Assembly (NCBI GenBank): GCA_023150835.1
Contig: JAKLKB010000030.1
Location: 1 to 55,531, forward strand
Source of the DNA: Myxococcota bacterium
Lineage (GTDB): Bacteria; Myxococcota_C; UBA6777
DNA length: 55,531 nucleotides
Direction of reading: 5' to 3'
Shown: positions 1 to 55,531 of the stretch, one piece after another
Position numbering within the stretch: the stretch's first letter is position 1
Layout of the letters: every line of letters starts with the position of its first letter
Notes under the pieces: model-generated
The model's input: the letters and a program-made list of their open reading frames with translations, nothing else
What the model was told of the DNA's origin: nothing
The model's database searches: none
Translations under genes and position numbers: made by a program

Positions 1-873
1 GAGAGCGCGGTCAACGACGGCTTGGAGGCGGGGGTTGATGTACATTTGGGGGGCGAGGGCTTGAAGGGAAGGAGGTTGGGCTTCGATTTGTTGGATTAAG
101 ATCTCGTTGGTGGTTCCACCGTAGAGGGTACGTCCAGTGAGGAGTTCGACGAGCAAGACGCCAGCGGCGTAGATATCGGTGCGGCCATCGATCTCTTCGA
201 TATCGCCGCGAGCTTGTTCGGGGGACATATAGCGTGGTGTGCCGACAGCAAGGCCGGTTTCGGTGAGGGAGGGGGCATTTTCATCGCGTTGGGTGAGGAT
301 GCGAGCGACACCAAAGTCAAGGATCTTGAGGGTGCGTCGATCGTTGGAGCCTTCGATCAGGATGAGGTTTTCGGGTTTGAGATCGCGGTGGACGATGCCG
401 TGTCGGTGGGCAAAATCGAGGGCACCGAGAAGTTGTTCGAAGATCTGGATCAAGATGTGGCGGGGTGGGATACCAAAGCGTTGGATGTGCCATTGAAAGG
501 TTTTGCCTTCGAGCCATTCCATGATCAGATAAGAGCCGAGGCTGGGCATGTGGCCGAAGTCGATGATCTGAACGATGTTTTCGTGGCGGAGTCCAGCAAG
601 GAGGCGGGCTTCGCGTTTGAATCGCTCGACCATGAGGGGGTTTCCGGCAAAGTGAGGGTGGAGGATCTTGACGGCAAAGGGGATGGGGAGGTCGATATGT
701 TCGGCACGGTAGACGGAGCCAAAGCCTCCGCCACCGATCTTGTCTTTGAGGCGATACTTTCCGATGATTCGGTCGATCAGGGGATTTTCTGCGCCGCGCA
801 GGTGGGAGCCACAGCGATTACAAAAGGTCGCTTCGGGGCTATTGGGTTCTTGGCATCGCGGACAGGGCTGCAT
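1..873 (-). CDS. Hanks-type Ser/Thr protein kinase with N-terminal zinc-ribbon (partial, runs off window start)
   Basis: Not in the ORF track; translated manually from ATG at 873: MQPCPRC...FCNRCG (zinc ribbon), IGGGGFGSVY, AVKIL, HRDLKPEN, ILDFG, GTPRYMSPEQ, DIYAAG. All catalytic motifs are intact and no stop occurs before position 1. Confidence 0.93.
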   Translation of the reverse strand, partial: MQPCPRCQEPNSPEATFCNRCGSHLRGAENPLIDRIIGKYRLKDKIGGGGFGSVYRAEHIDLPIPFAVKILHPHFAGNPLMVERFKREARLLAGLRHENIVQIIDFGHMPSLGSYLIMEWLEGKTFQWHIQRFGIPPRHILIQIFEQLLGALDFAHRHGIVHRDLKPENLILIEGSNDRRTLKILDFGVARILTQRDENAPSLTETGLAVGTPRYMSPEQARGDIEEIDGRTDIYAAGVLLVELLTGRTLYGGTTNEILIQQIEAQPPSLQALAPQMYINPRLQAVVDRAL

Positions 874-950
874 GACGTGTGGCCTTTTTTACAGTAAGCA
901 ATGGAGGGACATGGGCTGTCGCTCCGTCGATAGAGATTCTTGCAGGGTGG

Positions 951-1062
951 TACGATATCCGGGTGACGTGTACACAAAGGAGAGTACGCAAATGCCCGAT
1001 TATTGGGCAGCCATAGGGGGCTGCCCCTACCTCTGATCACACAACGGGCGGATTTCGTATGA
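951..1062 (-). mobile_element. MITE/REPIN-like repeat, copy A
   Basis: Reverse complement reads TCATACGAAATCCG...GTAGGGGCAGCCCCCTATGGCTGCCC...CGGATATCGTA; closely matches 27879-27994; has terminal inverted repeats and an internal GTAG-REP hairpin. Confidence 0.8.
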
Positions 1063-1318
1063 CGAGGCAATACATCGCTACGATAGGATCGCGGCAAACG
1101 CGAAAAGTGTTGCCTGTTGTAGAAGAAAACAAGAGCAGACTCCTATGGGATAGGGGCTGCGTGGTGGCCAAAAAAAGCCGTGTTCGCGACACTTCGAGCG
1201 ACATTTCCGCTGTTTTGAAAAACAGTGATCAGTTCGCCGATGCGGGGTCAAGGGAGCCGCGCCTTTGGAAGTGGGGCGTGGGGTGACACCCCACAAAAAG
1301 CATCGAACCGCGTAAGTC

Positions 1319-2686
1319 CTACGGGAAAGAAAACAAGAACAACCAAGCCCACCAAAGGGCAAAAAACAACAGGAAGCCAAGCAGCATCCAAGAAAAGCGT
1401 GTGCGCCGTTGGGTGCGTTTGAGGGTTGAGAGCGCGTGTTCGGGTTGGAGCGAGGGGTGGCTTGGGTGCGCTATCGTGGAAGAGGACAGGATCTGCGAGG
1501 CGCGAAGCCATTGGGAAGAAAAGACAGAGGGAGAACGCTCGTAAGCAGGAGAACGCGCCTCGGGGAGTCGCTGGAACGCTGCACGGGCGGCGTTTAATGC
1601 CTCAAGCTTTTGGGTATTGTCAAGATCTTTTTGTGCGATCCAAAAGGCGTGATCCCATCCAAGGGCGAGATGGCGCAGGGGAGGCTCAAAGGGCAAGGCC
1701 GCGATCTCGCGGAGGAAGGCGTTTGCTGTGGAGAACCGCTGGTGGGGTTCTTTGGCAAGAGCGCGGTGAAAAAGGGCTTCGAGAGCCTCGATGTAGGGGG
1801 CGGGTGGAGCGAGGTCTTGGAGTCGAGGCAGCGGGGCGTATCGCTGTTTTTTATAAAGATCTTCCCAATTTGGGGAGCGAAAGGGGAGGCGTCCTGTGAG
1901 CATTTGAAACCACAGGATGCCTGCGGTGTAGAGATCGCTGTAGGTGTCGATGGGGGTGGGGAGGGGAGTCATCTGTTCGGGCGGTAGATAGGCTCCGATC
2001 GCAAGCAGTTTGTGAGGAGAGGGCAGGGTTTGGAGTTTGCGTGTCCACAGCAAGGGTCCACATCCGATGTCGATCAATTGGAGTTGGAGGCGCCGTCCTC
2101 TTGGGGAGAGCAGGAGATGTTCGGGGCGAAGTTGGCCGACGATCAGACGGGAGGTATGGAGGTGAGCAAGGACGCGCAGCAGTTGTTGGAGGATATCGAG
2201 CCACAAGTGGTCGGGAAGGCCGCCAGCAAAGTCGCGCAGCAGTTGTTGGAGGCTGAATCCCTCGATCCATCGGGTGGCCCAATAAAAGCCGAGTTCAGAG
2301 GTTCCGAAGGCTTCGACCAAAGCGATGCCGGGGTGCATGATGCCTGCCCATGCTGCGACGCGTTGGCGTAGTGCGTCGGGATCGTCGAAGTATTCGAGGT
2401 TTGCAGGGCGCAGGAGGTGGAAGGCGCTGAGATCGGAACGCCCGGAAGATTGGGCAAGGTAGACAGTCCCAAACAGGCTTTCACGGGCGCGTTCGATCAA
2501 CACATAGCCCCCGATCTGGCGGCCAAGTAGCGGGTCTTTTCCGTTGCGCTCAAAGCCACACAACCCACACTGCTTGCCTTGATGGAGGCACTGAGAGAAC
2601 AGGCGCGGGCAAGCATCCCACAGTTCGCGAGAAGGCGAGGGGGCCGTCGGGAGGGGAGAATGGGAAGGACGACGGAACCACCACAT
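1319..2686 (-). CDS. Membrane-anchored Ser/Thr kinase-like protein (probable pseudokinase)
   Basis: Kinase fold motifs (YLPPEQ, SDLYTAG, MLTGRLPF, RALAKEPHQRF) are present, but the G-loop reads ARESLFGTVY, the VAIK Lys is absent (AFHLL), HRD reads VGQ and DFG reads DIG. Cys pairs at the N-terminus; C-terminal TM helix. Confidence 0.85.
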   Translation of the reverse strand: MWWFRRPSHSPLPTAPSPSRELWDACPRLFSQCLHQGKQCGLCGFERNGKDPLLGRQIGGYVLIERARESLFGTVYLAQSSGRSDLSAFHLLRPANLEYFDDPDALRQRVAAWAGIMHPGIALVEAFGTSELGFYWATRWIEGFSLQQLLRDFAGGLPDHLWLDILQQLLRVLAHLHTSRLIVGQLRPEHLLLSPRGRRLQLQLIDIGCGPLLWTRKLQTLPSPHKLLAIGAYLPPEQMTPLPTPIDTYSDLYTAGILWFQMLTGRLPFRSPNWEDLYKKQRYAPLPRLQDLAPPAPYIEALEALFHRALAKEPHQRFSTANAFLREIAALPFEPPLRHLALGWDHAFWIAQKDLDNTQKLEALNAARAAFQRLPEARSPAYERSPSVFSSQWLRASQILSSSTIAHPSHPSLQPEHALSTLKRTQRRTRFSWMLLGFLLFFALWWAWLFLFSFP

Positions 2687-2704
2687 CGTGGGGCCTTTCG
2701 TATA

Positions 2705-3886
2705 CTATCGCCTCGGATCTTCGGGGATGTTTTGGGCGGTTTGCTGTTGTTCGAGTTTGTGGACAGCTTGTTGGATCTCTTGAAGGTGCGGAGGATGGGG
2801 GAGATGGTGCAACCAAGGGGGAGCGGAAGGGTGGGTGTGTGAAGAGAAGATCAGGACTTGGAGGGCAGGGCTGGCAAGGCGCAAAGTATCGAGTGTTTCG
2901 GGGGTGAGGACGCAAGCAGCTTCGGTGATCAGCAAGTGGACTTCGTCTTGGAAGCGGCGTTGGATCTGGAGGATCTCCATGCTGTCTTCGGCTTCGAGGG
3001 TGGTGTAGCCTTGTTCTTCGAGGCGGCTGCAAAGGCGGTCGCGTTCTGCAAAGGAGAGGGAAGGCAGGCAGAGCATGATATGGCGCATGATCTGGGGGCG
3101 TGGAACGGCGGTGTGGTTGTTGGAGGTGCTGTATTGAAGGAGGGGGAGATAGAGGCGAACTTCGGTGCCGATATCTTCTTGGGAGCGCAGATCCATCCAG
3201 CCGCTGAGTTGGCGAAGCGTGCTGTAGACTAAGGCGAGGCCCATGCCGCTGCGTTGTGTGCGGGGATGGTGAGTGGCGAGGGGTTCGACGGCGATCTCTT
3301 GGAGGTCGTGAGGGATACCACGCCCTTCGTCTTGGACGGTGATGCAGACGTAAGGTCCGGCAGGGATGCGGGACCATGCTTCTTGGGCGGTGACTTCAGT
3401 GTATTCGGTGCTGAGGCGGATAGGTCCGCCTTGGGGGAGGGCTTCTTTGGAGTTGTCAAACAGGGGAACGAGCAGTTCTTCGATGCGTGCGGGGGGAAGC
3501 AAGACAAAGAAGGATTGTTGGCTGGGGAGAAATTGCAAAAGATGTTGGGTGCCGAGGTGCTCTTGCCAGCGGGGAAGGTGTTGAGACAGAAGGGCATGGA
3601 GATCGAGTTCGATGGGAGGGCCGCTTTGGCCGTCACGGCTGAAGCGTTGGAGTTGTTGAACGAGATCGAGTCCGCGCCGTGTGGTGCGTTCGATGATATC
3701 GGCGTCGTTTTGGTGGGGGGTGTCTTCAAAGTGTTCTTTGAGCATCAGCGAGTAGTTGAGGATGATCATGAAGAGATTGTTGAGATCGTGAGACAGCCAT
3801 CGTGAGAGGCGGATCTGGGCTTGGATGCGCTCGTCTTGGAGAAGATAGCGTTGGAGTGTTGGATCGAGGTGTTCACGGGAAGCCAT
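2705..3886 (-). CDS. Cytoplasmic hybrid histidine kinase (HisKA-HATPase) with degenerate receiver domain
   Basis: H-box SHDLNN, DEGRGI (G1) and SGMGL (G2); C-terminal REC-like region has LLITE in place of the phosphoacceptor Asp; no sensor domain. Confidence 0.82.
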   Translation of the reverse strand: MASREHLDPTLQRYLLQDERIQAQIRLSRWLSHDLNNLFMIILNYSLMLKEHFEDTPHQNDADIIERTTRRGLDLVQQLQRFSRDGQSGPPIELDLHALLSQHLPRWQEHLGTQHLLQFLPSQQSFFVLLPPARIEELLVPLFDNSKEALPQGGPIRLSTEYTEVTAQEAWSRIPAGPYVCITVQDEGRGIPHDLQEIAVEPLATHHPRTQRSGMGLALVYSTLRQLSGWMDLRSQEDIGTEVRLYLPLLQYSTSNNHTAVPRPQIMRHIMLCLPSLSFAERDRLCSRLEEQGYTTLEAEDSMEILQIQRRFQDEVHLLITEAACVLTPETLDTLRLASPALQVLIFSSHTHPSAPPWLHHLPHPPHLQEIQQAVHKLEQQQTAQNIPEDPRR

Positions 3887-4064
3887 GAGGCCCTACTTTT
3901 TGTATCGGTGGGGGGGACATCCAAGTTCTTGGGGGGATGCTTGGATCGTTTTGAAGGGTGTAGCACAGACAGGCGGGTTTGCCAAGTTTTCTTGGGCGGG
4001 GGCGCGGGTGAGAGAGGCGAGGGGTGGGGCTTGGCTCTTGTTGAATCAAGCGAGGGGGGATGGT

Positions 4065-5204
4065 TTAGGCTTCGATGGGTCCGAGATCTTCGGCGGTGGG
4101 GAGGTTGAAGAGGACATCTTCGAGAAGATAGCGGAGGTATTCGAGCATTTCTTGGGGGTCATCGGAGCCGACTTCGCGTTCGACGTTGCGTTGGTAAAAG
4201 ATGCAGCGGATCTGTGGATCGTCCTCTTCTTTTTGGGTGATCTCGATGCGCAACGGAGACCATGGATTGAAGGGGCTATCGTGAGGGGCTTGTTCGAGCA
4301 GGTCGGCAGTGGGGAAGTCTTCGGTGGCGACTTCAAAGGGGGGGAGGGGTTCTTCGAGCATCTCCATCAGGGCGTTTTCAAGGGTATGCCAGACTTCGCG
4401 GGTCATCTCGGCGAATTCGGCGCGTGAAAAGTCCATTCCATCGGGTTCTTCGTCGGTTTCGACTTCGTAGAGAGCGCGATAACATTTGCGGGCTTCGTCG
4501 AAGCGTTCGGCGATCTCGCAGGCAAGGCCCATATCATGTAGAAAGTCGGGGCGATCGGGTTCGAGACGCAAGGCTTCTTCGTAGCATTGGATGGCTTCGT
4601 CGCTTTGTTCGAGATCCATCAATACGCCAGCGCGAAGGTGCCACAGGTCGGCGAGTTCGGGGTTGAGGTTGATCGCTTTTTGGGTGAGTTCAAGGCCGCG
4701 CTCAAACTGCTCGCGGATCTCGGGGGGCATCGTCAAAGTCGGTGGTTCGGAGCCTTCTTCGACGACTTCAGACATCTCTTCCATCAGTTGGGTGAGTGCT
4801 TCGCGACCGAGATGGATCTCTGCTTCGGCCCACATAAAATAAGCATCGCGTTTATCGATCGGATCTTCGGTGAATTGAAGGGCTTGTTTGAGTGTGCCGA
4901 TGGCGTCCTCGTATCGGCCCAATTCGATCAGAAAGCCGGCTTTGTACAGTTGGGGTTCGGCCATGCCGGGTTCGAGTTGGCAGGCGCGTTCAAAGGCCCG
5001 CTCTGCGGCTTGTTCTTCGCCGAGCATCTGGCGGATCTTGCCTTCGAGGCACCAAAAAAAGGGGTTTTGATCATCTTGAGCGAGCAGATTGCGGCTTTCT
5101 TCGAGGGCTTCTTCGAGTTCATCTTCGTCGATCATCTCGAGTGCGCGTTGGTAGCGTTGTTCTAAAGCGTCCATTTGATCGTCTTTTCGTTTCCCGAAGC
5201 TCAT
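4065..5204 (-). CDS. TPR protein with C-terminal Zincin_1-like domain lacking HExxH
   Basis: Multiple TPR motifs (e.g. EAIQCYEEALRLEPDRPDFLHDMG); C-terminal EDFP...IFYQRNVER...LRYLLEDVL; GGAG RBS before the ATG at 5204. Confidence 0.8.
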   Translation of the reverse strand: MSFGKRKDDQMDALEQRYQRALEMIDEDELEEALEESRNLLAQDDQNPFFWCLEGKIRQMLGEEQAAERAFERACQLEPGMAEPQLYKAGFLIELGRYEDAIGTLKQALQFTEDPIDKRDAYFMWAEAEIHLGREALTQLMEEMSEVVEEGSEPPTLTMPPEIREQFERGLELTQKAINLNPELADLWHLRAGVLMDLEQSDEAIQCYEEALRLEPDRPDFLHDMGLACEIAERFDEARKCYRALYEVETDEEPDGMDFSRAEFAEMTREVWHTLENALMEMLEEPLPPFEVATEDFPTADLLEQAPHDSPFNPWSPLRIEITQKEEDDPQIRCIFYQRNVEREVGSDDPQEMLEYLRYLLEDVLFNLPTAEDLGPIEA

Positions 5205-5364
5205 CGGTGTCTCCAAACTGGGGTGAGTCATAGAAAGCAAAAGTCGGCCCTCTTCAACATACTTTCTCTCTGTTTGTCAAGAGCGAAAGACGTATCGCGA
5301 CAACGAAGCGCCCTGTGGGGGCATCTTCTTGTTGTGAGAGGAAGGTGTGCTAGGATAGGCATCC

Positions 5365-5408
5365 TTTGGCGCGTGTCAAAGGCTGTTTTTGGCGCGTGTC
5401 AAAGACTG
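5365..5408. repeat. 21-bp direct repeat pair (23-bp period) in divergent promoter region
   Basis: TTTGGCGCGTGTCAAAGGCTG at 5365 and TTTGGCGCGTGTCAAAGACTG at 5388. Confidence 0.75.
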
Positions 5409-5449
5409 GTTGTTTTTGTGCGTGGAGAGCATCAGAAAGGATCGGTGGG

Positions 5450-7330
5450 ATGGTGCTGTTGAGGCGATATCGAAGGATGTTGTGGTGGTGTATGTGTGGC
5501 CTGCCGTGTTGGGTAGGGTGTTCGTACGGCTGGAGAGAGGTGCGGCAAGACGCGAAGAGTGACGATATGGCGGCGCGAAATCGTGCGCTTGATTATCTGA
5601 TCGATTACATCAGCAAGACGACAGGTTCACGCGAAGGGGTGGGGCAGCGACAAGAAGCTGTGCAGCTTGTGACCGATACGGGATTGCCTCGATCCATCGG
5701 CCCGTTGCGTATGATCTTGATGCACGAGGCGGACTCGCTGTTGCGGCGCGATGCGATTCGTGGTTTGGCGGTGTTGCGTTCTGCGCAAGCTCTTGCCGAA
5801 CTGCGTGGAGCGCTCAAAGATCGCGATATAGACGTCCGAATGACCGCTGCTGCGGCACTTGGCAAACTCGGCGATCAACGTGCGCTGCGTTCTCTTGTGG
5901 AGGCGACACGAGATCCGAGTCCTGCGGTGCGTGCGTCCGCAGCTTCGGCACTTGCGGAGCTTGGGGCTGATCGCGCCATCCCGTTTTTGATCCGTGCGCT
6001 TGATGATGAAAACGATGACGTTCAACGCGCTGCCCAAAAGTCTTTGCTGCGCTTCGGTGAAAAAGCCATCGCACGTTTGCTACCGATCCTCTCGCAGCCT
6101 TCGTCTTCGCTCCAAGATCGCGTCATTCGATTTTTGCCAGAGTTTGGGCAGCCTGTCTTTGTCCCCTTGATCCAAGCCTTTCGGCAACGCACCAGCCAAG
6201 AAAACGCAAAACGTGCGCTTTCCGAGTTCACTCGCGATGGTCAAAGTTGGCCGCTGCTGGTGCGTTTGACGCAAGTCCAAGACAAAAAAGAAGCGGAGTC
6301 CGTGATCCGAGAGTTGTCTGCGGTGGGATCGTTGGCGGCGGTACATGCGGTGTTTTTGATGTGGGATGATATGCCGGTCGTGGCAAAGCCGTTATTTCGG
6401 ACTTGTTTGGGACAGATCGCCCAACGCAGCGGAGAAGAAGGGCGGCGGTTGTTGTCGCGCTATACCCGCGAAGGAGACGATCTTGCGCGCCGTACAACCG
6501 CGTTGTTGGCGCTTGGGCAAGCAGGTACACCAGCCATCGATCTGATCCGTCCGCATCTTTCGTCTCAAACGCGAGCGATGGTGATCGCCGCCATTCGGGC
6601 GCTTGGGCAGATCAAACGCCCCGCACTTTCCACGTTGTTGCCTTATACAGAGGTCGAAGACGAAGAACTCCGCTACACCGCGATCCAGCAGTTGGGCGCG
6701 ATCCCCTCATCGAACGCTGTATCCGCCTTGATCAAACAACTCAAACATCCCTCGGCCAAGATCCGCATCGTGGCGATCGAAGCCCTCGGCCAACAACGCG
6801 ATCGCGCCGCGATCCCACACGCCCGTGATCTGCTGACTGACCCCGTCAACAACGTCGTCTTGGCGGCCATCCAGACACTGCTGTTGCTCGGCGATCAACA
6901 AAACGTCCAAGTCTACATCGCCGCTCTGAAATATGGGCCTTATCCTCCCGAACCCACTTACGTCGAAACCCTCGGGCGGCTCGCCGATACCAAAGTCGTT
7001 CCGTTGCTACGGCAGATCACGCGGCGCTATACACGCGATTGGAAAGCGTATCTCCAAACCAGTCAACGGATGTTGCGACAAAAACGCCGCAAGGCCAAGT
7101 CCATGACCACCGAACAATTAGAAGAAGCTGTGAGCCTTGATCTCGCTTCTCATCCTGCACGCAATGTTCTTGCGCTGTGCAGTTTTGTTGAGGCTGTGCG
7201 CGCACTTCAACGCTACGGCCAGCCTGTTCCTGCTTTGCTCAAAAAGTATGGCTATCGTCACAAAGCCCCGATGAATCCGTTGCTCAATCCACGCGAACGC
7301 TGCCCTTGGCCTGCGATCGCGCCCGATTGA
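5450..7330 (+). CDS. HEAT/PBS-lyase-repeat protein, probable lipoprotein
   Basis: Many HEAT repeats (DIDVRMTAAAALGKLGD, DPSPAVRASAASALAELG); signal-like N-terminus ending WVGC. The ATG at 5450 is preferred over the TTG at 5366. Confidence 0.85.
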   Translation: MVLLRRYRRMLWWCMCGLPCWVGCSYGWREVRQDAKSDDMAARNRALDYLIDYISKTTGSREGVGQRQEAVQLVTDTGLPRSIGPLRMILMHEADSLLRRDAIRGLAVLRSAQALAELRGALKDRDIDVRMTAAAALGKLGDQRALRSLVEATRDPSPAVRASAASALAELGADRAIPFLIRALDDENDDVQRAAQKSLLRFGEKAIARLLPILSQPSSSLQDRVIRFLPEFGQPVFVPLIQAFRQRTSQENAKRALSEFTRDGQSWPLLVRLTQVQDKKEAESVIRELSAVGSLAAVHAVFLMWDDMPVVAKPLFRTCLGQIAQRSGEEGRRLLSRYTREGDDLARRTTALLALGQAGTPAIDLIRPHLSSQTRAMVIAAIRALGQIKRPALSTLLPYTEVEDEELRYTAIQQLGAIPSSNAVSALIKQLKHPSAKIRIVAIEALGQQRDRAAIPHARDLLTDPVNNVVLAAIQTLLLLGDQQNVQVYIAALKYGPYPPEPTYVETLGRLADTKVVPLLRQITRRYTRDWKAYLQTSQRMLRQKRRKAKSMTTEQLEEAVSLDLASHPARNVLALCSFVEAVRALQRYGQPVPALLKKYGYRHKAPMNPLLNPRERCPWPAIAPD

Positions 7331-7336
7331 TGGCTG

Positions 7337-8719
7337 TTAACCGTTGGGACGGTGCAGCTCGTAGGCTTTAATTTTTTTGTGCAGGTTGGTGCGTTCGATG
7401 CCGAGGACATCGGCAGTTCGTGAGATATTCCAATCGTTCTCTTGTAATTTGAGCATAATGTAGCTGCGTTCGACTTCATCGCGCACTTCTTTGAGGGTTT
7501 GATTCCCGAGTGCTTTGATATCCACAACAGCCTTTTTTTCTTTGAGATCTTCGGGCAGATCGTGTACGTCGATCTGTTCGCCGCTGAGGATCACCAGTCG
7601 TTCGACAAGGTTTTTGAGTTCGCGCACGTTTCCCGGCCATGCGTATTGGCAGAGTTGGCGCATGGCGGTGGGGGTGAAGCTTTTGGTGGGGTAGTTGTAT
7701 TCTTGGCAAAAGTGACGTGTAAAACTATCGAGCAGTAGGGCGATATCTTCTCGACGTTCGCGAAGAGGCGGTAGGTGCAGGGGGATCACATTCAATCGAA
7801 AGAACAGATCTTCGCGAAATCGGCCTTTGCGGATCTCGTCTTGGAGATCGCGGTTGGTGGCGGCGATCACGCGCACATCGACTTGGATGGTGCGATCGCC
7901 TCCAACCCTCGAAAACTCCCCTGTATTGAGGACGCGCAACACTTTGGCTTGGGCATGGAGGGACATATCGCCGATCTCGTCAAGAAAGATCGTGCCTGTG
8001 TGGGCGCGTTCAAACTCTCCTTGCTTGGTGCGGATCGCGCCCGTGAATGCGCCTTTTTCGTGACCAAATAGTTCGGACTCGATCAATTCTTCGGGGATCG
8101 CAGCGCAATTGACTTTGACAAATGGGCGGGGGTGGCGTGGGCTGTTGTTGTGGATGGCGCGTGCGACCAGTTCTTTCCCTGTCCCAGACTCCCCAGTGAT
8201 CAACACCCATCCTTTGGTGGGAGCGACTTTTTCGATCTGCTGAAAGATCGTCTTCATCGTGGGGGTGTCTCCGACCATCTCGAAGCGATCGGCATATTCT
8301 TTCTCAAGGTTTCGTACCTTGTGCAACATCTCCCGTCGTTCGAGCGATTGGCGAACGGACAACAACAAACGCTCTCGCTCAAGCGGCTTTTCAATAAAGC
8401 TATACGCGCCCAATTTGACGGCTTCTACAGCATCCGAGATCGTCCCATGCCCCGAGATCATGATCACCTCGATATCTGGATCGAATCGCTTGATCGCTTC
8501 GAGGACTTTGAGGCCGTCCATCCCGGGCATATAGATATCCAACAACACCAGATCGATCACTTCGCGTTGGATCACTTCGAGGGCTTGTTCGCCTTGCAAG
8601 GCGGTGAGGACGCGATATCCTTCGCCTTCGAGAACCATCTGAACGGTGCGGCAGATATTTTTCTCATCATCCACCACCATCACTTGAAAATAAGAAGGGT
8701 TCCAATCTCTTGCACTCAA
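7337..8719 (-). CDS. Sigma54-dependent response regulator (NtrC family, NtrX-like)
   Basis: REC (VDDE, LLDIYMP, ISGHG, KP), AAA+ motifs GESGTGKE, GAFTGA, FLDEIG and WPGNVRELKN, and a Fis-type HTH. Confidence 0.95.
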   Translation of the reverse strand: MSARDWNPSYFQVMVVDDEKNICRTVQMVLEGEGYRVLTALQGEQALEVIQREVIDLVLLDIYMPGMDGLKVLEAIKRFDPDIEVIMISGHGTISDAVEAVKLGAYSFIEKPLERERLLLSVRQSLERREMLHKVRNLEKEYADRFEMVGDTPTMKTIFQQIEKVAPTKGWVLITGESGTGKELVARAIHNNSPRHPRPFVKVNCAAIPEELIESELFGHEKGAFTGAIRTKQGEFERAHTGTIFLDEIGDMSLHAQAKVLRVLNTGEFSRVGGDRTIQVDVRVIAATNRDLQDEIRKGRFREDLFFRLNVIPLHLPPLRERREDIALLLDSFTRHFCQEYNYPTKSFTPTAMRQLCQYAWPGNVRELKNLVERLVILSGEQIDVHDLPEDLKEKKAVVDIKALGNQTLKEVRDEVERSYIMLKLQENDWNISRTADVLGIERTNLHKKIKAYELHRPNG

Positions 8720-10245
8720 CGTTTTGCTCCGTGTGGGTTGCTTGACGCGGGGGCTATGGACACAGGATTAGCGAGGGCATCGCCGACTTGGGGGCGAGGG
8801 CGAAGGGCGGGGCCTCGGACATTTGCGCTGGAAGCGGCTTCGGGCAACAAGATCGAAAAGGTCGCTCCACCCGATTCATTGGAACCTACGGTGATGCTTC
8901 CGTTGTGATCGATCACGATCTTTTTGGTGATCGCGAGTCCCAGTCCTGTTCCGAGTTGTTTGGTCGTGAAGTATGGGGTAAAGATCTTGCTCTGTAAATG
9001 GACAGGGATCCCCGGGCCTTGGTCTTCGACTTGGCAGATCACTTGTTGGGGCGGGATGCGGCCTGTTCGCAAGATCACGATCGGAGAGTCCGCTTCGATC
9101 GCATTTTGTACCAAGTTATGCAATACGCTGCGAAACAGCATCCGATCCGCCATCACCCACAATGAACCCTCCGATGTATCGAGGTGGATCTTGGCCTTGC
9201 CTCGAAACCAGTCGTACGCATCGAGGTATTCGCGCAGCAAGGCATTGAGATCCAAAAGGCTCGGCTCGACGGGAGGCAGCTTGGCAAAGGATGAAAACTC
9301 TTCGACCAAACGCCGCAAGGTCTGGATCTCTTCTTGGATGATCTCTTGGGCGATCTGTAGATTGCGCAAAAAGGCGGAATCTTCGCCTTTGTAAGCGCGA
9401 ACCAACTGCTGGATAGAAAGCTGGATCGGGGTTAATGGATTCTTGATCTCGTGGGCCAAGCGCCTTGCGATATCTTGCCATCGCGCCACTTGTTCCTTAA
9501 ACACTTCGTTTTGCTGTTGTTGCTGAAGGTGGCGGATCATCAAGGCGATATCGCGCTGCAATCCTTCTAACTCGTCGCGTGGGGCGCGTTTTCGATCGAT
9601 GATCGTCGGCGTCTGTGGGGTCACTTGCCAGATTAGCTGCCGCAACTCCCGCAACTCCCGCAACAAAAATCGTGTCAAGGCCGTCCCCAACAACATCGCC
9701 AACAACATCGACGCACCAAACATCGAAACCGCTGCCCAAAAAAATCCCGTCCTTCCGGCATATTTGGCGTCGATCCGTTGGCTGATCTGTTGTAGCACCA
9801 CACGCCACTGCGGGATATCTACCAGCGGAATTGATCGCCAAACCCGTAAGATCAGTCTCTTTCCGCCCACAGCGATCACGCGCTCCTCGATCGAAGATCC
9901 CGATGGGAGCGCGCTTTGATCGGCAAGGTAACGTTTCTCTCCCCACCGTACTTCCCGCAACCACCCCGCTTGGGCTCGTAGTACACGAAACCCCTGCTCG
10001 CGCTGTGTTTCCTCGATACGACCAAGGCACAAGCCGATCGCTTGCTTTTCTAACTCCCCGATCTGTCTCTGCCACGCCCGATCATTCGCCTCCAACGCTC
10101 GCTTTAACTCTTTCCCATGTTGCTCAAAGGTCTGCGCAAGTCCCGATCCCTCCAACAAAGCCCACGCCACGATCAAGCACACGCTCAACGGAACCAAGCC
10201 CACAAGCATCAACGTCCATAACTCTCTTTGTTGATAAGAGCGCAT
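8716..10245 (-). CDS. Membrane sensor histidine kinase (NtrY-like)
   Basis: Two TM segments, a HAMP-like region, WQDIARRLAHEIKNPLTPIQL, NLVQNA, DQGPGI, FTPYFTTK and GTGLGL; its stop overlaps the regulator start by 4 nt. Confidence 0.93.
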   Translation of the reverse strand: MRSYQQRELWTLMLVGLVPLSVCLIVAWALLEGSGLAQTFEQHGKELKRALEANDRAWQRQIGELEKQAIGLCLGRIEETQREQGFRVLRAQAGWLREVRWGEKRYLADQSALPSGSSIEERVIAVGGKRLILRVWRSIPLVDIPQWRVVLQQISQRIDAKYAGRTGFFWAAVSMFGASMLLAMLLGTALTRFLLRELRELRQLIWQVTPQTPTIIDRKRAPRDELEGLQRDIALMIRHLQQQQQNEVFKEQVARWQDIARRLAHEIKNPLTPIQLSIQQLVRAYKGEDSAFLRNLQIAQEIIQEEIQTLRRLVEEFSSFAKLPPVEPSLLDLNALLREYLDAYDWFRGKAKIHLDTSEGSLWVMADRMLFRSVLHNLVQNAIEADSPIVILRTGRIPPQQVICQVEDQGPGIPVHLQSKIFTPYFTTKQLGTGLGLAITKKIVIDHNGSITVGSNESGGATFSILLPEAASSANVRGPALRPRPQVGDALANPVSIAPASSNPHGAKR

Positions 10246-10314
10246 CTATTCTGCCTTCTTTGGTCTTCTCGCCCGATATAACGAGGGATCACGCGATTCG
10301 CTGCTTTCGGACGC

Positions 10315-10450
10315 GAGGCGATTCGGCGAGTCGGTGGGGTTCTACTCCAACCCTGTGGAGGCACCTTCTACCACAGATCGCAAGCTGAAAGGCAGGCATC
10401 CCAAAAGAGACCCTTGCCCACAGGCCGACCCCACCGACAAATCCCGCCTC
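10315..10450. ncRNA. Candidate structured RNA / leader (long imperfect hairpin)
   Basis: GTCGGTGGGGT (10330-10340) pairs with ACCCCACCGAC (10428-10438); CCTGTGG (10352) pairs with CCACAGG (10418); GAGGCG (10315) pairs with CGCCTC (10445). No known family recognised. Confidence 0.3.
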
Positions 10451-10842
10451 TCCTTTGGATTGAGGTCTCTTGGTCTGATCTTTGCGCTAGTGCCGAGGCG
10501 GTAAACAAACACGCTTCGCTCCACGCGAAGAGGTGTCGCATGATGCGGGTTGGAGAGATTGTGCGCGTTTTTGCCGTGTTCGTCATCCGACGGGCAGGCA
10601 AGGTATAGGTTGCGGGCTTCACAACAAACACAGTCTTTCTTTACTTACATCAGGCGCATGGACGGCAAAAAGCGAAGCCATCGGTGTGAATTTTTGAATA
10701 GGTTGCGGGCTTCATTCTTTTCATCGGTGTGCTTCCTTTTTGCCGGTACATGGTCTTCTTCCGCTGCTCTCTCTTTCCTCCTCCATTTTTTCTTCATGCC
10801 TCCAATCAACATCCCTTCCCCTCGGCTTCTTTGACACACCCC

Positions 10843-10967
10843 TCATACGAGATCCGCCCATTGTGTGATCGCGAAACGTAGGGGCAGACAGGTGTGGCTG
10901 CCTAATCACAGGGCGTTTACAACAAACCGCATCGACGCTTATGGATACGCTTTTGACGGATATTGTA
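10843..10967 (+). mobile_element. MITE/REPIN-like repeat, copy B (diverged)
   Basis: TCATACGAGATCCGCCCATTGTGTGATC...GTAGGGGCAGACAGGTGTGGCTGCC...CGGATATTGTA. Confidence 0.7.
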
Positions 10968-11144
10968 GGAATGATGATCGCAAACGAATGGCATGAGTTG
11001 GTCCAAGTGGTATGGGGCAGCGCCCCCACAAAACCATCCAACCCGCGATTCCAACAAAAGCACGTTTTTCAAGTATTCCTTGTTTGGCTTTGTGGTATAT
11101 TCCGCCCGCATGGGCCGACGTATCACGGAGGAGAAGAAGGAACG

Positions 11145-13172
11145 ATGTTGGTGTTGAAGGATCTTTCGTTGTTTTTGGGTGGGCGTGCGCTGATCGACGA
11201 AGTGAATTGGCAGATGAAGCCACAAGAACGCGTTGCGTTGATCGGGGGCAACGGTGCGGGGAAATCCACCTTTATGAAGGTGATCGCAGGTTTGATGGAG
11301 CCCGATGCAGGGGCGATCTTGGTTCCGAAGGGGACCAGTTTTGGCTACCTTCCGCAAGATGGCATCCATTTTCGAGCGCGCACGCTGTATGAAGAGGTGG
11401 TCTCGGCCCAACAAGAAGTGTTGCAGATCGAAAAAGAGATCAAGTCTCTTGAAGCAGCGATGGAGATCATCCAAGACGAAAGCGAACAATCCCAACTGAT
11501 GGAGCGTTACGACGTTTTATCGGAGCGCTTTCGTTATCTGGGCGGATACAACTTGGAAGCAGAAGTCGGCAGAGTTCTCGATGGATTGGGCTTTTTGCGT
11601 GTTGATTGGGAGCGTGCATGCGAAAACTTTTCGGGGGGATGGCAGATGCGGATCGCGCTTGCGCGCCTTTTGCTTCAACGCCCCAACTGGCTGCTGCTCG
11701 ATGAACCCACCAACCACCTCGATCTTGACGCTCGCAACTGGCTCGAAGGCTACCTCAAAGAATACCCCTCTGGGATCTTGATGGTTTCTCACGACCGCTT
11801 TTTTATCGACTCCTTGGTGCGCCGATGCACCGAGATCTACAACGGAAAGCTGTCTGATTACGAAGGCAACTTCTCTTATTACGAAGTCGAGCGCGAACGC
11901 CGTTACGAAGCCATCGAAGAAAAGGCACGCCGCCAAGCCGAAGAGATCGAAAAGATCGAGCGCTTTATCGATCGCTTCCGTTATCAGGCTTCCAAAGCCT
12001 CGCAAGTCCAAAGCCGCGTCAAACAACTCGAAAAGATCGAGCGGATCGTCTTGCCTCCCCGCCCTTCCAAGACAATGAGCTTTTCGTTTCCCAAGCCCCC
12101 TCGTTCGGGACGCGAAGTCCTTCAAATCACCCATGCCACCAAGCATTACGACGCGCTTTGTGTCTTAGAAGATATCAGCGTCACCGTCGAACGCGGCGAA
12201 CGCCTCGCTTTGGTTGGCGTCAACGGTGCTGGAAAGTCCACATTGATGCGGATGATGGCGGGTCGTGAGCCTTTTGTGGGCGAGCGCCAAGAAGGCTATC
12301 AAGTCAAACTGAGCTTCTTTGCCCAAGATCAAACCCAAGTCCTGATCCCCCAACATACGGTGCTTCAAAGTCTCGAAGAGGTCGCCCCTTATGAGATGAT
12401 GCCGCAACTTCGGACGTTGCTCGGTTGCTTTTTGTTCCAAGGAGACGATGTCTTCAAAAAGATCAGTGTCCTCTCAGGAGGCGAAAAAAGCCGCGTTTCT
12501 CTCGCACGTATGTTGATGCAGCCCGCCAACTTGCTGCTGATGGACGAACCCACCAACCACCTCGATATGTCCTCCCAACAAGTCCTCTTACAAGCGCTCA
12601 AACAGTACGATGGCACCATCGTTTTTGTCTCCCACGACCGCTTCTTTATCGATCAATTAGCCACCCGCATCATCGAGATCAAAGATCGAAAAACCACCAG
12701 TTATCTCGGAAACTACGAAGCTTATATCGAAAAAAAGATCAGCCTTGGCTTGCTCGAAGGCGAAACGGGTGTCCGCTTTACCACAGAAACCTCCCGTAGC
12801 AGCGAAGAAACCAACAAGCCCAAAGCCGTTGCCTCTCCTACAACCTCCGCATCAAAAGAACCTTCGGGACCGCGAGAACAGCGCCAACAACAGTACTTTG
12901 AAACCCAACAGCAACGACGGGAGTTTGAACGCAAACGCCGCAGCATCACCGAGGAGATCGCCAGTATCGAGTCTGCTCTTGCTCGCAAAGAAGAACGGCT
13001 CGCTGTCTTGGAATTGGCGATGTCCGAAAGCGGATTTTACGAAGACTTTGAACGATCAGGGCCGATTATCGAAGAGTACGACGAAATCAAAGCAGAGATC
13101 GCCCAAGCCTATGCCCTGTGGGAACAACTCCAAGAAACGCTTGAAGCCCTCGACAACGGCGCGGCAGCCTAA
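11145..13172 (+). CDS. ABC-F family ATPase (YheS/Uup-like ribosome-associated factor)
   Basis: Two NBDs (GGNGAGKST...FSGGWQMR...LLLDEPTNHLD; GVNGAGKST...LSGGEK...MDEPTNHLD), no TM segments, inter-ABC linker and C-terminal coiled coil; purine-rich RBS before the ATG at 11145. Confidence 0.93.
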   Translation: MLVLKDLSLFLGGRALIDEVNWQMKPQERVALIGGNGAGKSTFMKVIAGLMEPDAGAILVPKGTSFGYLPQDGIHFRARTLYEEVVSAQQEVLQIEKEIKSLEAAMEIIQDESEQSQLMERYDVLSERFRYLGGYNLEAEVGRVLDGLGFLRVDWERACENFSGGWQMRIALARLLLQRPNWLLLDEPTNHLDLDARNWLEGYLKEYPSGILMVSHDRFFIDSLVRRCTEIYNGKLSDYEGNFSYYEVERERRYEAIEEKARRQAEEIEKIERFIDRFRYQASKASQVQSRVKQLEKIERIVLPPRPSKTMSFSFPKPPRSGREVLQITHATKHYDALCVLEDISVTVERGERLALVGVNGAGKSTLMRMMAGREPFVGERQEGYQVKLSFFAQDQTQVLIPQHTVLQSLEEVAPYEMMPQLRTLLGCFLFQGDDVFKKISVLSGGEKSRVSLARMLMQPANLLLMDEPTNHLDMSSQQVLLQALKQYDGTIVFVSHDRFFIDQLATRIIEIKDRKTTSYLGNYEAYIEKKISLGLLEGETGVRFTTETSRSSEETNKPKAVASPTTSASKEPSGPREQRQQQYFETQQQRREFERKRRSITEEIASIESALARKEERLAVLELAMSESGFYEDFERSGPIIEEYDEIKAEIAQAYALWEQLQETLEALDNGAAA

Positions 13173-13349
13173 ATTTCTGTGGGCTTGCGGGGGGCTGCTC
13201 GCCAACATCTTGCCTTTTGCCGTGTGAACGTGCTAAGAAAGCTACCACAGCGGGCCAGATGTGCTTTTGGGACGCCTATCGTTGGGCTTGTCTTGCTGTT
13301 CGTGCTTTGTTGGGCATATCGTGTTTTATGTTTGGGATGGCGAAGAAAG

Positions 13350-13733
13350 ATGCGAACCTCTTTTTGGTGGGTGCTGATCCTGATCGTCTTGGCTGCGATG
13401 GCTTCGTGCATCGTTGAGCCACTTCGTTACGATTGGTTGGCTTGCTCAAAAGCAGGCGACTGTTCGAGCGGCTACGGCTGTTATGTGGTCTCTCAATTGC
13501 CCAACGGTGTCTGCCTCCAAGATGGCAACGGTCTCGAACCCTTTCAGGCCAGAGATGCTTCTCCTCAGGAACCTGCACAGGAAACCACCCCCGAGCAAAG
13601 CGAAGAACTCGACCCCGAAGAACCTGTTGTTTCCGAAGAGATCACACCCGAAGAACCCGCACAAGAGGCCACATCCGAAGAACCCGCACAAGAAGCCGCA
13701 CCCGAAACAGACGGAGGTTCGGACTCCGAATGA
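13350..13733 (+). CDS. Small Cys-rich lipoprotein with acidic repeat tail
   Basis: Lipobox in MRTSFWWVLILIVLAAMASC; four-Cys motif (CSKAGDCSSGYGC...GVC); EEPAQEA repeats. Confidence 0.7.
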   Translation: MRTSFWWVLILIVLAAMASCIVEPLRYDWLACSKAGDCSSGYGCYVVSQLPNGVCLQDGNGLEPFQARDASPQEPAQETTPEQSEELDPEEPVVSEEITPEEPAQEATSEEPAQEAAPETDGGSDSE

Positions 13734-13744
13734 AAATCTGTACC

Positions 13745-13772
13745 CGAAGCATCCGAAACTTCGGATGCTTCG
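13745..13772 (+). terminator. Perfect 12-bp hairpin after lipoprotein gene (terminator or stabilising stem)
   Basis: CGAAGCATCCGA-AACT-TCGGATGCTTCG, 11 nt after the stop; there is no clear U-tract. Confidence 0.5.
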
Positions 13773-14000
13773 CGGCTTGCGATCGAATCTTTACAATAGA
13801 ATCTGGCCCTCTGTTTGTGGGCGTTGTGTGGAAACCAAAAGCAAGAACAAACAACAAAAAACCACAAGAACAGCAAATCGTTTGGCCATTCAAAGCAGCT
13901 CGTAACGAATCGTGTGCCTCATTTGAAGGATACCAAGGGCAGCGTTTGGCTTGCCTGAAAAATTTTCACGCAAATCGAGTGATCTTGAAGGAGAGTCGTC

Positions 14001-14525
14001 GTGCAAAAGACGAAAAACATATCCATCGCATGGGCGATCTGTTTGTGTAGCGTTTTGTTTCTGCATTGTTCTGGAAAGACACAAACCAAAAATGACGCAA
14101 ATCCCGATCCCAAGGGCGATGCCAACACCACCACCATCAAACAACGCGGATGTATTCGTGGTCGTGTTGTCAACGAAGATGGACAAGGTTTCTCGGGAGT
14201 CCTCGTCAGCACCGATCCTCCAACCAGTCCCGAAGTCTCCGACAGCCGGGGGTTTTTTGAGATCTGCAATCGCCGCGTGATCAAAAACGAAGAGACGGGT
14301 GAAACTGCCAAAGAAGCCATCAAAGACGCCAACTACACCCTAAAACTCAACAAAGATGGCTACCATGCGCGACCTCTCAAATTCGACTACAGCGGCACCA
14401 ATATCAAGCTGCGCAACTTGGTGATGGTCGAAAAAACACGACCCCTCCCCACCGTTGTGCAAACCAAAGTCAAAGAAGGGAAGCGCGACTCGGGACTTGA
14501 ACCCAAAGCGCCGATCTCGGAATGA
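14001..14525 (+). CDS. Lipoprotein with carboxypeptidase-regulatory-like beta-sandwich
   Basis: GTG start after GGAG; lipobox FLHC; IRGRVVNEDGQGFSGVLVSTDP...SDSRGFF...YTLKLNKDGY pattern. Confidence 0.75.
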   Translation: MQKTKNISIAWAICLCSVLFLHCSGKTQTKNDANPDPKGDANTTTIKQRGCIRGRVVNEDGQGFSGVLVSTDPPTSPEVSDSRGFFEICNRRVIKNEETGETAKEAIKDANYTLKLNKDGYHARPLKFDYSGTNIKLRNLVMVEKTRPLPTVVQTKVKEGKRDSGLEPKAPISE

Positions 14526-14683
14526 ACCGTACATCCGAGGAGAGGAGCCTTTGGTGACGCCGATCTTGGCGACAAACCCTTGCGTTCCACATCCCTCAAT
14601 GTGTTTGATCCCACGATGCGTTTTCTCGAACCGTTCGCGTATCCGATGGGAGCGATGTCCACTTATCTTTTGGAGACGTTTGA

Positions 14684-17413
14684 ATGACACAGATGCGTGA
14701 TAGACAAAGGCTTGCTCTCCTCCAAAAGCCTTTTGCTGGATGGGTGCTGGCTCTTTTTGTGGTCGCATCGAGCGTTGCAACGCTCGGATGCAAGGGCAGC
14801 ACCGCTCCCCAAGTAGGCGTCTTCCCGATCAAGGTGGTTGCCCTCACCAGCGACAAAGTCGGTATCCCCAAAGCCAAAGTCAGCATCAACAATACGATGC
14901 TCGGAGAAACCGACCAGTTCGGCACTTTTGTGGGAACTTATCGCGGGAAAGTCCAAGACAAGATCCGCATCAAAGTCGAAGGAGCAGGGCAAGACAACTA
15001 CATGATCATGACCAGCCGCTTGCGCCTGCGAAAAACCGCGCATGGCCTTGCGCCTGCTGAGATCAAAGTCGAAGCCTTCCTGCGTCAGCCCCCTCCCGAT
15101 GCCGAAACCTCTCCCAACCCCCCTCCCAACCCCCCTCCTGCTGATCCAAACGCCACCGGCAACGCCAGCAATGCCACAGCCTCGAATACAGGCAGCAACC
15201 AAGCCACCGTCCCCTCAAAAGGCCCCGATCCCACCCCCGAAAGACCCCCCCCCCCGGCCGAAGAGCGAGGTACGGATTCTCCACCGATCCGAACGCCCCG
15301 ACCTGTTGGCCCCGAAACTCCACCCAAGCCACGCATCAGCGGAAAGTACCGCATCAAGGTCATCGCCAATGTCAGCGGTATCCAAGTGCTCAAAGGAAAG
15401 AAACCACAAGGCGTCATCCGTATCCCCGAAGGCATCGTCTCTGTCAAACACGTAGACAAAAGCGAGTCCCCGCAGCCCGTCACCATTACACTCAAAGCCC
15501 GTAAACCGTGGCTTTACAAAACGCCCGAAGTCACACGAGATGTCGCGCTGAATGTTTCCCAAGAAGAATACGAGATCCGCGTAGACTTTGAAAAAGCCCC
15601 GCCCTTTAAGATCATGGCCCGCGCAAATATCCCCGGAATCCGCGTATCGATGGGCAAAGACAAACAAGAGATCGCCGATCCCAACAACCCCGTTGCTTTC
15701 GAATACACAGGCAAACCCAAAACCCTCACCTTGGTCTTTGTCCCTGCCGATCGAAAAGTCAAGCCTCGACGAATCACCAAAAAAGTCCAACTCGAAGCGG
15801 GAAAGTTCGAATACACCGCCGATACCGCCGAGTTCAAAGCTCCTGAACCCGCTGCCGCCCCCCGCGATCCCGAACCACCCGCACGCGATCGCGAACCCGC
15901 TGTCGCTGTCCGTGATCGCGAACCTGCCGCCGCTACCCGCGACCCCGAACCACCCGCACGCGATCGCGATCCTGCTGTCGCTGTCCGTGATCGTGAACCT
16001 GCCGCACGTGATTCTGAACCTGTCGTGCCTGTTCTTACCCGCGAACCCGCCAAAACTTTCAGCGGAAAGTTCGCCATCACCGTCACCAGCACCGCCAAAG
16101 GGGCCGTCTACAAAAATGGCCGCAAAGTCGGCTCGATCTCCTCCGATGGCGGAAGCTACGTGGTCAAACACACCGACAAAAGCTCCTCTCCCAAACCCAT
16201 CACCATCAAAGTTCGCGCAGCCAAAGCCGATGCCTTCAAAAAACGCGATGTCGAACAAGAAGTTGCACTCGAAGCAGGTCGCGAAACCTACACCTCCGAG
16301 ATCCAATTTGAAAAACGGCCCGGCATCGTCATCAAAGCCTACGCCAACCAAAAAGGCACTCGCATCTCGCTCAAAGGAAAACCCCAAGGCGAGATCGTCG
16401 AGCCTGAGAAGCCCCTCTCGATCGACTACGACGGCTCTCCGCGTGGCAGCCTCACCGTCCTGTTTGTTCCTCCCGGAAACAGCTTCAAACCCCGCAAAGT
16501 CACCAAAACGGTTCGCCTCCAAAGCGGTGTGTTTGAATACGAAGTCCGCGCCGAGTTTAGCGAAGTCGACACAGGCTCCGAAGTCACCCTCAAACCCAAC
16601 TGCTTTCGCCGTTCCAAAGGAAAAAAACGCGTTGTCGTGTTGAAAGCCTCGGCAGGTACGGCATTTTCGCTCAAAAGCTCCGAAGGCGTAGATTGCGAAG
16701 GCGAGTCCCTCTCCAAAACAGGCAAGGCTGGCTTGATCAAAGTCCAGATGCCTGCGGGCTTTGTGCGCGTGATCGCTCAGTTCCCCGATGGGGCCAAAAG
16801 CGAAAAGACCTTTGAAGTCGCCGATGGCGGTGGCAATATGACCGTCTCGTTCTCCCAAGGCGGCAAGCGTTGCAACCTCGACCGCATCCAAGCCAAGATC
16901 CGCAACAGCATCTTCCTCGAAGAAGAAGAAGTCGCTTGCCTGCGCAATGTTCAAAAATCCAATTCGCAATACTTCTCTGCGCATACCTCCCTTTCTCGCT
17001 TCTACTGCCACAAACGCGCCTACAAAAACGGCATCAGCGTTCTTGATGAACTCTACAAAGACCCGCGCAATCGCTTTCAACCCTATCCCGCCATGAGTCT
17101 TGGCATCGAGTACAGCCGCTGTAAAAGCTACGATCGCTCGCTTGATCTTCTCCGTCAGGCCGAACGCACCGCCAACCGCTTCGCCGCCGCAGACAAGTAC
17201 GTCAACCAAAAATCCCTCTACAAAGCCCTTGCAGAAGTCTATGAACGCCGATACTACAGCAAAAAGAACATTACCGATCTTCGCCGTTCGCTCAAATCCT
17301 TCGAACGTTTGGGCGATATCTTGCGTGGGGATGACGACGACAAGTCTTACGCGCAAAAGAACATCACGCGCCTCAAATCCCTGCTCAGCAAACGCGGTGG
17401 CTTGGAAGAGTAA
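14684..17413 (+). CDS. Large lipoprotein with duplicated beta-rich modules, Pro-rich linkers and C-terminal TPR-like helices
   Basis: Lipobox TLGC; internal duplication (SGKYRIKV...KHVDKSESPQPVTI...FEK vs SGKFAITV...KHTDKSSSPKPITI...FEK); RDPEPPARDREPAVAV repeats; helical C-terminus. Confidence 0.8.
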   Translation: MTQMRDRQRLALLQKPFAGWVLALFVVASSVATLGCKGSTAPQVGVFPIKVVALTSDKVGIPKAKVSINNTMLGETDQFGTFVGTYRGKVQDKIRIKVEGAGQDNYMIMTSRLRLRKTAHGLAPAEIKVEAFLRQPPPDAETSPNPPPNPPPADPNATGNASNATASNTGSNQATVPSKGPDPTPERPPPPAEERGTDSPPIRTPRPVGPETPPKPRISGKYRIKVIANVSGIQVLKGKKPQGVIRIPEGIVSVKHVDKSESPQPVTITLKARKPWLYKTPEVTRDVALNVSQEEYEIRVDFEKAPPFKIMARANIPGIRVSMGKDKQEIADPNNPVAFEYTGKPKTLTLVFVPADRKVKPRRITKKVQLEAGKFEYTADTAEFKAPEPAAAPRDPEPPARDREPAVAVRDREPAAATRDPEPPARDRDPAVAVRDREPAARDSEPVVPVLTREPAKTFSGKFAITVTSTAKGAVYKNGRKVGSISSDGGSYVVKHTDKSSSPKPITIKVRAAKADAFKKRDVEQEVALEAGRETYTSEIQFEKRPGIVIKAYANQKGTRISLKGKPQGEIVEPEKPLSIDYDGSPRGSLTVLFVPPGNSFKPRKVTKTVRLQSGVFEYEVRAEFSEVDTGSEVTLKPNCFRRSKGKKRVVVLKASAGTAFSLKSSEGVDCEGESLSKTGKAGLIKVQMPAGFVRVIAQFPDGAKSEKTFEVADGGGNMTVSFSQGGKRCNLDRIQAKIRNSIFLEEEEVACLRNVQKSNSQYFSAHTSLSRFYCHKRAYKNGISVLDELYKDPRNRFQPYPAMSLGIEYSRCKSYDRSLDLLRQAERTANRFAAADKYVNQKSLYKALAEVYERRYYSKKNITDLRRSLKSFERLGDILRGDDDDKSYAQKNITRLKSLLSKRGGLEE
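15863..16006 (+). repeat. 75-bp intragenic tandem duplication encoding RDPEPPARDREPAVAVRDREPAA
   Basis: Units start at 15863 and 15938. Confidence 0.8.
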
Positions 17414-17551
17414 TTCACCGCTTTGAGCCACGCGAGGGACGCTTTTCGCCACTCGCTCTCTCTTTCTCTTGCCGCGATGCGCCGACCCCCTTTGATCAAA
17501 CCGCCCTTGTCTGGGTGGTTTGGTCTTGGGGCTTTTCCTCGGAGCTTTTGA

Positions 17552-19372
17552 GTGGCTCTCCTGAAACGGATGTTCGATCTCTGGAGGTGGTTTGAATTGC
17601 GCTATGCACAGTGGTTTTTGATCGGGTTGTTTTTGGCTCACATCGGATGCACAAAAACGGATCCTCCAACAACGAATACAACAAATACAACAAATACAAC
17701 GAATACAACGAATACAACGAACCCACCAAACACGCGCAAAGGTGCTTCTTCCAACGCATCTTCTTCATCTTCTTTTCCGCGTGTTGTTTTGCCCAAAGCA
17801 ACGCTCGATCCGACATGGTGGCCGAAAAGTTGGTTGGCGGCCATCGTTTCGGATTACAAGGTGCTGTTTCCTTTGCTCGGTCCCCAAGCCCGAGGAACAG
17901 AGACGCATCGAGCCGCGATGGCTTTGCGAAAAAACGATCTGATGGCTTATCTCAAAAAGCCCGTTGATCCGAAAAAAAAGATGTCTCGCGATGCGCAGAT
18001 CCTTCGCGGACGGCTGTTGCTTCGCGCCGCACGTTTTTACGCAGAGCTTTCCGAACTTGTGCTTGCGCTTAGCGAGGATGTTTTTTCTCAACGCTTTGCT
18101 CTTCGACAACGCCTTCAAATCGGCCAACTCTTTCCTCTTTACCGAGGCCGTTTGCTGTGCCTTCGCAAAAACTTCAAAGCCGCACAAGAACAGTGGAGCC
18201 TCGCAGAAAAAATCACCCCCCCAAACCGCCGATCCCGCCTTGCTTTTTGGAAGGCCCTTTGCCAAGACTCCCCCCTCGCCCAAAAAAACAGCCTTCTCGA
18301 ACAATCCGACTTTTCAAAAGATCCCGATACTTGGGCTGATTGGATGCTCGTTCGCGCTTTTTGGAGCCTCTCTCCAAACAACAAACCGCAATCCCCCACT
18401 CCCCGCGCCGAACTCTACTTTGCTTTGACCCAAGATGCCCCAAAGATCCCCTATGATGCCCTTCGTTCCGTCATGGACGAAGAAACCATCAAAGAAGGCG
18501 ACGTCGACGCAACGCTCGAATACTACGATCCCGGCCTACCTTGGTTGCTTGCACAACACCACGCCCGCAAAGCCCTTCACGCTTTCCAACAGATCGATCC
18601 CGCCGATCCCAGCGCTGCTCTCGGCCAAGCCGAAGCCTTCGCTTTGCTCGGCCTGCACCAACAAGCCACACAAGCCGTCCATCTCTTTCTCAAAACACCA
18701 CCCAAACAGATCGATTGGGCGATGCAAGTGTTTTCGCCTTTCCTCTCCCCCAACGATCTGCTCCTTCGCGCACGTTTGCTGCGTCTGCGCCTTCTTTCCT
18801 CGACCAACAAAGCTGCTCACAAAACCGCGCTCGATGGCCTCCAACAACTCCACGATCAACACCCACATTGCCCTGCTCGCCTTTGGATCGCTGAAACGTC
18901 CTTGTATCGGGAAAATACACCCAAACATTACAACACGATCCTTGCCTGTGCAGACCTTTCCACCGATCTGCTCAAACAATTGCAATCTTCGCTCGATCAA
19001 CAGACCGACGGTGCCAAGTACGTCGCCCAAAATCGCCTGACTCGCTATGCTTTGCGGGCCTTCTTCCAAACTGCCGCACAGTCCGCACTTTTTCACGGCG
19101 ACCGCGAACGTGCCGTCCGTTGGTTCGAGCTTTTGCACCAAAAAGATCAACCTTATCTGATCGGCGGCGACAACCAAGCCGCGCAGATCCTCTCCACCAC
19201 ACGCGCTTATCTGCGTATGTCGCGTTGGGGTGTCGCTTACCTCTTCCTCGGTAAAAATCGCCAAACCTACCCCTCGCTCAACCAGCCATGGGCTTTGCTT
19301 GGAACTCTTCGGATCTTCCGAGGCATGAGCGCAAATGACGGCGGCGGCGGACCGGGACCCAAAGGCGATTGA
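17552..19372 (+). CDS. Helical (TPR-like) probable lipoprotein with TTN-repeat linker
   Basis: Lipobox-like FLIGLFLAHIGC; (TTN)6 linker; mostly helical TPR-like body; its stop overlaps the next start. The start codon is uncertain. Confidence 0.75.
   Translation: MALLKRMFDLWRWFELRYAQWFLIGLFLAHIGCTKTDPPTTNTTNTTNTTNTTNTTNPPNTRKGASSNASSSSSFPRVVLPKATLDPTWWPKSWLAAIVSDYKVLFPLLGPQARGTETHRAAMALRKNDLMAYLKKPVDPKKKMSRDAQILRGRLLLRAARFYAELSELVLALSEDVFSQRFALRQRLQIGQLFPLYRGRLLCLRKNFKAAQEQWSLAEKITPPNRRSRLAFWKALCQDSPLAQKNSLLEQSDFSKDPDTWADWMLVRAFWSLSPNNKPQSPTPRAELYFALTQDAPKIPYDALRSVMDEETIKEGDVDATLEYYDPGLPWLLAQHHARKALHAFQQIDPADPSAALGQAEAFALLGLHQQATQAVHLFLKTPPKQIDWAMQVFSPFLSPNDLLLRARLLRLRLLSSTNKAAHKTALDGLQQLHDQHPHCPARLWIAETSLYRENTPKHYNTILACADLSTDLLKQLQSSLDQQTDGAKYVAQNRLTRYALRAFFQTAAQSALFHGDRERAVRWFELLHQKDQPYLIGGDNQAAQILSTTRAYLRMSRWGVAYLFLGKNRQTYPSLNQPWALLGTLRIFRGMSANDGGGGPGPKGD
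17669..17722 (+). repeat. 9-bp intragenic tandem repeat x6 (ACAACRAAT)
   Basis: Read directly from the sequence; encodes TTNTTNTTNTTNTTNTTN. Confidence 0.9.
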
Positions 19373-20958
19373 ATTCGCGCAAACAAGGAGAACTTGCTGT
19401 GAGAGCTAGAGATCGATGGCAAAAAGGGCATCGCCCCTTGATCTGCGTTGCGGTGGCTCTGTGTCTCGGATGGACGATGGGATGGGCTGCTCCTCCTCCC
19501 CTCAAATACGCCGAAGACCGCGCCCCTTCAAGCCTCAATCCCATCTATGCGGATGATATGTATTCTGAGCGCGCCTCCGAATTAATCTTCGAACGTTTGA
19601 TCGGCTTTGACAAAGTTCAAAAGCCCGCACCCATGCTCGCCACCAAGTGGGTCGTCGGCGAAGACAAAAAATCCATCACCATGACCCTTCGACAAGGCGT
19701 CAAGTGGCACGATGGCGAAGCCTTTACCGCCCAAGACGTCGACTTCACCATCAAGATGATGACCAGCCAACGCTCCCAGATCGCCGACCGCTATCTGGCG
19801 CAGATCATCAAAAAAGTGACAGTCTCCGATCCACACACCATCCTCATCGAATTCAAAAAAGCCCTCAGCAAGCCCGAGCGCTGGTTTCAATTCAAGATCA
19901 TCCCCAAACACCGCTTCAAATCGGGCATGGTCACGCGCACCGATTACTTTAGTCAAAAACCCTTCGGCACTGGGATCTTTCAGTTCAACAAATGGGACGG
20001 TCGAAAGATCATCCTCCGGCGAAACAGCAGCCACTGGGGCCCCAAAAAGACCAAACTCTCCGGCGCGACGCTTCAGATCATCCCCGACAAAAACATCCAA
20101 GTCGAAGTCCTCCGATACGGCGGCATCGACGCGATCATCCGCGTTCGTCCAAAAGATCTCCCCACCTTCGAGCGCGATCAAAACGTCCGCTTGTATCCGT
20201 ACTCGACCAACGACTGGTGGTACATCGGCCTCAATCACAAAGGCGTCTTTCGTGATCGCGGTGTCCGCGAAGCCTTTGTGTATGCCCTTGACCGCGAATC
20301 CTTGCGCAGCGCCCACCTCGGCGACGGGCAGGTGATCAGCGGCCCTTTTTCCCCCAATGATCCGCTCTACAACTTTTCGATCACTCCGCGCAGCCAAGAT
20401 GCCGAAAAAGCCGGCCAACTGCTCGATAGTGCAGGCTGGAAAAAAGCAGGCGAGTTTCGCAAAAAAGGCGGTAAAACCTTAAAAGTCCGCATGGTCTTGC
20501 CCAAAAGCAAAGACTCTTACAAGCCCTTGGTCTTGGGGATTCAAGGCGAGTTGCGCAAAGTCGGCGTAGACGTCGAATTGGTGTGGCTCAACGATGCCGC
20601 ATGGTCGCGTGAGATCTTCATCAAAAAAGGTTTCGATATGACCCTTCATATCTGGAACTTTGACGATCTCTCCACCATCTACCCGCTCTTTCACTCTCGT
20701 GGTTCGCGCAATTACATCGGCTACAAAAGCAAAGAAGTCGACAATCTCTTGCGCAAAGCCACCCTCACCACCGACCCCGTGATCTACAAAGCCATCTACG
20801 GAAAACTTCACAAGATCCTTCACGACGAAGTCCCTTACATCTTTCTTTGGTCTCTCACCAACTATTCGTCGGTGGTCTCGCGTGTCGAAAAAGTGACCAT
20901 CCACCCCTTCAATTATTTTCATTATGTGTCGGAGTGGAGAAAGCGCGTCGCAGAGTAA
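19369..20958 (+). CDS. Family 5 (Opp/Dpp) ABC substrate-binding protein 1
   Basis: LRQGVKWHDGEAFTAQDVDFT, PFGTGIF, VREAFVYALDR and DEVPYIFL motifs; N-terminal signal peptide. Confidence 0.92.
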   Translation: MNSRKQGELAVRARDRWQKGHRPLICVAVALCLGWTMGWAAPPPLKYAEDRAPSSLNPIYADDMYSERASELIFERLIGFDKVQKPAPMLATKWVVGEDKKSITMTLRQGVKWHDGEAFTAQDVDFTIKMMTSQRSQIADRYLAQIIKKVTVSDPHTILIEFKKALSKPERWFQFKIIPKHRFKSGMVTRTDYFSQKPFGTGIFQFNKWDGRKIILRRNSSHWGPKKTKLSGATLQIIPDKNIQVEVLRYGGIDAIIRVRPKDLPTFERDQNVRLYPYSTNDWWYIGLNHKGVFRDRGVREAFVYALDRESLRSAHLGDGQVISGPFSPNDPLYNFSITPRSQDAEKAGQLLDSAGWKKAGEFRKKGGKTLKVRMVLPKSKDSYKPLVLGIQGELRKVGVDVELVWLNDAAWSREIFIKKGFDMTLHIWNFDDLSTIYPLFHSRGSRNYIGYKSKEVDNLLRKATLTTDPVIYKAIYGKLHKILHDEVPYIFLWSLTNYSSVVSRVEKVTIHPFNYFHYVSEWRKRVAE

Positions 20959-21000
20959 TGTTCTCTTTGGTTCATCCCTCAACGGAGCGATCTCGACGTC

Positions 21001-22005
21001 ATGGAAATCCTTCGCATCATCGCAAAAACCGTCTTTTTTTATCTGTTGGTGATCCTTGGGGCGACTTTTGTCATGTACGCTCTTTTGTGGGCTGCCCCGG
21101 GCGATCTAACGGACGTGCTTTGCCCCAAAGGCTGCGAGCCAGAAATGCGCCGAGAACTGATCAAAACGTGGGGCCTTGACAAGCCAATGATCGTTCAATA
21201 TGGCCGATGGTTGGGGGATGCTGCACGTTTTCGCTTTGGAACGTCGGTCTCTTTGCGACAAGGAGCGCCTGTCACCGAACTGCTCGCTCCTGCCATGCGG
21301 ATCACCGCATGGATGGTGTTGGGGGCTGCTTTGTTGACGTTGTTTCTGGCCTTTTTTTTGTGCTGGCGGCCCCTGCGCTTCTTTTCTCGGTGGCTGCTGC
21401 GGTTGGGCCAATTTCCTTTGGTTGTGTTGTCCTTCGCTCCGTTGTATATCCTCGCCTATTGGTCGGTGATGTTGACGAGCCGTGGGCCGGCTTGGTTGGT
21501 TCAGCAAGGGTGGCTTGACCCCAAAACCCTCGGACGTTGGCGTGATCTGGACTTGATCCCTTTTGGGCAACAAGTCAGCGATGAAGCGGGATGGCTGACC
21601 TTGATCCCGTTTTTTGTTTCGATGGTGTTGCTTGCCCTCGGCAACAACAACCTCGCCGAACAAGCGTCAAGTTTGCGCGGCGAGATCGAACACCTCAAAG
21701 GGCAGGACTTTATGCGGGCTGTTCGTGCGAAAGGTGCGTCTTTTTGGGCGCATTTTCTCCATAACTTGCTCCTGCCTGTCACGCAGTTCTTTAGTACGCG
21801 TGCCATCCTTTTGCTCGGTACGGTGGTGATTATCGAAACCATCATGAGCATCAACGGCGTGGGATGGCTGCTTTGGCAAGCTGCCGAGATGCGCGATACA
21901 CCTGTTGTCCTCGCCATCGCCTTGTTCGCAACGGTGCTTGCGAGTCTCCTTCAGATGCTCAACGAGATCGCGCTCAAACTGATCGACCCACGTTTGCGCC
22001 GATAA
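21001..22005 (+). CDS. Opp/Dpp ABC permease (OppB-like)
   Basis: APGD, WGLDKPMIVQYGRWL, EAA-like DFMRAVRAKG, RDTPVV and IDPRLR motifs. Confidence 0.9.
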   Translation: MEILRIIAKTVFFYLLVILGATFVMYALLWAAPGDLTDVLCPKGCEPEMRRELIKTWGLDKPMIVQYGRWLGDAARFRFGTSVSLRQGAPVTELLAPAMRITAWMVLGAALLTLFLAFFLCWRPLRFFSRWLLRLGQFPLVVLSFAPLYILAYWSVMLTSRGPAWLVQQGWLDPKTLGRWRDLDLIPFGQQVSDEAGWLTLIPFFVSMVLLALGNNNLAEQASSLRGEIEHLKGQDFMRAVRAKGASFWAHFLHNLLLPVTQFFSTRAILLLGTVVIIETIMSINGVGWLLWQAAEMRDTPVVLAIALFATVLASLLQMLNEIALKLIDPRLRR

Positions 22006-22048
22006 GCACTTCTGTGATTCGACACGAGTCGATACGAGTCCATACGGA

Positions 22049-22249
22049 TCATACGAAATCCGCCCGTTGTGTGAGCGAAATAGGGTAGGGGCAGCCCCCT
22101 GTGGCTGCCCAAGAACAGGGCGGCTACTCGGATTCACTCCTGAATCCCTGCTCACTGTCGAGGGGCCAGCCCCCTGTGGCTGCCCAAGAACAGGGCGGCT
22201 ACAGCGGAGCGCACTCACCCTTACGTGCACACTTCTCTCGGATATCGCA
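22049..22249 (+). mobile_element. MITE/REPIN-like repeat, copy C (contains duplicated REP core)
   Basis: TCATACGAAATCCG...CGGATATCGCA, with two copies of CAGCCCCCTGTGGCTGCCCAAGAACAGGGCGGCTAC. Confidence 0.8.
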
Positions 22250-22270
22250 CCAGTACGAGGAGATCCATCC

Positions 22271-23827
22271 GTGCAAAACATCAAGAGAGATCTATCCTTT
22301 GTTCGTTTGTTCTCTGTGTGGGCGGGCATGGCGTTGCTTGCGATGGTCCTTCCTGTCTCCGCCACCCCGTTGAAATACACCGAAGATCGGACGCCTTCGG
22401 TGCTTAACCCGCTGTTTGCGGAGGACATGTACTCTGTGCGTGCTTCCGAACTGGTCTTTGAAAGCCTGATCGGTTGGGACAAAGATCAAAAACCAGCCCC
22501 GATGCTGGCGACCGAATGGTCTGTCGCTCCCGACAAAAAATCCATCTCCCTGACCCTTCGACAAGGTGTCAAGTGGCACGACTCCAAGCCCTTCACCGCC
22601 GAAGACGTCGACTTCACCATCAAAGCGATGACCAGTCGCAGCACTCAGATCGCCGACCGTTATCTGGCGCAGATCATCAAAAACGTTTCTGTCCTCGGCA
22701 CACACCAGATCAAAATCGATTTCAAACAGCCCTTGAGCAAGCCTGAAAAATGGTTGCAATTCAAGATCATCCCCAAACATCGCTTCAAAGGCGGCACCGT
22801 TCAGCGTTCTGACTACTTTAACCAAAAACCCTACGGTACAGGACCGTTTCAATTCCGTTCATGGATCGGGCGAAAGATCCAACTGCGCCGCTTTTCTGGG
22901 CATTGGAGAGGCGACCAGATCCGCCTTGATGGCGTCGCTCTTCAAGCCATCCCCGACAAAAACATCCAACGCGAAGTCCTTCGCTACGGCGGCCTTGATA
23001 CCATTATCCGCGTCCGTCCGAGAGATATCCCCCTCTTTGAACGCGACCAAGGTGTCGGTTTGATGCCTTATTCCACCAACGACTGGTGGTACCTCGGCAT
23101 CAATCATCGAAAAGGCAGTCTCTTCGCGGATCTGCGCGTTCGCCAAGCCTTCATTTATGCCCTCGATCGGGCCGGATTGCGCGATGCCCACCTCGGAGAC
23201 GGCCAGATCATCAGCGGGCCTTTCTCGCCCAACGATCCCCTCTACAACTTTTCCGTAGAAGCCCGCACCCAAGACACCGAAAAAGCCACCAAACTTCTCG
23301 ATGCTGCCGGCTGGAAACTCCCTTCTGGACAGCCTTATCGCAAAAAAGCTGGAAAAGTCCTCAAGCTGGATTTTCTCTTGCCGCGTAGCAGAAATTCATA
23401 CAAAGAACTGTGCCTCGCGATCCAAGGCGAGATGCGCAAGATCGGTGTCAACGTCGAGCTGATCTGGGTCGATGACGCTGCATGGGACCGCCAAGTCTTC
23501 ACCCAAAAGCGCTTCGATATGGTCCTCCACATCTGGAACTTTGATGAACTCTCCACCATCTATCCGCTCTTTCATTCACGCGGAAACCGCAACTACATCA
23601 GCTACAAAAACAAAGAAGTCGACCGCCTCCTCGAACAAGCCACCCGCACCACCGACCCCGTCATCTACAAAGCCATCTACGGAAAAATCCACAAGATCCT
23701 CCACGATGACCTCCCCTACCTTTTCCTCTGGTCTCTCACCAACTACTCCGCAATGTCTGTGCGCGTGAAAAAAGTGACCATCCACCCTTTTAATTATTTC
23801 CATTACGCGCATTCATGGGTAAAATAG
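22271..23827 (+). CDS. Family 5 (Opp/Dpp) ABC substrate-binding protein 2 (close paralogue of 19369-20958)
   Basis: GAGGAG RBS then GTG at 22271; long identical stretches shared with SBP1 (e.g. AHLGDGQ.ISGPFSPNDPLYNFS, TDPVIYKAIYGK). Confidence 0.9.
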   Translation: MQNIKRDLSFVRLFSVWAGMALLAMVLPVSATPLKYTEDRTPSVLNPLFAEDMYSVRASELVFESLIGWDKDQKPAPMLATEWSVAPDKKSISLTLRQGVKWHDSKPFTAEDVDFTIKAMTSRSTQIADRYLAQIIKNVSVLGTHQIKIDFKQPLSKPEKWLQFKIIPKHRFKGGTVQRSDYFNQKPYGTGPFQFRSWIGRKIQLRRFSGHWRGDQIRLDGVALQAIPDKNIQREVLRYGGLDTIIRVRPRDIPLFERDQGVGLMPYSTNDWWYLGINHRKGSLFADLRVRQAFIYALDRAGLRDAHLGDGQIISGPFSPNDPLYNFSVEARTQDTEKATKLLDAAGWKLPSGQPYRKKAGKVLKLDFLLPRSRNSYKELCLAIQGEMRKIGVNVELIWVDDAAWDRQVFTQKRFDMVLHIWNFDELSTIYPLFHSRGNRNYISYKNKEVDRLLEQATRTTDPVIYKAIYGKIHKILHDDLPYLFLWSLTNYSAMSVRVKKVTIHPFNYFHYAHSWVK

Positions 23828-23886
23828 GGACGTTTTGAGTCTGGTCTTCCTCCTCTCGTTGCCGTGCGTGCGGAAGGTTCGGTACT

Positions 23887-24753
23887 TTGTTTCAGCGACT
23901 CCAAGTTCTCTTGCGTGAGAATCCCCACTTGTTTTTTGGCCTCGCCTTTGTCTTGCTCTTGTTGGCGTCTTGCTTGATCGGAGCCTTGTATCCGTACGAT
24001 CCCGTCATCGCTCGAATGCAAGGCAACACCCCATTGCAAGACCCTTCTTGGCGCTTCTGGCTCGGTACCGATCACTCGGGCCAGTCTCTCTTGATCTTGC
24101 TGATCAAAGGCACGCAGGCATTCTTTTTTCCGGGTATCCTCGCCTCTTTCCTTGCCCTTTTGGGCGGGATCTCCCTCGGAGCTTTCGCTGGCTTTTATGG
24201 CGGATGGATCGAACAGATCGGACGCTACCTCAGCACCCTAATCAACTCCTTCCCCAACCTCATCCTTGTTCTCTTGTGTACCACCGTCTTTGGACCCAAC
24301 GTCTATCTGATCGCGGCCATCGTCGGCATCACGTTTGTCCCCCATATCGCCGAAGAGATCCGACGCAAAGTCGCTCAACTCAAAGCCGAAGAATTCGTCA
24401 TGGCCGCCGAAGCGCACGGCCTACAAGAACGACGTATCCTCTTTTTGCACATCGTTTGGTTGCACTGCCTCCCCCTGATCCTTCGCCAATTGGTGTTTCT
24501 ATGGAGCGCCTTGATCATCCTCGAAACAAGCCTCAACTACCTCGGACGCGGCGTTTTGCAAAAAGGCATCTCATGGGGAAAGATGCTTTATGATTACCGA
24601 AGTGGACTTTTTCGCGGCGAGATCTGGAGTCCGTTGGTGGTCACTTTGGTTGTGATGCTCACGATGAGCGGCCTGTATCTGTTTGCGGAAGGGCTTCAAC
24701 GATGGAGCCAAGGCAAGGGCGTTTTGCACCAAGAACAGCCTTTGGATAGCTAA
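23887..24753 (+). CDS. Opp/Dpp ABC permease (OppC-like)
   Basis: FWLGTDHSG, EEFVMAAEAHG, ETSLNYLG and SWGKML motifs. Confidence 0.9.
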   Translation: MFQRLQVLLRENPHLFFGLAFVLLLLASCLIGALYPYDPVIARMQGNTPLQDPSWRFWLGTDHSGQSLLILLIKGTQAFFFPGILASFLALLGGISLGAFAGFYGGWIEQIGRYLSTLINSFPNLILVLLCTTVFGPNVYLIAAIVGITFVPHIAEEIRRKVAQLKAEEFVMAAEAHGLQERRILFLHIVWLHCLPLILRQLVFLWSALIILETSLNYLGRGVLQKGISWGKMLYDYRSGLFRGEIWSPLVVTLVVMLTMSGLYLFAEGLQRWSQGKGVLHQEQPLDS

Positions 24754-24818
24754 ATTCCATACCTCCCAAATACCCCCAATCCACGGTGCTTTGAGACGAT
24801 CGTGTCGAAGGGATCTCC

Positions 24819-25784
24819 ATGAGCGAACAACCGCAAACACAACCCCACTCCCCCCCCAAACCTTTGCTCGAAGTGGAACAACTCAAGATCCATTTTCGCA
24901 GTCGTGGGCGTTTGGTGCGGGCTGTCGATGGCGTGTCTTTCTCCGTCGGATCTGGCGAAGGTATCGCCGTGATCGGAGAGTCGGGCAGCGGAAAAACCCT
25001 CTCCGCGCTCGCGACATTGGCCTTGGTCGGCGGCGAACCCGGCGTTGTTTCGGGAGCCATCCGCTACCAAGACGATACGCTCCAAACCGATCTGCTCCAA
25101 GGTATCGAAGCTTGTTTCCGACAAGAACAAGGCACCTACAAACCGACGTGGAAGGCCGAAGGATGGCGTCATGCGTATCGTGAACGCGCTACCGCTCTCG
25201 CAGGCCGAAAGATCGGCATTATCTTTCAAAATCCCATCTCTTCCCAAGATCCGCTGTGGTCGGTCGGGCGCACGCTCAGCGAGTCCATCCGTCTGCACAA
25301 CCCCAAAGCCACGCGCAAAGAAGCGTCGCAAGAAGCCGAACACTGGCTCGAACGCGTTCATATCAAAAACCCCGCAGGTGTCATGCGCTCTTATCCGCAC
25401 CAACTCTCGGGGGGGATGTGTCAGCGTGTGATGATCGCCTCGACGCTTGCGATGCGACCGCGTATCATTATCGCCGATGAGCCGACCACTGGCTTGGATA
25501 TGACCACCAAAGCCCAAGTTCTTTATTTGCTCCACGAAGCTCGCGAAAAATACGGTAGCAGCCTGATCTTTGTCACCCATGAGATCGGCTTGATCTCGGG
25601 CTTAACCGAGCGAGTGCTCGTGATGCGGCGTGGCCATGTTGTCGATCATTTCGCAACATCCGACCTCTTGGATGTCAAGATGCGTGGGGAGACCCTCGAA
25701 ACCTCCCACGAATTCGCAGAGCACACACAAGATCTTTTGCGTTGCAGCCTTGCGCTCGAAGAGCGCCGCGCACGCGTGTTGTAA
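24819..25784 (+). CDS. Opp/Dpp ABC ATPase (OppD-like)
   Basis: RAVDGVSF, GESGSGKT, YPHQLSGGMCQRV, IADEPTTGLD and VTHE motifs. Confidence 0.93.
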   Translation: MSEQPQTQPHSPPKPLLEVEQLKIHFRSRGRLVRAVDGVSFSVGSGEGIAVIGESGSGKTLSALATLALVGGEPGVVSGAIRYQDDTLQTDLLQGIEACFRQEQGTYKPTWKAEGWRHAYRERATALAGRKIGIIFQNPISSQDPLWSVGRTLSESIRLHNPKATRKEASQEAEHWLERVHIKNPAGVMRSYPHQLSGGMCQRVMIASTLAMRPRIIIADEPTTGLDMTTKAQVLYLLHEAREKYGSSLIFVTHEIGLISGLTERVLVMRRGHVVDHFATSDLLDVKMRGETLETSHEFAEHTQDLLRCSLALEERRARVL

Positions 25785-25797
25785 AGAGGGCGAGATC

Positions 25798-26877
25798 ATG
25801 GAAGAAAAGGTCGAGCTGATGCAAGACTCCAGCACCCAAAACGCTGCGCCCCTCACGACACAGACGGGCCCCACACCCATCCTCGTCGCCGAGACCGTCT
25901 GCAAGTTTTATCCGATCCGCCGTTCTCTCCTCGAACGCCTCCGCCGCCAACCGCCTCGCTTTGTTCGTGCCGTCGATCTCACTTCCTTGTGCTTGATGCC
26001 CGGTGAAGTCGTCGGATTGATGGGCGAATCCGGCTGCGGAAAAACCACCCTCGGCAAGATCCTCTGCCGTCTGATCCCCCCCACCTCCGGCAAGATCCAA
26101 CTCATGGGAAAAGATATCACTTCTCTTCGTGGTGAAGAACTTCGCCGACTCCGACCCCGCTTTCAGATGCTCTTCCAAAACCCCTACTCCACCCTCAACC
26201 CCAAGATGAACGTCCACAACACCCTCCTCGAAACCCTGCGCGTCAACCTCCGCCTCACCCCTTCCGACGAAGAGCAACGTATCCAAGAAGTTCTCGCTCA
26301 AGTCGGACTCCCTCACAAACGCTACAGCTTCCCGACCGAGATGTCCGGTGGAGAACGCCGAAGAGTCGGCTTGGCGCGCTTGTTGCTGCTGCGCCCATCG
26401 CTGATCGTCGCCGATGAACCCGTCGCCGGCCTTGATGCCTCGATCAAGGCCAAGATCGTCGATCTGATGATGGAAACGCGCACCCCCGAAGTCGCTTATC
26501 TATTTGTCTCCCATGATCTTCATGTCATACGTTATGTCGCGGATCGCGTCTTGGTCATGTTTTTGGGCTTGATCGTCGAAGAGTTGCCCATCGCCACCTT
26601 CGAGGAAGAGCTTCATCACCCCTACACCAGCACGCTTCTCCACGCAGCTCGTCAAGTCAGCCTCCACAACTCTTCCCAATCCAAAGTGGACTTCTCTGAC
26701 TTGCCCTCCCACAACGAAGCCGTTGGCGCAGGATGCCCTTACGTTCATCGTTGCCCTTGGGCTGGACATGAAGTCCCCAAGATCCGCTGCCTTGAAGAGA
26801 GGCCCCCCTTGGTGCCTGTCGCTGCAAACCACCGCATCGCCTGTCACCGCTTTTCCCCTACACCGGAGAGTCTTTGA
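25798..26877 (+). CDS. Opp/Dpp ABC ATPase (OppF-like)
   Basis: GESGCGKT, MSGGERRR, VADEP and HPYT motifs; C-terminal GCPYVHRC...C...ACH. Confidence 0.93.
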   Translation: MEEKVELMQDSSTQNAAPLTTQTGPTPILVAETVCKFYPIRRSLLERLRRQPPRFVRAVDLTSLCLMPGEVVGLMGESGCGKTTLGKILCRLIPPTSGKIQLMGKDITSLRGEELRRLRPRFQMLFQNPYSTLNPKMNVHNTLLETLRVNLRLTPSDEEQRIQEVLAQVGLPHKRYSFPTEMSGGERRRVGLARLLLLRPSLIVADEPVAGLDASIKAKIVDLMMETRTPEVAYLFVSHDLHVIRYVADRVLVMFLGLIVEELPIATFEEELHHPYTSTLLHAARQVSLHNSSQSKVDFSDLPSHNEAVGAGCPYVHRCPWAGHEVPKIRCLEERPPLVPVAANHRIACHRFSPTPESL

Positions 26878-27800
26878 TGTTTCGCATCGCTACTTTCTTC
26901 TTTTCTCCCCTCTCTCTCGGCTTTGTTCTGGTTCTTTCTCTTTCTTCGGCTTCTGCTCAAGACTTCCGCCAGATGGCCGAAAAGGGCAAAATTCTCCTCG
27001 AAAGACAGCTTTATTCAGATGCAATTCAAGAGCTTTTGGCAGCATCCCAGACGCCCGAAGGCAAACAAAACGCCGAGGTTCATTACCATTTAGGCTTGGC
27101 TTATTATCGCGTTGCGATCATCGATCGTGCGATCCTTGCGCTCGAACGATCCGTCACGCTTGCCAAAGCAGACCCCGAACGCCAGCGACCCGCCCTGCTG
27201 CTCGAACAAATCAAGCAGCTTTTTACCAAAGTTCAGATCACCCTCGAAGTGGACCCCGATGAACTCGGAAAAGTGGTGATCCAACTCGAACCCACCGAGC
27301 CCTTCAGCAACCTACAAAAACGCCGCGCCCACGCCATGCTCGCCAAAAAATGGAGACAAGGCACCTCACTCAAAACAGGCGCGTATTACCTACCCAAAGG
27401 CACTTACCGCTTTGGGATGCAGCAGCCGACTTGCCTGAGTTATGGCTTTTTTCTCAACAACCAACCGATCAAAACGCTCGATGTCGCCGATGCCACCGTC
27501 CAATTGGCGATCAAAGACAAACCGACCTGCGTCTGCGAAGGCGGGCAAGTCCTCAAACAAGATGCCAAAAAACGTTATTGCACTTGCCCCGAAGGCACCT
27601 TGTGGTCACAACGCGAAAACCGTTGTGAGATCCCCAAAAATGCCGCTGCTCCGCCCTCTTGGATCTCCAAAAACTGGCCGTGGGTCACTGCCTTGACGGT
27701 GATCGTTGTGGCGGCGGGTGTGACGGTTCCTGTCTTGCTTGTGATGAATAACAACAGCCCGCAAAAAGCTGAATTTTCCAAAGGATTTGACTTCAAATAA
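26877..27800 (+). CDS. Exported TPR + Cys-rich protein with C-terminal membrane anchor (paralogue 1)
   Basis: TGATG overlap with the oppF-like stop; signal peptide ending ASA-Q; TPR (VHYHLGLAYY); CVCEGG...YCTCPEG...RC; WISKNWPW followed by a TM helix. Confidence 0.8.
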   Translation: MFRIATFFFSPLSLGFVLVLSLSSASAQDFRQMAEKGKILLERQLYSDAIQELLAASQTPEGKQNAEVHYHLGLAYYRVAIIDRAILALERSVTLAKADPERQRPALLLEQIKQLFTKVQITLEVDPDELGKVVIQLEPTEPFSNLQKRRAHAMLAKKWRQGTSLKTGAYYLPKGTYRFGMQQPTCLSYGFFLNNQPIKTLDVADATVQLAIKDKPTCVCEGGQVLKQDAKKRYCTCPEGTLWSQRENRCEIPKNAAAPPSWISKNWPWVTALTVIVVAAGVTVPVLLVMNNNSPQKAEFSKGFDFK

Positions 27801-27852
27801 CCGTACGCCATCTTGGTATGGCTTGACACCTGCGCCACAAGAAGGCGTACGG
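27801..27852 (+). terminator. Imperfect 15-bp inverted repeat immediately after stop
   Basis: CCGTACGCCATCTTG ... CAAGAAGGCGTACGG. Confidence 0.4.
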
Positions 27853-27878
27853 GTTCGGCCTTCAACGCCACACAAGAG

Positions 27879-27994
27879 TCATACGAGATCCGCTCGTTGT
27901 GTGATCGTAAAAATGTAGGAGCAGCCCCCTGTGGCTGCCCAATAATCGGGCGTCTACGAATGATGCTTTGTGTACACATCACCCGGATATCGTA
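27879..27994 (+). mobile_element. MITE/REPIN-like repeat, copy D
   Basis: TCATACGAGATCCG...GTAGGAGCAGCCCCCTGTGGCTGCCCAATAATCGGGC...TGTGTACACATCACCCGGATATCGTA. Confidence 0.8.
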
Positions 27995-28044
27995 TCAGCA
28001 TCGCCTTCGCCCTGTGGGGCTGATCGTGCGAAAAGGAGAGATCG

Positions 28045-29130
28045 ATGAAGAGAATTTGTGCTCGATGGCTTTTGTTGCTCGGATTTCTCGTGCTTTCCGC
28101 AGCTTCCGCAAATGCCAGCCTCAAAGAGATCACGGTGGATGCGACCAAAGCACACTGCCAACACCCCAAGTTCTCCCCTGACGGCGCACTGCTCGCCTTT
28201 GAAGTCCGTCACGTCGAGAAACGCGCCATCGACTTGCGGATCTACGATGTGCGCTCTGGCGAAACCAAGATCATCCGCGCCGGAACCACCGTTCTCGACG
28301 AAGATTCCGACAAACGCGGCATGGTCGCACGAGAGTTGTCTTGGGCTCCTACAGGCCATCGCTACCTCTACACCAGCAACGGTAGCGGCAACGTCTATGA
28401 CATCTATATGTCCCGCGAGGGCCGCTTAAAATGGAGTTCGCGTTCCAAAAACGACGGGCAGCCCGCGTGGTCGCCCGACGGAAAACGCATCGTCTTCACT
28501 TCGGCCCGCACAGGAAAAGGCGACTTGTACTGGGTTAACGTCAGCAAGATGAATCCCCGACGCTTAACCAAAAATCCCGAAAGCACCGAGTTTTTTGCTG
28601 CATGGGACCCCTCCAACAGCAAACGCCTCGCTTACGTCCGACACACCGATCAAAGCGATCGCATCTACCTGATCGACAACATCTTTGCCCCTTCGCCTGT
28701 TCGCCTTACTTCGTGGAAAAGCAATATCTCCGAAGTTGGCCCTTCGTGGTCTTTAGACGGCAAATCCATCGCCTTTTTTGGTGTCCGCGAAGACGGTAGC
28801 GCAAACCTCTATCTCAGCGGCGTTGGAGAAAAACCAAAACTCCTCGCCCGCAACATCGCAAAAAGCGATCAATCCGGCCCTGCTTGGTCTCCCGATGGCA
28901 AACATATCTTTTTTGTCCAAAAAAGCACCGCAAATACCGATGTGATCACCGCCATCCACGTCGAAACCAACGCCAAACGCACCATCGACACGGGAACCCA
29001 AGTCAACAACGAGCTTTCCGTCGTCGCGAGTGGTGGAAAGTGGCACATCGCTTTTTCTTCTCAAGGCAAAACTTCCTCCAACGATAAAGTCTACCGCAAA
29101 CTCTATATCAAAACCATCGATCCCTTCTGA
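28045..29130 (+). CDS. TolB-like PD40 beta-propeller protein (no TolB N-terminal domain)
   Basis: Signal peptide; repeated P.WSPDG motifs (PKFSPDG, PAWSPDGKRIVFTS, PSWSLDGK, PAWSPDGK); AAAGGAG RBS. Confidence 0.88.
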   Translation: MKRICARWLLLLGFLVLSAASANASLKEITVDATKAHCQHPKFSPDGALLAFEVRHVEKRAIDLRIYDVRSGETKIIRAGTTVLDEDSDKRGMVARELSWAPTGHRYLYTSNGSGNVYDIYMSREGRLKWSSRSKNDGQPAWSPDGKRIVFTSARTGKGDLYWVNVSKMNPRRLTKNPESTEFFAAWDPSNSKRLAYVRHTDQSDRIYLIDNIFAPSPVRLTSWKSNISEVGPSWSLDGKSIAFFGVREDGSANLYLSGVGEKPKLLARNIAKSDQSGPAWSPDGKHIFFVQKSTANTDVITAIHVETNAKRTIDTGTQVNNELSVVASGGKWHIAFSSQGKTSSNDKVYRKLYIKTIDPF

Positions 29131-29176
29131 GCTAGGCGACACCTTGCCCAAGATCGCTCGCCGAAAGGAGCCGAAT

Positions 29177-30133
29177 ATGCGGAAGAAACCCGCCCTGTGG
29201 GGAATCGTCTTGATGACTTGGGTGGCCGTAGGACTCGGCTGCCAAACCGCTTTCGCACAAGACGAAGTGGACTTCGACGAAAACTATCGCTCAGGTCGAG
29301 AGATGGTGAGTCAGAATCTTTACATGGACGCTGTGCGATTGTTGTACCCCGCTGTCTTTAAAACATCTCGTGGAAAAAAACACTTTGGTGCCAACTACTT
29401 CCTTGGGATGGCCTATTATCACGTCGGCAGCGTGACCCAAGCGATGAAGGTACTCACCACAGCGCGAGCGCTTGCCCGAAAACGCAATCAACGCGAACTG
29501 TTGTATCCTTTGCTCAAAAAGATCAGCAAAGACTTTGGTGAGCTTCAGGTGATCTCCGAAGCGGGCGCGGATAGTCCAAAGATCCTCAAGATCGCGCTCA
29601 CGCCGCAAAAAGCCTTCACTGACTCGATCCAACGCCGCGCCTTTTCGATTATCGCCGACCTTTGGAGTAAAAAGGGCATCCAGTTTGAAAACACCAAGAC
29701 GCTTTGGCTACCCAAAGGCGAGTACTTCTTGCAGATACCTCAGCCGATGTGTCTGTCGTATGCCTTTACCATCGGTGGAACCGTCGTGAGCGACTTGAGT
29801 ATCGGCGATAGTGCCGTAAGCATCGGCCTCAAGGACGTGCCAAGCTGCAAATGCCTTGGGGGGCAAGTCTTAAAAATAGAAGCGAAAAAACGCTATTGCA
29901 CTTGTCCAGACGGCAATATCTGGGCGTCCGAGCGCAAACGCTGCATCCTCCAACAATCGACGGACAACCGAAGCTGGCTTGCACGCAATTGGCCTTGGTT
30001 GACGGTCGTTGGGGTGGTCGTCGTCGCTGCTGCGGTCGCCATCCCTGTGGGGTTGGTGGTGGCTCAAAATCAAGATCGTGATATCAGCTTCGGAAAAACC
30101 GACCTGTTTTTGCGCCGCGATCTTCCGCGTTGA
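29177..30133 (+). CDS. Exported TPR + Cys-rich protein with C-terminal membrane anchor (paralogue 2)
   Basis: Collinear with 26877-27800 (LPKG.Y, QP.CLSY.F, C.C.GGQVLK..AKKRYCTCP.G..W, NWPW-TM); AAGGAG RBS. Confidence 0.8.
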   Translation: MRKKPALWGIVLMTWVAVGLGCQTAFAQDEVDFDENYRSGREMVSQNLYMDAVRLLYPAVFKTSRGKKHFGANYFLGMAYYHVGSVTQAMKVLTTARALARKRNQRELLYPLLKKISKDFGELQVISEAGADSPKILKIALTPQKAFTDSIQRRAFSIIADLWSKKGIQFENTKTLWLPKGEYFLQIPQPMCLSYAFTIGGTVVSDLSIGDSAVSIGLKDVPSCKCLGGQVLKIEAKKRYCTCPDGNIWASERKRCILQQSTDNRSWLARNWPWLTVVGVVVVAAAVAIPVGLVVAQNQDRDISFGKTDLFLRRDLPR

Positions 30134-30144
30134 GGAGACAACTT

Positions 30145-31713
30145 ATGCGTCTGTGGCCCTCTCTACACGGCACTTTTCGTCTGTTGATCGTGATCTTGGC
30201 CGTTGCTGCGCCTGTTGTGGCATACGCCAAAGATCGCACCGCGATCTTTGTACAAAGTCTCGAACCCAAAAACCCCAACGCCCAAAAAACCAGCGGCGAG
30301 ATCAACTGGCTCTTGCGTGCGTTGAGCCAAGCCTCTCTTGCGGACAAAGGCGAGGCTTTGTTGGATCGCGGCTTGTTTTTCTCGAACGCAGAAGCCCTTG
30401 CTGCGGGCAATTGGCTTCGTCGAGCGCAGATAGCTCTCAACGAAGGTATGCAAAACTACGCTTCCGATCCTTCCGCTGCTTTGGAACCTTTGCTCAAGGC
30501 CAGTCGCTTTCTCGAATACACCTTCGCTTATTTCCCTGTGATCGAGCCGATGCGCGTCTCTCGCCTTGCTTCGGGGTTGCTTTATTGGCGAAAGGGTGAA
30601 AAAGCCCTCGGGATGAAGATGATGCAAACAGGCATCCTCCTTGATCCCAAATCTGCCGATATGCCCGAAGCGTTCTCCGATGCAGAAAAAGAGATGATCT
30701 CTGCGGTGCGTTGCAAACTCTCGATGCAACGCACTTCTACGCTGACGATCCAAGCCTTTGATCCCCGCACCGAGCTTTATCTCAACGATAAGTTCGTTGG
30801 CTTAGGCAAAGTCGACCTCAAAAACCTTCGCTCGGGCGAGTACATGATCAAGATGATGCTTGACGGATACCGACATTACAAACGCAAGTTCACGCTCGGT
30901 AAAAGTGGACGTGTATTTGCGCGAAATCGTCCCGGGCCACGCATCCATTTTTATGAGGAGCTTTGTAAAAAGTTCCCGAGCATCTCCAACGATGAGCAAC
31001 TCAAAGACGAATTGAAAGCGGCGGCTTCCACGCTGCGTCTCAAAAAAGACCGTGTCACGCGCTTTTTGGTGGGCTGCTTTCAACCTTCGGGCAACGGCAA
31101 CGTCGGAAACCTCAAATGGTTTGCTCTCGAAGGCGACAAGATGCAAAAAGGCAGTTGGAGCGTTCCCCCCTCCACCAAAGCCCGTATACGTGGCCTCAGC
31201 AAGCTGATCTCCGCGCTCGGACTCCAATCCAACAATCAAGAACCCTCGATGTTGCAATACGCTTCGCTCGCCCCACAAAGCGACTGCAAAGAACCCAACA
31301 ACATCGAACTCCCGCCGCTAATGCCCCCCAAAAGCGATCCTCCGATGTGGACCGTCTCTCCCGGGGATGCGATCACGCTCAGCACGCACCACGGTTTCCG
31401 CTTACAGGGCACTGTCCTTGCCATCGACGGCGAAACCCTCACCCTCGAAGTCTCCAAGAACAAAAGCGACCCCACCGCGCTGCGACAAGTCAAGATCCAA
31501 CGCAAAGAAGTCAAATGGACATTTATTCTTGGACCAAAGCAAGAGGGTGGGTTTCGCATCGGAGAACGTCTGATCGTGATCTCCGTCTTTGGTTTAGTTC
31601 TTCATGGGGTTCTTGCCGCGGATGATGGAGAGAAAATGCGCTTACAAACCAAGCATGGCAGCGAAGTGATCCCTTGGTCGATGATCCGACGAGTGATCCG
31701 CCGCGATTCTTGA
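30145..31713 (+). CDS. Exported PEGA-domain protein with helical N-region and two small C-terminal beta domains
   Basis: GAGGAG RBS; signal peptide; PEGA motif TLTIQAFDPRTELYLNDKFVG...LRSGEYMIKMMLDGY. Confidence 0.78.
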   Translation: MRLWPSLHGTFRLLIVILAVAAPVVAYAKDRTAIFVQSLEPKNPNAQKTSGEINWLLRALSQASLADKGEALLDRGLFFSNAEALAAGNWLRRAQIALNEGMQNYASDPSAALEPLLKASRFLEYTFAYFPVIEPMRVSRLASGLLYWRKGEKALGMKMMQTGILLDPKSADMPEAFSDAEKEMISAVRCKLSMQRTSTLTIQAFDPRTELYLNDKFVGLGKVDLKNLRSGEYMIKMMLDGYRHYKRKFTLGKSGRVFARNRPGPRIHFYEELCKKFPSISNDEQLKDELKAAASTLRLKKDRVTRFLVGCFQPSGNGNVGNLKWFALEGDKMQKGSWSVPPSTKARIRGLSKLISALGLQSNNQEPSMLQYASLAPQSDCKEPNNIELPPLMPPKSDPPMWTVSPGDAITLSTHHGFRLQGTVLAIDGETLTLEVSKNKSDPTALRQVKIQRKEVKWTFILGPKQEGGFRIGERLIVISVFGLVLHGVLAADDGEKMRLQTKHGSEVIPWSMIRRVIRRDS

Positions 31714-31752
31714 GCCTTGGTCGATGATCCGACGTGTGAGCCGCCGCGCTCC

Positions 31753-32169
31753 TTAGCTTCGACAAATCACGTAGATCTGGAGGCGGTAGTTGCGGCGATT
31801 TCGATAAAAGGCAACATTGATCCCGCTCCAGCCGCTCGAAGAATTGAGGCTGCGAAGGTGATAGGCGCTGACGTGGCGCAAGACAAAAAGCTGACGCAGC
31901 TTGTAATTCTTTCCATCACTTCCATAGACCTTGCGATAAAATTTCAAGATCCCATCGATATCTTCGTAGCCACCCGAACTATAACGCCCGCCGCCTAGAT
32001 CTTCGGAGCCTTTGGGGACCATGACTCCGCAGCTTCCGCGTTTGGAGCTTGGGCTGGCTTGTGCGGCGTATGAACCCCCAAGCCACAGCACCAGACACAA
32101 CGCGCCGAAGATTTGAAGAGCAGCGTGAGATCGCCAAGCAGGGATGCCGCGAACCGTCCATGTTTGCAT
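31753..32169 (-). CDS. Small exported hypothetical protein downstream of gltG
   Basis: 138-aa ORF filling the gap, co-oriented with the glt cluster; signal-peptide-like segment ending AQA. Confidence 0.65.
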   Translation of the reverse strand: MQTWTVRGIPAWRSHAALQIFGALCLVLWLGGSYAAQASPSSKRGSCGVMVPKGSEDLGGGRYSSGGYEDIDGILKFYRKVYGSDGKNYKLRQLFVLRHVSAYHLRSLNSSSGWSGINVAFYRNRRNYRLQIYVICRS

Positions 32170-32178
32170 GATGTTTCC

Positions 32179-32360
32179 GTAAGCAAGAGAAGAGGGCGAT
32201 CAGTCCGCCACGTTGGAGATTTTTTGGTGAGCAAGAGGGCGATCAATCCGCCACGTTGAAGATATTTTTGTGAGCAAGAGAAGAGGGCGATCCGCCCGTC
32301 GCGTTGAAGAGGCTTTGGTGAGCAAGAGAAGAAGGCGATCAGCCCGCCACTTTGAAGAGG
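32179..32360. repeat. Four 43-48-bp tandem repeats derived from the gltG 3' end
   Basis: Units start at 32179, 32227, 32270 and 32318; consensus GTGAGCAAGAGAAGAGGGCGATCAGYCCGCCACGTTGAAGA; unit 4 contains the gltG stop codon. Confidence 0.88.
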
Positions 32361-34507
32361 AAGGGATAGTTGACGTCGACAACCCCGCCACCTTGGGGGA
32401 CAGGAAACTTCCAGCGGATAATCCGACGAGTGATGCAGTTTTCCACCGCTTCATTGTTCATGGTGGTGGATTTGACGTTGGCCGTATCGACCGCACCTGT
32501 TCCGCCGATACGCCATGCGATCACGACTTTTCCGCCGAGTTTGGGGTTTTTCGTGAGTTCTTTTTCATAGCAGTAACGGATCTGCGCCCAGTGCATCTGG
32601 ATAACGCGAGCGATCTGCTCTTTGGTCAACGCGCCTTTGAGGATCAAGCGGCCCGGCTGGATCTGCGTGATGGTTTTGCCGCGTCCTTGCCCGCGAAGGT
32701 TCATCCCTCCACGACCATACACGCGCTTGCGGCCACCGTATCCCCAGCTACCACCGCCATAACCGCCACCACCGCCGCCGCCGCCCGCGCCAAAGCCACG
32801 ACCTGCGCCGCCCATCCCAAAGGACGCGCCACCCGCCGAACCGAGCAGCTTGCCAAGGAACTGTTGATCTTGGGCTTTTCCAAACAGATCGCCGCCGGGA
32901 CCCATATCGCCCATCCCGCTAGAGAGAAGGCCCAATAGACCCGATTTTTTGACCCGCTGCATGTCTCGTTGTTTTGGATCCGCAGGAGCGTCTTCTTTCG
33001 GAGCTTCTTTGGTCTCGTCCTTCTTGTCTTCTTTGATCTCTTCGTCTTTTTTCTCTTCTTTTTTTAGTTCAAATTTCTTCTCTTGCTTCTTTTTGATCTC
33101 GGGTGGTGGAACCACGATCATCTTGGCAAAGCGGCCTTTGAGGACGGTTTCACCGAGCGCCATCGGTCCAAGCGGAACGAATTGGAACATCAAGATCATC
33201 GCTGCGTGGACGATCGCAGAAAAAGCAATCACGCGCCAAAGCAGATAATCGCGGTCGTGGTAGGCGTCGCTGTTGTAAGCCTTGGTGGGGTAAGTGTAAG
33301 AGAACTCGATGTTCAGGCTTTGGCCTTCGAGAGCGAAGACTTCGCCCGGGGTCACCGCATACACTTGTCCGTCAAGTCCGTGGACACTTTTGCTACTGAA
33401 TTGGCCTTTGAGTGCGTCTGCCGAAACCACCGTCCCATCGGCTTTTGTCAGGACTGGATGGAAGGCATTGGTAAAAAACACCCCAAAGCTCCCTTGGAAG
33501 GGGATCACGAGGGGATAGTTTTGATCGGGGAACTTTTCATCGGCAAACGAAAAGTCGTTCAGGGGGTGCGTTCCAACCGTGACAATGCGGGGGCGATCGA
33601 AGTGACCGACCTCGACGGGGGTTCCGTCCAAGAGAAAGCGCACTTGGAAAAGGCGTTCACCTTTGCTTTTATCTTCTTGAACGAGATTTCGGCGGATACT
33701 CGGGGGAAGTTGATTGTCTGGGATCGGTGTGGTATCGATCACGATCGGCGCTGCGGGTTCTGCGATCAACGGAGCGCCATAATCACTTGCGGGAGGAGCC
33801 GCTGCTGCCGAGGGGATGCGCATCTCGTCTCGGACAAAATTGGCCATGATCACGCTGCTTGGAGCGGGAGGCAGGGGTTCGTCTGTGACGGGAAAATCGG
33901 GCTCTTGGTCGAGTTCGGCTTCGCCACCAAAGTCACCTTCGTTGTCAAAGGGAGAAGGCTTGATTCCTGCGAAGGGATCGGCTTTTTTGTCGAATGCGAA
34001 GTCTTCTTCTTCCATGACGGGTGGAAGCAACAGATCGTCGTCTTCGCGCTTGCTTTTGGCCGAAACAGCTTTGCCAAAGTCAGGCAACGGGCGCTTGACG
34101 GTGGGGCCTTCGGCTTCGCCGGGTGCTCCGAACACATTGAGGATATCATCGTCGGCATCTGCGATGCTTCCGAACATGGGAGCCGCGACTTCGCCAGGGG
34201 GATTCCCAAACACGCGGAGATACGAGCTTCCGATCTGAACGAGATCACCGTCTTCGATCTGGGCCTCGCCATCGATCTTTCGACCGTTATGGAGGGTCCC
34301 TTCGCTGCTCCATCCCAGATCGCTCAGCAGGATCTCGCCGTGCTCGTTGACTTTGAGCATGGCGTGGATGCGAGAAACTTGCGGGTCTTCCATACGCAGA
34401 TGCGCTGCGGGGCCGCTCCCGATGATGATGTTTTCTTGGGAATATTTGTTGGTATCAACCACACTATCCCCATCCAATATCTGGATATAAACCGTTTTCT
34501 TTTCCAT
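32339..34507 (-). CDS. gltG: GltG/NfsG-like protein: FHA domain, TM helix, Gly-rich linker, TonB-C-like (AgmX/PglI) domain
   Basis: FHA (DPQVSRIHA...SDLG...GTLHNG); single TM; IARVIQMHWAQIRYCYEKEL...VENCI...WKFPVPQGGGVVDVNYPFLF; synteny with gltC-F. Confidence 0.85.
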   Translation of the reverse strand: MEKKTVYIQILDGDSVVDTNKYSQENIIIGSGPAAHLRMEDPQVSRIHAMLKVNEHGEILLSDLGWSSEGTLHNGRKIDGEAQIEDGDLVQIGSSYLRVFGNPPGEVAAPMFGSIADADDDILNVFGAPGEAEGPTVKRPLPDFGKAVSAKSKREDDDLLLPPVMEEEDFAFDKKADPFAGIKPSPFDNEGDFGGEAELDQEPDFPVTDEPLPPAPSSVIMANFVRDEMRIPSAAAAPPASDYGAPLIAEPAAPIVIDTTPIPDNQLPPSIRRNLVQEDKSKGERLFQVRFLLDGTPVEVGHFDRPRIVTVGTHPLNDFSFADEKFPDQNYPLVIPFQGSFGVFFTNAFHPVLTKADGTVVSADALKGQFSSKSVHGLDGQVYAVTPGEVFALEGQSLNIEFSYTYPTKAYNSDAYHDRDYLLWRVIAFSAIVHAAMILMFQFVPLGPMALGETVLKGRFAKMIVVPPPEIKKKQEKKFELKKEEKKDEEIKEDKKDETKEAPKEDAPADPKQRDMQRVKKSGLLGLLSSGMGDMGPGGDLFGKAQDQQFLGKLLGSAGGASFGMGGAGRGFGAGGGGGGGGYGGGSWGYGGRKRVYGRGGMNLRGQGRGKTITQIQPGRLILKGALTKEQIARVIQMHWAQIRYCYEKELTKNPKLGGKVVIAWRIGGTGAVDTANVKSTTMNNEAVENCITRRIIRWKFPVPQGGGVVDVNYPFLFKVAG

Positions 34508-34635
34508 GTTTGTTCGTCAGCCTCGCGGGGGTCAATAAAGAGACAAAGAAGGTGTCGCGCTCTGGATAGACGCGGAGTGTTCGAGTCGATTCGAGAAGAG
34601 AGGAGAAGTGCAGAGTGGGTCAAGAGGAGCGATGA

Positions 34636-34920
34636 TTAGAGTTTGAGGGCGTTTCGCATCAGCTCGGGATTGAAGTTTTTGCGCGGCTGGATCAAACTGT
34701 CAAACTTCACGCGGCTGCGTTGAACCATGTAGCTTCCTTCGGGCTTGATCAATTCACCTTCCACGGCGCTGCCATCGAAGTCGATCTTCGTGTTCTTCTT
34801 GAACATCACGCGATCTTCGCCTTTGATGATCTTGATTCGGGTTTGGGCCATCGCTGAACCCGTTGCCATCGCGGACATCGCGAAAAACACAGCCATCGCG
34901 GTCAACATGCTTTTTTTCAT
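34636..34920 (-). CDS. gltF: GltF/CglF-like small exported gliding protein
   Basis: AAAGGAG RBS; signal peptide; KKNTKIDFDGSAVEGELIKPEGSY...FDSLIQPRKNFNPEL; located between gltE and gltG. Confidence 0.88.
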   Translation of the reverse strand: MKKSMLTAMAVFFAMSAMATGSAMAQTRIKIIKGEDRVMFKKNTKIDFDGSAVEGELIKPEGSYMVQRSRVKFDSLIQPRKNFNPELMRNALKL

Positions 34921-34992
34921 CGGTCGCTCCTTTTTCTCGTTGTATCCGAGTGAATCAACGATTCCCCGAATCCTCTGTGCATAATCCGGCAG

Positions 34993-35022
34993 AGTGTAAT
35001 TCGGTTCTGCCGCCCTTGTCAA
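34993..35022 (-). promoter_or_regulatory. Sigma70-type promoter for gltF-gltG
   Basis: Minus strand TTGACA-N18-TACACT, ~70 nt upstream of the gltF ATG. Confidence 0.55.
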
Positions 35023-35087
35023 GTCCTGATCGGCTCTTCTCTTCTCTGGCGCTTGGACAACCGCTTTCTTGTTGGGTTCCGATCTTT

Positions 35088-36392
35088 TTAAGAACGAGGG
35101 GCAGGAGCAGGCGTGGTAGGAGCAGGCGTGGTAGGAGCGGGCGTGGTAGGAGCGGGCGTGGTAGGAGCGGGCGTGGTGGGAGCGGGCGTGGTGGGTGCGG
35201 GCGTGGTGGGTGCGGGCGTGGTGGGTGCAGGTTTGGGGGTAGCTTTTTTGGGTTCTTTTGTGGGTTCGGTGCCGATCTTGGAGAGTCGGTCTTTGGCTTG
35301 TACGATGAACTTGCGTGCATCTTCGAAGCTTTGGAGTTTTTTGGCGTCAGGGTGTGCAAGGAACTTGTCGAACAATTTTTCTGAGCTTTTTTGAGTGTCC
35401 GTGTTCTTGCTATTGAAGAGGATGACGCCGTGTTGAAAGACGGCTTCGGGATCGTCGGGGCGAAGGGTGAGGATGCGGTCATACACTTCTTTGGCTTCGT
35501 TCATGCGTTCCATGCCCATCAAAGCGACGCCGTAGTTGCGGTTGGCGTAGAGATTGTTGGGCTGTTGTTTCAGAACTTTTCCGAAGTGATCGATCGCCGT
35601 TTTCCAAGCGCCATTTTGGATGGCGATGGTTCCAAGGTTCATGTGCGCTTGGGTGTTCATGGGATCGTGTTTGAGGGCTTCGTGGAACTGCGCTGCTGCT
35701 CGGGTAAGGTCTTGTTTCTTCATGTAGACCATCCCGAGGTTGTTGTAAAAACCGGGGTCTTTTTTGTCGACTTGTTGAAGGGCGATGGTGGCGACAAGCT
35801 CGGCTTGGTTGTAGCGTTCCCAATCGTAGTAGAGCAGGATCAAGTTGCGGTAGGCTTGAACATTTTTGTCATCGCGAGAGAGAACAAGTTGGGCGAGTTT
35901 TTCGGCCTGATCGTATTTCTTGGCTTTCCGATACAGCATCGCGAGGTTGTTTTTGAGTTCAAGATTGTCAGGATTATTCTTGTTGAAATCTTCAAAGATG
36001 GTGAGTGCTTTGTCGATCTTGTTTGCGCGGATGTAGGCTTGTGCGAGTTCACCGCGAACTTCTTGGTTGCCGGGGTTTGCGGTTGCGTATTTCTCGTAGT
36101 GACCGAGGGCTTCGTCATGACGTTCTTGTTTTTCGTAGAGCTTTCCGAGAAAAAGAGAGGCTTTGGTTAGATTGGGGTCTTTGTCGAGAGCTTTTTTGCA
36201 AAGTTCCGTTGCCGCAGTGACGGAAGCAGCGGAATCATCGCCCATCTTGGTTTTGCACTCGATCAGATATTCTTGTGCGCTTTTTTCTTGGACGACCGTC
36301 TTGATCGGGTCTTTTTTGACCTGTGTGCCCGTACAAGCGGGTCCGACGGCAAGGGCGGCAGCGCATCCGAGGAAAAGAACAAAGCGTTGCAT
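35088..36392 (-). CDS. gltE: GltE/AglT-like TPR lipoprotein with PAPTT tail
   Basis: Signal peptide ending GPAC; tandem TPRs (YNNLGMVY, AHMNLG, RNYGVALMG); synteny. Confidence 0.78.
   Translation of the reverse strand: MQRFVLFLGCAAALAVGPACTGTQVKKDPIKTVVQEKSAQEYLIECKTKMGDDSAASVTAATELCKKALDKDPNLTKASLFLGKLYEKQERHDEALGHYEKYATANPGNQEVRGELAQAYIRANKIDKALTIFEDFNKNNPDNLELKNNLAMLYRKAKKYDQAEKLAQLVLSRDDKNVQAYRNLILLYYDWERYNQAELVATIALQQVDKKDPGFYNNLGMVYMKKQDLTRAAAQFHEALKHDPMNTQAHMNLGTIAIQNGAWKTAIDHFGKVLKQQPNNLYANRNYGVALMGMERMNEAKEVYDRILTLRPDDPEAVFQHGVILFNSKNTDTQKSSEKLFDKFLAHPDAKKLQSFEDARKFIVQAKDRLSKIGTEPTKEPKKATPKPAPTTPAPTTPAPTTPAPTTPAPTTPAPTTPAPTTPAPTTPAPAPRS
35103..35231 (-). repeat. 15-bp intragenic tandem repeat x8 encoding PAPTT
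   Basis: Repeated RGGWGCRGGCGTGGT on the plus strand. Confidence 0.9.
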
Positions 36393-36454
36393 ACAAATCG
36401 ATCCTTCTTTTTACAGTTTAGCCCGCAGGCTCCAAGTCTTTCGGCTTGGTGGGT

Positions 36455-39400
36455 TCACATCCCCAACACAGCGTCGCCGTCTTTTTTGGACTGCTTGGAT
36501 TCAGCGGCTTTATCGGCTTGGGGGGAAGCGTCCTTGGCATCCTTGGCGTCTTTTCCGTCGTTGGCCGGTGCTGCGGGCTTTTTGAGCATATCTGGTGTGG
36601 CTTTCTTCGAAAGATCGAGCTTGGAGAGGGTGGGTTCGATCAACCAGAAACGGGTTTTGCGTTTGCTGAGGACGGTATAAGGGTTCACTTGGTTGAGTTT
36701 GCGTGTGATCTGGTTGCGGCGCAGCTCGACTTGGCGGGTCCATTCGTTGTAAAGGCCGAGTTCTGCGGCTCTCTTCAACACAGCGGAGTATCCTTCGATG
36801 GCGGCGTCTTCGTAGCGCAGCGCGATGTTTTCGAGTTCGCTTTTGTACATCTGTTGGAGGTCGGGTGACAGGTCTTTGGGGATGGGGGCGGCAAAGATCT
36901 TTTCCACGAAGATATGGGTGATCTCGTTCATCCGAAACACCGCAGCAAGCGTCCATTTGGCGACGCCGTAACCTGCAACGGCGGAATAGTCGCCTCGCAG
37001 AGCCGTTCCTGTTTTGATGATGTTTTTGAGAACACCTTTGTCTTTGCGGCTGTTTCCCGTGAATTGGATGGAGATATAAGAGCGTCGTCGCCGCTCTGCC
37101 AAGAAGAATCGGGCTTGAGCGAGCGATTCGAGAGCGGGGCCTTGGCCCATAATGCCCTTGATCTTGTGGCGAACCATCTGATCTCCGAGTGCAACGACCA
37201 TCATATAGCGTTTTTCGGTTTCGGCGTTGTTTCCGAGTTTTTCGTTGGCAGCGGCGATGTGCGCGTGGGCGTACAACAACAGATCGTTTTCCACCAAGTC
37301 CTTCTTCAACGTGCTCAGGGTTTTCAAGACGGCGGGGGCCCCCTTGGCGTCGAGGTCTCGTTCAAATCGCCGAACTGCGGTCGTTAAGAACGTGGAGACT
37401 TTGGCATCTTGATACTTGGCGAGGTACACCTCAAAGGCTTCGATGGCGGCTTTCCATGCTTTGTTGTCTTCGTGGACGGTAGCGATGGCAAGGTAAAGTT
37501 TGGAGGCTTCCTTGTCCTCGGGGAAACGGCGGATGAAGTCCCTGTACAGGATGATGGCGCGTTCGCTTTGTTGAAGGCCACGACGATAGAGGGCTGCGCT
37601 GTAGATGGCGCGGTTTTGTTGGGCGAGCTTTTTCTTTTCGGTGTCTTCAGAGGATTCTTTTGCAACAGCTTTGCCCTTTTTTCCACGCTTTTTTGCGACT
37701 TTCTTTTTGACGATCTTTTTCTTGCCTTTTTTCGGCTTGGCTCCGTCTTCTTCGGCACTTTCAAGGATCTTCATCACGTCTTTTTCGCCATACACGTATT
37801 TTTCATACCAAGACGCGGATTTGTCGTAGTTGGCGATCTGCTCGTAGTGGCCGCCAAGTTCAAACTTGATCTGATCCACAAAACTGGTTTCGGGATAGCG
37901 GCTCACCATCAGCTCGCGATACTTGATGGCATCAAGGATGCGCTTGGAGTTGTTGAAGTTGTTTCCTGCGATGGCAAGGGCGTTTGGAGCACGAGGACTC
38001 ATGACAAAGCTTTTCTTGGTGACCCAAGGGCCTGTTTTTCCGAATTCTTCCTCGTATTTCACGAGTTGTTCTGCGGTTTTGAGTGCGCCAAGTGTTTTTT
38101 GCTCGATGAAGATACGCTGCCATGCGGAGCGGATCACCATCTGGTACATCTCTTCTTTGAACTTGGCGTTTTTGGTGAGTTGCGGATCTTCGATGAAGAT
38201 GCGTGCGTTTTGCTCCAACTGAGGCCAGTCTTGGAGGTCTTCGTAAGAATAGAGGATCATAAATGCCGCACGACGGCTGAGTTCGTGGGTCGGAAACTCT
38301 TTTGCCATCATCGAAAAGATGTTCATCGATTTGCGGTAATGCTTGTAAGAATAGTAGATCGCACCTGTCTTAAAGAAACTTTGTAGGCGTTCTTCTTTGT
38401 CCGACTCTTTTTTGGGATCGAGGATGGTCAGATAACGCTCGTAGGCTTTCATTAAGCGTTGATCCCATTCTTTGATCGTGAGGCGAGTCCATGTGATCTT
38501 GCCGTCTTTGTCTTTGGTCAGACCTTGAAGTTTTTTGCCGGCCCCTTTTAACTCGACGCTGCCGGTGCGTCCGGCGAGTGCTTCATAGCAGAGGATCTCG
38601 GAGAAGGCGGCTTGTTTTTTGAACTGCCCTTGGATCTGGGTGCTGCGTTGGACGGTTTGGTCGTACTGGTAAGCAGCGCGGGCGTAGACCTTGCGAGCGT
38701 CTTCGGGAGGATTGTTTTTGCGGGTTTTGGGGGTGAGTTTTTGGGCTTTGCGATAAAGCAGTTCGGCAAGGTAAAAGCGCAGTTCGTAAGCACTTTCTGA
38801 ACTGGGATAATACTCCAGATATTTTCCGTACAGTTGGATCGCAAAGTCGTAATAAAGCTCTTGGCGCTTGAGATTTTCTTTTTCTTTTTGGGCGTCTTGG
38901 TGGTAACGTGTCGAGTATTCGAGCAACGTTTGTTCTGCGGACTCGTTGGCTTCTTGCCAAACTTTCTTATCGCCGTTCCATCGTTTGTGCCAAGGATTTT
39001 TATCATCAAAGTAAGCCATGAGGTTTTCGACTTCTTTGAAGATCTCTTGGGGCTTGGCGATCTTGGCGATGGATCGGAGGACTTCGTTTTGGAACAGCGG
39101 AGCGTCGGGGCCAAAGTTGTCGGGTTCGCCTTGGGGATTTAGGGTCATCAAGAGCTTGTAGGTCTTGATGGAGAGGGGATAGTTGCCTTGGTTGTAGTAG
39201 CGGCCTGCGAGACGGCGGGTGGCTTTGTAGGCGTACACAGGCCCCATGATGGATTTGAAGTAATTGTAGGCATCATCCGAAACGTCCAAACGTGCGAACA
39301 CAAGGACCAGATCGCGCAAGGCTTCGTCACGCAGGATCACTTTGCTTTCTTTGGTTTTGGCGTAGCGGATGGAGAGTTTGATCACGTGTTTGAATTGTTG

Positions 39401-40369
39401 GAGGGCTTTTTCGTACTCGCCGACGTTGAATTGACACCAGCCGATCATGTACATCGAACGAAGGTTGATGCCGCGCAAGTTGGCCTTGTCATCGAGAGAA
39501 AGATTGGGATCTTTGGTGCGTTCTGCGGTGATGCGAAGGGCGGATTGGTAATTTTCGAGAGCGAGTTGGACTTTGTTTTTGGTGTTGTTGAAGTAGTAGT
39601 CGGCAAGAGCAGTATAAGCATCTGGAACATAACGGCTATTTGGATAATCTTTCAACAATCGGGTGAACATGGTGAGGGCTTCTTGCTTTTTGTCCATGTC
39701 CATGAAGTTGAAGCCGAGGTTGTAGACGACTTCGTCGGCGCGTTCGTACTTGGGGTAAAGTTGGAGCAGTTTTTTGTAGACGTTAACGGCGTTGGTGCGG
39801 TACACGTCGGCTTTGGAGAGTTCGGCTTTGGGAGCGGGGGGGCAGTTTTGGTTGTTGCGTTTGCGGCAATCTTGGTCCCACTCTTCCATTTTTTTGTTGT
39901 GTTCTTCCATCGACAAGAAGCGGAGATATTTGGATTCTTCCCAATATTCTTCGGCCAATTGATAACGCAACTGTGCGTTACGGGCGGGATCTTCTTCATT
40001 GGGGATGAGTGTCTTGTAGGTGTTAATCTTTTGTTGACGGATCTCGGCTTTGGCTTTGTCTGCGAAGACGCCTGCGGTGAGTCCTTGGACCTTTGCGGGG
40101 CGTTGGACTTGCTTTTTGGCTTCTTCGGCACGACGGCGTTCTTCTTCGAGTTCGCGTTGGGTTTTTTTGCGTTTGAGGTTGATCAGCAGCTTATCTTTTT
40201 GCTTACGTTGAAGCTTGAGTTTTTGAAACGAGCCTTCGCGTTTGCCTTTTCGCTCAAAGTCTTTTTGGTCGTAGTTTTGGGCAGAAGCAAGGCCCAAAGA
40301 GAGCGCCCAGAGGGCGGCACATCCGAGGCCAAGCAGCCAAGCATACAACGCGTTGTTTTGGCGGATCAT
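36455..40369 (-). CDS. gltD: GltD/AgmU-like large periplasmic TPR protein
   Basis: 1304 aa; signal peptide; YQLAEEYWEESK, YPNSRYVPDAY, GWCQFNVGEY, LRDEALRDLV and YELRFYLAELLY motifs; C-terminal APIPKDL...Y...LE...A.ELGLYNEW; ATGA-coupled to gltC. Confidence 0.85.
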   Translation of the reverse strand: MIRQNNALYAWLLGLGCAALWALSLGLASAQNYDQKDFERKGKREGSFQKLKLQRKQKDKLLINLKRKKTQRELEEERRRAEEAKKQVQRPAKVQGLTAGVFADKAKAEIRQQKINTYKTLIPNEEDPARNAQLRYQLAEEYWEESKYLRFLSMEEHNKKMEEWDQDCRKRNNQNCPPAPKAELSKADVYRTNAVNVYKKLLQLYPKYERADEVVYNLGFNFMDMDKKQEALTMFTRLLKDYPNSRYVPDAYTALADYYFNNTKNKVQLALENYQSALRITAERTKDPNLSLDDKANLRGINLRSMYMIGWCQFNVGEYEKALQQFKHVIKLSIRYAKTKESKVILRDEALRDLVLVFARLDVSDDAYNYFKSIMGPVYAYKATRRLAGRYYNQGNYPLSIKTYKLLMTLNPQGEPDNFGPDAPLFQNEVLRSIAKIAKPQEIFKEVENLMAYFDDKNPWHKRWNGDKKVWQEANESAEQTLLEYSTRYHQDAQKEKENLKRQELYYDFAIQLYGKYLEYYPSSESAYELRFYLAELLYRKAQKLTPKTRKNNPPEDARKVYARAAYQYDQTVQRSTQIQGQFKKQAAFSEILCYEALAGRTGSVELKGAGKKLQGLTKDKDGKITWTRLTIKEWDQRLMKAYERYLTILDPKKESDKEERLQSFFKTGAIYYSYKHYRKSMNIFSMMAKEFPTHELSRRAAFMILYSYEDLQDWPQLEQNARIFIEDPQLTKNAKFKEEMYQMVIRSAWQRIFIEQKTLGALKTAEQLVKYEEEFGKTGPWVTKKSFVMSPRAPNALAIAGNNFNNSKRILDAIKYRELMVSRYPETSFVDQIKFELGGHYEQIANYDKSASWYEKYVYGEKDVMKILESAEEDGAKPKKGKKKIVKKKVAKKRGKKGKAVAKESSEDTEKKKLAQQNRAIYSAALYRRGLQQSERAIILYRDFIRRFPEDKEASKLYLAIATVHEDNKAWKAAIEAFEVYLAKYQDAKVSTFLTTAVRRFERDLDAKGAPAVLKTLSTLKKDLVENDLLLYAHAHIAAANEKLGNNAETEKRYMMVVALGDQMVRHKIKGIMGQGPALESLAQARFFLAERRRRSYISIQFTGNSRKDKGVLKNIIKTGTALRGDYSAVAGYGVAKWTLAAVFRMNEITHIFVEKIFAAPIPKDLSPDLQQMYKSELENIALRYEDAAIEGYSAVLKRAAELGLYNEWTRQVELRRNQITRKLNQVNPYTVLSKRKTRFWLIEPTLSKLDLSKKATPDMLKKPAAPANDGKDAKDAKDASPQADKAAESKQSKKDGDAVLGM

Positions 40370-42195
40370 CGCTTACATTCTCCCTGAATAAATTGACGGT
40401 AGTGGGCCACTTCATCGAGCCAGAACTCGCCTTGGTAGGGCCAAAAGATATGGCTTTGTTCTGTGATCAAGGTGTAGCGGTATTCGTCTTGTTCGATACC
40501 GCCGCCTTGTGCGTAGCGATCGAGCTCTTGCTTTTGTTTTTGCAAGGTTTCGAGCTTGATGACTTGGGCCTGATTGACTTGTTTGGTGACATCCTTGCGG
40601 ATGGACTCGAGGGCTGCGTGGATGCTGAGGCCCGCTCGGCGTTTGAGGGCTTCACGGGTTTTGAGGGCCGTTTCAAGCAAGGCACGCCCGAGGTTTGAGG
40701 TCTTCCATGCGGAGCCGCGAGTGCGGATGATCTCGATCTCGGCGTCGGTTTTGTCCATGAGGCTTTGGTAGTTGCGCAGCGATTTGTCTTGTTCAACAAG
40801 TGCAATGAGAGAGGGGAGAAGATCCGTAGTTTTGCCTTCTTTAAGCAGCGTTTGTTGGCTTCGGAAGTACTCGTAGTATTGGGCGATCCAGTTCTCCTTG
40901 GTGCGTCGGGCAACCAATATTTTGAGTTTATCTTGGAGCGGTTTAAAGAACGCTTCAAAGCGTGCGATCGATTGTTTGGTTTCTTCGTATTTGCAGTTTT
41001 GGAAGTAGATCAGAGACTGGAGGATCTGGAGTTCGGGGAAGAAGCTGATCTGATAAAAGGCCGACTGGAGGCCCAAGATGCGCCCAAGGGAGAAGTGATA
41101 GTACTTGAGCATATAAAAGACCCAAGAGGTTTCAAAGAGGACTTCTCCTTTGGTCAGGCCGCGCTGTTTGGGGACTTTGCGGTATTCCCGAAGGGAGGCG
41201 ACAAGGTGTTCTGGGCCTTTGGGGTTGTCGAGGTTAAAAACACCGAGAGCGTAATAAGAGCGGGCGATACCGAGTTGTGCGAATTCTTTGATTTGGAGGA
41301 GTTCTTGGCGTAGTGCTTTTTCTTCGGGCTTATCGCCGGTGGGTAGGGGGAGATCGATGATGCGTTGGAAGTATTCGATGGCTCCCTCGTTGTAGCCGAC
41401 TTGGGCGTTGCGTGTGCCCATGAGATAGAGGGCTTTGGCGAAGTAGTTGTAGGGGGCGCGCTTGCGGACTTGGCTGAGGAGAACGATGGGCATATAGATG
41501 TATTCGGTATTGGTGCGGCCAAAGACGAAGTAGTAGCGGCCCATGAGGTAGGAGAAGGCGTCCTTAAAATCGTCGATACGTTTGTGCCAGCGTTGGGTGA
41601 GGTCGGGGTTGCGTTTGACGTTGGGGGGGACAGGGAACAGATAGGGGATGGGGTCGGTTAATGCGGGGATTTCGATTTTTTTGCTTGTGCGTGTCAGTCG
41701 AAGAGCACGGATATTTGTGGGGATACGTCGAAGGATCTGGATCCGTCCAAGGCGTTCGAGGGTTAAGGTTTCATCGCCTGTTGCGGAGGCTGTTTGGATC
41801 ATGCGATCGAGCGCAAGCAGGAAGTTGCCGTCGGGGCGTCGTTTTTTGGGGTCGGCGATATCGAGGGATTGGGTCTCGCGCAAGACTTCGTTAAAGTATC
41901 CAGAGGAGACGATACCGAGTTGCATCCGAAAGAGGGCGCGTGCGAGCAAGAGGCGGGCAGCGCGTTGAAATTTAGGGAGGGCGGTACCGTTTTCGATGAT
42001 ATCGAAGAAGTCGACGGACGCGCCTTCAAAGTCGTTGCTTTTGTACTTGACACGGGCGCGGCTAAAGAGGCTTCGGATCTCGCGTTCGGTCATCATGGCT
42101 TGTGCAGCCACAGGTTCAACATACAAACAAGAGGTAAGAAGGGCGGCAGCAAGCGCCAGCATCCACCTCGACATACGTCCGGTTTTTTGCAACAT
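40366..42195 (-). CDS. gltC: GltC/NfsC-like TPR protein
   Basis: VLFETSW, FFPELQILQSLIYFQNCKY and the characteristic C-terminal FWPYQGEFWLDEVAHYR...C motif. Confidence 0.85.
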   Translation of the reverse strand: MLQKTGRMSRWMLALAAALLTSCLYVEPVAAQAMMTEREIRSLFSRARVKYKSNDFEGASVDFFDIIENGTALPKFQRAARLLLARALFRMQLGIVSSGYFNEVLRETQSLDIADPKKRRPDGNFLLALDRMIQTASATGDETLTLERLGRIQILRRIPTNIRALRLTRTSKKIEIPALTDPIPYLFPVPPNVKRNPDLTQRWHKRIDDFKDAFSYLMGRYYFVFGRTNTEYIYMPIVLLSQVRKRAPYNYFAKALYLMGTRNAQVGYNEGAIEYFQRIIDLPLPTGDKPEEKALRQELLQIKEFAQLGIARSYYALGVFNLDNPKGPEHLVASLREYRKVPKQRGLTKGEVLFETSWVFYMLKYYHFSLGRILGLQSAFYQISFFPELQILQSLIYFQNCKYEETKQSIARFEAFFKPLQDKLKILVARRTKENWIAQYYEYFRSQQTLLKEGKTTDLLPSLIALVEQDKSLRNYQSLMDKTDAEIEIIRTRGSAWKTSNLGRALLETALKTREALKRRAGLSIHAALESIRKDVTKQVNQAQVIKLETLQKQKQELDRYAQGGGIEQDEYRYTLITEQSHIFWPYQGEFWLDEVAHYRQFIQGECKR

Positions 42196-42214
42196 GCGTC
42201 ACTCCTGCCAAGGT

Positions 42215-42928
42215 TTAAAAGAAGAAGCTAAAGCCAAGATTGAGTGCCATATCGACACGGAACAAGTCTTGTTTTCGGCTTTCAAAGTGATCGGGCATAA
42301 ACAGCACACGAAACTCCCATCGGAAGGCGAGAAAGCGCAGCAAGAAGTAGCGTTGTCCGAGGCCGACGCCGCCAAAGGGGGCAAAGCCGGGGCTGCCTTT
42401 GGCACCTTTTTCGGTCAACACGTTTTCGGCTGCGGGTAGATCGCTGGGTGGGGGGAAGGTCAAAAAGACGCCACCAAGGACGGTAAAGAAGACATCGTAA
42501 TGGATGATCGCTTGGCTGAAGAGGTTAAATTTTCCGTAGAATGGGGCGAATCGAAACTCTGCACCAACGGTTGACAAGAAGAAGGGACGGCGAACGTCGG
42601 GTTTGACGCGGAAGGTGCCTTGTTCGTTTTGGAGTTGGTTGGTGAGTCCGGTGGGGACGTCAAAGCTGCCTGTGGCGAGGAGTCCGAGCGCAAACCATTC
42701 GTTGAGATGGTACATATAGCCGAGGCTGACGTTATAGACCTGATAGAAAGGATCGTTGGTGACGAGACCAAGACTGAGGTTGAGTTCTTGTTTTTGGGTT
42801 TTGGTGTAGAGGCGCTTTTTGAGGGCGTCGTCACCGGGGCGAAAGCGATCGGATGGACTGTCTGCGTGAGATGTGCGGGGGAGGCAGAGGAAGCCGAGAA
42901 CAACAAGCACAAGCGTGAACTTTTTCAT
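42215..42928 (-). CDS. Outer-membrane beta-barrel of GltA/GltB (NfsA/B) type
   Basis: Signal peptide; NDPFY, FAPFYGKFNLF and GLGQRYFL motifs; C-terminal GFSFFF beta-signal; first gene of the glt cluster. Confidence 0.85.
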   Translation of the reverse strand: MKKFTLVLVVLGFLCLPRTSHADSPSDRFRPGDDALKKRLYTKTQKQELNLSLGLVTNDPFYQVYNVSLGYMYHLNEWFALGLLATGSFDVPTGLTNQLQNEQGTFRVKPDVRRPFFLSTVGAEFRFAPFYGKFNLFSQAIIHYDVFFTVLGGVFLTFPPPSDLPAAENVLTEKGAKGSPGFAPFGGVGLGQRYFLLRFLAFRWEFRVLFMPDHFESRKQDLFRVDMALNLGFSFFF

Positions 42929-43230
42929 GACTGAACCTTATAGCGTAAGGGTCCGAGAGCATCGTGCATTCGCGTCAATCTCGCGGTCAAGGATTGCGTG
43001 CCGAACAATAAAGACTTGCGAACAAAAAGTCAGGAGACAAAACAAGCCGTTGTGAGGTCATCAAGAACCCCATTGGGGGGGCCACACGCGAAGTCGAGAG
43101 TGTCTAGCACAATTCGACAGGCATTTCAAGAAGCAGCGTGCGGTTTTGTATGGCAACGCAGCGATATGCTTTGGGGCAAGGGCAAAAGCCGCATCGCTTG
43201 TTGGGTGGAGTGGAGACGCAAGAGAAGATG

Positions 43231-43989
43231 TCATGGGGTGTTTGGGTTAAAGGTGAGGGCCAAGCGTGCGGCTATCTTGTCGGCGGAGCCTTGTTCGATG
43301 GTATAGCTGAGTTCTTCGGAAGAAGCGATCTGGTTTTGTCCTGCGTCAAGGGCGCGGGCGAAGACGTTGCGGTTGTTTGCGAAAGGGACGTTGGTTAAGA
43401 TCGCGAACTTGGGTTTGGGCTGTCCATCGATCAGACGAACGAAGAGGTTTTCTTCTTTGACGTCGTTGAAGGCTTTGAGTACAAATTGCAAGCGTTTGGC
43501 GGCTTCAGGGATATCGTTTGTGAAGCGGATGATCAGGGTTCCGGTGGTTACGCCTTGTCGGCGACCGAGAGAGAGCGTGACTGCGCTTTGGATGTTGTCG
43601 CCCGATTTCTCGACTTGAAAGGCTGGGGTGCTGCCGTTGGACACGGAGCGACCGGTCGAGTCGTAGGTGACGATCGTGAGTTTGCGTTCGCCGCCGTAGG
43701 GGATCTGTTTGAGGGGGATGGGTGGGATCTGGCATTTGCCTGTTTGGGAGTTCCAAAAAAGGTCGGTGGGTTGAAAGCCTTCGGTGAACTTGGCGTTGAC
43801 GATCTCTTCTTGTTGTTCGGTGAGTTTTTCGACGGTGAATTCCATCTGATAGACGCCGACGCATGGGAGGTCGGTCTTTTCTTCGACGCGGATCACGAAG
43901 CGTTCGATATAAGAGCAACTGCCGAGTTGCGTAAGGGTCAAGACAAACAACAACGCAGAAGGCCAAGAGGGACAAGCGAAACGTTTCAT
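43231..43989 (-). CDS. Hypothetical beta-rich lipoprotein
   Basis: Lipobox in MKRFACPSWPSALLFVLTLTQLGSC; ORF is co-oriented with the flanking genes. Confidence 0.72.
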   Translation of the reverse strand: MKRFACPSWPSALLFVLTLTQLGSCSYIERFVIRVEEKTDLPCVGVYQMEFTVEKLTEQQEEIVNAKFTEGFQPTDLFWNSQTGKCQIPPIPLKQIPYGGERKLTIVTYDSTGRSVSNGSTPAFQVEKSGDNIQSAVTLSLGRRQGVTTGTLIIRFTNDIPEAAKRLQFVLKAFNDVKEENLFVRLIDGQPKPKFAILTNVPFANNRNVFARALDAGQNQIASSEELSYTIEQGSADKIAARLALTFNPNTP

Positions 43990-44107
43990 TCTTTTTCCAT
44001 ATACTTTATCGGTACATACGAGACGTTTTGGGGGGGCCTTTCTTTGTGAACCACCCAATGCGGAGGCTTTAGGGCTTGATGGGTGAACCGATCAAGCGCC
44101 GATGGGT

Positions 44108-45652
44108 TTATTGAGTGCCAGAAGCGGTGGTGGTGGTTACAATAAAAGTGGCGCTAGGTGGTGCGCTATTTTGTGCGATCAGGACGCCAGCGGTGACGGC
44201 ACCAGCGCCGACGACGGCGACAACGATAATGGTCCAAAACCACCATTTTTGTGCGATGGATTCGCCCTTGGGTTCAGGCTTTTGGGGTTTTTCTGTGATG
44301 CGTTTTTCGGGTTCGCGGCGTGGTTCGATGGCGGCGACGCGGCGTTCGGGTTCGGGGTCGGGTTCGGAGCGGCGTTCGGGTTCGGAGCGGCGTTCGGGTT
44401 CACTGCGGGCGATGGGTTCGGCGCGTCGTTCGGGTTCGGGTTCGCGTCGGATGACAGGGGGTGGGTCAGGGCGGCGGACGGGTTCTGCGAGGGGAGAGAG
44501 TCGTTGTTCGAGTTGTTGGGCGTAGGCGACGATGGCGCTGCGATGTTCATCCCGAGACAGGCCGATGGGGAGTTTGTGGTAGGTGATATTTTTGGCGTCT
44601 TTTTGGTATTTGGCGATGTAGAGCAAGATGACGCTTCCGCCATCTTTTTTGGAAAAGCGTCTGGGTTCGAGCATATAGAGGTGATCGACGCTGAGTTTGT
44701 CGCGGATCGACTCAAGGCGATCGAGGACGAGGGGATCGACGGCGGCGGCTTTGTCGAAGATGGGGATGCCGTCGAGGGAGAGAGCTTTGGGATCACGTTC
44801 GAGGGAGACGTTGTTTTTGAGGCTGGTGCGGCTGCCGAGCTTTTTTTTATCAAAGTTGGCGATACTTTTCCACATCTTGTAGCCGTTGTGTTCGACGCGA
44901 AACAGGTGACGGCCAAGAGGGATCTCGCGGATGGTGACGGGGGTTTTTCCGACAAGGCGTTGATTGTAGTAGACTTTTGCGTTGTTGGGGGTGGAGTCGA
45001 GAGACAGCGAGTAGTTGGCGCTGCGTTTGACCCAGTCGCGTATCGTATTGAAATATTTGACGAATTGCTCGGGATATTTGCCTTCATCGGGTTGGTATTC
45101 GGGGTTGAATTGAGCTGCGCGGATGACGTATTCCCGTGTTTTGGGGCCATTGCGCATCTGGAGGTAGGCAAGGCCGTGGAGCAAGTAAAGCTCGGTGAAG
45201 AGGTTGGGATCCGTCACCCAATCTTCGATGTGTGGGGCAAGTTTGTTGGCTTTTTCGAGGGCTTTGAGGGCAAAGCCGGCATAGCGGGGTTGATTAAAGG
45301 AGCAAAGTTTTTGGCCTTTTTCGAGGTAACGGCGGAAGTATGTAATGCGGATCTCAGTTTTTCGGTCGATGGTTTGGACATTATTGAGGCGGTTGGTGAG
45401 ATCCGCTTCTTCCATGACGTCGAGGCGGGGGCGTTGTCGAAGTGCCCAGCGGTAGAGGCGTTGGATCCATTCGGCCTCGGTGCTGTCGAGGTTTGTGTTG
45501 GATTTGTAGGGGATGAGAGCGATCTTGGGCTTGGTGTTTGCGTGGGAGTTGGAGAACCAAGTCAAGGGGAGAAAAAACAGCAGGGGCAAGACTATGCAGC
45601 GAAAGAAGGTGCGTTGCTGTGGGGGGAGGGTGGGGGTGAACTGTGGGGCCAT
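44108..45652 (-). CDS. PEGA-domain protein with EPERR repeats and C-terminal TM anchor
   Basis: AGGAG RBS; PEGA motif SLSLDSTPNNAKVYYNQRLVGKTP...GRHLFRVEHNGY; KWWFWTIIVVAVVGAG TM segment. Confidence 0.82.
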   Translation of the reverse strand: MAPQFTPTLPPQQRTFFRCIVLPLLFFLPLTWFSNSHANTKPKIALIPYKSNTNLDSTEAEWIQRLYRWALRQRPRLDVMEEADLTNRLNNVQTIDRKTEIRITYFRRYLEKGQKLCSFNQPRYAGFALKALEKANKLAPHIEDWVTDPNLFTELYLLHGLAYLQMRNGPKTREYVIRAAQFNPEYQPDEGKYPEQFVKYFNTIRDWVKRSANYSLSLDSTPNNAKVYYNQRLVGKTPVTIREIPLGRHLFRVEHNGYKMWKSIANFDKKKLGSRTSLKNNVSLERDPKALSLDGIPIFDKAAAVDPLVLDRLESIRDKLSVDHLYMLEPRRFSKKDGGSVILLYIAKYQKDAKNITYHKLPIGLSRDEHRSAIVAYAQQLEQRLSPLAEPVRRPDPPPVIRREPEPERRAEPIARSEPERRSEPERRSEPDPEPERRVAAIEPRREPEKRITEKPQKPEPKGESIAQKWWFWTIIVVAVVGAGAVTAGVLIAQNSAPPSATFIVTTTTASGTQ

Positions 45653-45698
45653 GCTTTTTTCTCCTGCCGCAAACGAGAGTGTGTACTCAAGAGGCGGA

Positions 45699-46841
45699 CT
45701 ATCGGGCAATAAAACGCTCTAGCTTTTTGACATAGGAAAGGATGGCGCGTTGTCCATCCGCGTTGGTATCGCCGACGCGGATGCTTTTGTATTCGATACG
45801 TTTTGCGCCTTTGCGGTAGGTGGCGATTTGAAGAACGCTGAGGGTATCGCCATTGACGGTGATATTTTGGGGTTGTGCGATAAAGAGATATTCGGCGTTG
45901 AGGCGATTGCTGATGGATTCGAGGCGATCGAGGACAATGGGGTCTTCGCCGGTGCCTTTTTCAAACATGGGGATGCCGTCGAGGTTGAGGGCTTGGGGAT
46001 CACGGCTCAAGGGGACGGTGGTGCGGAGGCTACGTCGATCTCGGAGTTTGGCTTTATCGAAGTTGGCGGCGGTGTTCCAGCGGTTGTAGCCGTCTAGTTC
46101 GATGCGCAAGAGATGGCGTCCGAGGGGGATGTTGGGGATGGTGGTGGGAGTTTTTCCGACAAGGCGATGATTGTAGTACACGCGTCCACCGGGCGGATTA
46201 GAGGCGAGAGTGAGGGAGTACTGTGCGCTTTCTTTGACTTCTTTGCTGATGCCACCGAAGAAGTCGACGAATCCGGCGGGGAAAGCGTCACCGAGGCGTT
46301 GGAAATCAGGATTGAATTGAACGGTTTTGGTGACGTAGGTACGGGCTTGATCTTGGTCTTTGCTGATGAAGTGGGCGAGTGCGGTGTAGAGATAGAATTC
46401 GGTCATTAGCTGCGGATCAGTGAGTTCGTTTTGAAGGTCAGGGATCATCTCTTCGGCCTTGTTGAGGGCTTTGAGTGCGAACTTGCCGAAGCGGGGCTGA
46501 CCGATGGCGCACAATTTTTTACCTTTGTCAAGGTAGTCTTGAAAGCGTTTGATCTGTTCGTGGGTTTCGTTGCTCACGGGTTTGACGTTGTTGAGCGAAT
46601 CAAGGACTTGTTTTTTGCTGAGCAGATCAAGGCGTGTGCGGCCTTCCATGGCGCGTTGGAAGTATAGTTTAAGGATGCCAACGCGGGCAGGATCGAGATT
46701 GGAGGTGGAGGCGTAGGGGAGGATCGCGATGCGTTTTTTTGCGGCGGAGGCGGAGGCTTGTAGTGCAAGCGAGAGGGCAAGGGAGGCCAAAAGCCCGACT
46801 GGTATGTTGAGAGATTGTTTCCATCCACCCGAAAGCTTCAT
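45699..46841 (-). CDS. PEGA-domain protein, soluble paralogue of 44108-45652
   Basis: GAGGAG RBS; signal peptide; collinear similarity (GKKLC..QPR, TDP.L.TE.YL, LVGKTP.TI..IPLGRHL, LDRLESI); lacks the TM tail. Confidence 0.82.
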   Translation of the reverse strand: MKLSGGWKQSLNIPVGLLASLALSLALQASASAAKKRIAILPYASTSNLDPARVGILKLYFQRAMEGRTRLDLLSKKQVLDSLNNVKPVSNETHEQIKRFQDYLDKGKKLCAIGQPRFGKFALKALNKAEEMIPDLQNELTDPQLMTEFYLYTALAHFISKDQDQARTYVTKTVQFNPDFQRLGDAFPAGFVDFFGGISKEVKESAQYSLTLASNPPGGRVYYNHRLVGKTPTTIPNIPLGRHLLRIELDGYNRWNTAANFDKAKLRDRRSLRTTVPLSRDPQALNLDGIPMFEKGTGEDPIVLDRLESISNRLNAEYLFIAQPQNITVNGDTLSVLQIATYRKGAKRIEYKSIRVGDTNADGQRAILSYVKKLERFIAR

Positions 46842-47064
46842 GCTTGTTCTCCTCGTGGTTGCCTTGGTCTTGTGGTCGGATCCGCAGGGTTTTGTGTGTT
46901 GATCGGTGCTGTGTTCGGCAGCTTTTGCGCTGGTTTTCGAGTACACGATCATTTGCGCTGGTCTGTTGTATCGAAATCACCTGCGAAGATCAAGCGGATG
47001 GTGATCCCAAACGAAGAGAAGGGGAGCGAGACAGAGAGGGGAAGAGTGGCGCGGATAGAGGGTT

Positions 47065-48864
47065 TCAGGGGAATTGGAAGCGGTATGTATTGGTTTTTCC
47101 TGCTTCTACGGAGATCTGGTATTGTCTTGTTGTGGCGTCGGCTTGTTTTTTGGGGACTTGGTATTGGAGTTGGATGGTGTAATTTCCGGCAGGTAGTTCT
47201 TTTTCAAAGGGAATTTGCGTATGATCGATAAGTTTGCCTTGAAAGAAGATGTAAGCCCACGGGACGGATCGGATGATCACACGGCCTTTTGGAGGGGGCG
47301 ATACAATCGGGCGGAGGGTGGGTTGTTGTGTGGAAGAGGGCGGCTGAGGGATACGAGCGGCGACTTGGGTGGGTGAGGAGGGCAAGAACCATTGTGCGAG
47401 AAGGAAGAGCAGCAAGAGTCCTGTTGCGAAGGTGCCGAGGCCGATCCAAAGGGGAGCGTGTTGTTTTTGAGAGATCGCGGTTCCAGCGAACAGTTCTTCG
47501 TCTTCTTGCATCTCAAGCAGAGCGGGAGAAGCTGTCCATGTGCTTGCGCTGGGTGTTTCTTCGGTGTGTTTTTGCGATGGTTCGGTCTTTTGCGGGCGCA
47601 TCGGCAAAGGATCTTTGAGCGGAGGTGCATCTTCTGCCACGGCCTGAACGTCAGGTAAAGTCGGTTCGTCGTGCTCAAGGCGTGCATGGATCTGTAGTGG
47701 TGGCGGCGATGCTCGGAATGGGTGTAGATGGCTGGGCGGTTGAGAAAAAGGCGTTGCACCGGCAAAGACTTCGACGGATTGTGAGCGAGAGCCGTCAGGA
47801 GAGAGAGGTGGTTTGGTGGTGGGTGGTGTAGGCGTATGGAGAGGCCGCCCTACAGCGAGTTGTTTGGCGTGTACCTCTCGGGCGATCTTGGTTTCTTCCA
47901 TAATGGCGGCGCTGTCGCGCTCGAACACATCTTCGAACAATTTGCGGATAAAAGCCGAAAGATGCGCACGCGAAGGAAACAGGTGAGAGCGGCTGAGGAA
48001 GCGCAGGAGATCGAGGCGCATCTCTGCAACGCTGGCGTAGCGATCTTCTGGATAGCGCGTCAAAGCTTTCATGAGGATGTGATCGAGATCAGGCGGAAGG
48101 CTGGGGTTGATATGGCGCAAGGGTGTAAACAGAGCTTCACGGACTTTTTCGAGGATCACATAGTCGTTGGGTCCGTCAAACATTTTTTGGCAGGTCAAGA
48201 GTTCCCATGCGACCACGCCGAGCGAAAAGATATCGCTACGATGATCCATGCGATCACCCCGGACCTGCTCAGGCGACATATAGGCGAACTTGCCTTTCAA
48301 GACCCCGCCTGTGGTGTCGTCGCGTCCGAGGACTTGAACGCGTGCGATGCCGAAATCCGTGATTTTGACCTCGCCTTCGTAGGAGATCAAGATGTTTTGC
48401 GGCGTGATATCACGATGAACCAGATTGAGGAAGTGGCCCATATCATCGTGTTTTCGGTGAGCATAATCGAGTCCGTTGCAGATCTCGATCAAGACCCATA
48501 CAGCGAGGCCAAGCGGGATGTGTTGTTGATATTCGCGACACCTGTAGAGCAACGCAGCCAGATCACAGCCGCGTACGTACTCCATCGCGATGAAGTAGAG
48601 TTCGTCTTGCAGGCCGAAATCGTAGATGGGGACCGTGTTGACGTGATTCAAGGTGGCAGCGAGTTTCGCTTCGTTGATAAACATCTGAACGAACGAGGGA
48701 TTTTCCGTCAGGTGAGGATAAAGCCGCTTGATCGCGATGAGCTTTTCAAAGCCTTCTGCGCCAAAAGATTTGGCGCGAAAGACTTCGGCCATCCCTCCCA
48801 CAGCGACCTTGTTGAGAAGGATGTAACGTCCGTATACCAAGGGATCGAGTTGGGCTGCTTGCAT
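47065..48864 (-). CDS. Transmembrane Hanks-type Ser/Thr kinase with extracytoplasmic PEGA domain
   Basis: VAVGGMAEVF, IAIKR, HRDITPQN, TDFG and GKFAYMSPEQ motifs; TM helix; C-terminal VIIRSVPWAYIF...LPAGNYTI. Confidence 0.93.
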   Translation of the reverse strand: MQAAQLDPLVYGRYILLNKVAVGGMAEVFRAKSFGAEGFEKLIAIKRLYPHLTENPSFVQMFINEAKLAATLNHVNTVPIYDFGLQDELYFIAMEYVRGCDLAALLYRCREYQQHIPLGLAVWVLIEICNGLDYAHRKHDDMGHFLNLVHRDITPQNILISYEGEVKITDFGIARVQVLGRDDTTGGVLKGKFAYMSPEQVRGDRMDHRSDIFSLGVVAWELLTCQKMFDGPNDYVILEKVREALFTPLRHINPSLPPDLDHILMKALTRYPEDRYASVAEMRLDLLRFLSRSHLFPSRAHLSAFIRKLFEDVFERDSAAIMEETKIAREVHAKQLAVGRPLHTPTPPTTKPPLSPDGSRSQSVEVFAGATPFSQPPSHLHPFRASPPPLQIHARLEHDEPTLPDVQAVAEDAPPLKDPLPMRPQKTEPSQKHTEETPSASTWTASPALLEMQEDEELFAGTAISQKQHAPLWIGLGTFATGLLLLFLLAQWFLPSSPTQVAARIPQPPSSTQQPTLRPIVSPPPKGRVIIRSVPWAYIFFQGKLIDHTQIPFEKELPAGNYTIQLQYQVPKKQADATTRQYQISVEAGKTNTYRFQFP

Positions 48865-49110
48865 TGATCGTTAAACGGCTGGAATGTTTTTTGCTCGAAA
48901 ATAAAACGAAGTTCACTTTTGTTCGTAATAGAGAGAAGTCAGGATCTATCGTTTCACATCAAAAAGCAAGGTGTCATGTAAGAAAGGCCACGGGAGAACG
49001 ATAGAGGAGATGGGTGGTCAATTTGTCAAGAGCCTGTGCCGTATGGGTAAGGGCAAGAGAAGAAGAAACGGGGTGAGAGACCCCTTGAACCGAGATATAA
49101 GGAGGATGGG

Positions 49111-50025
49111 ATGAAGAGGTCACTACCGATTCCGTCCGGTTCGCTGGAACGTTACCTTCAAGAGATCAACCGTTATCCGTTGCTTTCGGCTGAACAAGAA
49201 AAGACGCTTGCGAGAAAGTGGGTCGAGCAGGGGGATCGCGATGCGGCGCATATGCTGACAACAAGCAACCTGCGTTTCGTTGTAAAGATTTCTTATGAGT
49301 ATCGACGTTATGGGATTCGCCTTTCGGATCTGATCCAAGAAGGAAACATTGGTTTGATTATGGCGGTCAAGAAGTTTGATCCTGATCGCGGGGTACGTTT
49401 GATCTCGTATGCGGTGTGGTGGATTCGAGCACAGATCCAGAACTTTATTTTGCAAAGTTGGCGGTTGGTGAAGATCGGGACGACACAAGCGCAACGTCGT
49501 TTGTTTTACAAGTTGGAAAAGACCAAAAGGATGCTGGCGCGGATGCACGGGGGCCGCGACAAAGTGGATCGCAAGTTGGTGGCCGATGCCTTGAATGTCA
49601 AGGAAGAGTTGGTCGAGGAGATGGAGCAGCGCTTGGGGGCACAAGAAGTCTCGTTGGACAGCCGCTTTCAGATGGAAGGTGAAGAGGGGCGTAGCTTGAC
49701 GGAGATCTTGCCGGACAATGGGCCAAGTCAGGAAGAGATGATGGGCGATGCAGAGTACGAAGATGTACGTCGCCAACATCTTTACGATGCGTTGGAGCAG
49801 CTGTCTGATCGCGAGCGTTTGATCATCCGCCGCCGTCGCTTGATCGAAGAGCCGCAAACCTTGAGCGAGATCGGCAAGGATCTGGGGATTACACGCGAGC
49901 GCGTGCGTCAACTCGAAGCGCGTGCGTTACGCAAGCTGCGCGGCTTTTTGGAAGATGGCGGACTGATCGATCTTTTCGATGAGATCGAGATCTTCATGGA
50001 AGAGCCAGCCGAAGCATGGGCTTGA
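49111..50025 (+). CDS. rpoH: RNA polymerase sigma factor, RpoH (sigma32) family
   Basis: SNLRFVVKI, DLIQEGNIGL, SYAVWWIRA, RpoH box TTQAQRRLFYKL and TRERVRQLE; AAGGAGG RBS. Confidence 0.9.
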   Translation: MKRSLPIPSGSLERYLQEINRYPLLSAEQEKTLARKWVEQGDRDAAHMLTTSNLRFVVKISYEYRRYGIRLSDLIQEGNIGLIMAVKKFDPDRGVRLISYAVWWIRAQIQNFILQSWRLVKIGTTQAQRRLFYKLEKTKRMLARMHGGRDKVDRKLVADALNVKEELVEEMEQRLGAQEVSLDSRFQMEGEEGRSLTEILPDNGPSQEEMMGDAEYEDVRRQHLYDALEQLSDRERLIIRRRRLIEEPQTLSEIGKDLGITRERVRQLEARALRKLRGFLEDGGLIDLFDEIEIFMEEPAEAWA

Positions 50026-50096
50026 GGTGTGTTGCGTGTGTTTCCTGTTGAGGTTGGGATCTTTTGCTCAAATAGGCGGGTGGATAGGGGAATTAG

Positions 50097-51137
50097 ATGC
50101 ATTTATCTTCGTTTCTGTATGATCTTCCAGACGAGTTGATTGCACACAGTCCAGCGCGTGAGCGCGGAGAATCGAGGTTGATGGCATTGTCGCGGGAGCG
50201 AGACACACCTGCGTCGCACCATTTTTTCTGCGATCTACCGTCTTTTTTGCGAGCGGGTGATCTTTTGGTCATGAACGACACGAAGGTGTTTCCTGCGCGA
50301 CTTTTTGTCAAAAAGCCGTCGGGTGGGCGTGTTGAGCTGTTGTTTTTGCAGCGTGAAAAAGGGGAAGGGGGGCAAGTGTGGCGGGCGATGGCGCGTTCTT
50401 CTCGTTCGATCCGCGTTGGGATGGCGTTGGTTTTTCCAGAAGAACATGGCGCGGATGTCATAGCGCGAACAGAAGATGGAGCAGTGCTACTCCGTATCCC
50501 TGAAGCACTCGATCTATTCGGTCTTTTAGAGCGTCATGGGGAGATCCCGTTGCCGCCCTACATCAACCCGCACCAAGGGATGGTGGATCATGCCACGCGT
50601 TATCAGACGGTGTATGCGAAAGAGCAAGGGGCCGTCGCTGCGCCCACAGCAGGGCTGCATTTGAGCGAGGCGTTGTTGGAGAGCTTGTTGGGGATGGGGA
50701 TCGGCTTGTCTTGGGTGACGCTGCATGTCGGGGCGGGTACCTTCTTGCCTGTACGGGTGGAAGATATCCGCGAACATCGGATGCACGCGGAACGCTATCA
50801 GATCTCGGATGAAGCCGCGCAGGCTTGGCAAGAAACCAAGGCCAAAGGGGGGCGCGTGATCGCTGTCGGGACGACCTCTTTGAGGGCCTTGGAAGCGTCT
50901 GCGTTGGAGCATGGTCATGTCGTCGCGGGAGCCAAAGAGACCGATATCTTCATCTACCCGGGGTTTTCGTTTCGTGCGGTGGATGGCTTGATCACAAACT
51001 TTCACTTGCCTGCGTCGACGTTGTTGATGTTGGTTTCTGCGTTTCACGGTCGGGAGCGGACGTTGCGAGCTTATGAAGAAGCGGTGCGCTTGGGGTATCG
51101 TTTTTACAGTTATGGTGATGCGATGCTGATCTTGTGA
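50097..51137 (+). CDS. queA: S-adenosylmethionine:tRNA ribosyltransferase-isomerase
   Basis: NDTKVFPARL, PLPPYI, RYQTVYA, AAPTAGLH, TLHVGAGTF, TNFHLP and YRFYSYGDAMLI motifs. Confidence 0.97.
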   Translation: MHLSSFLYDLPDELIAHSPARERGESRLMALSRERDTPASHHFFCDLPSFLRAGDLLVMNDTKVFPARLFVKKPSGGRVELLFLQREKGEGGQVWRAMARSSRSIRVGMALVFPEEHGADVIARTEDGAVLLRIPEALDLFGLLERHGEIPLPPYINPHQGMVDHATRYQTVYAKEQGAVAAPTAGLHLSEALLESLLGMGIGLSWVTLHVGAGTFLPVRVEDIREHRMHAERYQISDEAAQAWQETKAKGGRVIAVGTTSLRALEASALEHGHVVAGAKETDIFIYPGFSFRAVDGLITNFHLPASTLLMLVSAFHGRERTLRAYEEAVRLGYRFYSYGDAMLIL

Positions 51138-51240
51138 AGAGAGCCTGTGGCGGCGTTTGGGCGGGTGGGATGGGGAAGAGTGGTGTTGGGTGGTGGAGCC
51201 GTTGGGTTGAAAAAAGCGATAGCGTCTTGACAAGGGGCAG

Positions 51241-52794
51241 CTAGTTGTTTTTTGCGCCTTGGCAGATCCAGTTTTTGATCAACGTGATCTCGGCGGTGGT
51301 AAGGGTTCCACCGCGTGGCATGCGTGCGCCACAGGTCGGTGTTGCGGAGTCCAATTTTTCGACGATGTAGCTTTGAGCGGCGTTTCCGCTCACTACAAAG
51401 GTTTTGTTGCTGCATGTGCTTTTGCCCGTTGTGAGCGAACCAAAGGATTTGGTCGACTCAAGGTTAAGGCCTCCTGATGGAGTGTTGCCGCTGTGGCAGC
51501 CGGTACAACGGGCGTTCAGGAGGTTCTGGATGTCGGTTGCGTAACGGACGGTTGTTCCGCAAGGATCACCGCATTTCCCTGCGATGCAGGCTTGACCTGT
51601 GGCGCACTTGTTGTTGCAAGCGCCGCAATGATCGAGGTCTGTTTGAAGGTCAAGACAAGTGGTGTTGGTGCCACAGAGAGTTCTTCCTGTTGGGCAACCG
51701 CATTTGCTGTTGGTGCAAACTTGCGAGGTCGGGCATTTGGTGTTGCAAGCGCTGCAATGGCTGACGTTGTTCGTGAGGTTGACACAGGACGTTCCGCATT
51801 TTGTGGTCCCTGTCGGGCAGGCACAAACACCGTTTTGGCAAGTGTTGCCTCCCGTACATCGGGTTCCACAAGCGTTGCAATGGTTGCTGTCCGTTTTGAG
51901 ATTTACGCAAGCTCCGCTGCAATCGGTTTGTCCTGTGGGGCAGGCGCATTTTCCTGAAACGCAGGTTGAACCTGTCGGGCAGATCTCGCCGCACTTTCCG
52001 CAGTGTTGGGCATTGGTTTGCGTGTTGATGCACTGGCTGTTGCAGTCGGTTTCTCCTGTGGGGCAGCCGCATCGACCGTTGAGGCATTGGGTGGGGCATT
52101 TTTCCCCGCATTTTCCGCAATGATCTGTGTTGGATTGCGTATCGACGCATTGATCACCGCAAAGCACTTGTTGATCTGGGCAAAGACAAGCCGCTTGTTG
52201 GCAGATCTGGCCGGTGGGACAAGCGTTATTGCATTTTCCACAATGGCGGGCGTTGTTTTGTGGATCGACACATTCTTCAAGGCAGAGCTGTTTTCCGCTC
52301 GGGCAGGAGCATACGCCTTGTTTGCAGGTGGTTTGGGCTGGACAAGCGTTGTTGCAGGCCCCGCAGTGGAGGCTGCTTGTTTGAAGATCGACGCAAGCAT
52401 CGGCGCAGCGGGTTGTTCCCGTTGGGCAGGCGACGCTGCTTTGGCATACACCGTCGAGGCATATCTCGTTGCTCGCGCAGGCGTTGTTGCATTTTCCGCA
52501 ATGTTGGGGGTTGGTCTTGAGATCTTTGCAGCCTCCCGCACAAGGCGTTTGAGGACTTGGGCAAGATTCGGGGAGTAGGCCGCCGTCTTCGGGGGAAGTT
52601 TCTGTGGGCGTCTCGGGAGATGTTTCGTTCGGAGCGTTTTCGTTGTTTGTTTCGCTGTTGGGTTCGGAGGCGGATTCTTGTTGACCTTCGGGCTGTGGGG
52701 GGGGGCCGCATTGGACAAGGAGCGTAAGCGGGATCGCAAGGAAACAGAACAAAAGAAGTCCGCGTCGGATAAGCCGTGTGGGGTGCATCGGCAT
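51241..52794 (-). CDS. Lipoprotein with 8 Cys-rich repeats and C-terminal monoheme c-type cytochrome domain
   Basis: GGAGGAG RBS; lipobox LVQC; 8 units of about 40 aa (C.D.QT...HCG.C...C); C-terminal CTGCH...GLNL...RMPRGG...IKNWICQGA. Confidence 0.85.
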   Translation of the reverse strand: MPMHPTRLIRRGLLLFCFLAIPLTLLVQCGPPPQPEGQQESASEPNSETNNENAPNETSPETPTETSPEDGGLLPESCPSPQTPCAGGCKDLKTNPQHCGKCNNACASNEICLDGVCQSSVACPTGTTRCADACVDLQTSSLHCGACNNACPAQTTCKQGVCSCPSGKQLCLEECVDPQNNARHCGKCNNACPTGQICQQAACLCPDQQVLCGDQCVDTQSNTDHCGKCGEKCPTQCLNGRCGCPTGETDCNSQCINTQTNAQHCGKCGEICPTGSTCVSGKCACPTGQTDCSGACVNLKTDSNHCNACGTRCTGGNTCQNGVCACPTGTTKCGTSCVNLTNNVSHCSACNTKCPTSQVCTNSKCGCPTGRTLCGTNTTCLDLQTDLDHCGACNNKCATGQACIAGKCGDPCGTTVRYATDIQNLLNARCTGCHSGNTPSGGLNLESTKSFGSLTTGKSTCSNKTFVVSGNAAQSYIVEKLDSATPTCGARMPRGGTLTTAEITLIKNWICQGAKNN

Positions 52795-52943
52795 GGTCTC
52801 CTCCGTTGGGCAGTGTTATGCTGCAAAGTCTCGGGTGTTCGGTTGAAATGAACGTCTTCGTTCCAACCGAATGGAGTATACCACGCACAGAAAAGATCTC
52901 GGCTTTTTTTCTCGGGTGCCATCGCGGTACGTTTGGGTTGCGT

Positions 52944-55250
52944 TCACCAAGATCGTTGTTCTTGCCAGAGAGCAAAGGCTTTGTCTTTGGGCAGTGGTGG
53001 TGAAAACAAATAACCTTGGGCTTTGTCGACCTTTGCTTGATGCAAAACCGCACGTTGCTCGTTGGTTTCGACGCCTTCGGCAACGATCTGTATCCCAAGG
53101 CTGCGCGTCATGGTGACGATGCCTTCGAATACAGCCTTGGATCGGTTGTTTTGAGTGAGATCGTGGATAAAAGATCGATCGAGTTTGATGGCGTGAAAGG
53201 GAAGCCGGTGCAGATAAGAAAGCGAGGAATAGCCCGTCCCGAAGTCGTCAAGCATGAAATGGAACCCGTCTTGGGCGAGTTGTTCGAGAAGGTGGGCGGT
53301 GTGATCGAGTTCTGTGAGCAGGGCGCTTTCAGTCAATTCGATAGATATCTCCGAAAATAGGGTATTTTCTTCTTTTAGAATAGAGCAGACTCGGTGATAA
53401 AAGGAGGCTCGGCCTTGGTCTTCGTTGGGGCGGATAAACTTTTGTGCGGCGGATGCGTTCCATTCGCGAGCAGAGGTGTTGATGCTGATCGTTGGGACAA
53501 CTGCGTTTGCGGTGTGTTGTTTCCATTGTTGGATGGTGCGACAGGCCTCGCGCAGAACCCACTCACCGAGCGGATAGATAAAGCCACATTCTTCTGCAAT
53601 GGGGATAAATTCGGCAGGGGAGATCATGCCTTTTTGGCTGTGTTTCCAACGCAGAAGAGCTTCAAAAGAGCAGATCATCCCGTTTTCAAGAGAGATGATC
53701 GGCTGCAAGTGGATGGAAAGTTCGTTGCGTTCGATCGAGTGGCGCAAGTCCATCTCTAGTTCCGTACGTTGTCGCACACGCAAGTGCATCTCTTGATCAT
53801 AGAAAACAAAAGAGCGACGGCCATTGGATTTGGCGCGATACAAGGCGATATCGGCTTCTCGGAGGAGCTCGTCGGCGTTGATTTGGGAGGCGGAGGAGAA
53901 AACAATACCGATGCTGGCTCCGATGTCGAGCTGTATGCCTTGGATCTCGACGGGGCGAGATATCGCGTCAAGTAGGCGTTTTGCGACGACTTGCGGTGTT
54001 CGTTCTCTTTGGATCAGTTCGAGGAGGATCGCGAATTCATCCCCGCCAAGGCGTGCGACGGTGTCGTGGCTGCGAAGGCTTTTCTTGATGCGGGAAGCGA
54101 TCTCTTTGAGCAAGAGATCGCCTGTTTGGTGTCCAAAGGTATCGTTGATCTGCTTGAAGTGATCGAGATCCATGAGCAACAAAGCAAAGTTTGAGTAGGT
54201 TTCTTCGGGAGAAGAACGTTGAAAGCGTGCGACCACTTGGTGGAGCCGTTCGTAAAAAGACAGGCGGTTGGACAAGCCTGTGAGCGGATCGTGGTAGGCG
54301 TTGAACCGCAGCTTTTCCTCCATTTCCCGCTGGTGGGTGATATCGGATGTGGCTCCGATCACGCGTAGGGGGGAGCCTTGTGGATCGCGCAAAACGATCC
54401 CTTGCCCGAGCGCCCAGATGTAGGTCCCATCGTGTTTGCGCAGGCGATGTTCCCATGTGTGGTAGGTTTGATCGCCGCTCAACCACTGCATGAAGGACTC
54501 GAAGAAAGCCGCTCGATCTTCGGGGTGGACACATATCTCCATCCATTCGACAGTGCGCGGGATGTATCCTTTTGGATATCCGAGCATCTCGTCGAAGCGT
54601 TCGGAAAGATAAAGCTGTTGGTTGGCCAGATCGATATCCCATAGCCCATCGCTGGTTGCTTGGACGGCGAGGCGGAAACGCTCTTGGCTGGCTTCGGCTT
54701 GTTGCGTGGCTTCTTTGGCCCGTTGTTCGGCCACGACACGTTGCGTGATATCAAGATGTTCGGTTGCGATGTAGCGTTTCCCGTCTACTTCGCAAGCCCA
54801 CAGTCGCGCAAGAAACCAACGCTTTTCGTCAGGTCCGTGACAAGGGTATTCAAAGGTGTCGCTATCGGTTTCTCGATGAAGTAGCTGCTTGAGCGATTGA
54901 AGTGCGCGTGCTGCGTGAAGATCGTAGGCAGCAGCTTGTTCACAGACTCGCAGATAACTGGCTCCCGGGGCGATGCTTGGTTTGAAAGCCCCGTTCTGTT
55001 CGCCAAATCGGAACCAAGCGCGGTTTGCGTACAAGATCGTTCCGCTTGCGTCGAGCAGCGCGAAACTGGTTTTGGTCGTTTGGAGGCTTTCAAATAACGC
55101 TCTTGCGAGCGGCTCGTTGAGGGGGGAGTGTGGTGTTGTGTGGAATATGACTTCCTGTTGCAATGCTGCCTCCCTTGCTGTGCGCCCTTGCTTGCGCGTG
55201 GATGCTCTTCGTCTTGTTGCTTTGTCTGAAAGGCATGAAAAATTCTTCAT
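52944..55250 (-). CDS. PAS-PAS-GGDEF-EAL diguanylate cyclase/phosphodiesterase
   Basis: Two PAS/PAC domains; HDPLTGL; RSHD I-site followed by GGDEF; FEALLRW, DDFGTGYSSL and AEGVE motifs. The start codon is uncertain. Confidence 0.93.
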   Translation of the reverse strand: MKNFSCLSDKATRRRASTRKQGRTAREAALQQEVIFHTTPHSPLNEPLARALFESLQTTKTSFALLDASGTILYANRAWFRFGEQNGAFKPSIAPGASYLRVCEQAAAYDLHAARALQSLKQLLHRETDSDTFEYPCHGPDEKRWFLARLWACEVDGKRYIATEHLDITQRVVAEQRAKEATQQAEASQERFRLAVQATSDGLWDIDLANQQLYLSERFDEMLGYPKGYIPRTVEWMEICVHPEDRAAFFESFMQWLSGDQTYHTWEHRLRKHDGTYIWALGQGIVLRDPQGSPLRVIGATSDITHQREMEEKLRFNAYHDPLTGLSNRLSFYERLHQVVARFQRSSPEETYSNFALLLMDLDHFKQINDTFGHQTGDLLLKEIASRIKKSLRSHDTVARLGGDEFAILLELIQRERTPQVVAKRLLDAISRPVEIQGIQLDIGASIGIVFSSASQINADELLREADIALYRAKSNGRRSFVFYDQEMHLRVRQRTELEMDLRHSIERNELSIHLQPIISLENGMICSFEALLRWKHSQKGMISPAEFIPIAEECGFIYPLGEWVLREACRTIQQWKQHTANAVVPTISINTSAREWNASAAQKFIRPNEDQGRASFYHRVCSILKEENTLFSEISIELTESALLTELDHTAHLLEQLAQDGFHFMLDDFGTGYSSLSYLHRLPFHAIKLDRSFIHDLTQNNRSKAVFEGIVTMTRSLGIQIVAEGVETNEQRAVLHQAKVDKAQGYLFSPPLPKDKAFALWQEQRSW

Positions 55251-55500
55251 CACCAAACCCGCGAGATCCAAATGCTGTTGCTTTTTGTGGAAGTCTCTTC
55301 CAAAAAAGGATGCTCTTGCAGATCGCTACGGCATGGCGAGGAAAGAACTTAAACAGAGAGACGCGGTTGGAGCGTTTTTGGGCACGGCCTCAGAGGGTGT
55401 TTGCGAAACTCGCTACATGACAGTTGAAGAAAACAACGAAAACTCGAGGGGTTCATTCAAAACAGATAGCGATGAAGAGGTCAGCGACGCAACAGAGCGA

Positions 55501-55526
55501 GGGCAGGCACGGGGGCCTGCCCCTAC
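55501..55526 (-). repeat. GTAG-type REP hairpin (core of the repeat family)
   Basis: Reverse complement is GTAGGGGCAGGCCCCCGTGCCTGCCC; it lies at the window edge. Confidence 0.7.
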
Positions 55527-55531
55527 CTCTT

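Follow-up and report, generated by a model that had tools for sequence, protein, structure and literature searches.

Opp-family ABC importers are textbook five-part systems. In the window analysed here, a whole stretch of 55,531 nucleotides from an uncultured activated-sludge MAG, one such importer is embedded in a row of exported proteins, which raises the question of whether these proteins form a dedicated system with the transporter or are its neighbours by descent. A sequence-only reading had described 13 co-oriented genes as a candidate system, and all 13 open reading frames are present on the plus strand between 14001 and 31713, with Pfam matches for the importer genes (Table 1). Three lipoproteins (lipo1, lipo2 and lipo3) are followed by SBP1, OppB, SBP2, OppC, OppD and OppF, then by TPR/Cys/TM #1, a PD40 protein, TPR/Cys/TM #2 and a PEGA-like protein. 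The same-strand block begins 5′ of position 14001, with an ABC-F gene and the small lipoprotein g1. The locus is a real operon-like block around the genome's lone detectable PepT-type importer and is limited to one lineage. The importer parts are ordinary, and the novelty is the pairing of a substrate-binding protein (SBP) with a partner: lipo3 probably binds directly to the importer's SBP.

Table 1 Features of the importer block and its repeat insertions.
Feature	Position	Strand	Evidence
g1, small Cys-rich lipoprotein, acidic Pro/Glu tail	13350..13733	+	translation; no Pfam/NCBIfam match
lipo1, 174-aa exported protein or lipoprotein, one CarboxypepD_reg/PEGA-like β-sandwich	14001..14525	+	weak PF13715/PF13620, E 0.004
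lipo2, 909-aa lipoprotein	14684..17413	+	lipobox ATLGC; no Pfam/NCBIfam match
lipo3, 606-aa TPR-like all-α lipoprotein, one β-hairpin, C-terminal ...PKGD tail	17570..19372	+	AF2 pLDDT 82.8
SBP1, family-5 (Opp/App/Nik-type) substrate-binding protein	19399..20958	+	PF00496 SBP_bac_5 1.6e-68
OppB-type permease	21001..22005	+	PF00528 BPD_transp_1 + PF19300
Abundant repeat copy (MITE-like), between oppB and SBP2	22034..22266		1032 blastn HSPs on 193/239 contigs
SBP2, SBP1 paralogue, 70% identical (tblastn)	22271..23827	+	PF00496 3.7e-68
OppC-type permease	23887..24753	+	PF00528
OppD-type ATPase	24819..25784	+	PF00005 ABC_tran; no oligo_HPY match
OppF-type ATPase, oligo_HPY, Cys-rich C-terminus	25798..26877	+	PF00005 + PF08352 (3.7e-7)
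TPR/Cys/TM #1	26877..27800	+	weak TPR_11; TGATG-coupled to oppF; AF2 pLDDT 81
Second abundant-repeat copy, TPR/Cys #1-to-PD40 gap	27860..28040		781 HSPs on 196 contigs
Exported PD40 β-propeller, TolB-like propeller part alone	28045..29130	+	PF07676 5e-28
TPR/Cys/TM #2, 36% identical to its paralogue #1	29177..30133	+	sequence comparison
522-aa exported PEGA-like protein: helical N-terminal part, PEGA-like domain, β-rich C-terminal part	30145..31713	+	PF08308 19.7 bits

The junctions between genes agree in large part with those described earlier. The oppF and TPR/Cys/TM #1 genes meet in a TGATG (26875–26879) with GGAG upstream, and the 11-nt gap between TPR/Cys/TM #2 and the PEGA-like gene (30134–30144) also carries a GGAG. 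The proposed overlap of lipo3 and SBP1 at 19369–19372 is doubtful: it requires a TTG start, and SBP1 more likely begins with the GTG at 19399, which follows AAGGAG and leaves a 26-nt gap after lipo3. The corresponding junction in the relative G004 is a 4-nt overlap. SBP2 likely starts at GTG 22271, with the first ~68 codons of its ORF belonging to the abundant repeat element; oppF probably starts at ATG 25798 and TPR/Cys/TM #2 at ATG 29177. The full ORFs in which the Pfam matches were made open at 19369 (SBP1), 22067 (SBP2), 25630 (oppF), 26874 (TPR/Cys/TM #1) and 30130 (PEGA-like). The repeat copy between oppB and SBP2 does not belong to the system and inflates both the gap and the SBP2 ORF. 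The oppB–SBP2 gap measures 43 nt in G003, and the gap between TPR/Cys/TM #1 and PD40, occupied here by the second repeat copy, is 70 nt long in G004 and 107 nt long in G005; with both insertions discounted, the gaps are short. A promoter scan gave 7 promoter-like sites against 7.0 expected by chance, and a terminator scan gave no convincing plus-strand terminator inside the block. In translation, each of the three upstream lipoproteins shows a signal peptide ending in a lipobox with Cys, clear in lipo2 and lipo3 but atypical in lipo1.

Pfam identifies the family-5 SBPs and the OppB/OppC permeases of a PepT-family importer, while of the two oligo_HPY ATPases expected, OppF has the domain and OppD shows ABC_tran alone. 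Matches to NCBIfam models are remote throughout. OppB is closest to Opp4B/Opp2B, below cut-off; OppC scores 144 bits against Opp4C (cut-off 350); OppD is YejF/NikD/CntF-like, below the cut-offs; and OppF is DppF-like, with 257 bits against a cut-off of 408. NikA and Opp4A are the top matches of SBP1, far under cut-off, and no model stands out for the SBPs among NikA, Opp4A, CntA, GsiB and DppA, whose scores are similar and all far short of cut-off. The nearest PDB relatives of SBP1 are 8efz and AppA (1xoc). Queries with OppB and OppC retrieve themselves alone in this 93%-complete genome, which makes this the sole PepT system detected. The duplication that gave the two SBPs (a/b) is older than the split of the genera in the tree. 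By analogy with the importer family, whose members take up peptides, nickel, opines or oligosaccharides, peptide would be the default substrate. The results lend no support to the suggested prey-derived or muropeptide material, or to a predatory way of life.

Gene order is conserved among close relatives. The series ABC-F, g1, lipo1–3, SBP, OppB, (SBP), OppC, OppD, OppF, TPR/Cys, PD40 and PEGA is kept in G004 and G005 and, across contig fragments, in G003. Accessory orthologues are linked to the ABC genes in every relative with the region assembled (G001, G003 in fragments, G004 and G005), covering three genera that come from a single family of a small, six-species phylum and cannot be treated as independent. 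Between oppF and TPR/Cys, the genes overlap by 4 nt in G004 and stand 14 nt apart in G005. However, collinearity between genera spans positions 5366–40369 of the window, taking in a two-component system and the ABC-F gene on one side and a Glt-like operon on the other; because it runs into unrelated flanks, conserved gene order is weak evidence of function. G002, of the same genus and 64% complete, lacks the block together with orthologues of both flanks and is silent on co-loss. Word-based protein, genome-collection and metagenome searches found no copy of the block outside the lineage. The word-based search gave two matches for lipo3 and five for TPR/Cys/TM #1, all close relatives, and a metagenome scan with six close TPR/Cys sequences gave five loci, three genuine and of this lineage and two spurious TPR matches. 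A scan of 185,579 species genomes with the SBP alignment returned six loci, all of this lineage, a result uninformative on other phyla; the SBP motifs PYSTNDWW and FSPNDPLY retrieve this lineage alone in the same collection. The neighbourhood conservation suggested as a check thus holds in three genera, but the flanks are equally collinear and the linkage stays within the lineage.

RNA-library contigs from two studies, in which the region occurs in activated-sludge and bioreactor libraries, span the lipo1–lipo2, lipo3–SBP1, SBP1–oppB and PD40–TPR/Cys/TM #2 junctions, and those of one of the two studies span oppF–TPR/Cys/TM #1. The contigs end at the repeat copy between oppB and SBP2, and contigs join the second repeat copy to the first at 22085–22112. 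The bridged junctions are consistent with co-transcription, but the contigs cannot prove a single transcript: one crosses the convergent PEGA-like and gltG genes, which makes DNA carry-over or read-through possible. Depth along the RNA contigs varies by segment (about 54, 37, 23, 12, 17 and 52; X2) and cannot rank genes.

The strongest evidence for a functional link within the block concerns lipo3. Its family comprises 50 representatives among 1.84 billion proteins and has a conserved C-terminal ...K-G-G tail, with variants ...P/V-K-G-G/D. A fold search gave generic TPR matches only, with TM-scores of at most 0.26 (TMq) and 0.42 (TMt). A distant TPR family with a ...GQ tail, retrieved in the representative search (E 1e-11 to 1e-3), has weak TPR matches only in Pfam; its member P0033, run against 401 genomes, weakly matched the lipo3 genes of G000 and G001 alone. 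SBP1 (res. 44–529) and lipo3 (res. 88–595) were predicted to form a complex; its median ipSAE was 0.77, whereas the best of three controls reached 0.00. This score expresses the model's self-confidence and is no measurement. Direct contact of this kind, here predicted by a model, would be expected of an SBP co-receptor of the LuxPQ, TorTS or GlnH-GlnX type. Among solved complexes, 116 of 157 attain the ipSAE mark used, as do 2 of 215 mismatched pairs; these rates are approximate here, since we supplied our own alignments. At least 85% of contacts recur between runs, and the partner has a pLDDT of at least 84. On the SBP side, 17 of the 22 interface residues are invariant across all eight SBPs, orphans included, versus 168 of 464 elsewhere (hypergeometric P 1.5e-4), and these invariant residues lie in the motifs PYSTNDWW and FSPNDPLY. 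Invariant columns are not enriched on the lipo3 side (4/29 vs 48/479, P 0.34). The interface takes in SBP residues 432–434 within a W-N-F-D-D stretch, which we take, by rough position and unaligned, to correspond to the ligand-amine-binding Asp of OppA/DppA. Residues 583–594 of lipo3 contact the SBP just ahead of the conserved tail; the model was built without the tail. The structural comparison proposed for the accessory proteins thus yielded a predicted lipo3–SBP1 complex, but the folds of lipo3 and the TPR/Cys proteins match generic TPR structures only.

The lipo3 domain recurs in a second setting. Paralogues in which it is fused to N-terminal helices and a TM helix lie downstream of ECF sigma genes, and the sigma gene overlaps the start of all four long forms with upstream sequence (G003:C617, G005:C78, G004:C165 and G001:C264). 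The ECF genes contain Sigma70_r2 and r4_2 (L019:1641–2273, L021:6579–7217, L022:5833–6654 and L037:378–1088), each overlapping the start of the next gene. In topology, a long form consists of short N-terminal helices, one hydrophobic helix and a large C-terminal lipo3-like domain; the first 100 residues gave no Pfam anti-sigma family (e.g. zf-HC2/ZAS) in any of the four at E up to 1. The long form of G003 is immediately followed by an SBP_bac_5 paralogue that shares 61% identity with SBP1. The G004 contig ends after the anti-sigma-like gene, and its final 36 nt match, at 97% identity, nt 5–40 of a contig that starts with such an SBP; from this contig-end match the G004 long form is probably also followed by an orphan SBP of the same subfamily. 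A Ser/Thr kinase takes the place of the SBP in G005:C78, and the G001 contig bearing the long form showed no SBP of this subfamily. ECF/anti-sigma/SBP adjacency is certain in one of the four long-form loci with downstream sequence examined and probable in a second. A lipo1 paralogue precedes the ECF sigma gene of G004:C165. The anti-sigma-like forms make up one clade (100/99) with members from each of the three genera, which points to an old duplication.

The best explanation, to which we assign a probability of about 0.6, is that the block is built around the PepT importer, that lipo3 binds family-5 SBPs, and that its sister domain acts in a sigma switch. lipo3 would serve as a membrane-anchored docking or hand-off partner of the SBPs for the importer, and its sister copy, paired with its own orphan SBP, would act as the periplasmic sensing domain in a putative anti-sigma factor of the ECF type. 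One contact between an SBP and a TPR domain would then be used twice, in uptake and in signalling.

The remaining exported proteins bear on a competing explanation. Apart from g1, they are all made of TPR and PEGA-like β-sandwich modules. g1 has orthologues with 31–33% identity in L014 and L016 (tblastn), and its position is kept in G004 and G005; lipo1 orthologues are 55% (G004) and 38% (G005) identical. lipo2 contains a duplicated ~170-aa β-rich unit (q213–385 vs q451–625, tblastn) with Pro-rich spacers and a helical, Cys-containing C-terminal domain, and matches CarboxypepD_reg/TPR clusters in the atlas (0.90). TPR/Cys/TM #1 begins with a signal peptide, followed by three TPRs, a YLPKGxY β-sandwich and a 6-Cys module, and ends in a TM helix; the PEGA-like motif of these proteins was spotted by eye in a 14-sequence alignment, and the fold search, which effectively covered residues 26–145, gave TPR-only matches. 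Its relatives P0003–P0005 are 63%, 50% and 42% identical to it. TPR/Cys/TM #2 is confined to this genus, with a single copy at the same place in G003, G004 and G005. The PD40 protein, 51–56% identical to its orthologues in G003–G005, falls short of TolB, scoring 109 bits against TIGR02800 (cut-off 343) and matching profile positions 241–388 only. The PEGA-like protein lies just below the PF08308 gathering score (20.8 bits), matches Myxococcota PEGA clusters in the atlas at 0.93 and has orthologues 37–40% identical. Myxococcota commonly encode PEGA proteins of ~400 aa, and the window has another PEGA gene at 45699–46952. TPR/Cys/TM paralogues also occur remote from Opp, flanked by SecA and a Stig1-repeat protein of 1442 aa (G000:C7 and G002:C19) and, on a metagenome contig, beside an MXAN_6577-like Cys-rich protein. 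To judge from their position, lipo1, lipo2, TPR/Cys/TM, PD40 and the PEGA-like protein may be co-transcribed envelope scaffolds that organise the importer.

Alternatively, an ordinary Opp importer may lie among unrelated envelope proteins, of a sort frequent in Myxococcota-like genomes, as neighbours by descent, with the downstream TPR/Cys, PD40 and PEGA-like proteins perhaps serving the adjacent convergent Glt/Nfs-like machine. The collinearity well beyond the block, the settings of the TPR/Cys/TM paralogues, the commonness of PEGA proteins with a second gene nearby, and the adjoining minus-strand genes that match GltG, CglF, GltE and GltC speak for this view, as does AglU, a TolB-like lipoprotein required for gliding in Myxococcus xanthus. 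We nonetheless consider it unlikely, given the shared strand, the TGATG/4-nt coupling of oppF and TPR/Cys in two genera and the short gaps once the repeats are removed; the lipo3–SBP evidence is hard to reconcile with pure neighbourhood for the upstream half of the block. Against the Glt variant, lipo1–3, both TPR/Cys proteins, PD40 and the PEGA-like protein gave no match to the Glt, Cgl or Nfs NCBIfam models. Of the dedicated trans-envelope complex envisaged from the sequence, the lipo3–SBP link has thus gained independent support, but TPR/Cys/TM paralogues occur in non-Opp contexts and the whole system is unproven.

A more specific and rather doubtful proposal is a tethered-ligand co-receptor, in which the flexible C-terminal tail of lipo3-like proteins (...P/V-K-G-G/D) would occupy the peptide cleft of the SBP until displaced by free substrate. 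Tail displacement would pass the loaded SBP to OppBC in the lipoprotein form and would free the ECF sigma factor in the anti-sigma form. Least probable is that the SBPs are mainly sensors and lipo3 a regulator that holds or occludes the SBP, for example via its tail, to gate access to OppBC: the same domain in the putative sigma/anti-sigma pair, the inclusion of SBP residues 432–434 in the predicted interface and the position of the SBP-touching lipo3 residues directly before the tail fit this, but in a model without the tail inhibition and hand-off look the same.

On the preferred reading of lipo3 as an SBP partner, a dedicated lipoprotein would insert an extra step on the way from the outer envelope to the SBP; we know of no search for such a step. 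To our knowledge, peptide sensing through Opp in Gram-negative-type cells is otherwise thought to require prior import, and a lipo3 domain in a sigma switch would offer a simple path from "peptide outside" to "gene on". The tethered ligand, if true, would make this an SBP-coupled, competition-based sigma switch that shares parts with a transporter. Until contacts are demonstrated, interest in the wider 13-gene "system" stays local.

Among known systems, the Agl-Glt/Nfs core complex is represented next door: minus-strand genes at 32339–42928, convergent with the block, match GltG, CglF, GltE, GltC and a myxobacterial OM β-barrel domain, so that a Glt-like operon is the immediate neighbour but on the opposite strand. 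The excerpted text of the Agl-Glt/Nfs paper (Luciano et al. 2011, PMC3169522) contains 0 mentions each of ABC and oligopeptide genes. As in Tol-Pal (TolB with CpoB/YbgF), an exported PD40 propeller lies beside envelope TPR proteins, but the propeller here lacks the N-terminal TolB domain and the block holds no TolQRA/Pal genes. Like the Opp/App/Dpp/Nik importers (PepT, TC 3.A.1.5; B. subtilis AppA-type, E. coli OppABCDF), the locus encodes two permeases and two ATPases together with a cluster-C SBP in a single operon, and two SBPs per permease pair have a precedent in the family, MppA with OppBCDF. In contrast to those importers, all parts here score far below every NCBIfam equivalog cut-off, the SBPs have lineage-specific invariant motifs, and the operon adds eight exported non-transporter proteins (g1 and seven others), one of them a predicted SBP binder.

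For the sigma switch, the closest parallel is DdvA/DdvS of Myxococcus xanthus, an ECF sigma factor and a transmembrane anti-sigma factor with a large periplasmic TPR-containing domain, whose authors suggest that the signal may come through another periplasmic protein (PMC11506125, in excerpt). In both cases, as far as that excerpt describes DdvA/DdvS, the gene behind the ECF gene encodes a single-pass protein whose cytoplasmic N-terminus is short and whose periplasmic domain is large and made of helical repeats. Unlike the DdvA/DdvS pair of the excerpt, the long forms here have no zinc anti-sigma motif, Pfam anti-sigma match or CHAT protease domain, and they adjoin an SBP where the pair adjoins a defence island. 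A limited literature search returned no published description of an SBP-coupled anti-sigma factor. SBP-dependent signalling via a membrane partner is familiar from LuxP-LuxQ and TorT-TorS. It is also described for GlnH-GlnX-PknG of mycobacteria (PMC6069109, in excerpt). Within what the excerpt covers, the likeness is that a periplasmic SBP would report its ligand to a membrane-anchored partner encoded adjacently. The partner here differs from those in that a TPR-like domain, carried by a putative ECF anti-sigma factor, takes the place of a kinase or four-helix sensor, and in that this domain occurs also as a free lipoprotein in the operon of the transporter.

The gene block at 14001-31713 was described in the sequence-only reading as 13 co-oriented genes, and all 13 lie on the plus strand. 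The 7.56-Mb metagenome-assembled genome to which the window belongs, as contig C176, is 93% complete and comes from a phylum of only six species, in three genera and one family, in a GTDB-based collection. Runs containing the stretch, both RNA and DNA, come from activated sludge, wastewater, and bioreactors. The importer has two family-5 substrate-binding proteins (SBPs; Pfam, NCBIfam) that are 70% identical to each other by pairwise comparison, and every transporter part scores far under all curated NCBIfam equivalog cut-offs. The upstream lipoproteins lipo1-lipo3 have no family match in Pfam or NCBIfam except a weak CarboxypepD_reg-like match in lipo1. Because OppB and OppC match nothing else in this 93%-complete assembly, the block is the genome's only detectable PepT-type system. 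The co-oriented block extends beyond lipo1 on the upstream side, where an ABC-F gene and the gene of a small Cys-rich lipoprotein (g1) stand at its start.

Positions of features in the window and in related loci
Feature	Position	Strand	Match or context
lipo1	14001-14525	+	
lipo2	14684-17413	+	
lipo3	17570-19372	+	
SBP1	19399-20958	+	
SBP2	22271-23827	+	
OppB-type and OppC-type permeases	within 21001-26877	+	Pfam/NCBIfam
OppD-type and OppF-type ATPases	within 21001-26877	+	Pfam/NCBIfam
TPR/Cys #1 and #2 (paralogues; TPR, Cys module, TM helix)	26877-27800; 29177-30133	+	Pfam/NCBIfam
PD40 propeller	28045-29130	+	Pfam/NCBIfam
PEGA-like protein	30145-31713	+	borderline PEGA match only
Repeat copy	22034-22266		oppB-SBP2 gap; 1032 blastn HSPs, 193/239 contigs
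Repeat copy	27860-28040		TPR/Cys #1-PD40 gap; 781 blastn HSPs, 196/239 contigs
138-aa ORF	within 31753-42928	-	
GltG-like	32339-34507	-	8.2e-84; AgmX/PglI C-terminal domain
CglF-like	34636-35022	-	
GltE-like	35088-36392	-	
1304-aa TPR protein	36455-40369	-	
GltC-like	40366-42195	-	
OMP_myx_plus (myxobacterial OM beta-barrel)	42215-42928	-	
Tandem TPR/Cys/TM pair	L024:8545-10593 (G000:C7, window's genome)		between secA and convergent Stig1-repeat protein
Tandem TPR/Cys/TM pair	L020:10229-12294 (G002:C19)		between secA and convergent Stig1-repeat protein
ECF sigma + long form	L019:1641-6256 (G003:C617)		orphan family-5 SBP after
ECF sigma + long form	L022:5415-8710 with L023:129-1877 (G004:C165/C156)		orphan family-5 SBP probably after
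ECF sigma + long form	L021:6579-11410 (G005:C78)		
ECF sigma + long form	L037:378-3424 (G001:C264)		

Of the three tight junctions first read from the sequence, two are as described: the TGATG (26875-26879) and an 11-nt gap (30134-30144), each with GGAG upstream. The third, the 19369-19372 overlap, requires a TTG start; the GTG at 19399, following AAGGAG, is the more plausible one. Two gaps that look long, oppB-SBP2 and TPR/Cys #1-PD40, each hold one copy of an abundant repeat, and the corresponding gaps in relatives measure 43-107 nt. Because of repeat copies, the ORFs of SBP2 and ABC-F carry spurious N-terminal extensions; a further copy lies at about 10941-11030, ahead of the ABC-F gene.

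Linkage of the accessory genes to the ABC genes, on which the proposed system had been staked, was borne out in the relatives: no unlinked orthologues were encountered there, since the full gene order is the same in G004, G005, and the contig fragments of G003. That order is ABC-F, g1, lipo1, lipo2, lipo3, SBP, OppB, (SBP), OppC, OppD, OppF, TPR/Cys, PD40, PEGA, with lipo3, SBP, PD40, and PEGA orthologues present in 4/5 relatives and accessory proteins sharing just 29-56% identity from genus to genus. G004 has a single SBP at the block, and the second TPR/Cys gene is confined to the window's genus. Collinearity with relatives runs on through both flanks (window 5366-40369), so adjacency inside one family proves little. 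The fifth relative, G002, lacks the block and is uninformative because it is 64% complete and lacks both flanks too. Searches of proteins, representatives, species genomes, and metagenomes found no copies outside the lineage.

Evidence independent of gene order comes from lipo3. Its family is very small (50 representatives at E <=1e-3 and 24 at <=1e-30 among 1.84 billion proteins), and lipo3 is modelled (pLDDT 82.8) as a TPR-like solenoid, all alpha except for a single beta-hairpin, that matched only generic TPR structures in a fold search. For the predicted complex of SBP1 (44-529) and lipo3 (88-595) the median ipSAE was 0.77, whereas the best of three controls scored 0.00; the mark was reached by 116/157 solved complexes and 2/215 mismatched pairs, counts that hold only roughly here because the alignments were made for this analysis. 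Runs had at least 85% of contacts in common, with partner pLDDT of at least 84; the model supports binding, short of showing it. On the SBP side, 17 of the 22 interface residues are invariant over all eight SBPs versus 168/464 elsewhere (P 1.5e-4), and the motifs that hold them are PYSTNDWW, FSPNDPLY, and TTDPVIYKAIY, of which PYSTNDWW and FSPNDPLY are patterns that retrieve this lineage only among species genomes. The lipo3 interface has a mean identity of 0.64 versus 0.47 off interface, with no enrichment of invariant columns.

Nearly all lipo3-family C-termini carry a Gly-rich stretch followed by Lys (or Arg) and one to three small residues, as in PKGD, VKTG, VKGG, IKG, and PKSG. Counted by reading, the pattern occurs in 23 of 25 strong representatives (27 minus two N-terminal fragments), the other two differing at the last residue; a script count of 24/27 includes one fragment matching by chance. 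All seven locus-derived sequences (7/7) share it. The predicted interface includes lipo3 583-594, immediately before the tail, which itself lies beyond the folded range, and SBP residues 432-434, roughly at the position where OppA and DppA hold the ligand's amino group. These contacts prompt the idea that the tail might serve as a tethered ligand of the SBP. A distant TPR family found with weak E-values (P0033-P0056, ~500-570 aa) also has a conserved flexible C-terminus, ending in GQ in 14/24.

Each relative also encodes a longer lipo3 paralogue of 690-780 aa, a membrane protein in which ~60 N-terminal helical residues and a hydrophobic helix precede the lipo3-like domain, its periplasmic part. 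These long forms make up one clade (100/99) spanning three genera, so the duplication that gave rise to them is old. An ECF sigma gene overlaps the long-form start in all four cases with upstream sequence (4/4), which is the layout of a putative sigma/anti-sigma pair; Pfam detected no anti-sigma domain in the long forms. Right after the long form of G003 comes an orphan SBP belonging to the subfamily of the block's SBPs. The same is probable for G004, whose anti-sigma-like gene sits near the end of a contig; the final 36 nt there match nt 5-40 of another contig (97% identity), which begins with such an SBP, and a lipo1-like gene lies immediately upstream of the sigma gene. G005 has a Ser/Thr kinase instead of an SBP after the long form, and then genes for a trypsin-like protease and a WD40 protein of 1363 aa. 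In the window's genus, the long-form contig of G001 yielded no SBP, and the gene after the long form in G000:C181 has no Pfam match.

Members of the TPR/Cys/TM family (14 sequences aligned; model pLDDT 81) start with a signal peptide and end in a TM helix; between these are three TPRs, a beta-sandwich that carries the motif YLPKGxY, and six invariant cysteines. Tandem pairs of the family lie beside Stig1-like Cys-rich repeat proteins of ~1420-1442 aa, and another paralogue (metagenome locus L033) adjoins an MXAN_6577-like Cys-rich protein; the family also occurs away from Opp. The propeller has no TolB N-domain by NCBIfam, and the PEGA-like protein resembles ~400-aa PEGA proteins common in Myxococcota. 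For these three kinds of protein, strand, coupling, and position are all that point to a possible role with the importer. Two other minus-strand genes of the window encode a second PEGA-domain protein (45699-46952; PF08308, 3e-13) and a repeat protein rich in cysteine that resembles MXAN_6577 (51241-52794; 5.6e-105).

RNA-library contigs from two studies cover the entire block. Both studies bridge the lipo1-lipo2, lipo3-SBP1, SBP1-oppB, and PD40-TPR/Cys #2 junctions, and oppF-TPR/Cys #1 is bridged only in the X2/X3 contigs of one study. The contigs fit long transcripts without proving them, because they are interrupted at both operon repeat copies and one spans the convergent PEGA-gltG boundary; DNA carry-over is possible. 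In the Pro-rich region of lipo2, four substitutions cluster in a 10-nt stretch (window 15248-15257) in the contigs of both studies, probably strain variation.

Directly downstream lies a convergent Glt/Nfs-like operon (31753-42928, minus strand), none of whose genes reaches its equivalog cut-off; the window showed no motor genes of the AglRQS type. The operon matches the "core complex" of Luciano et al. 2011 (PMC3169522), a paper in whose text ABC or oligopeptide genes go unmentioned, and Glt models (NCBIfam) gave 0 matches to the block's accessory proteins.

The observation made from the sequence holds, and the proposal of one dedicated trans-envelope system gains partial support: for its upstream half there is real and independent evidence of a probable lipo3-SBP partnership, and its downstream half is argued from position. 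Searches of open-access text turned up neither an anti-sigma factor coupled to an SBP nor a TPR lipoprotein described as the partner of an Opp SBP. The nearest precedents are GlnH-GlnX-PknG (PMC6069109) among SBP-dependent sensors and DdvA (PMC11506125) as a TPR-bearing anti-sigma factor.
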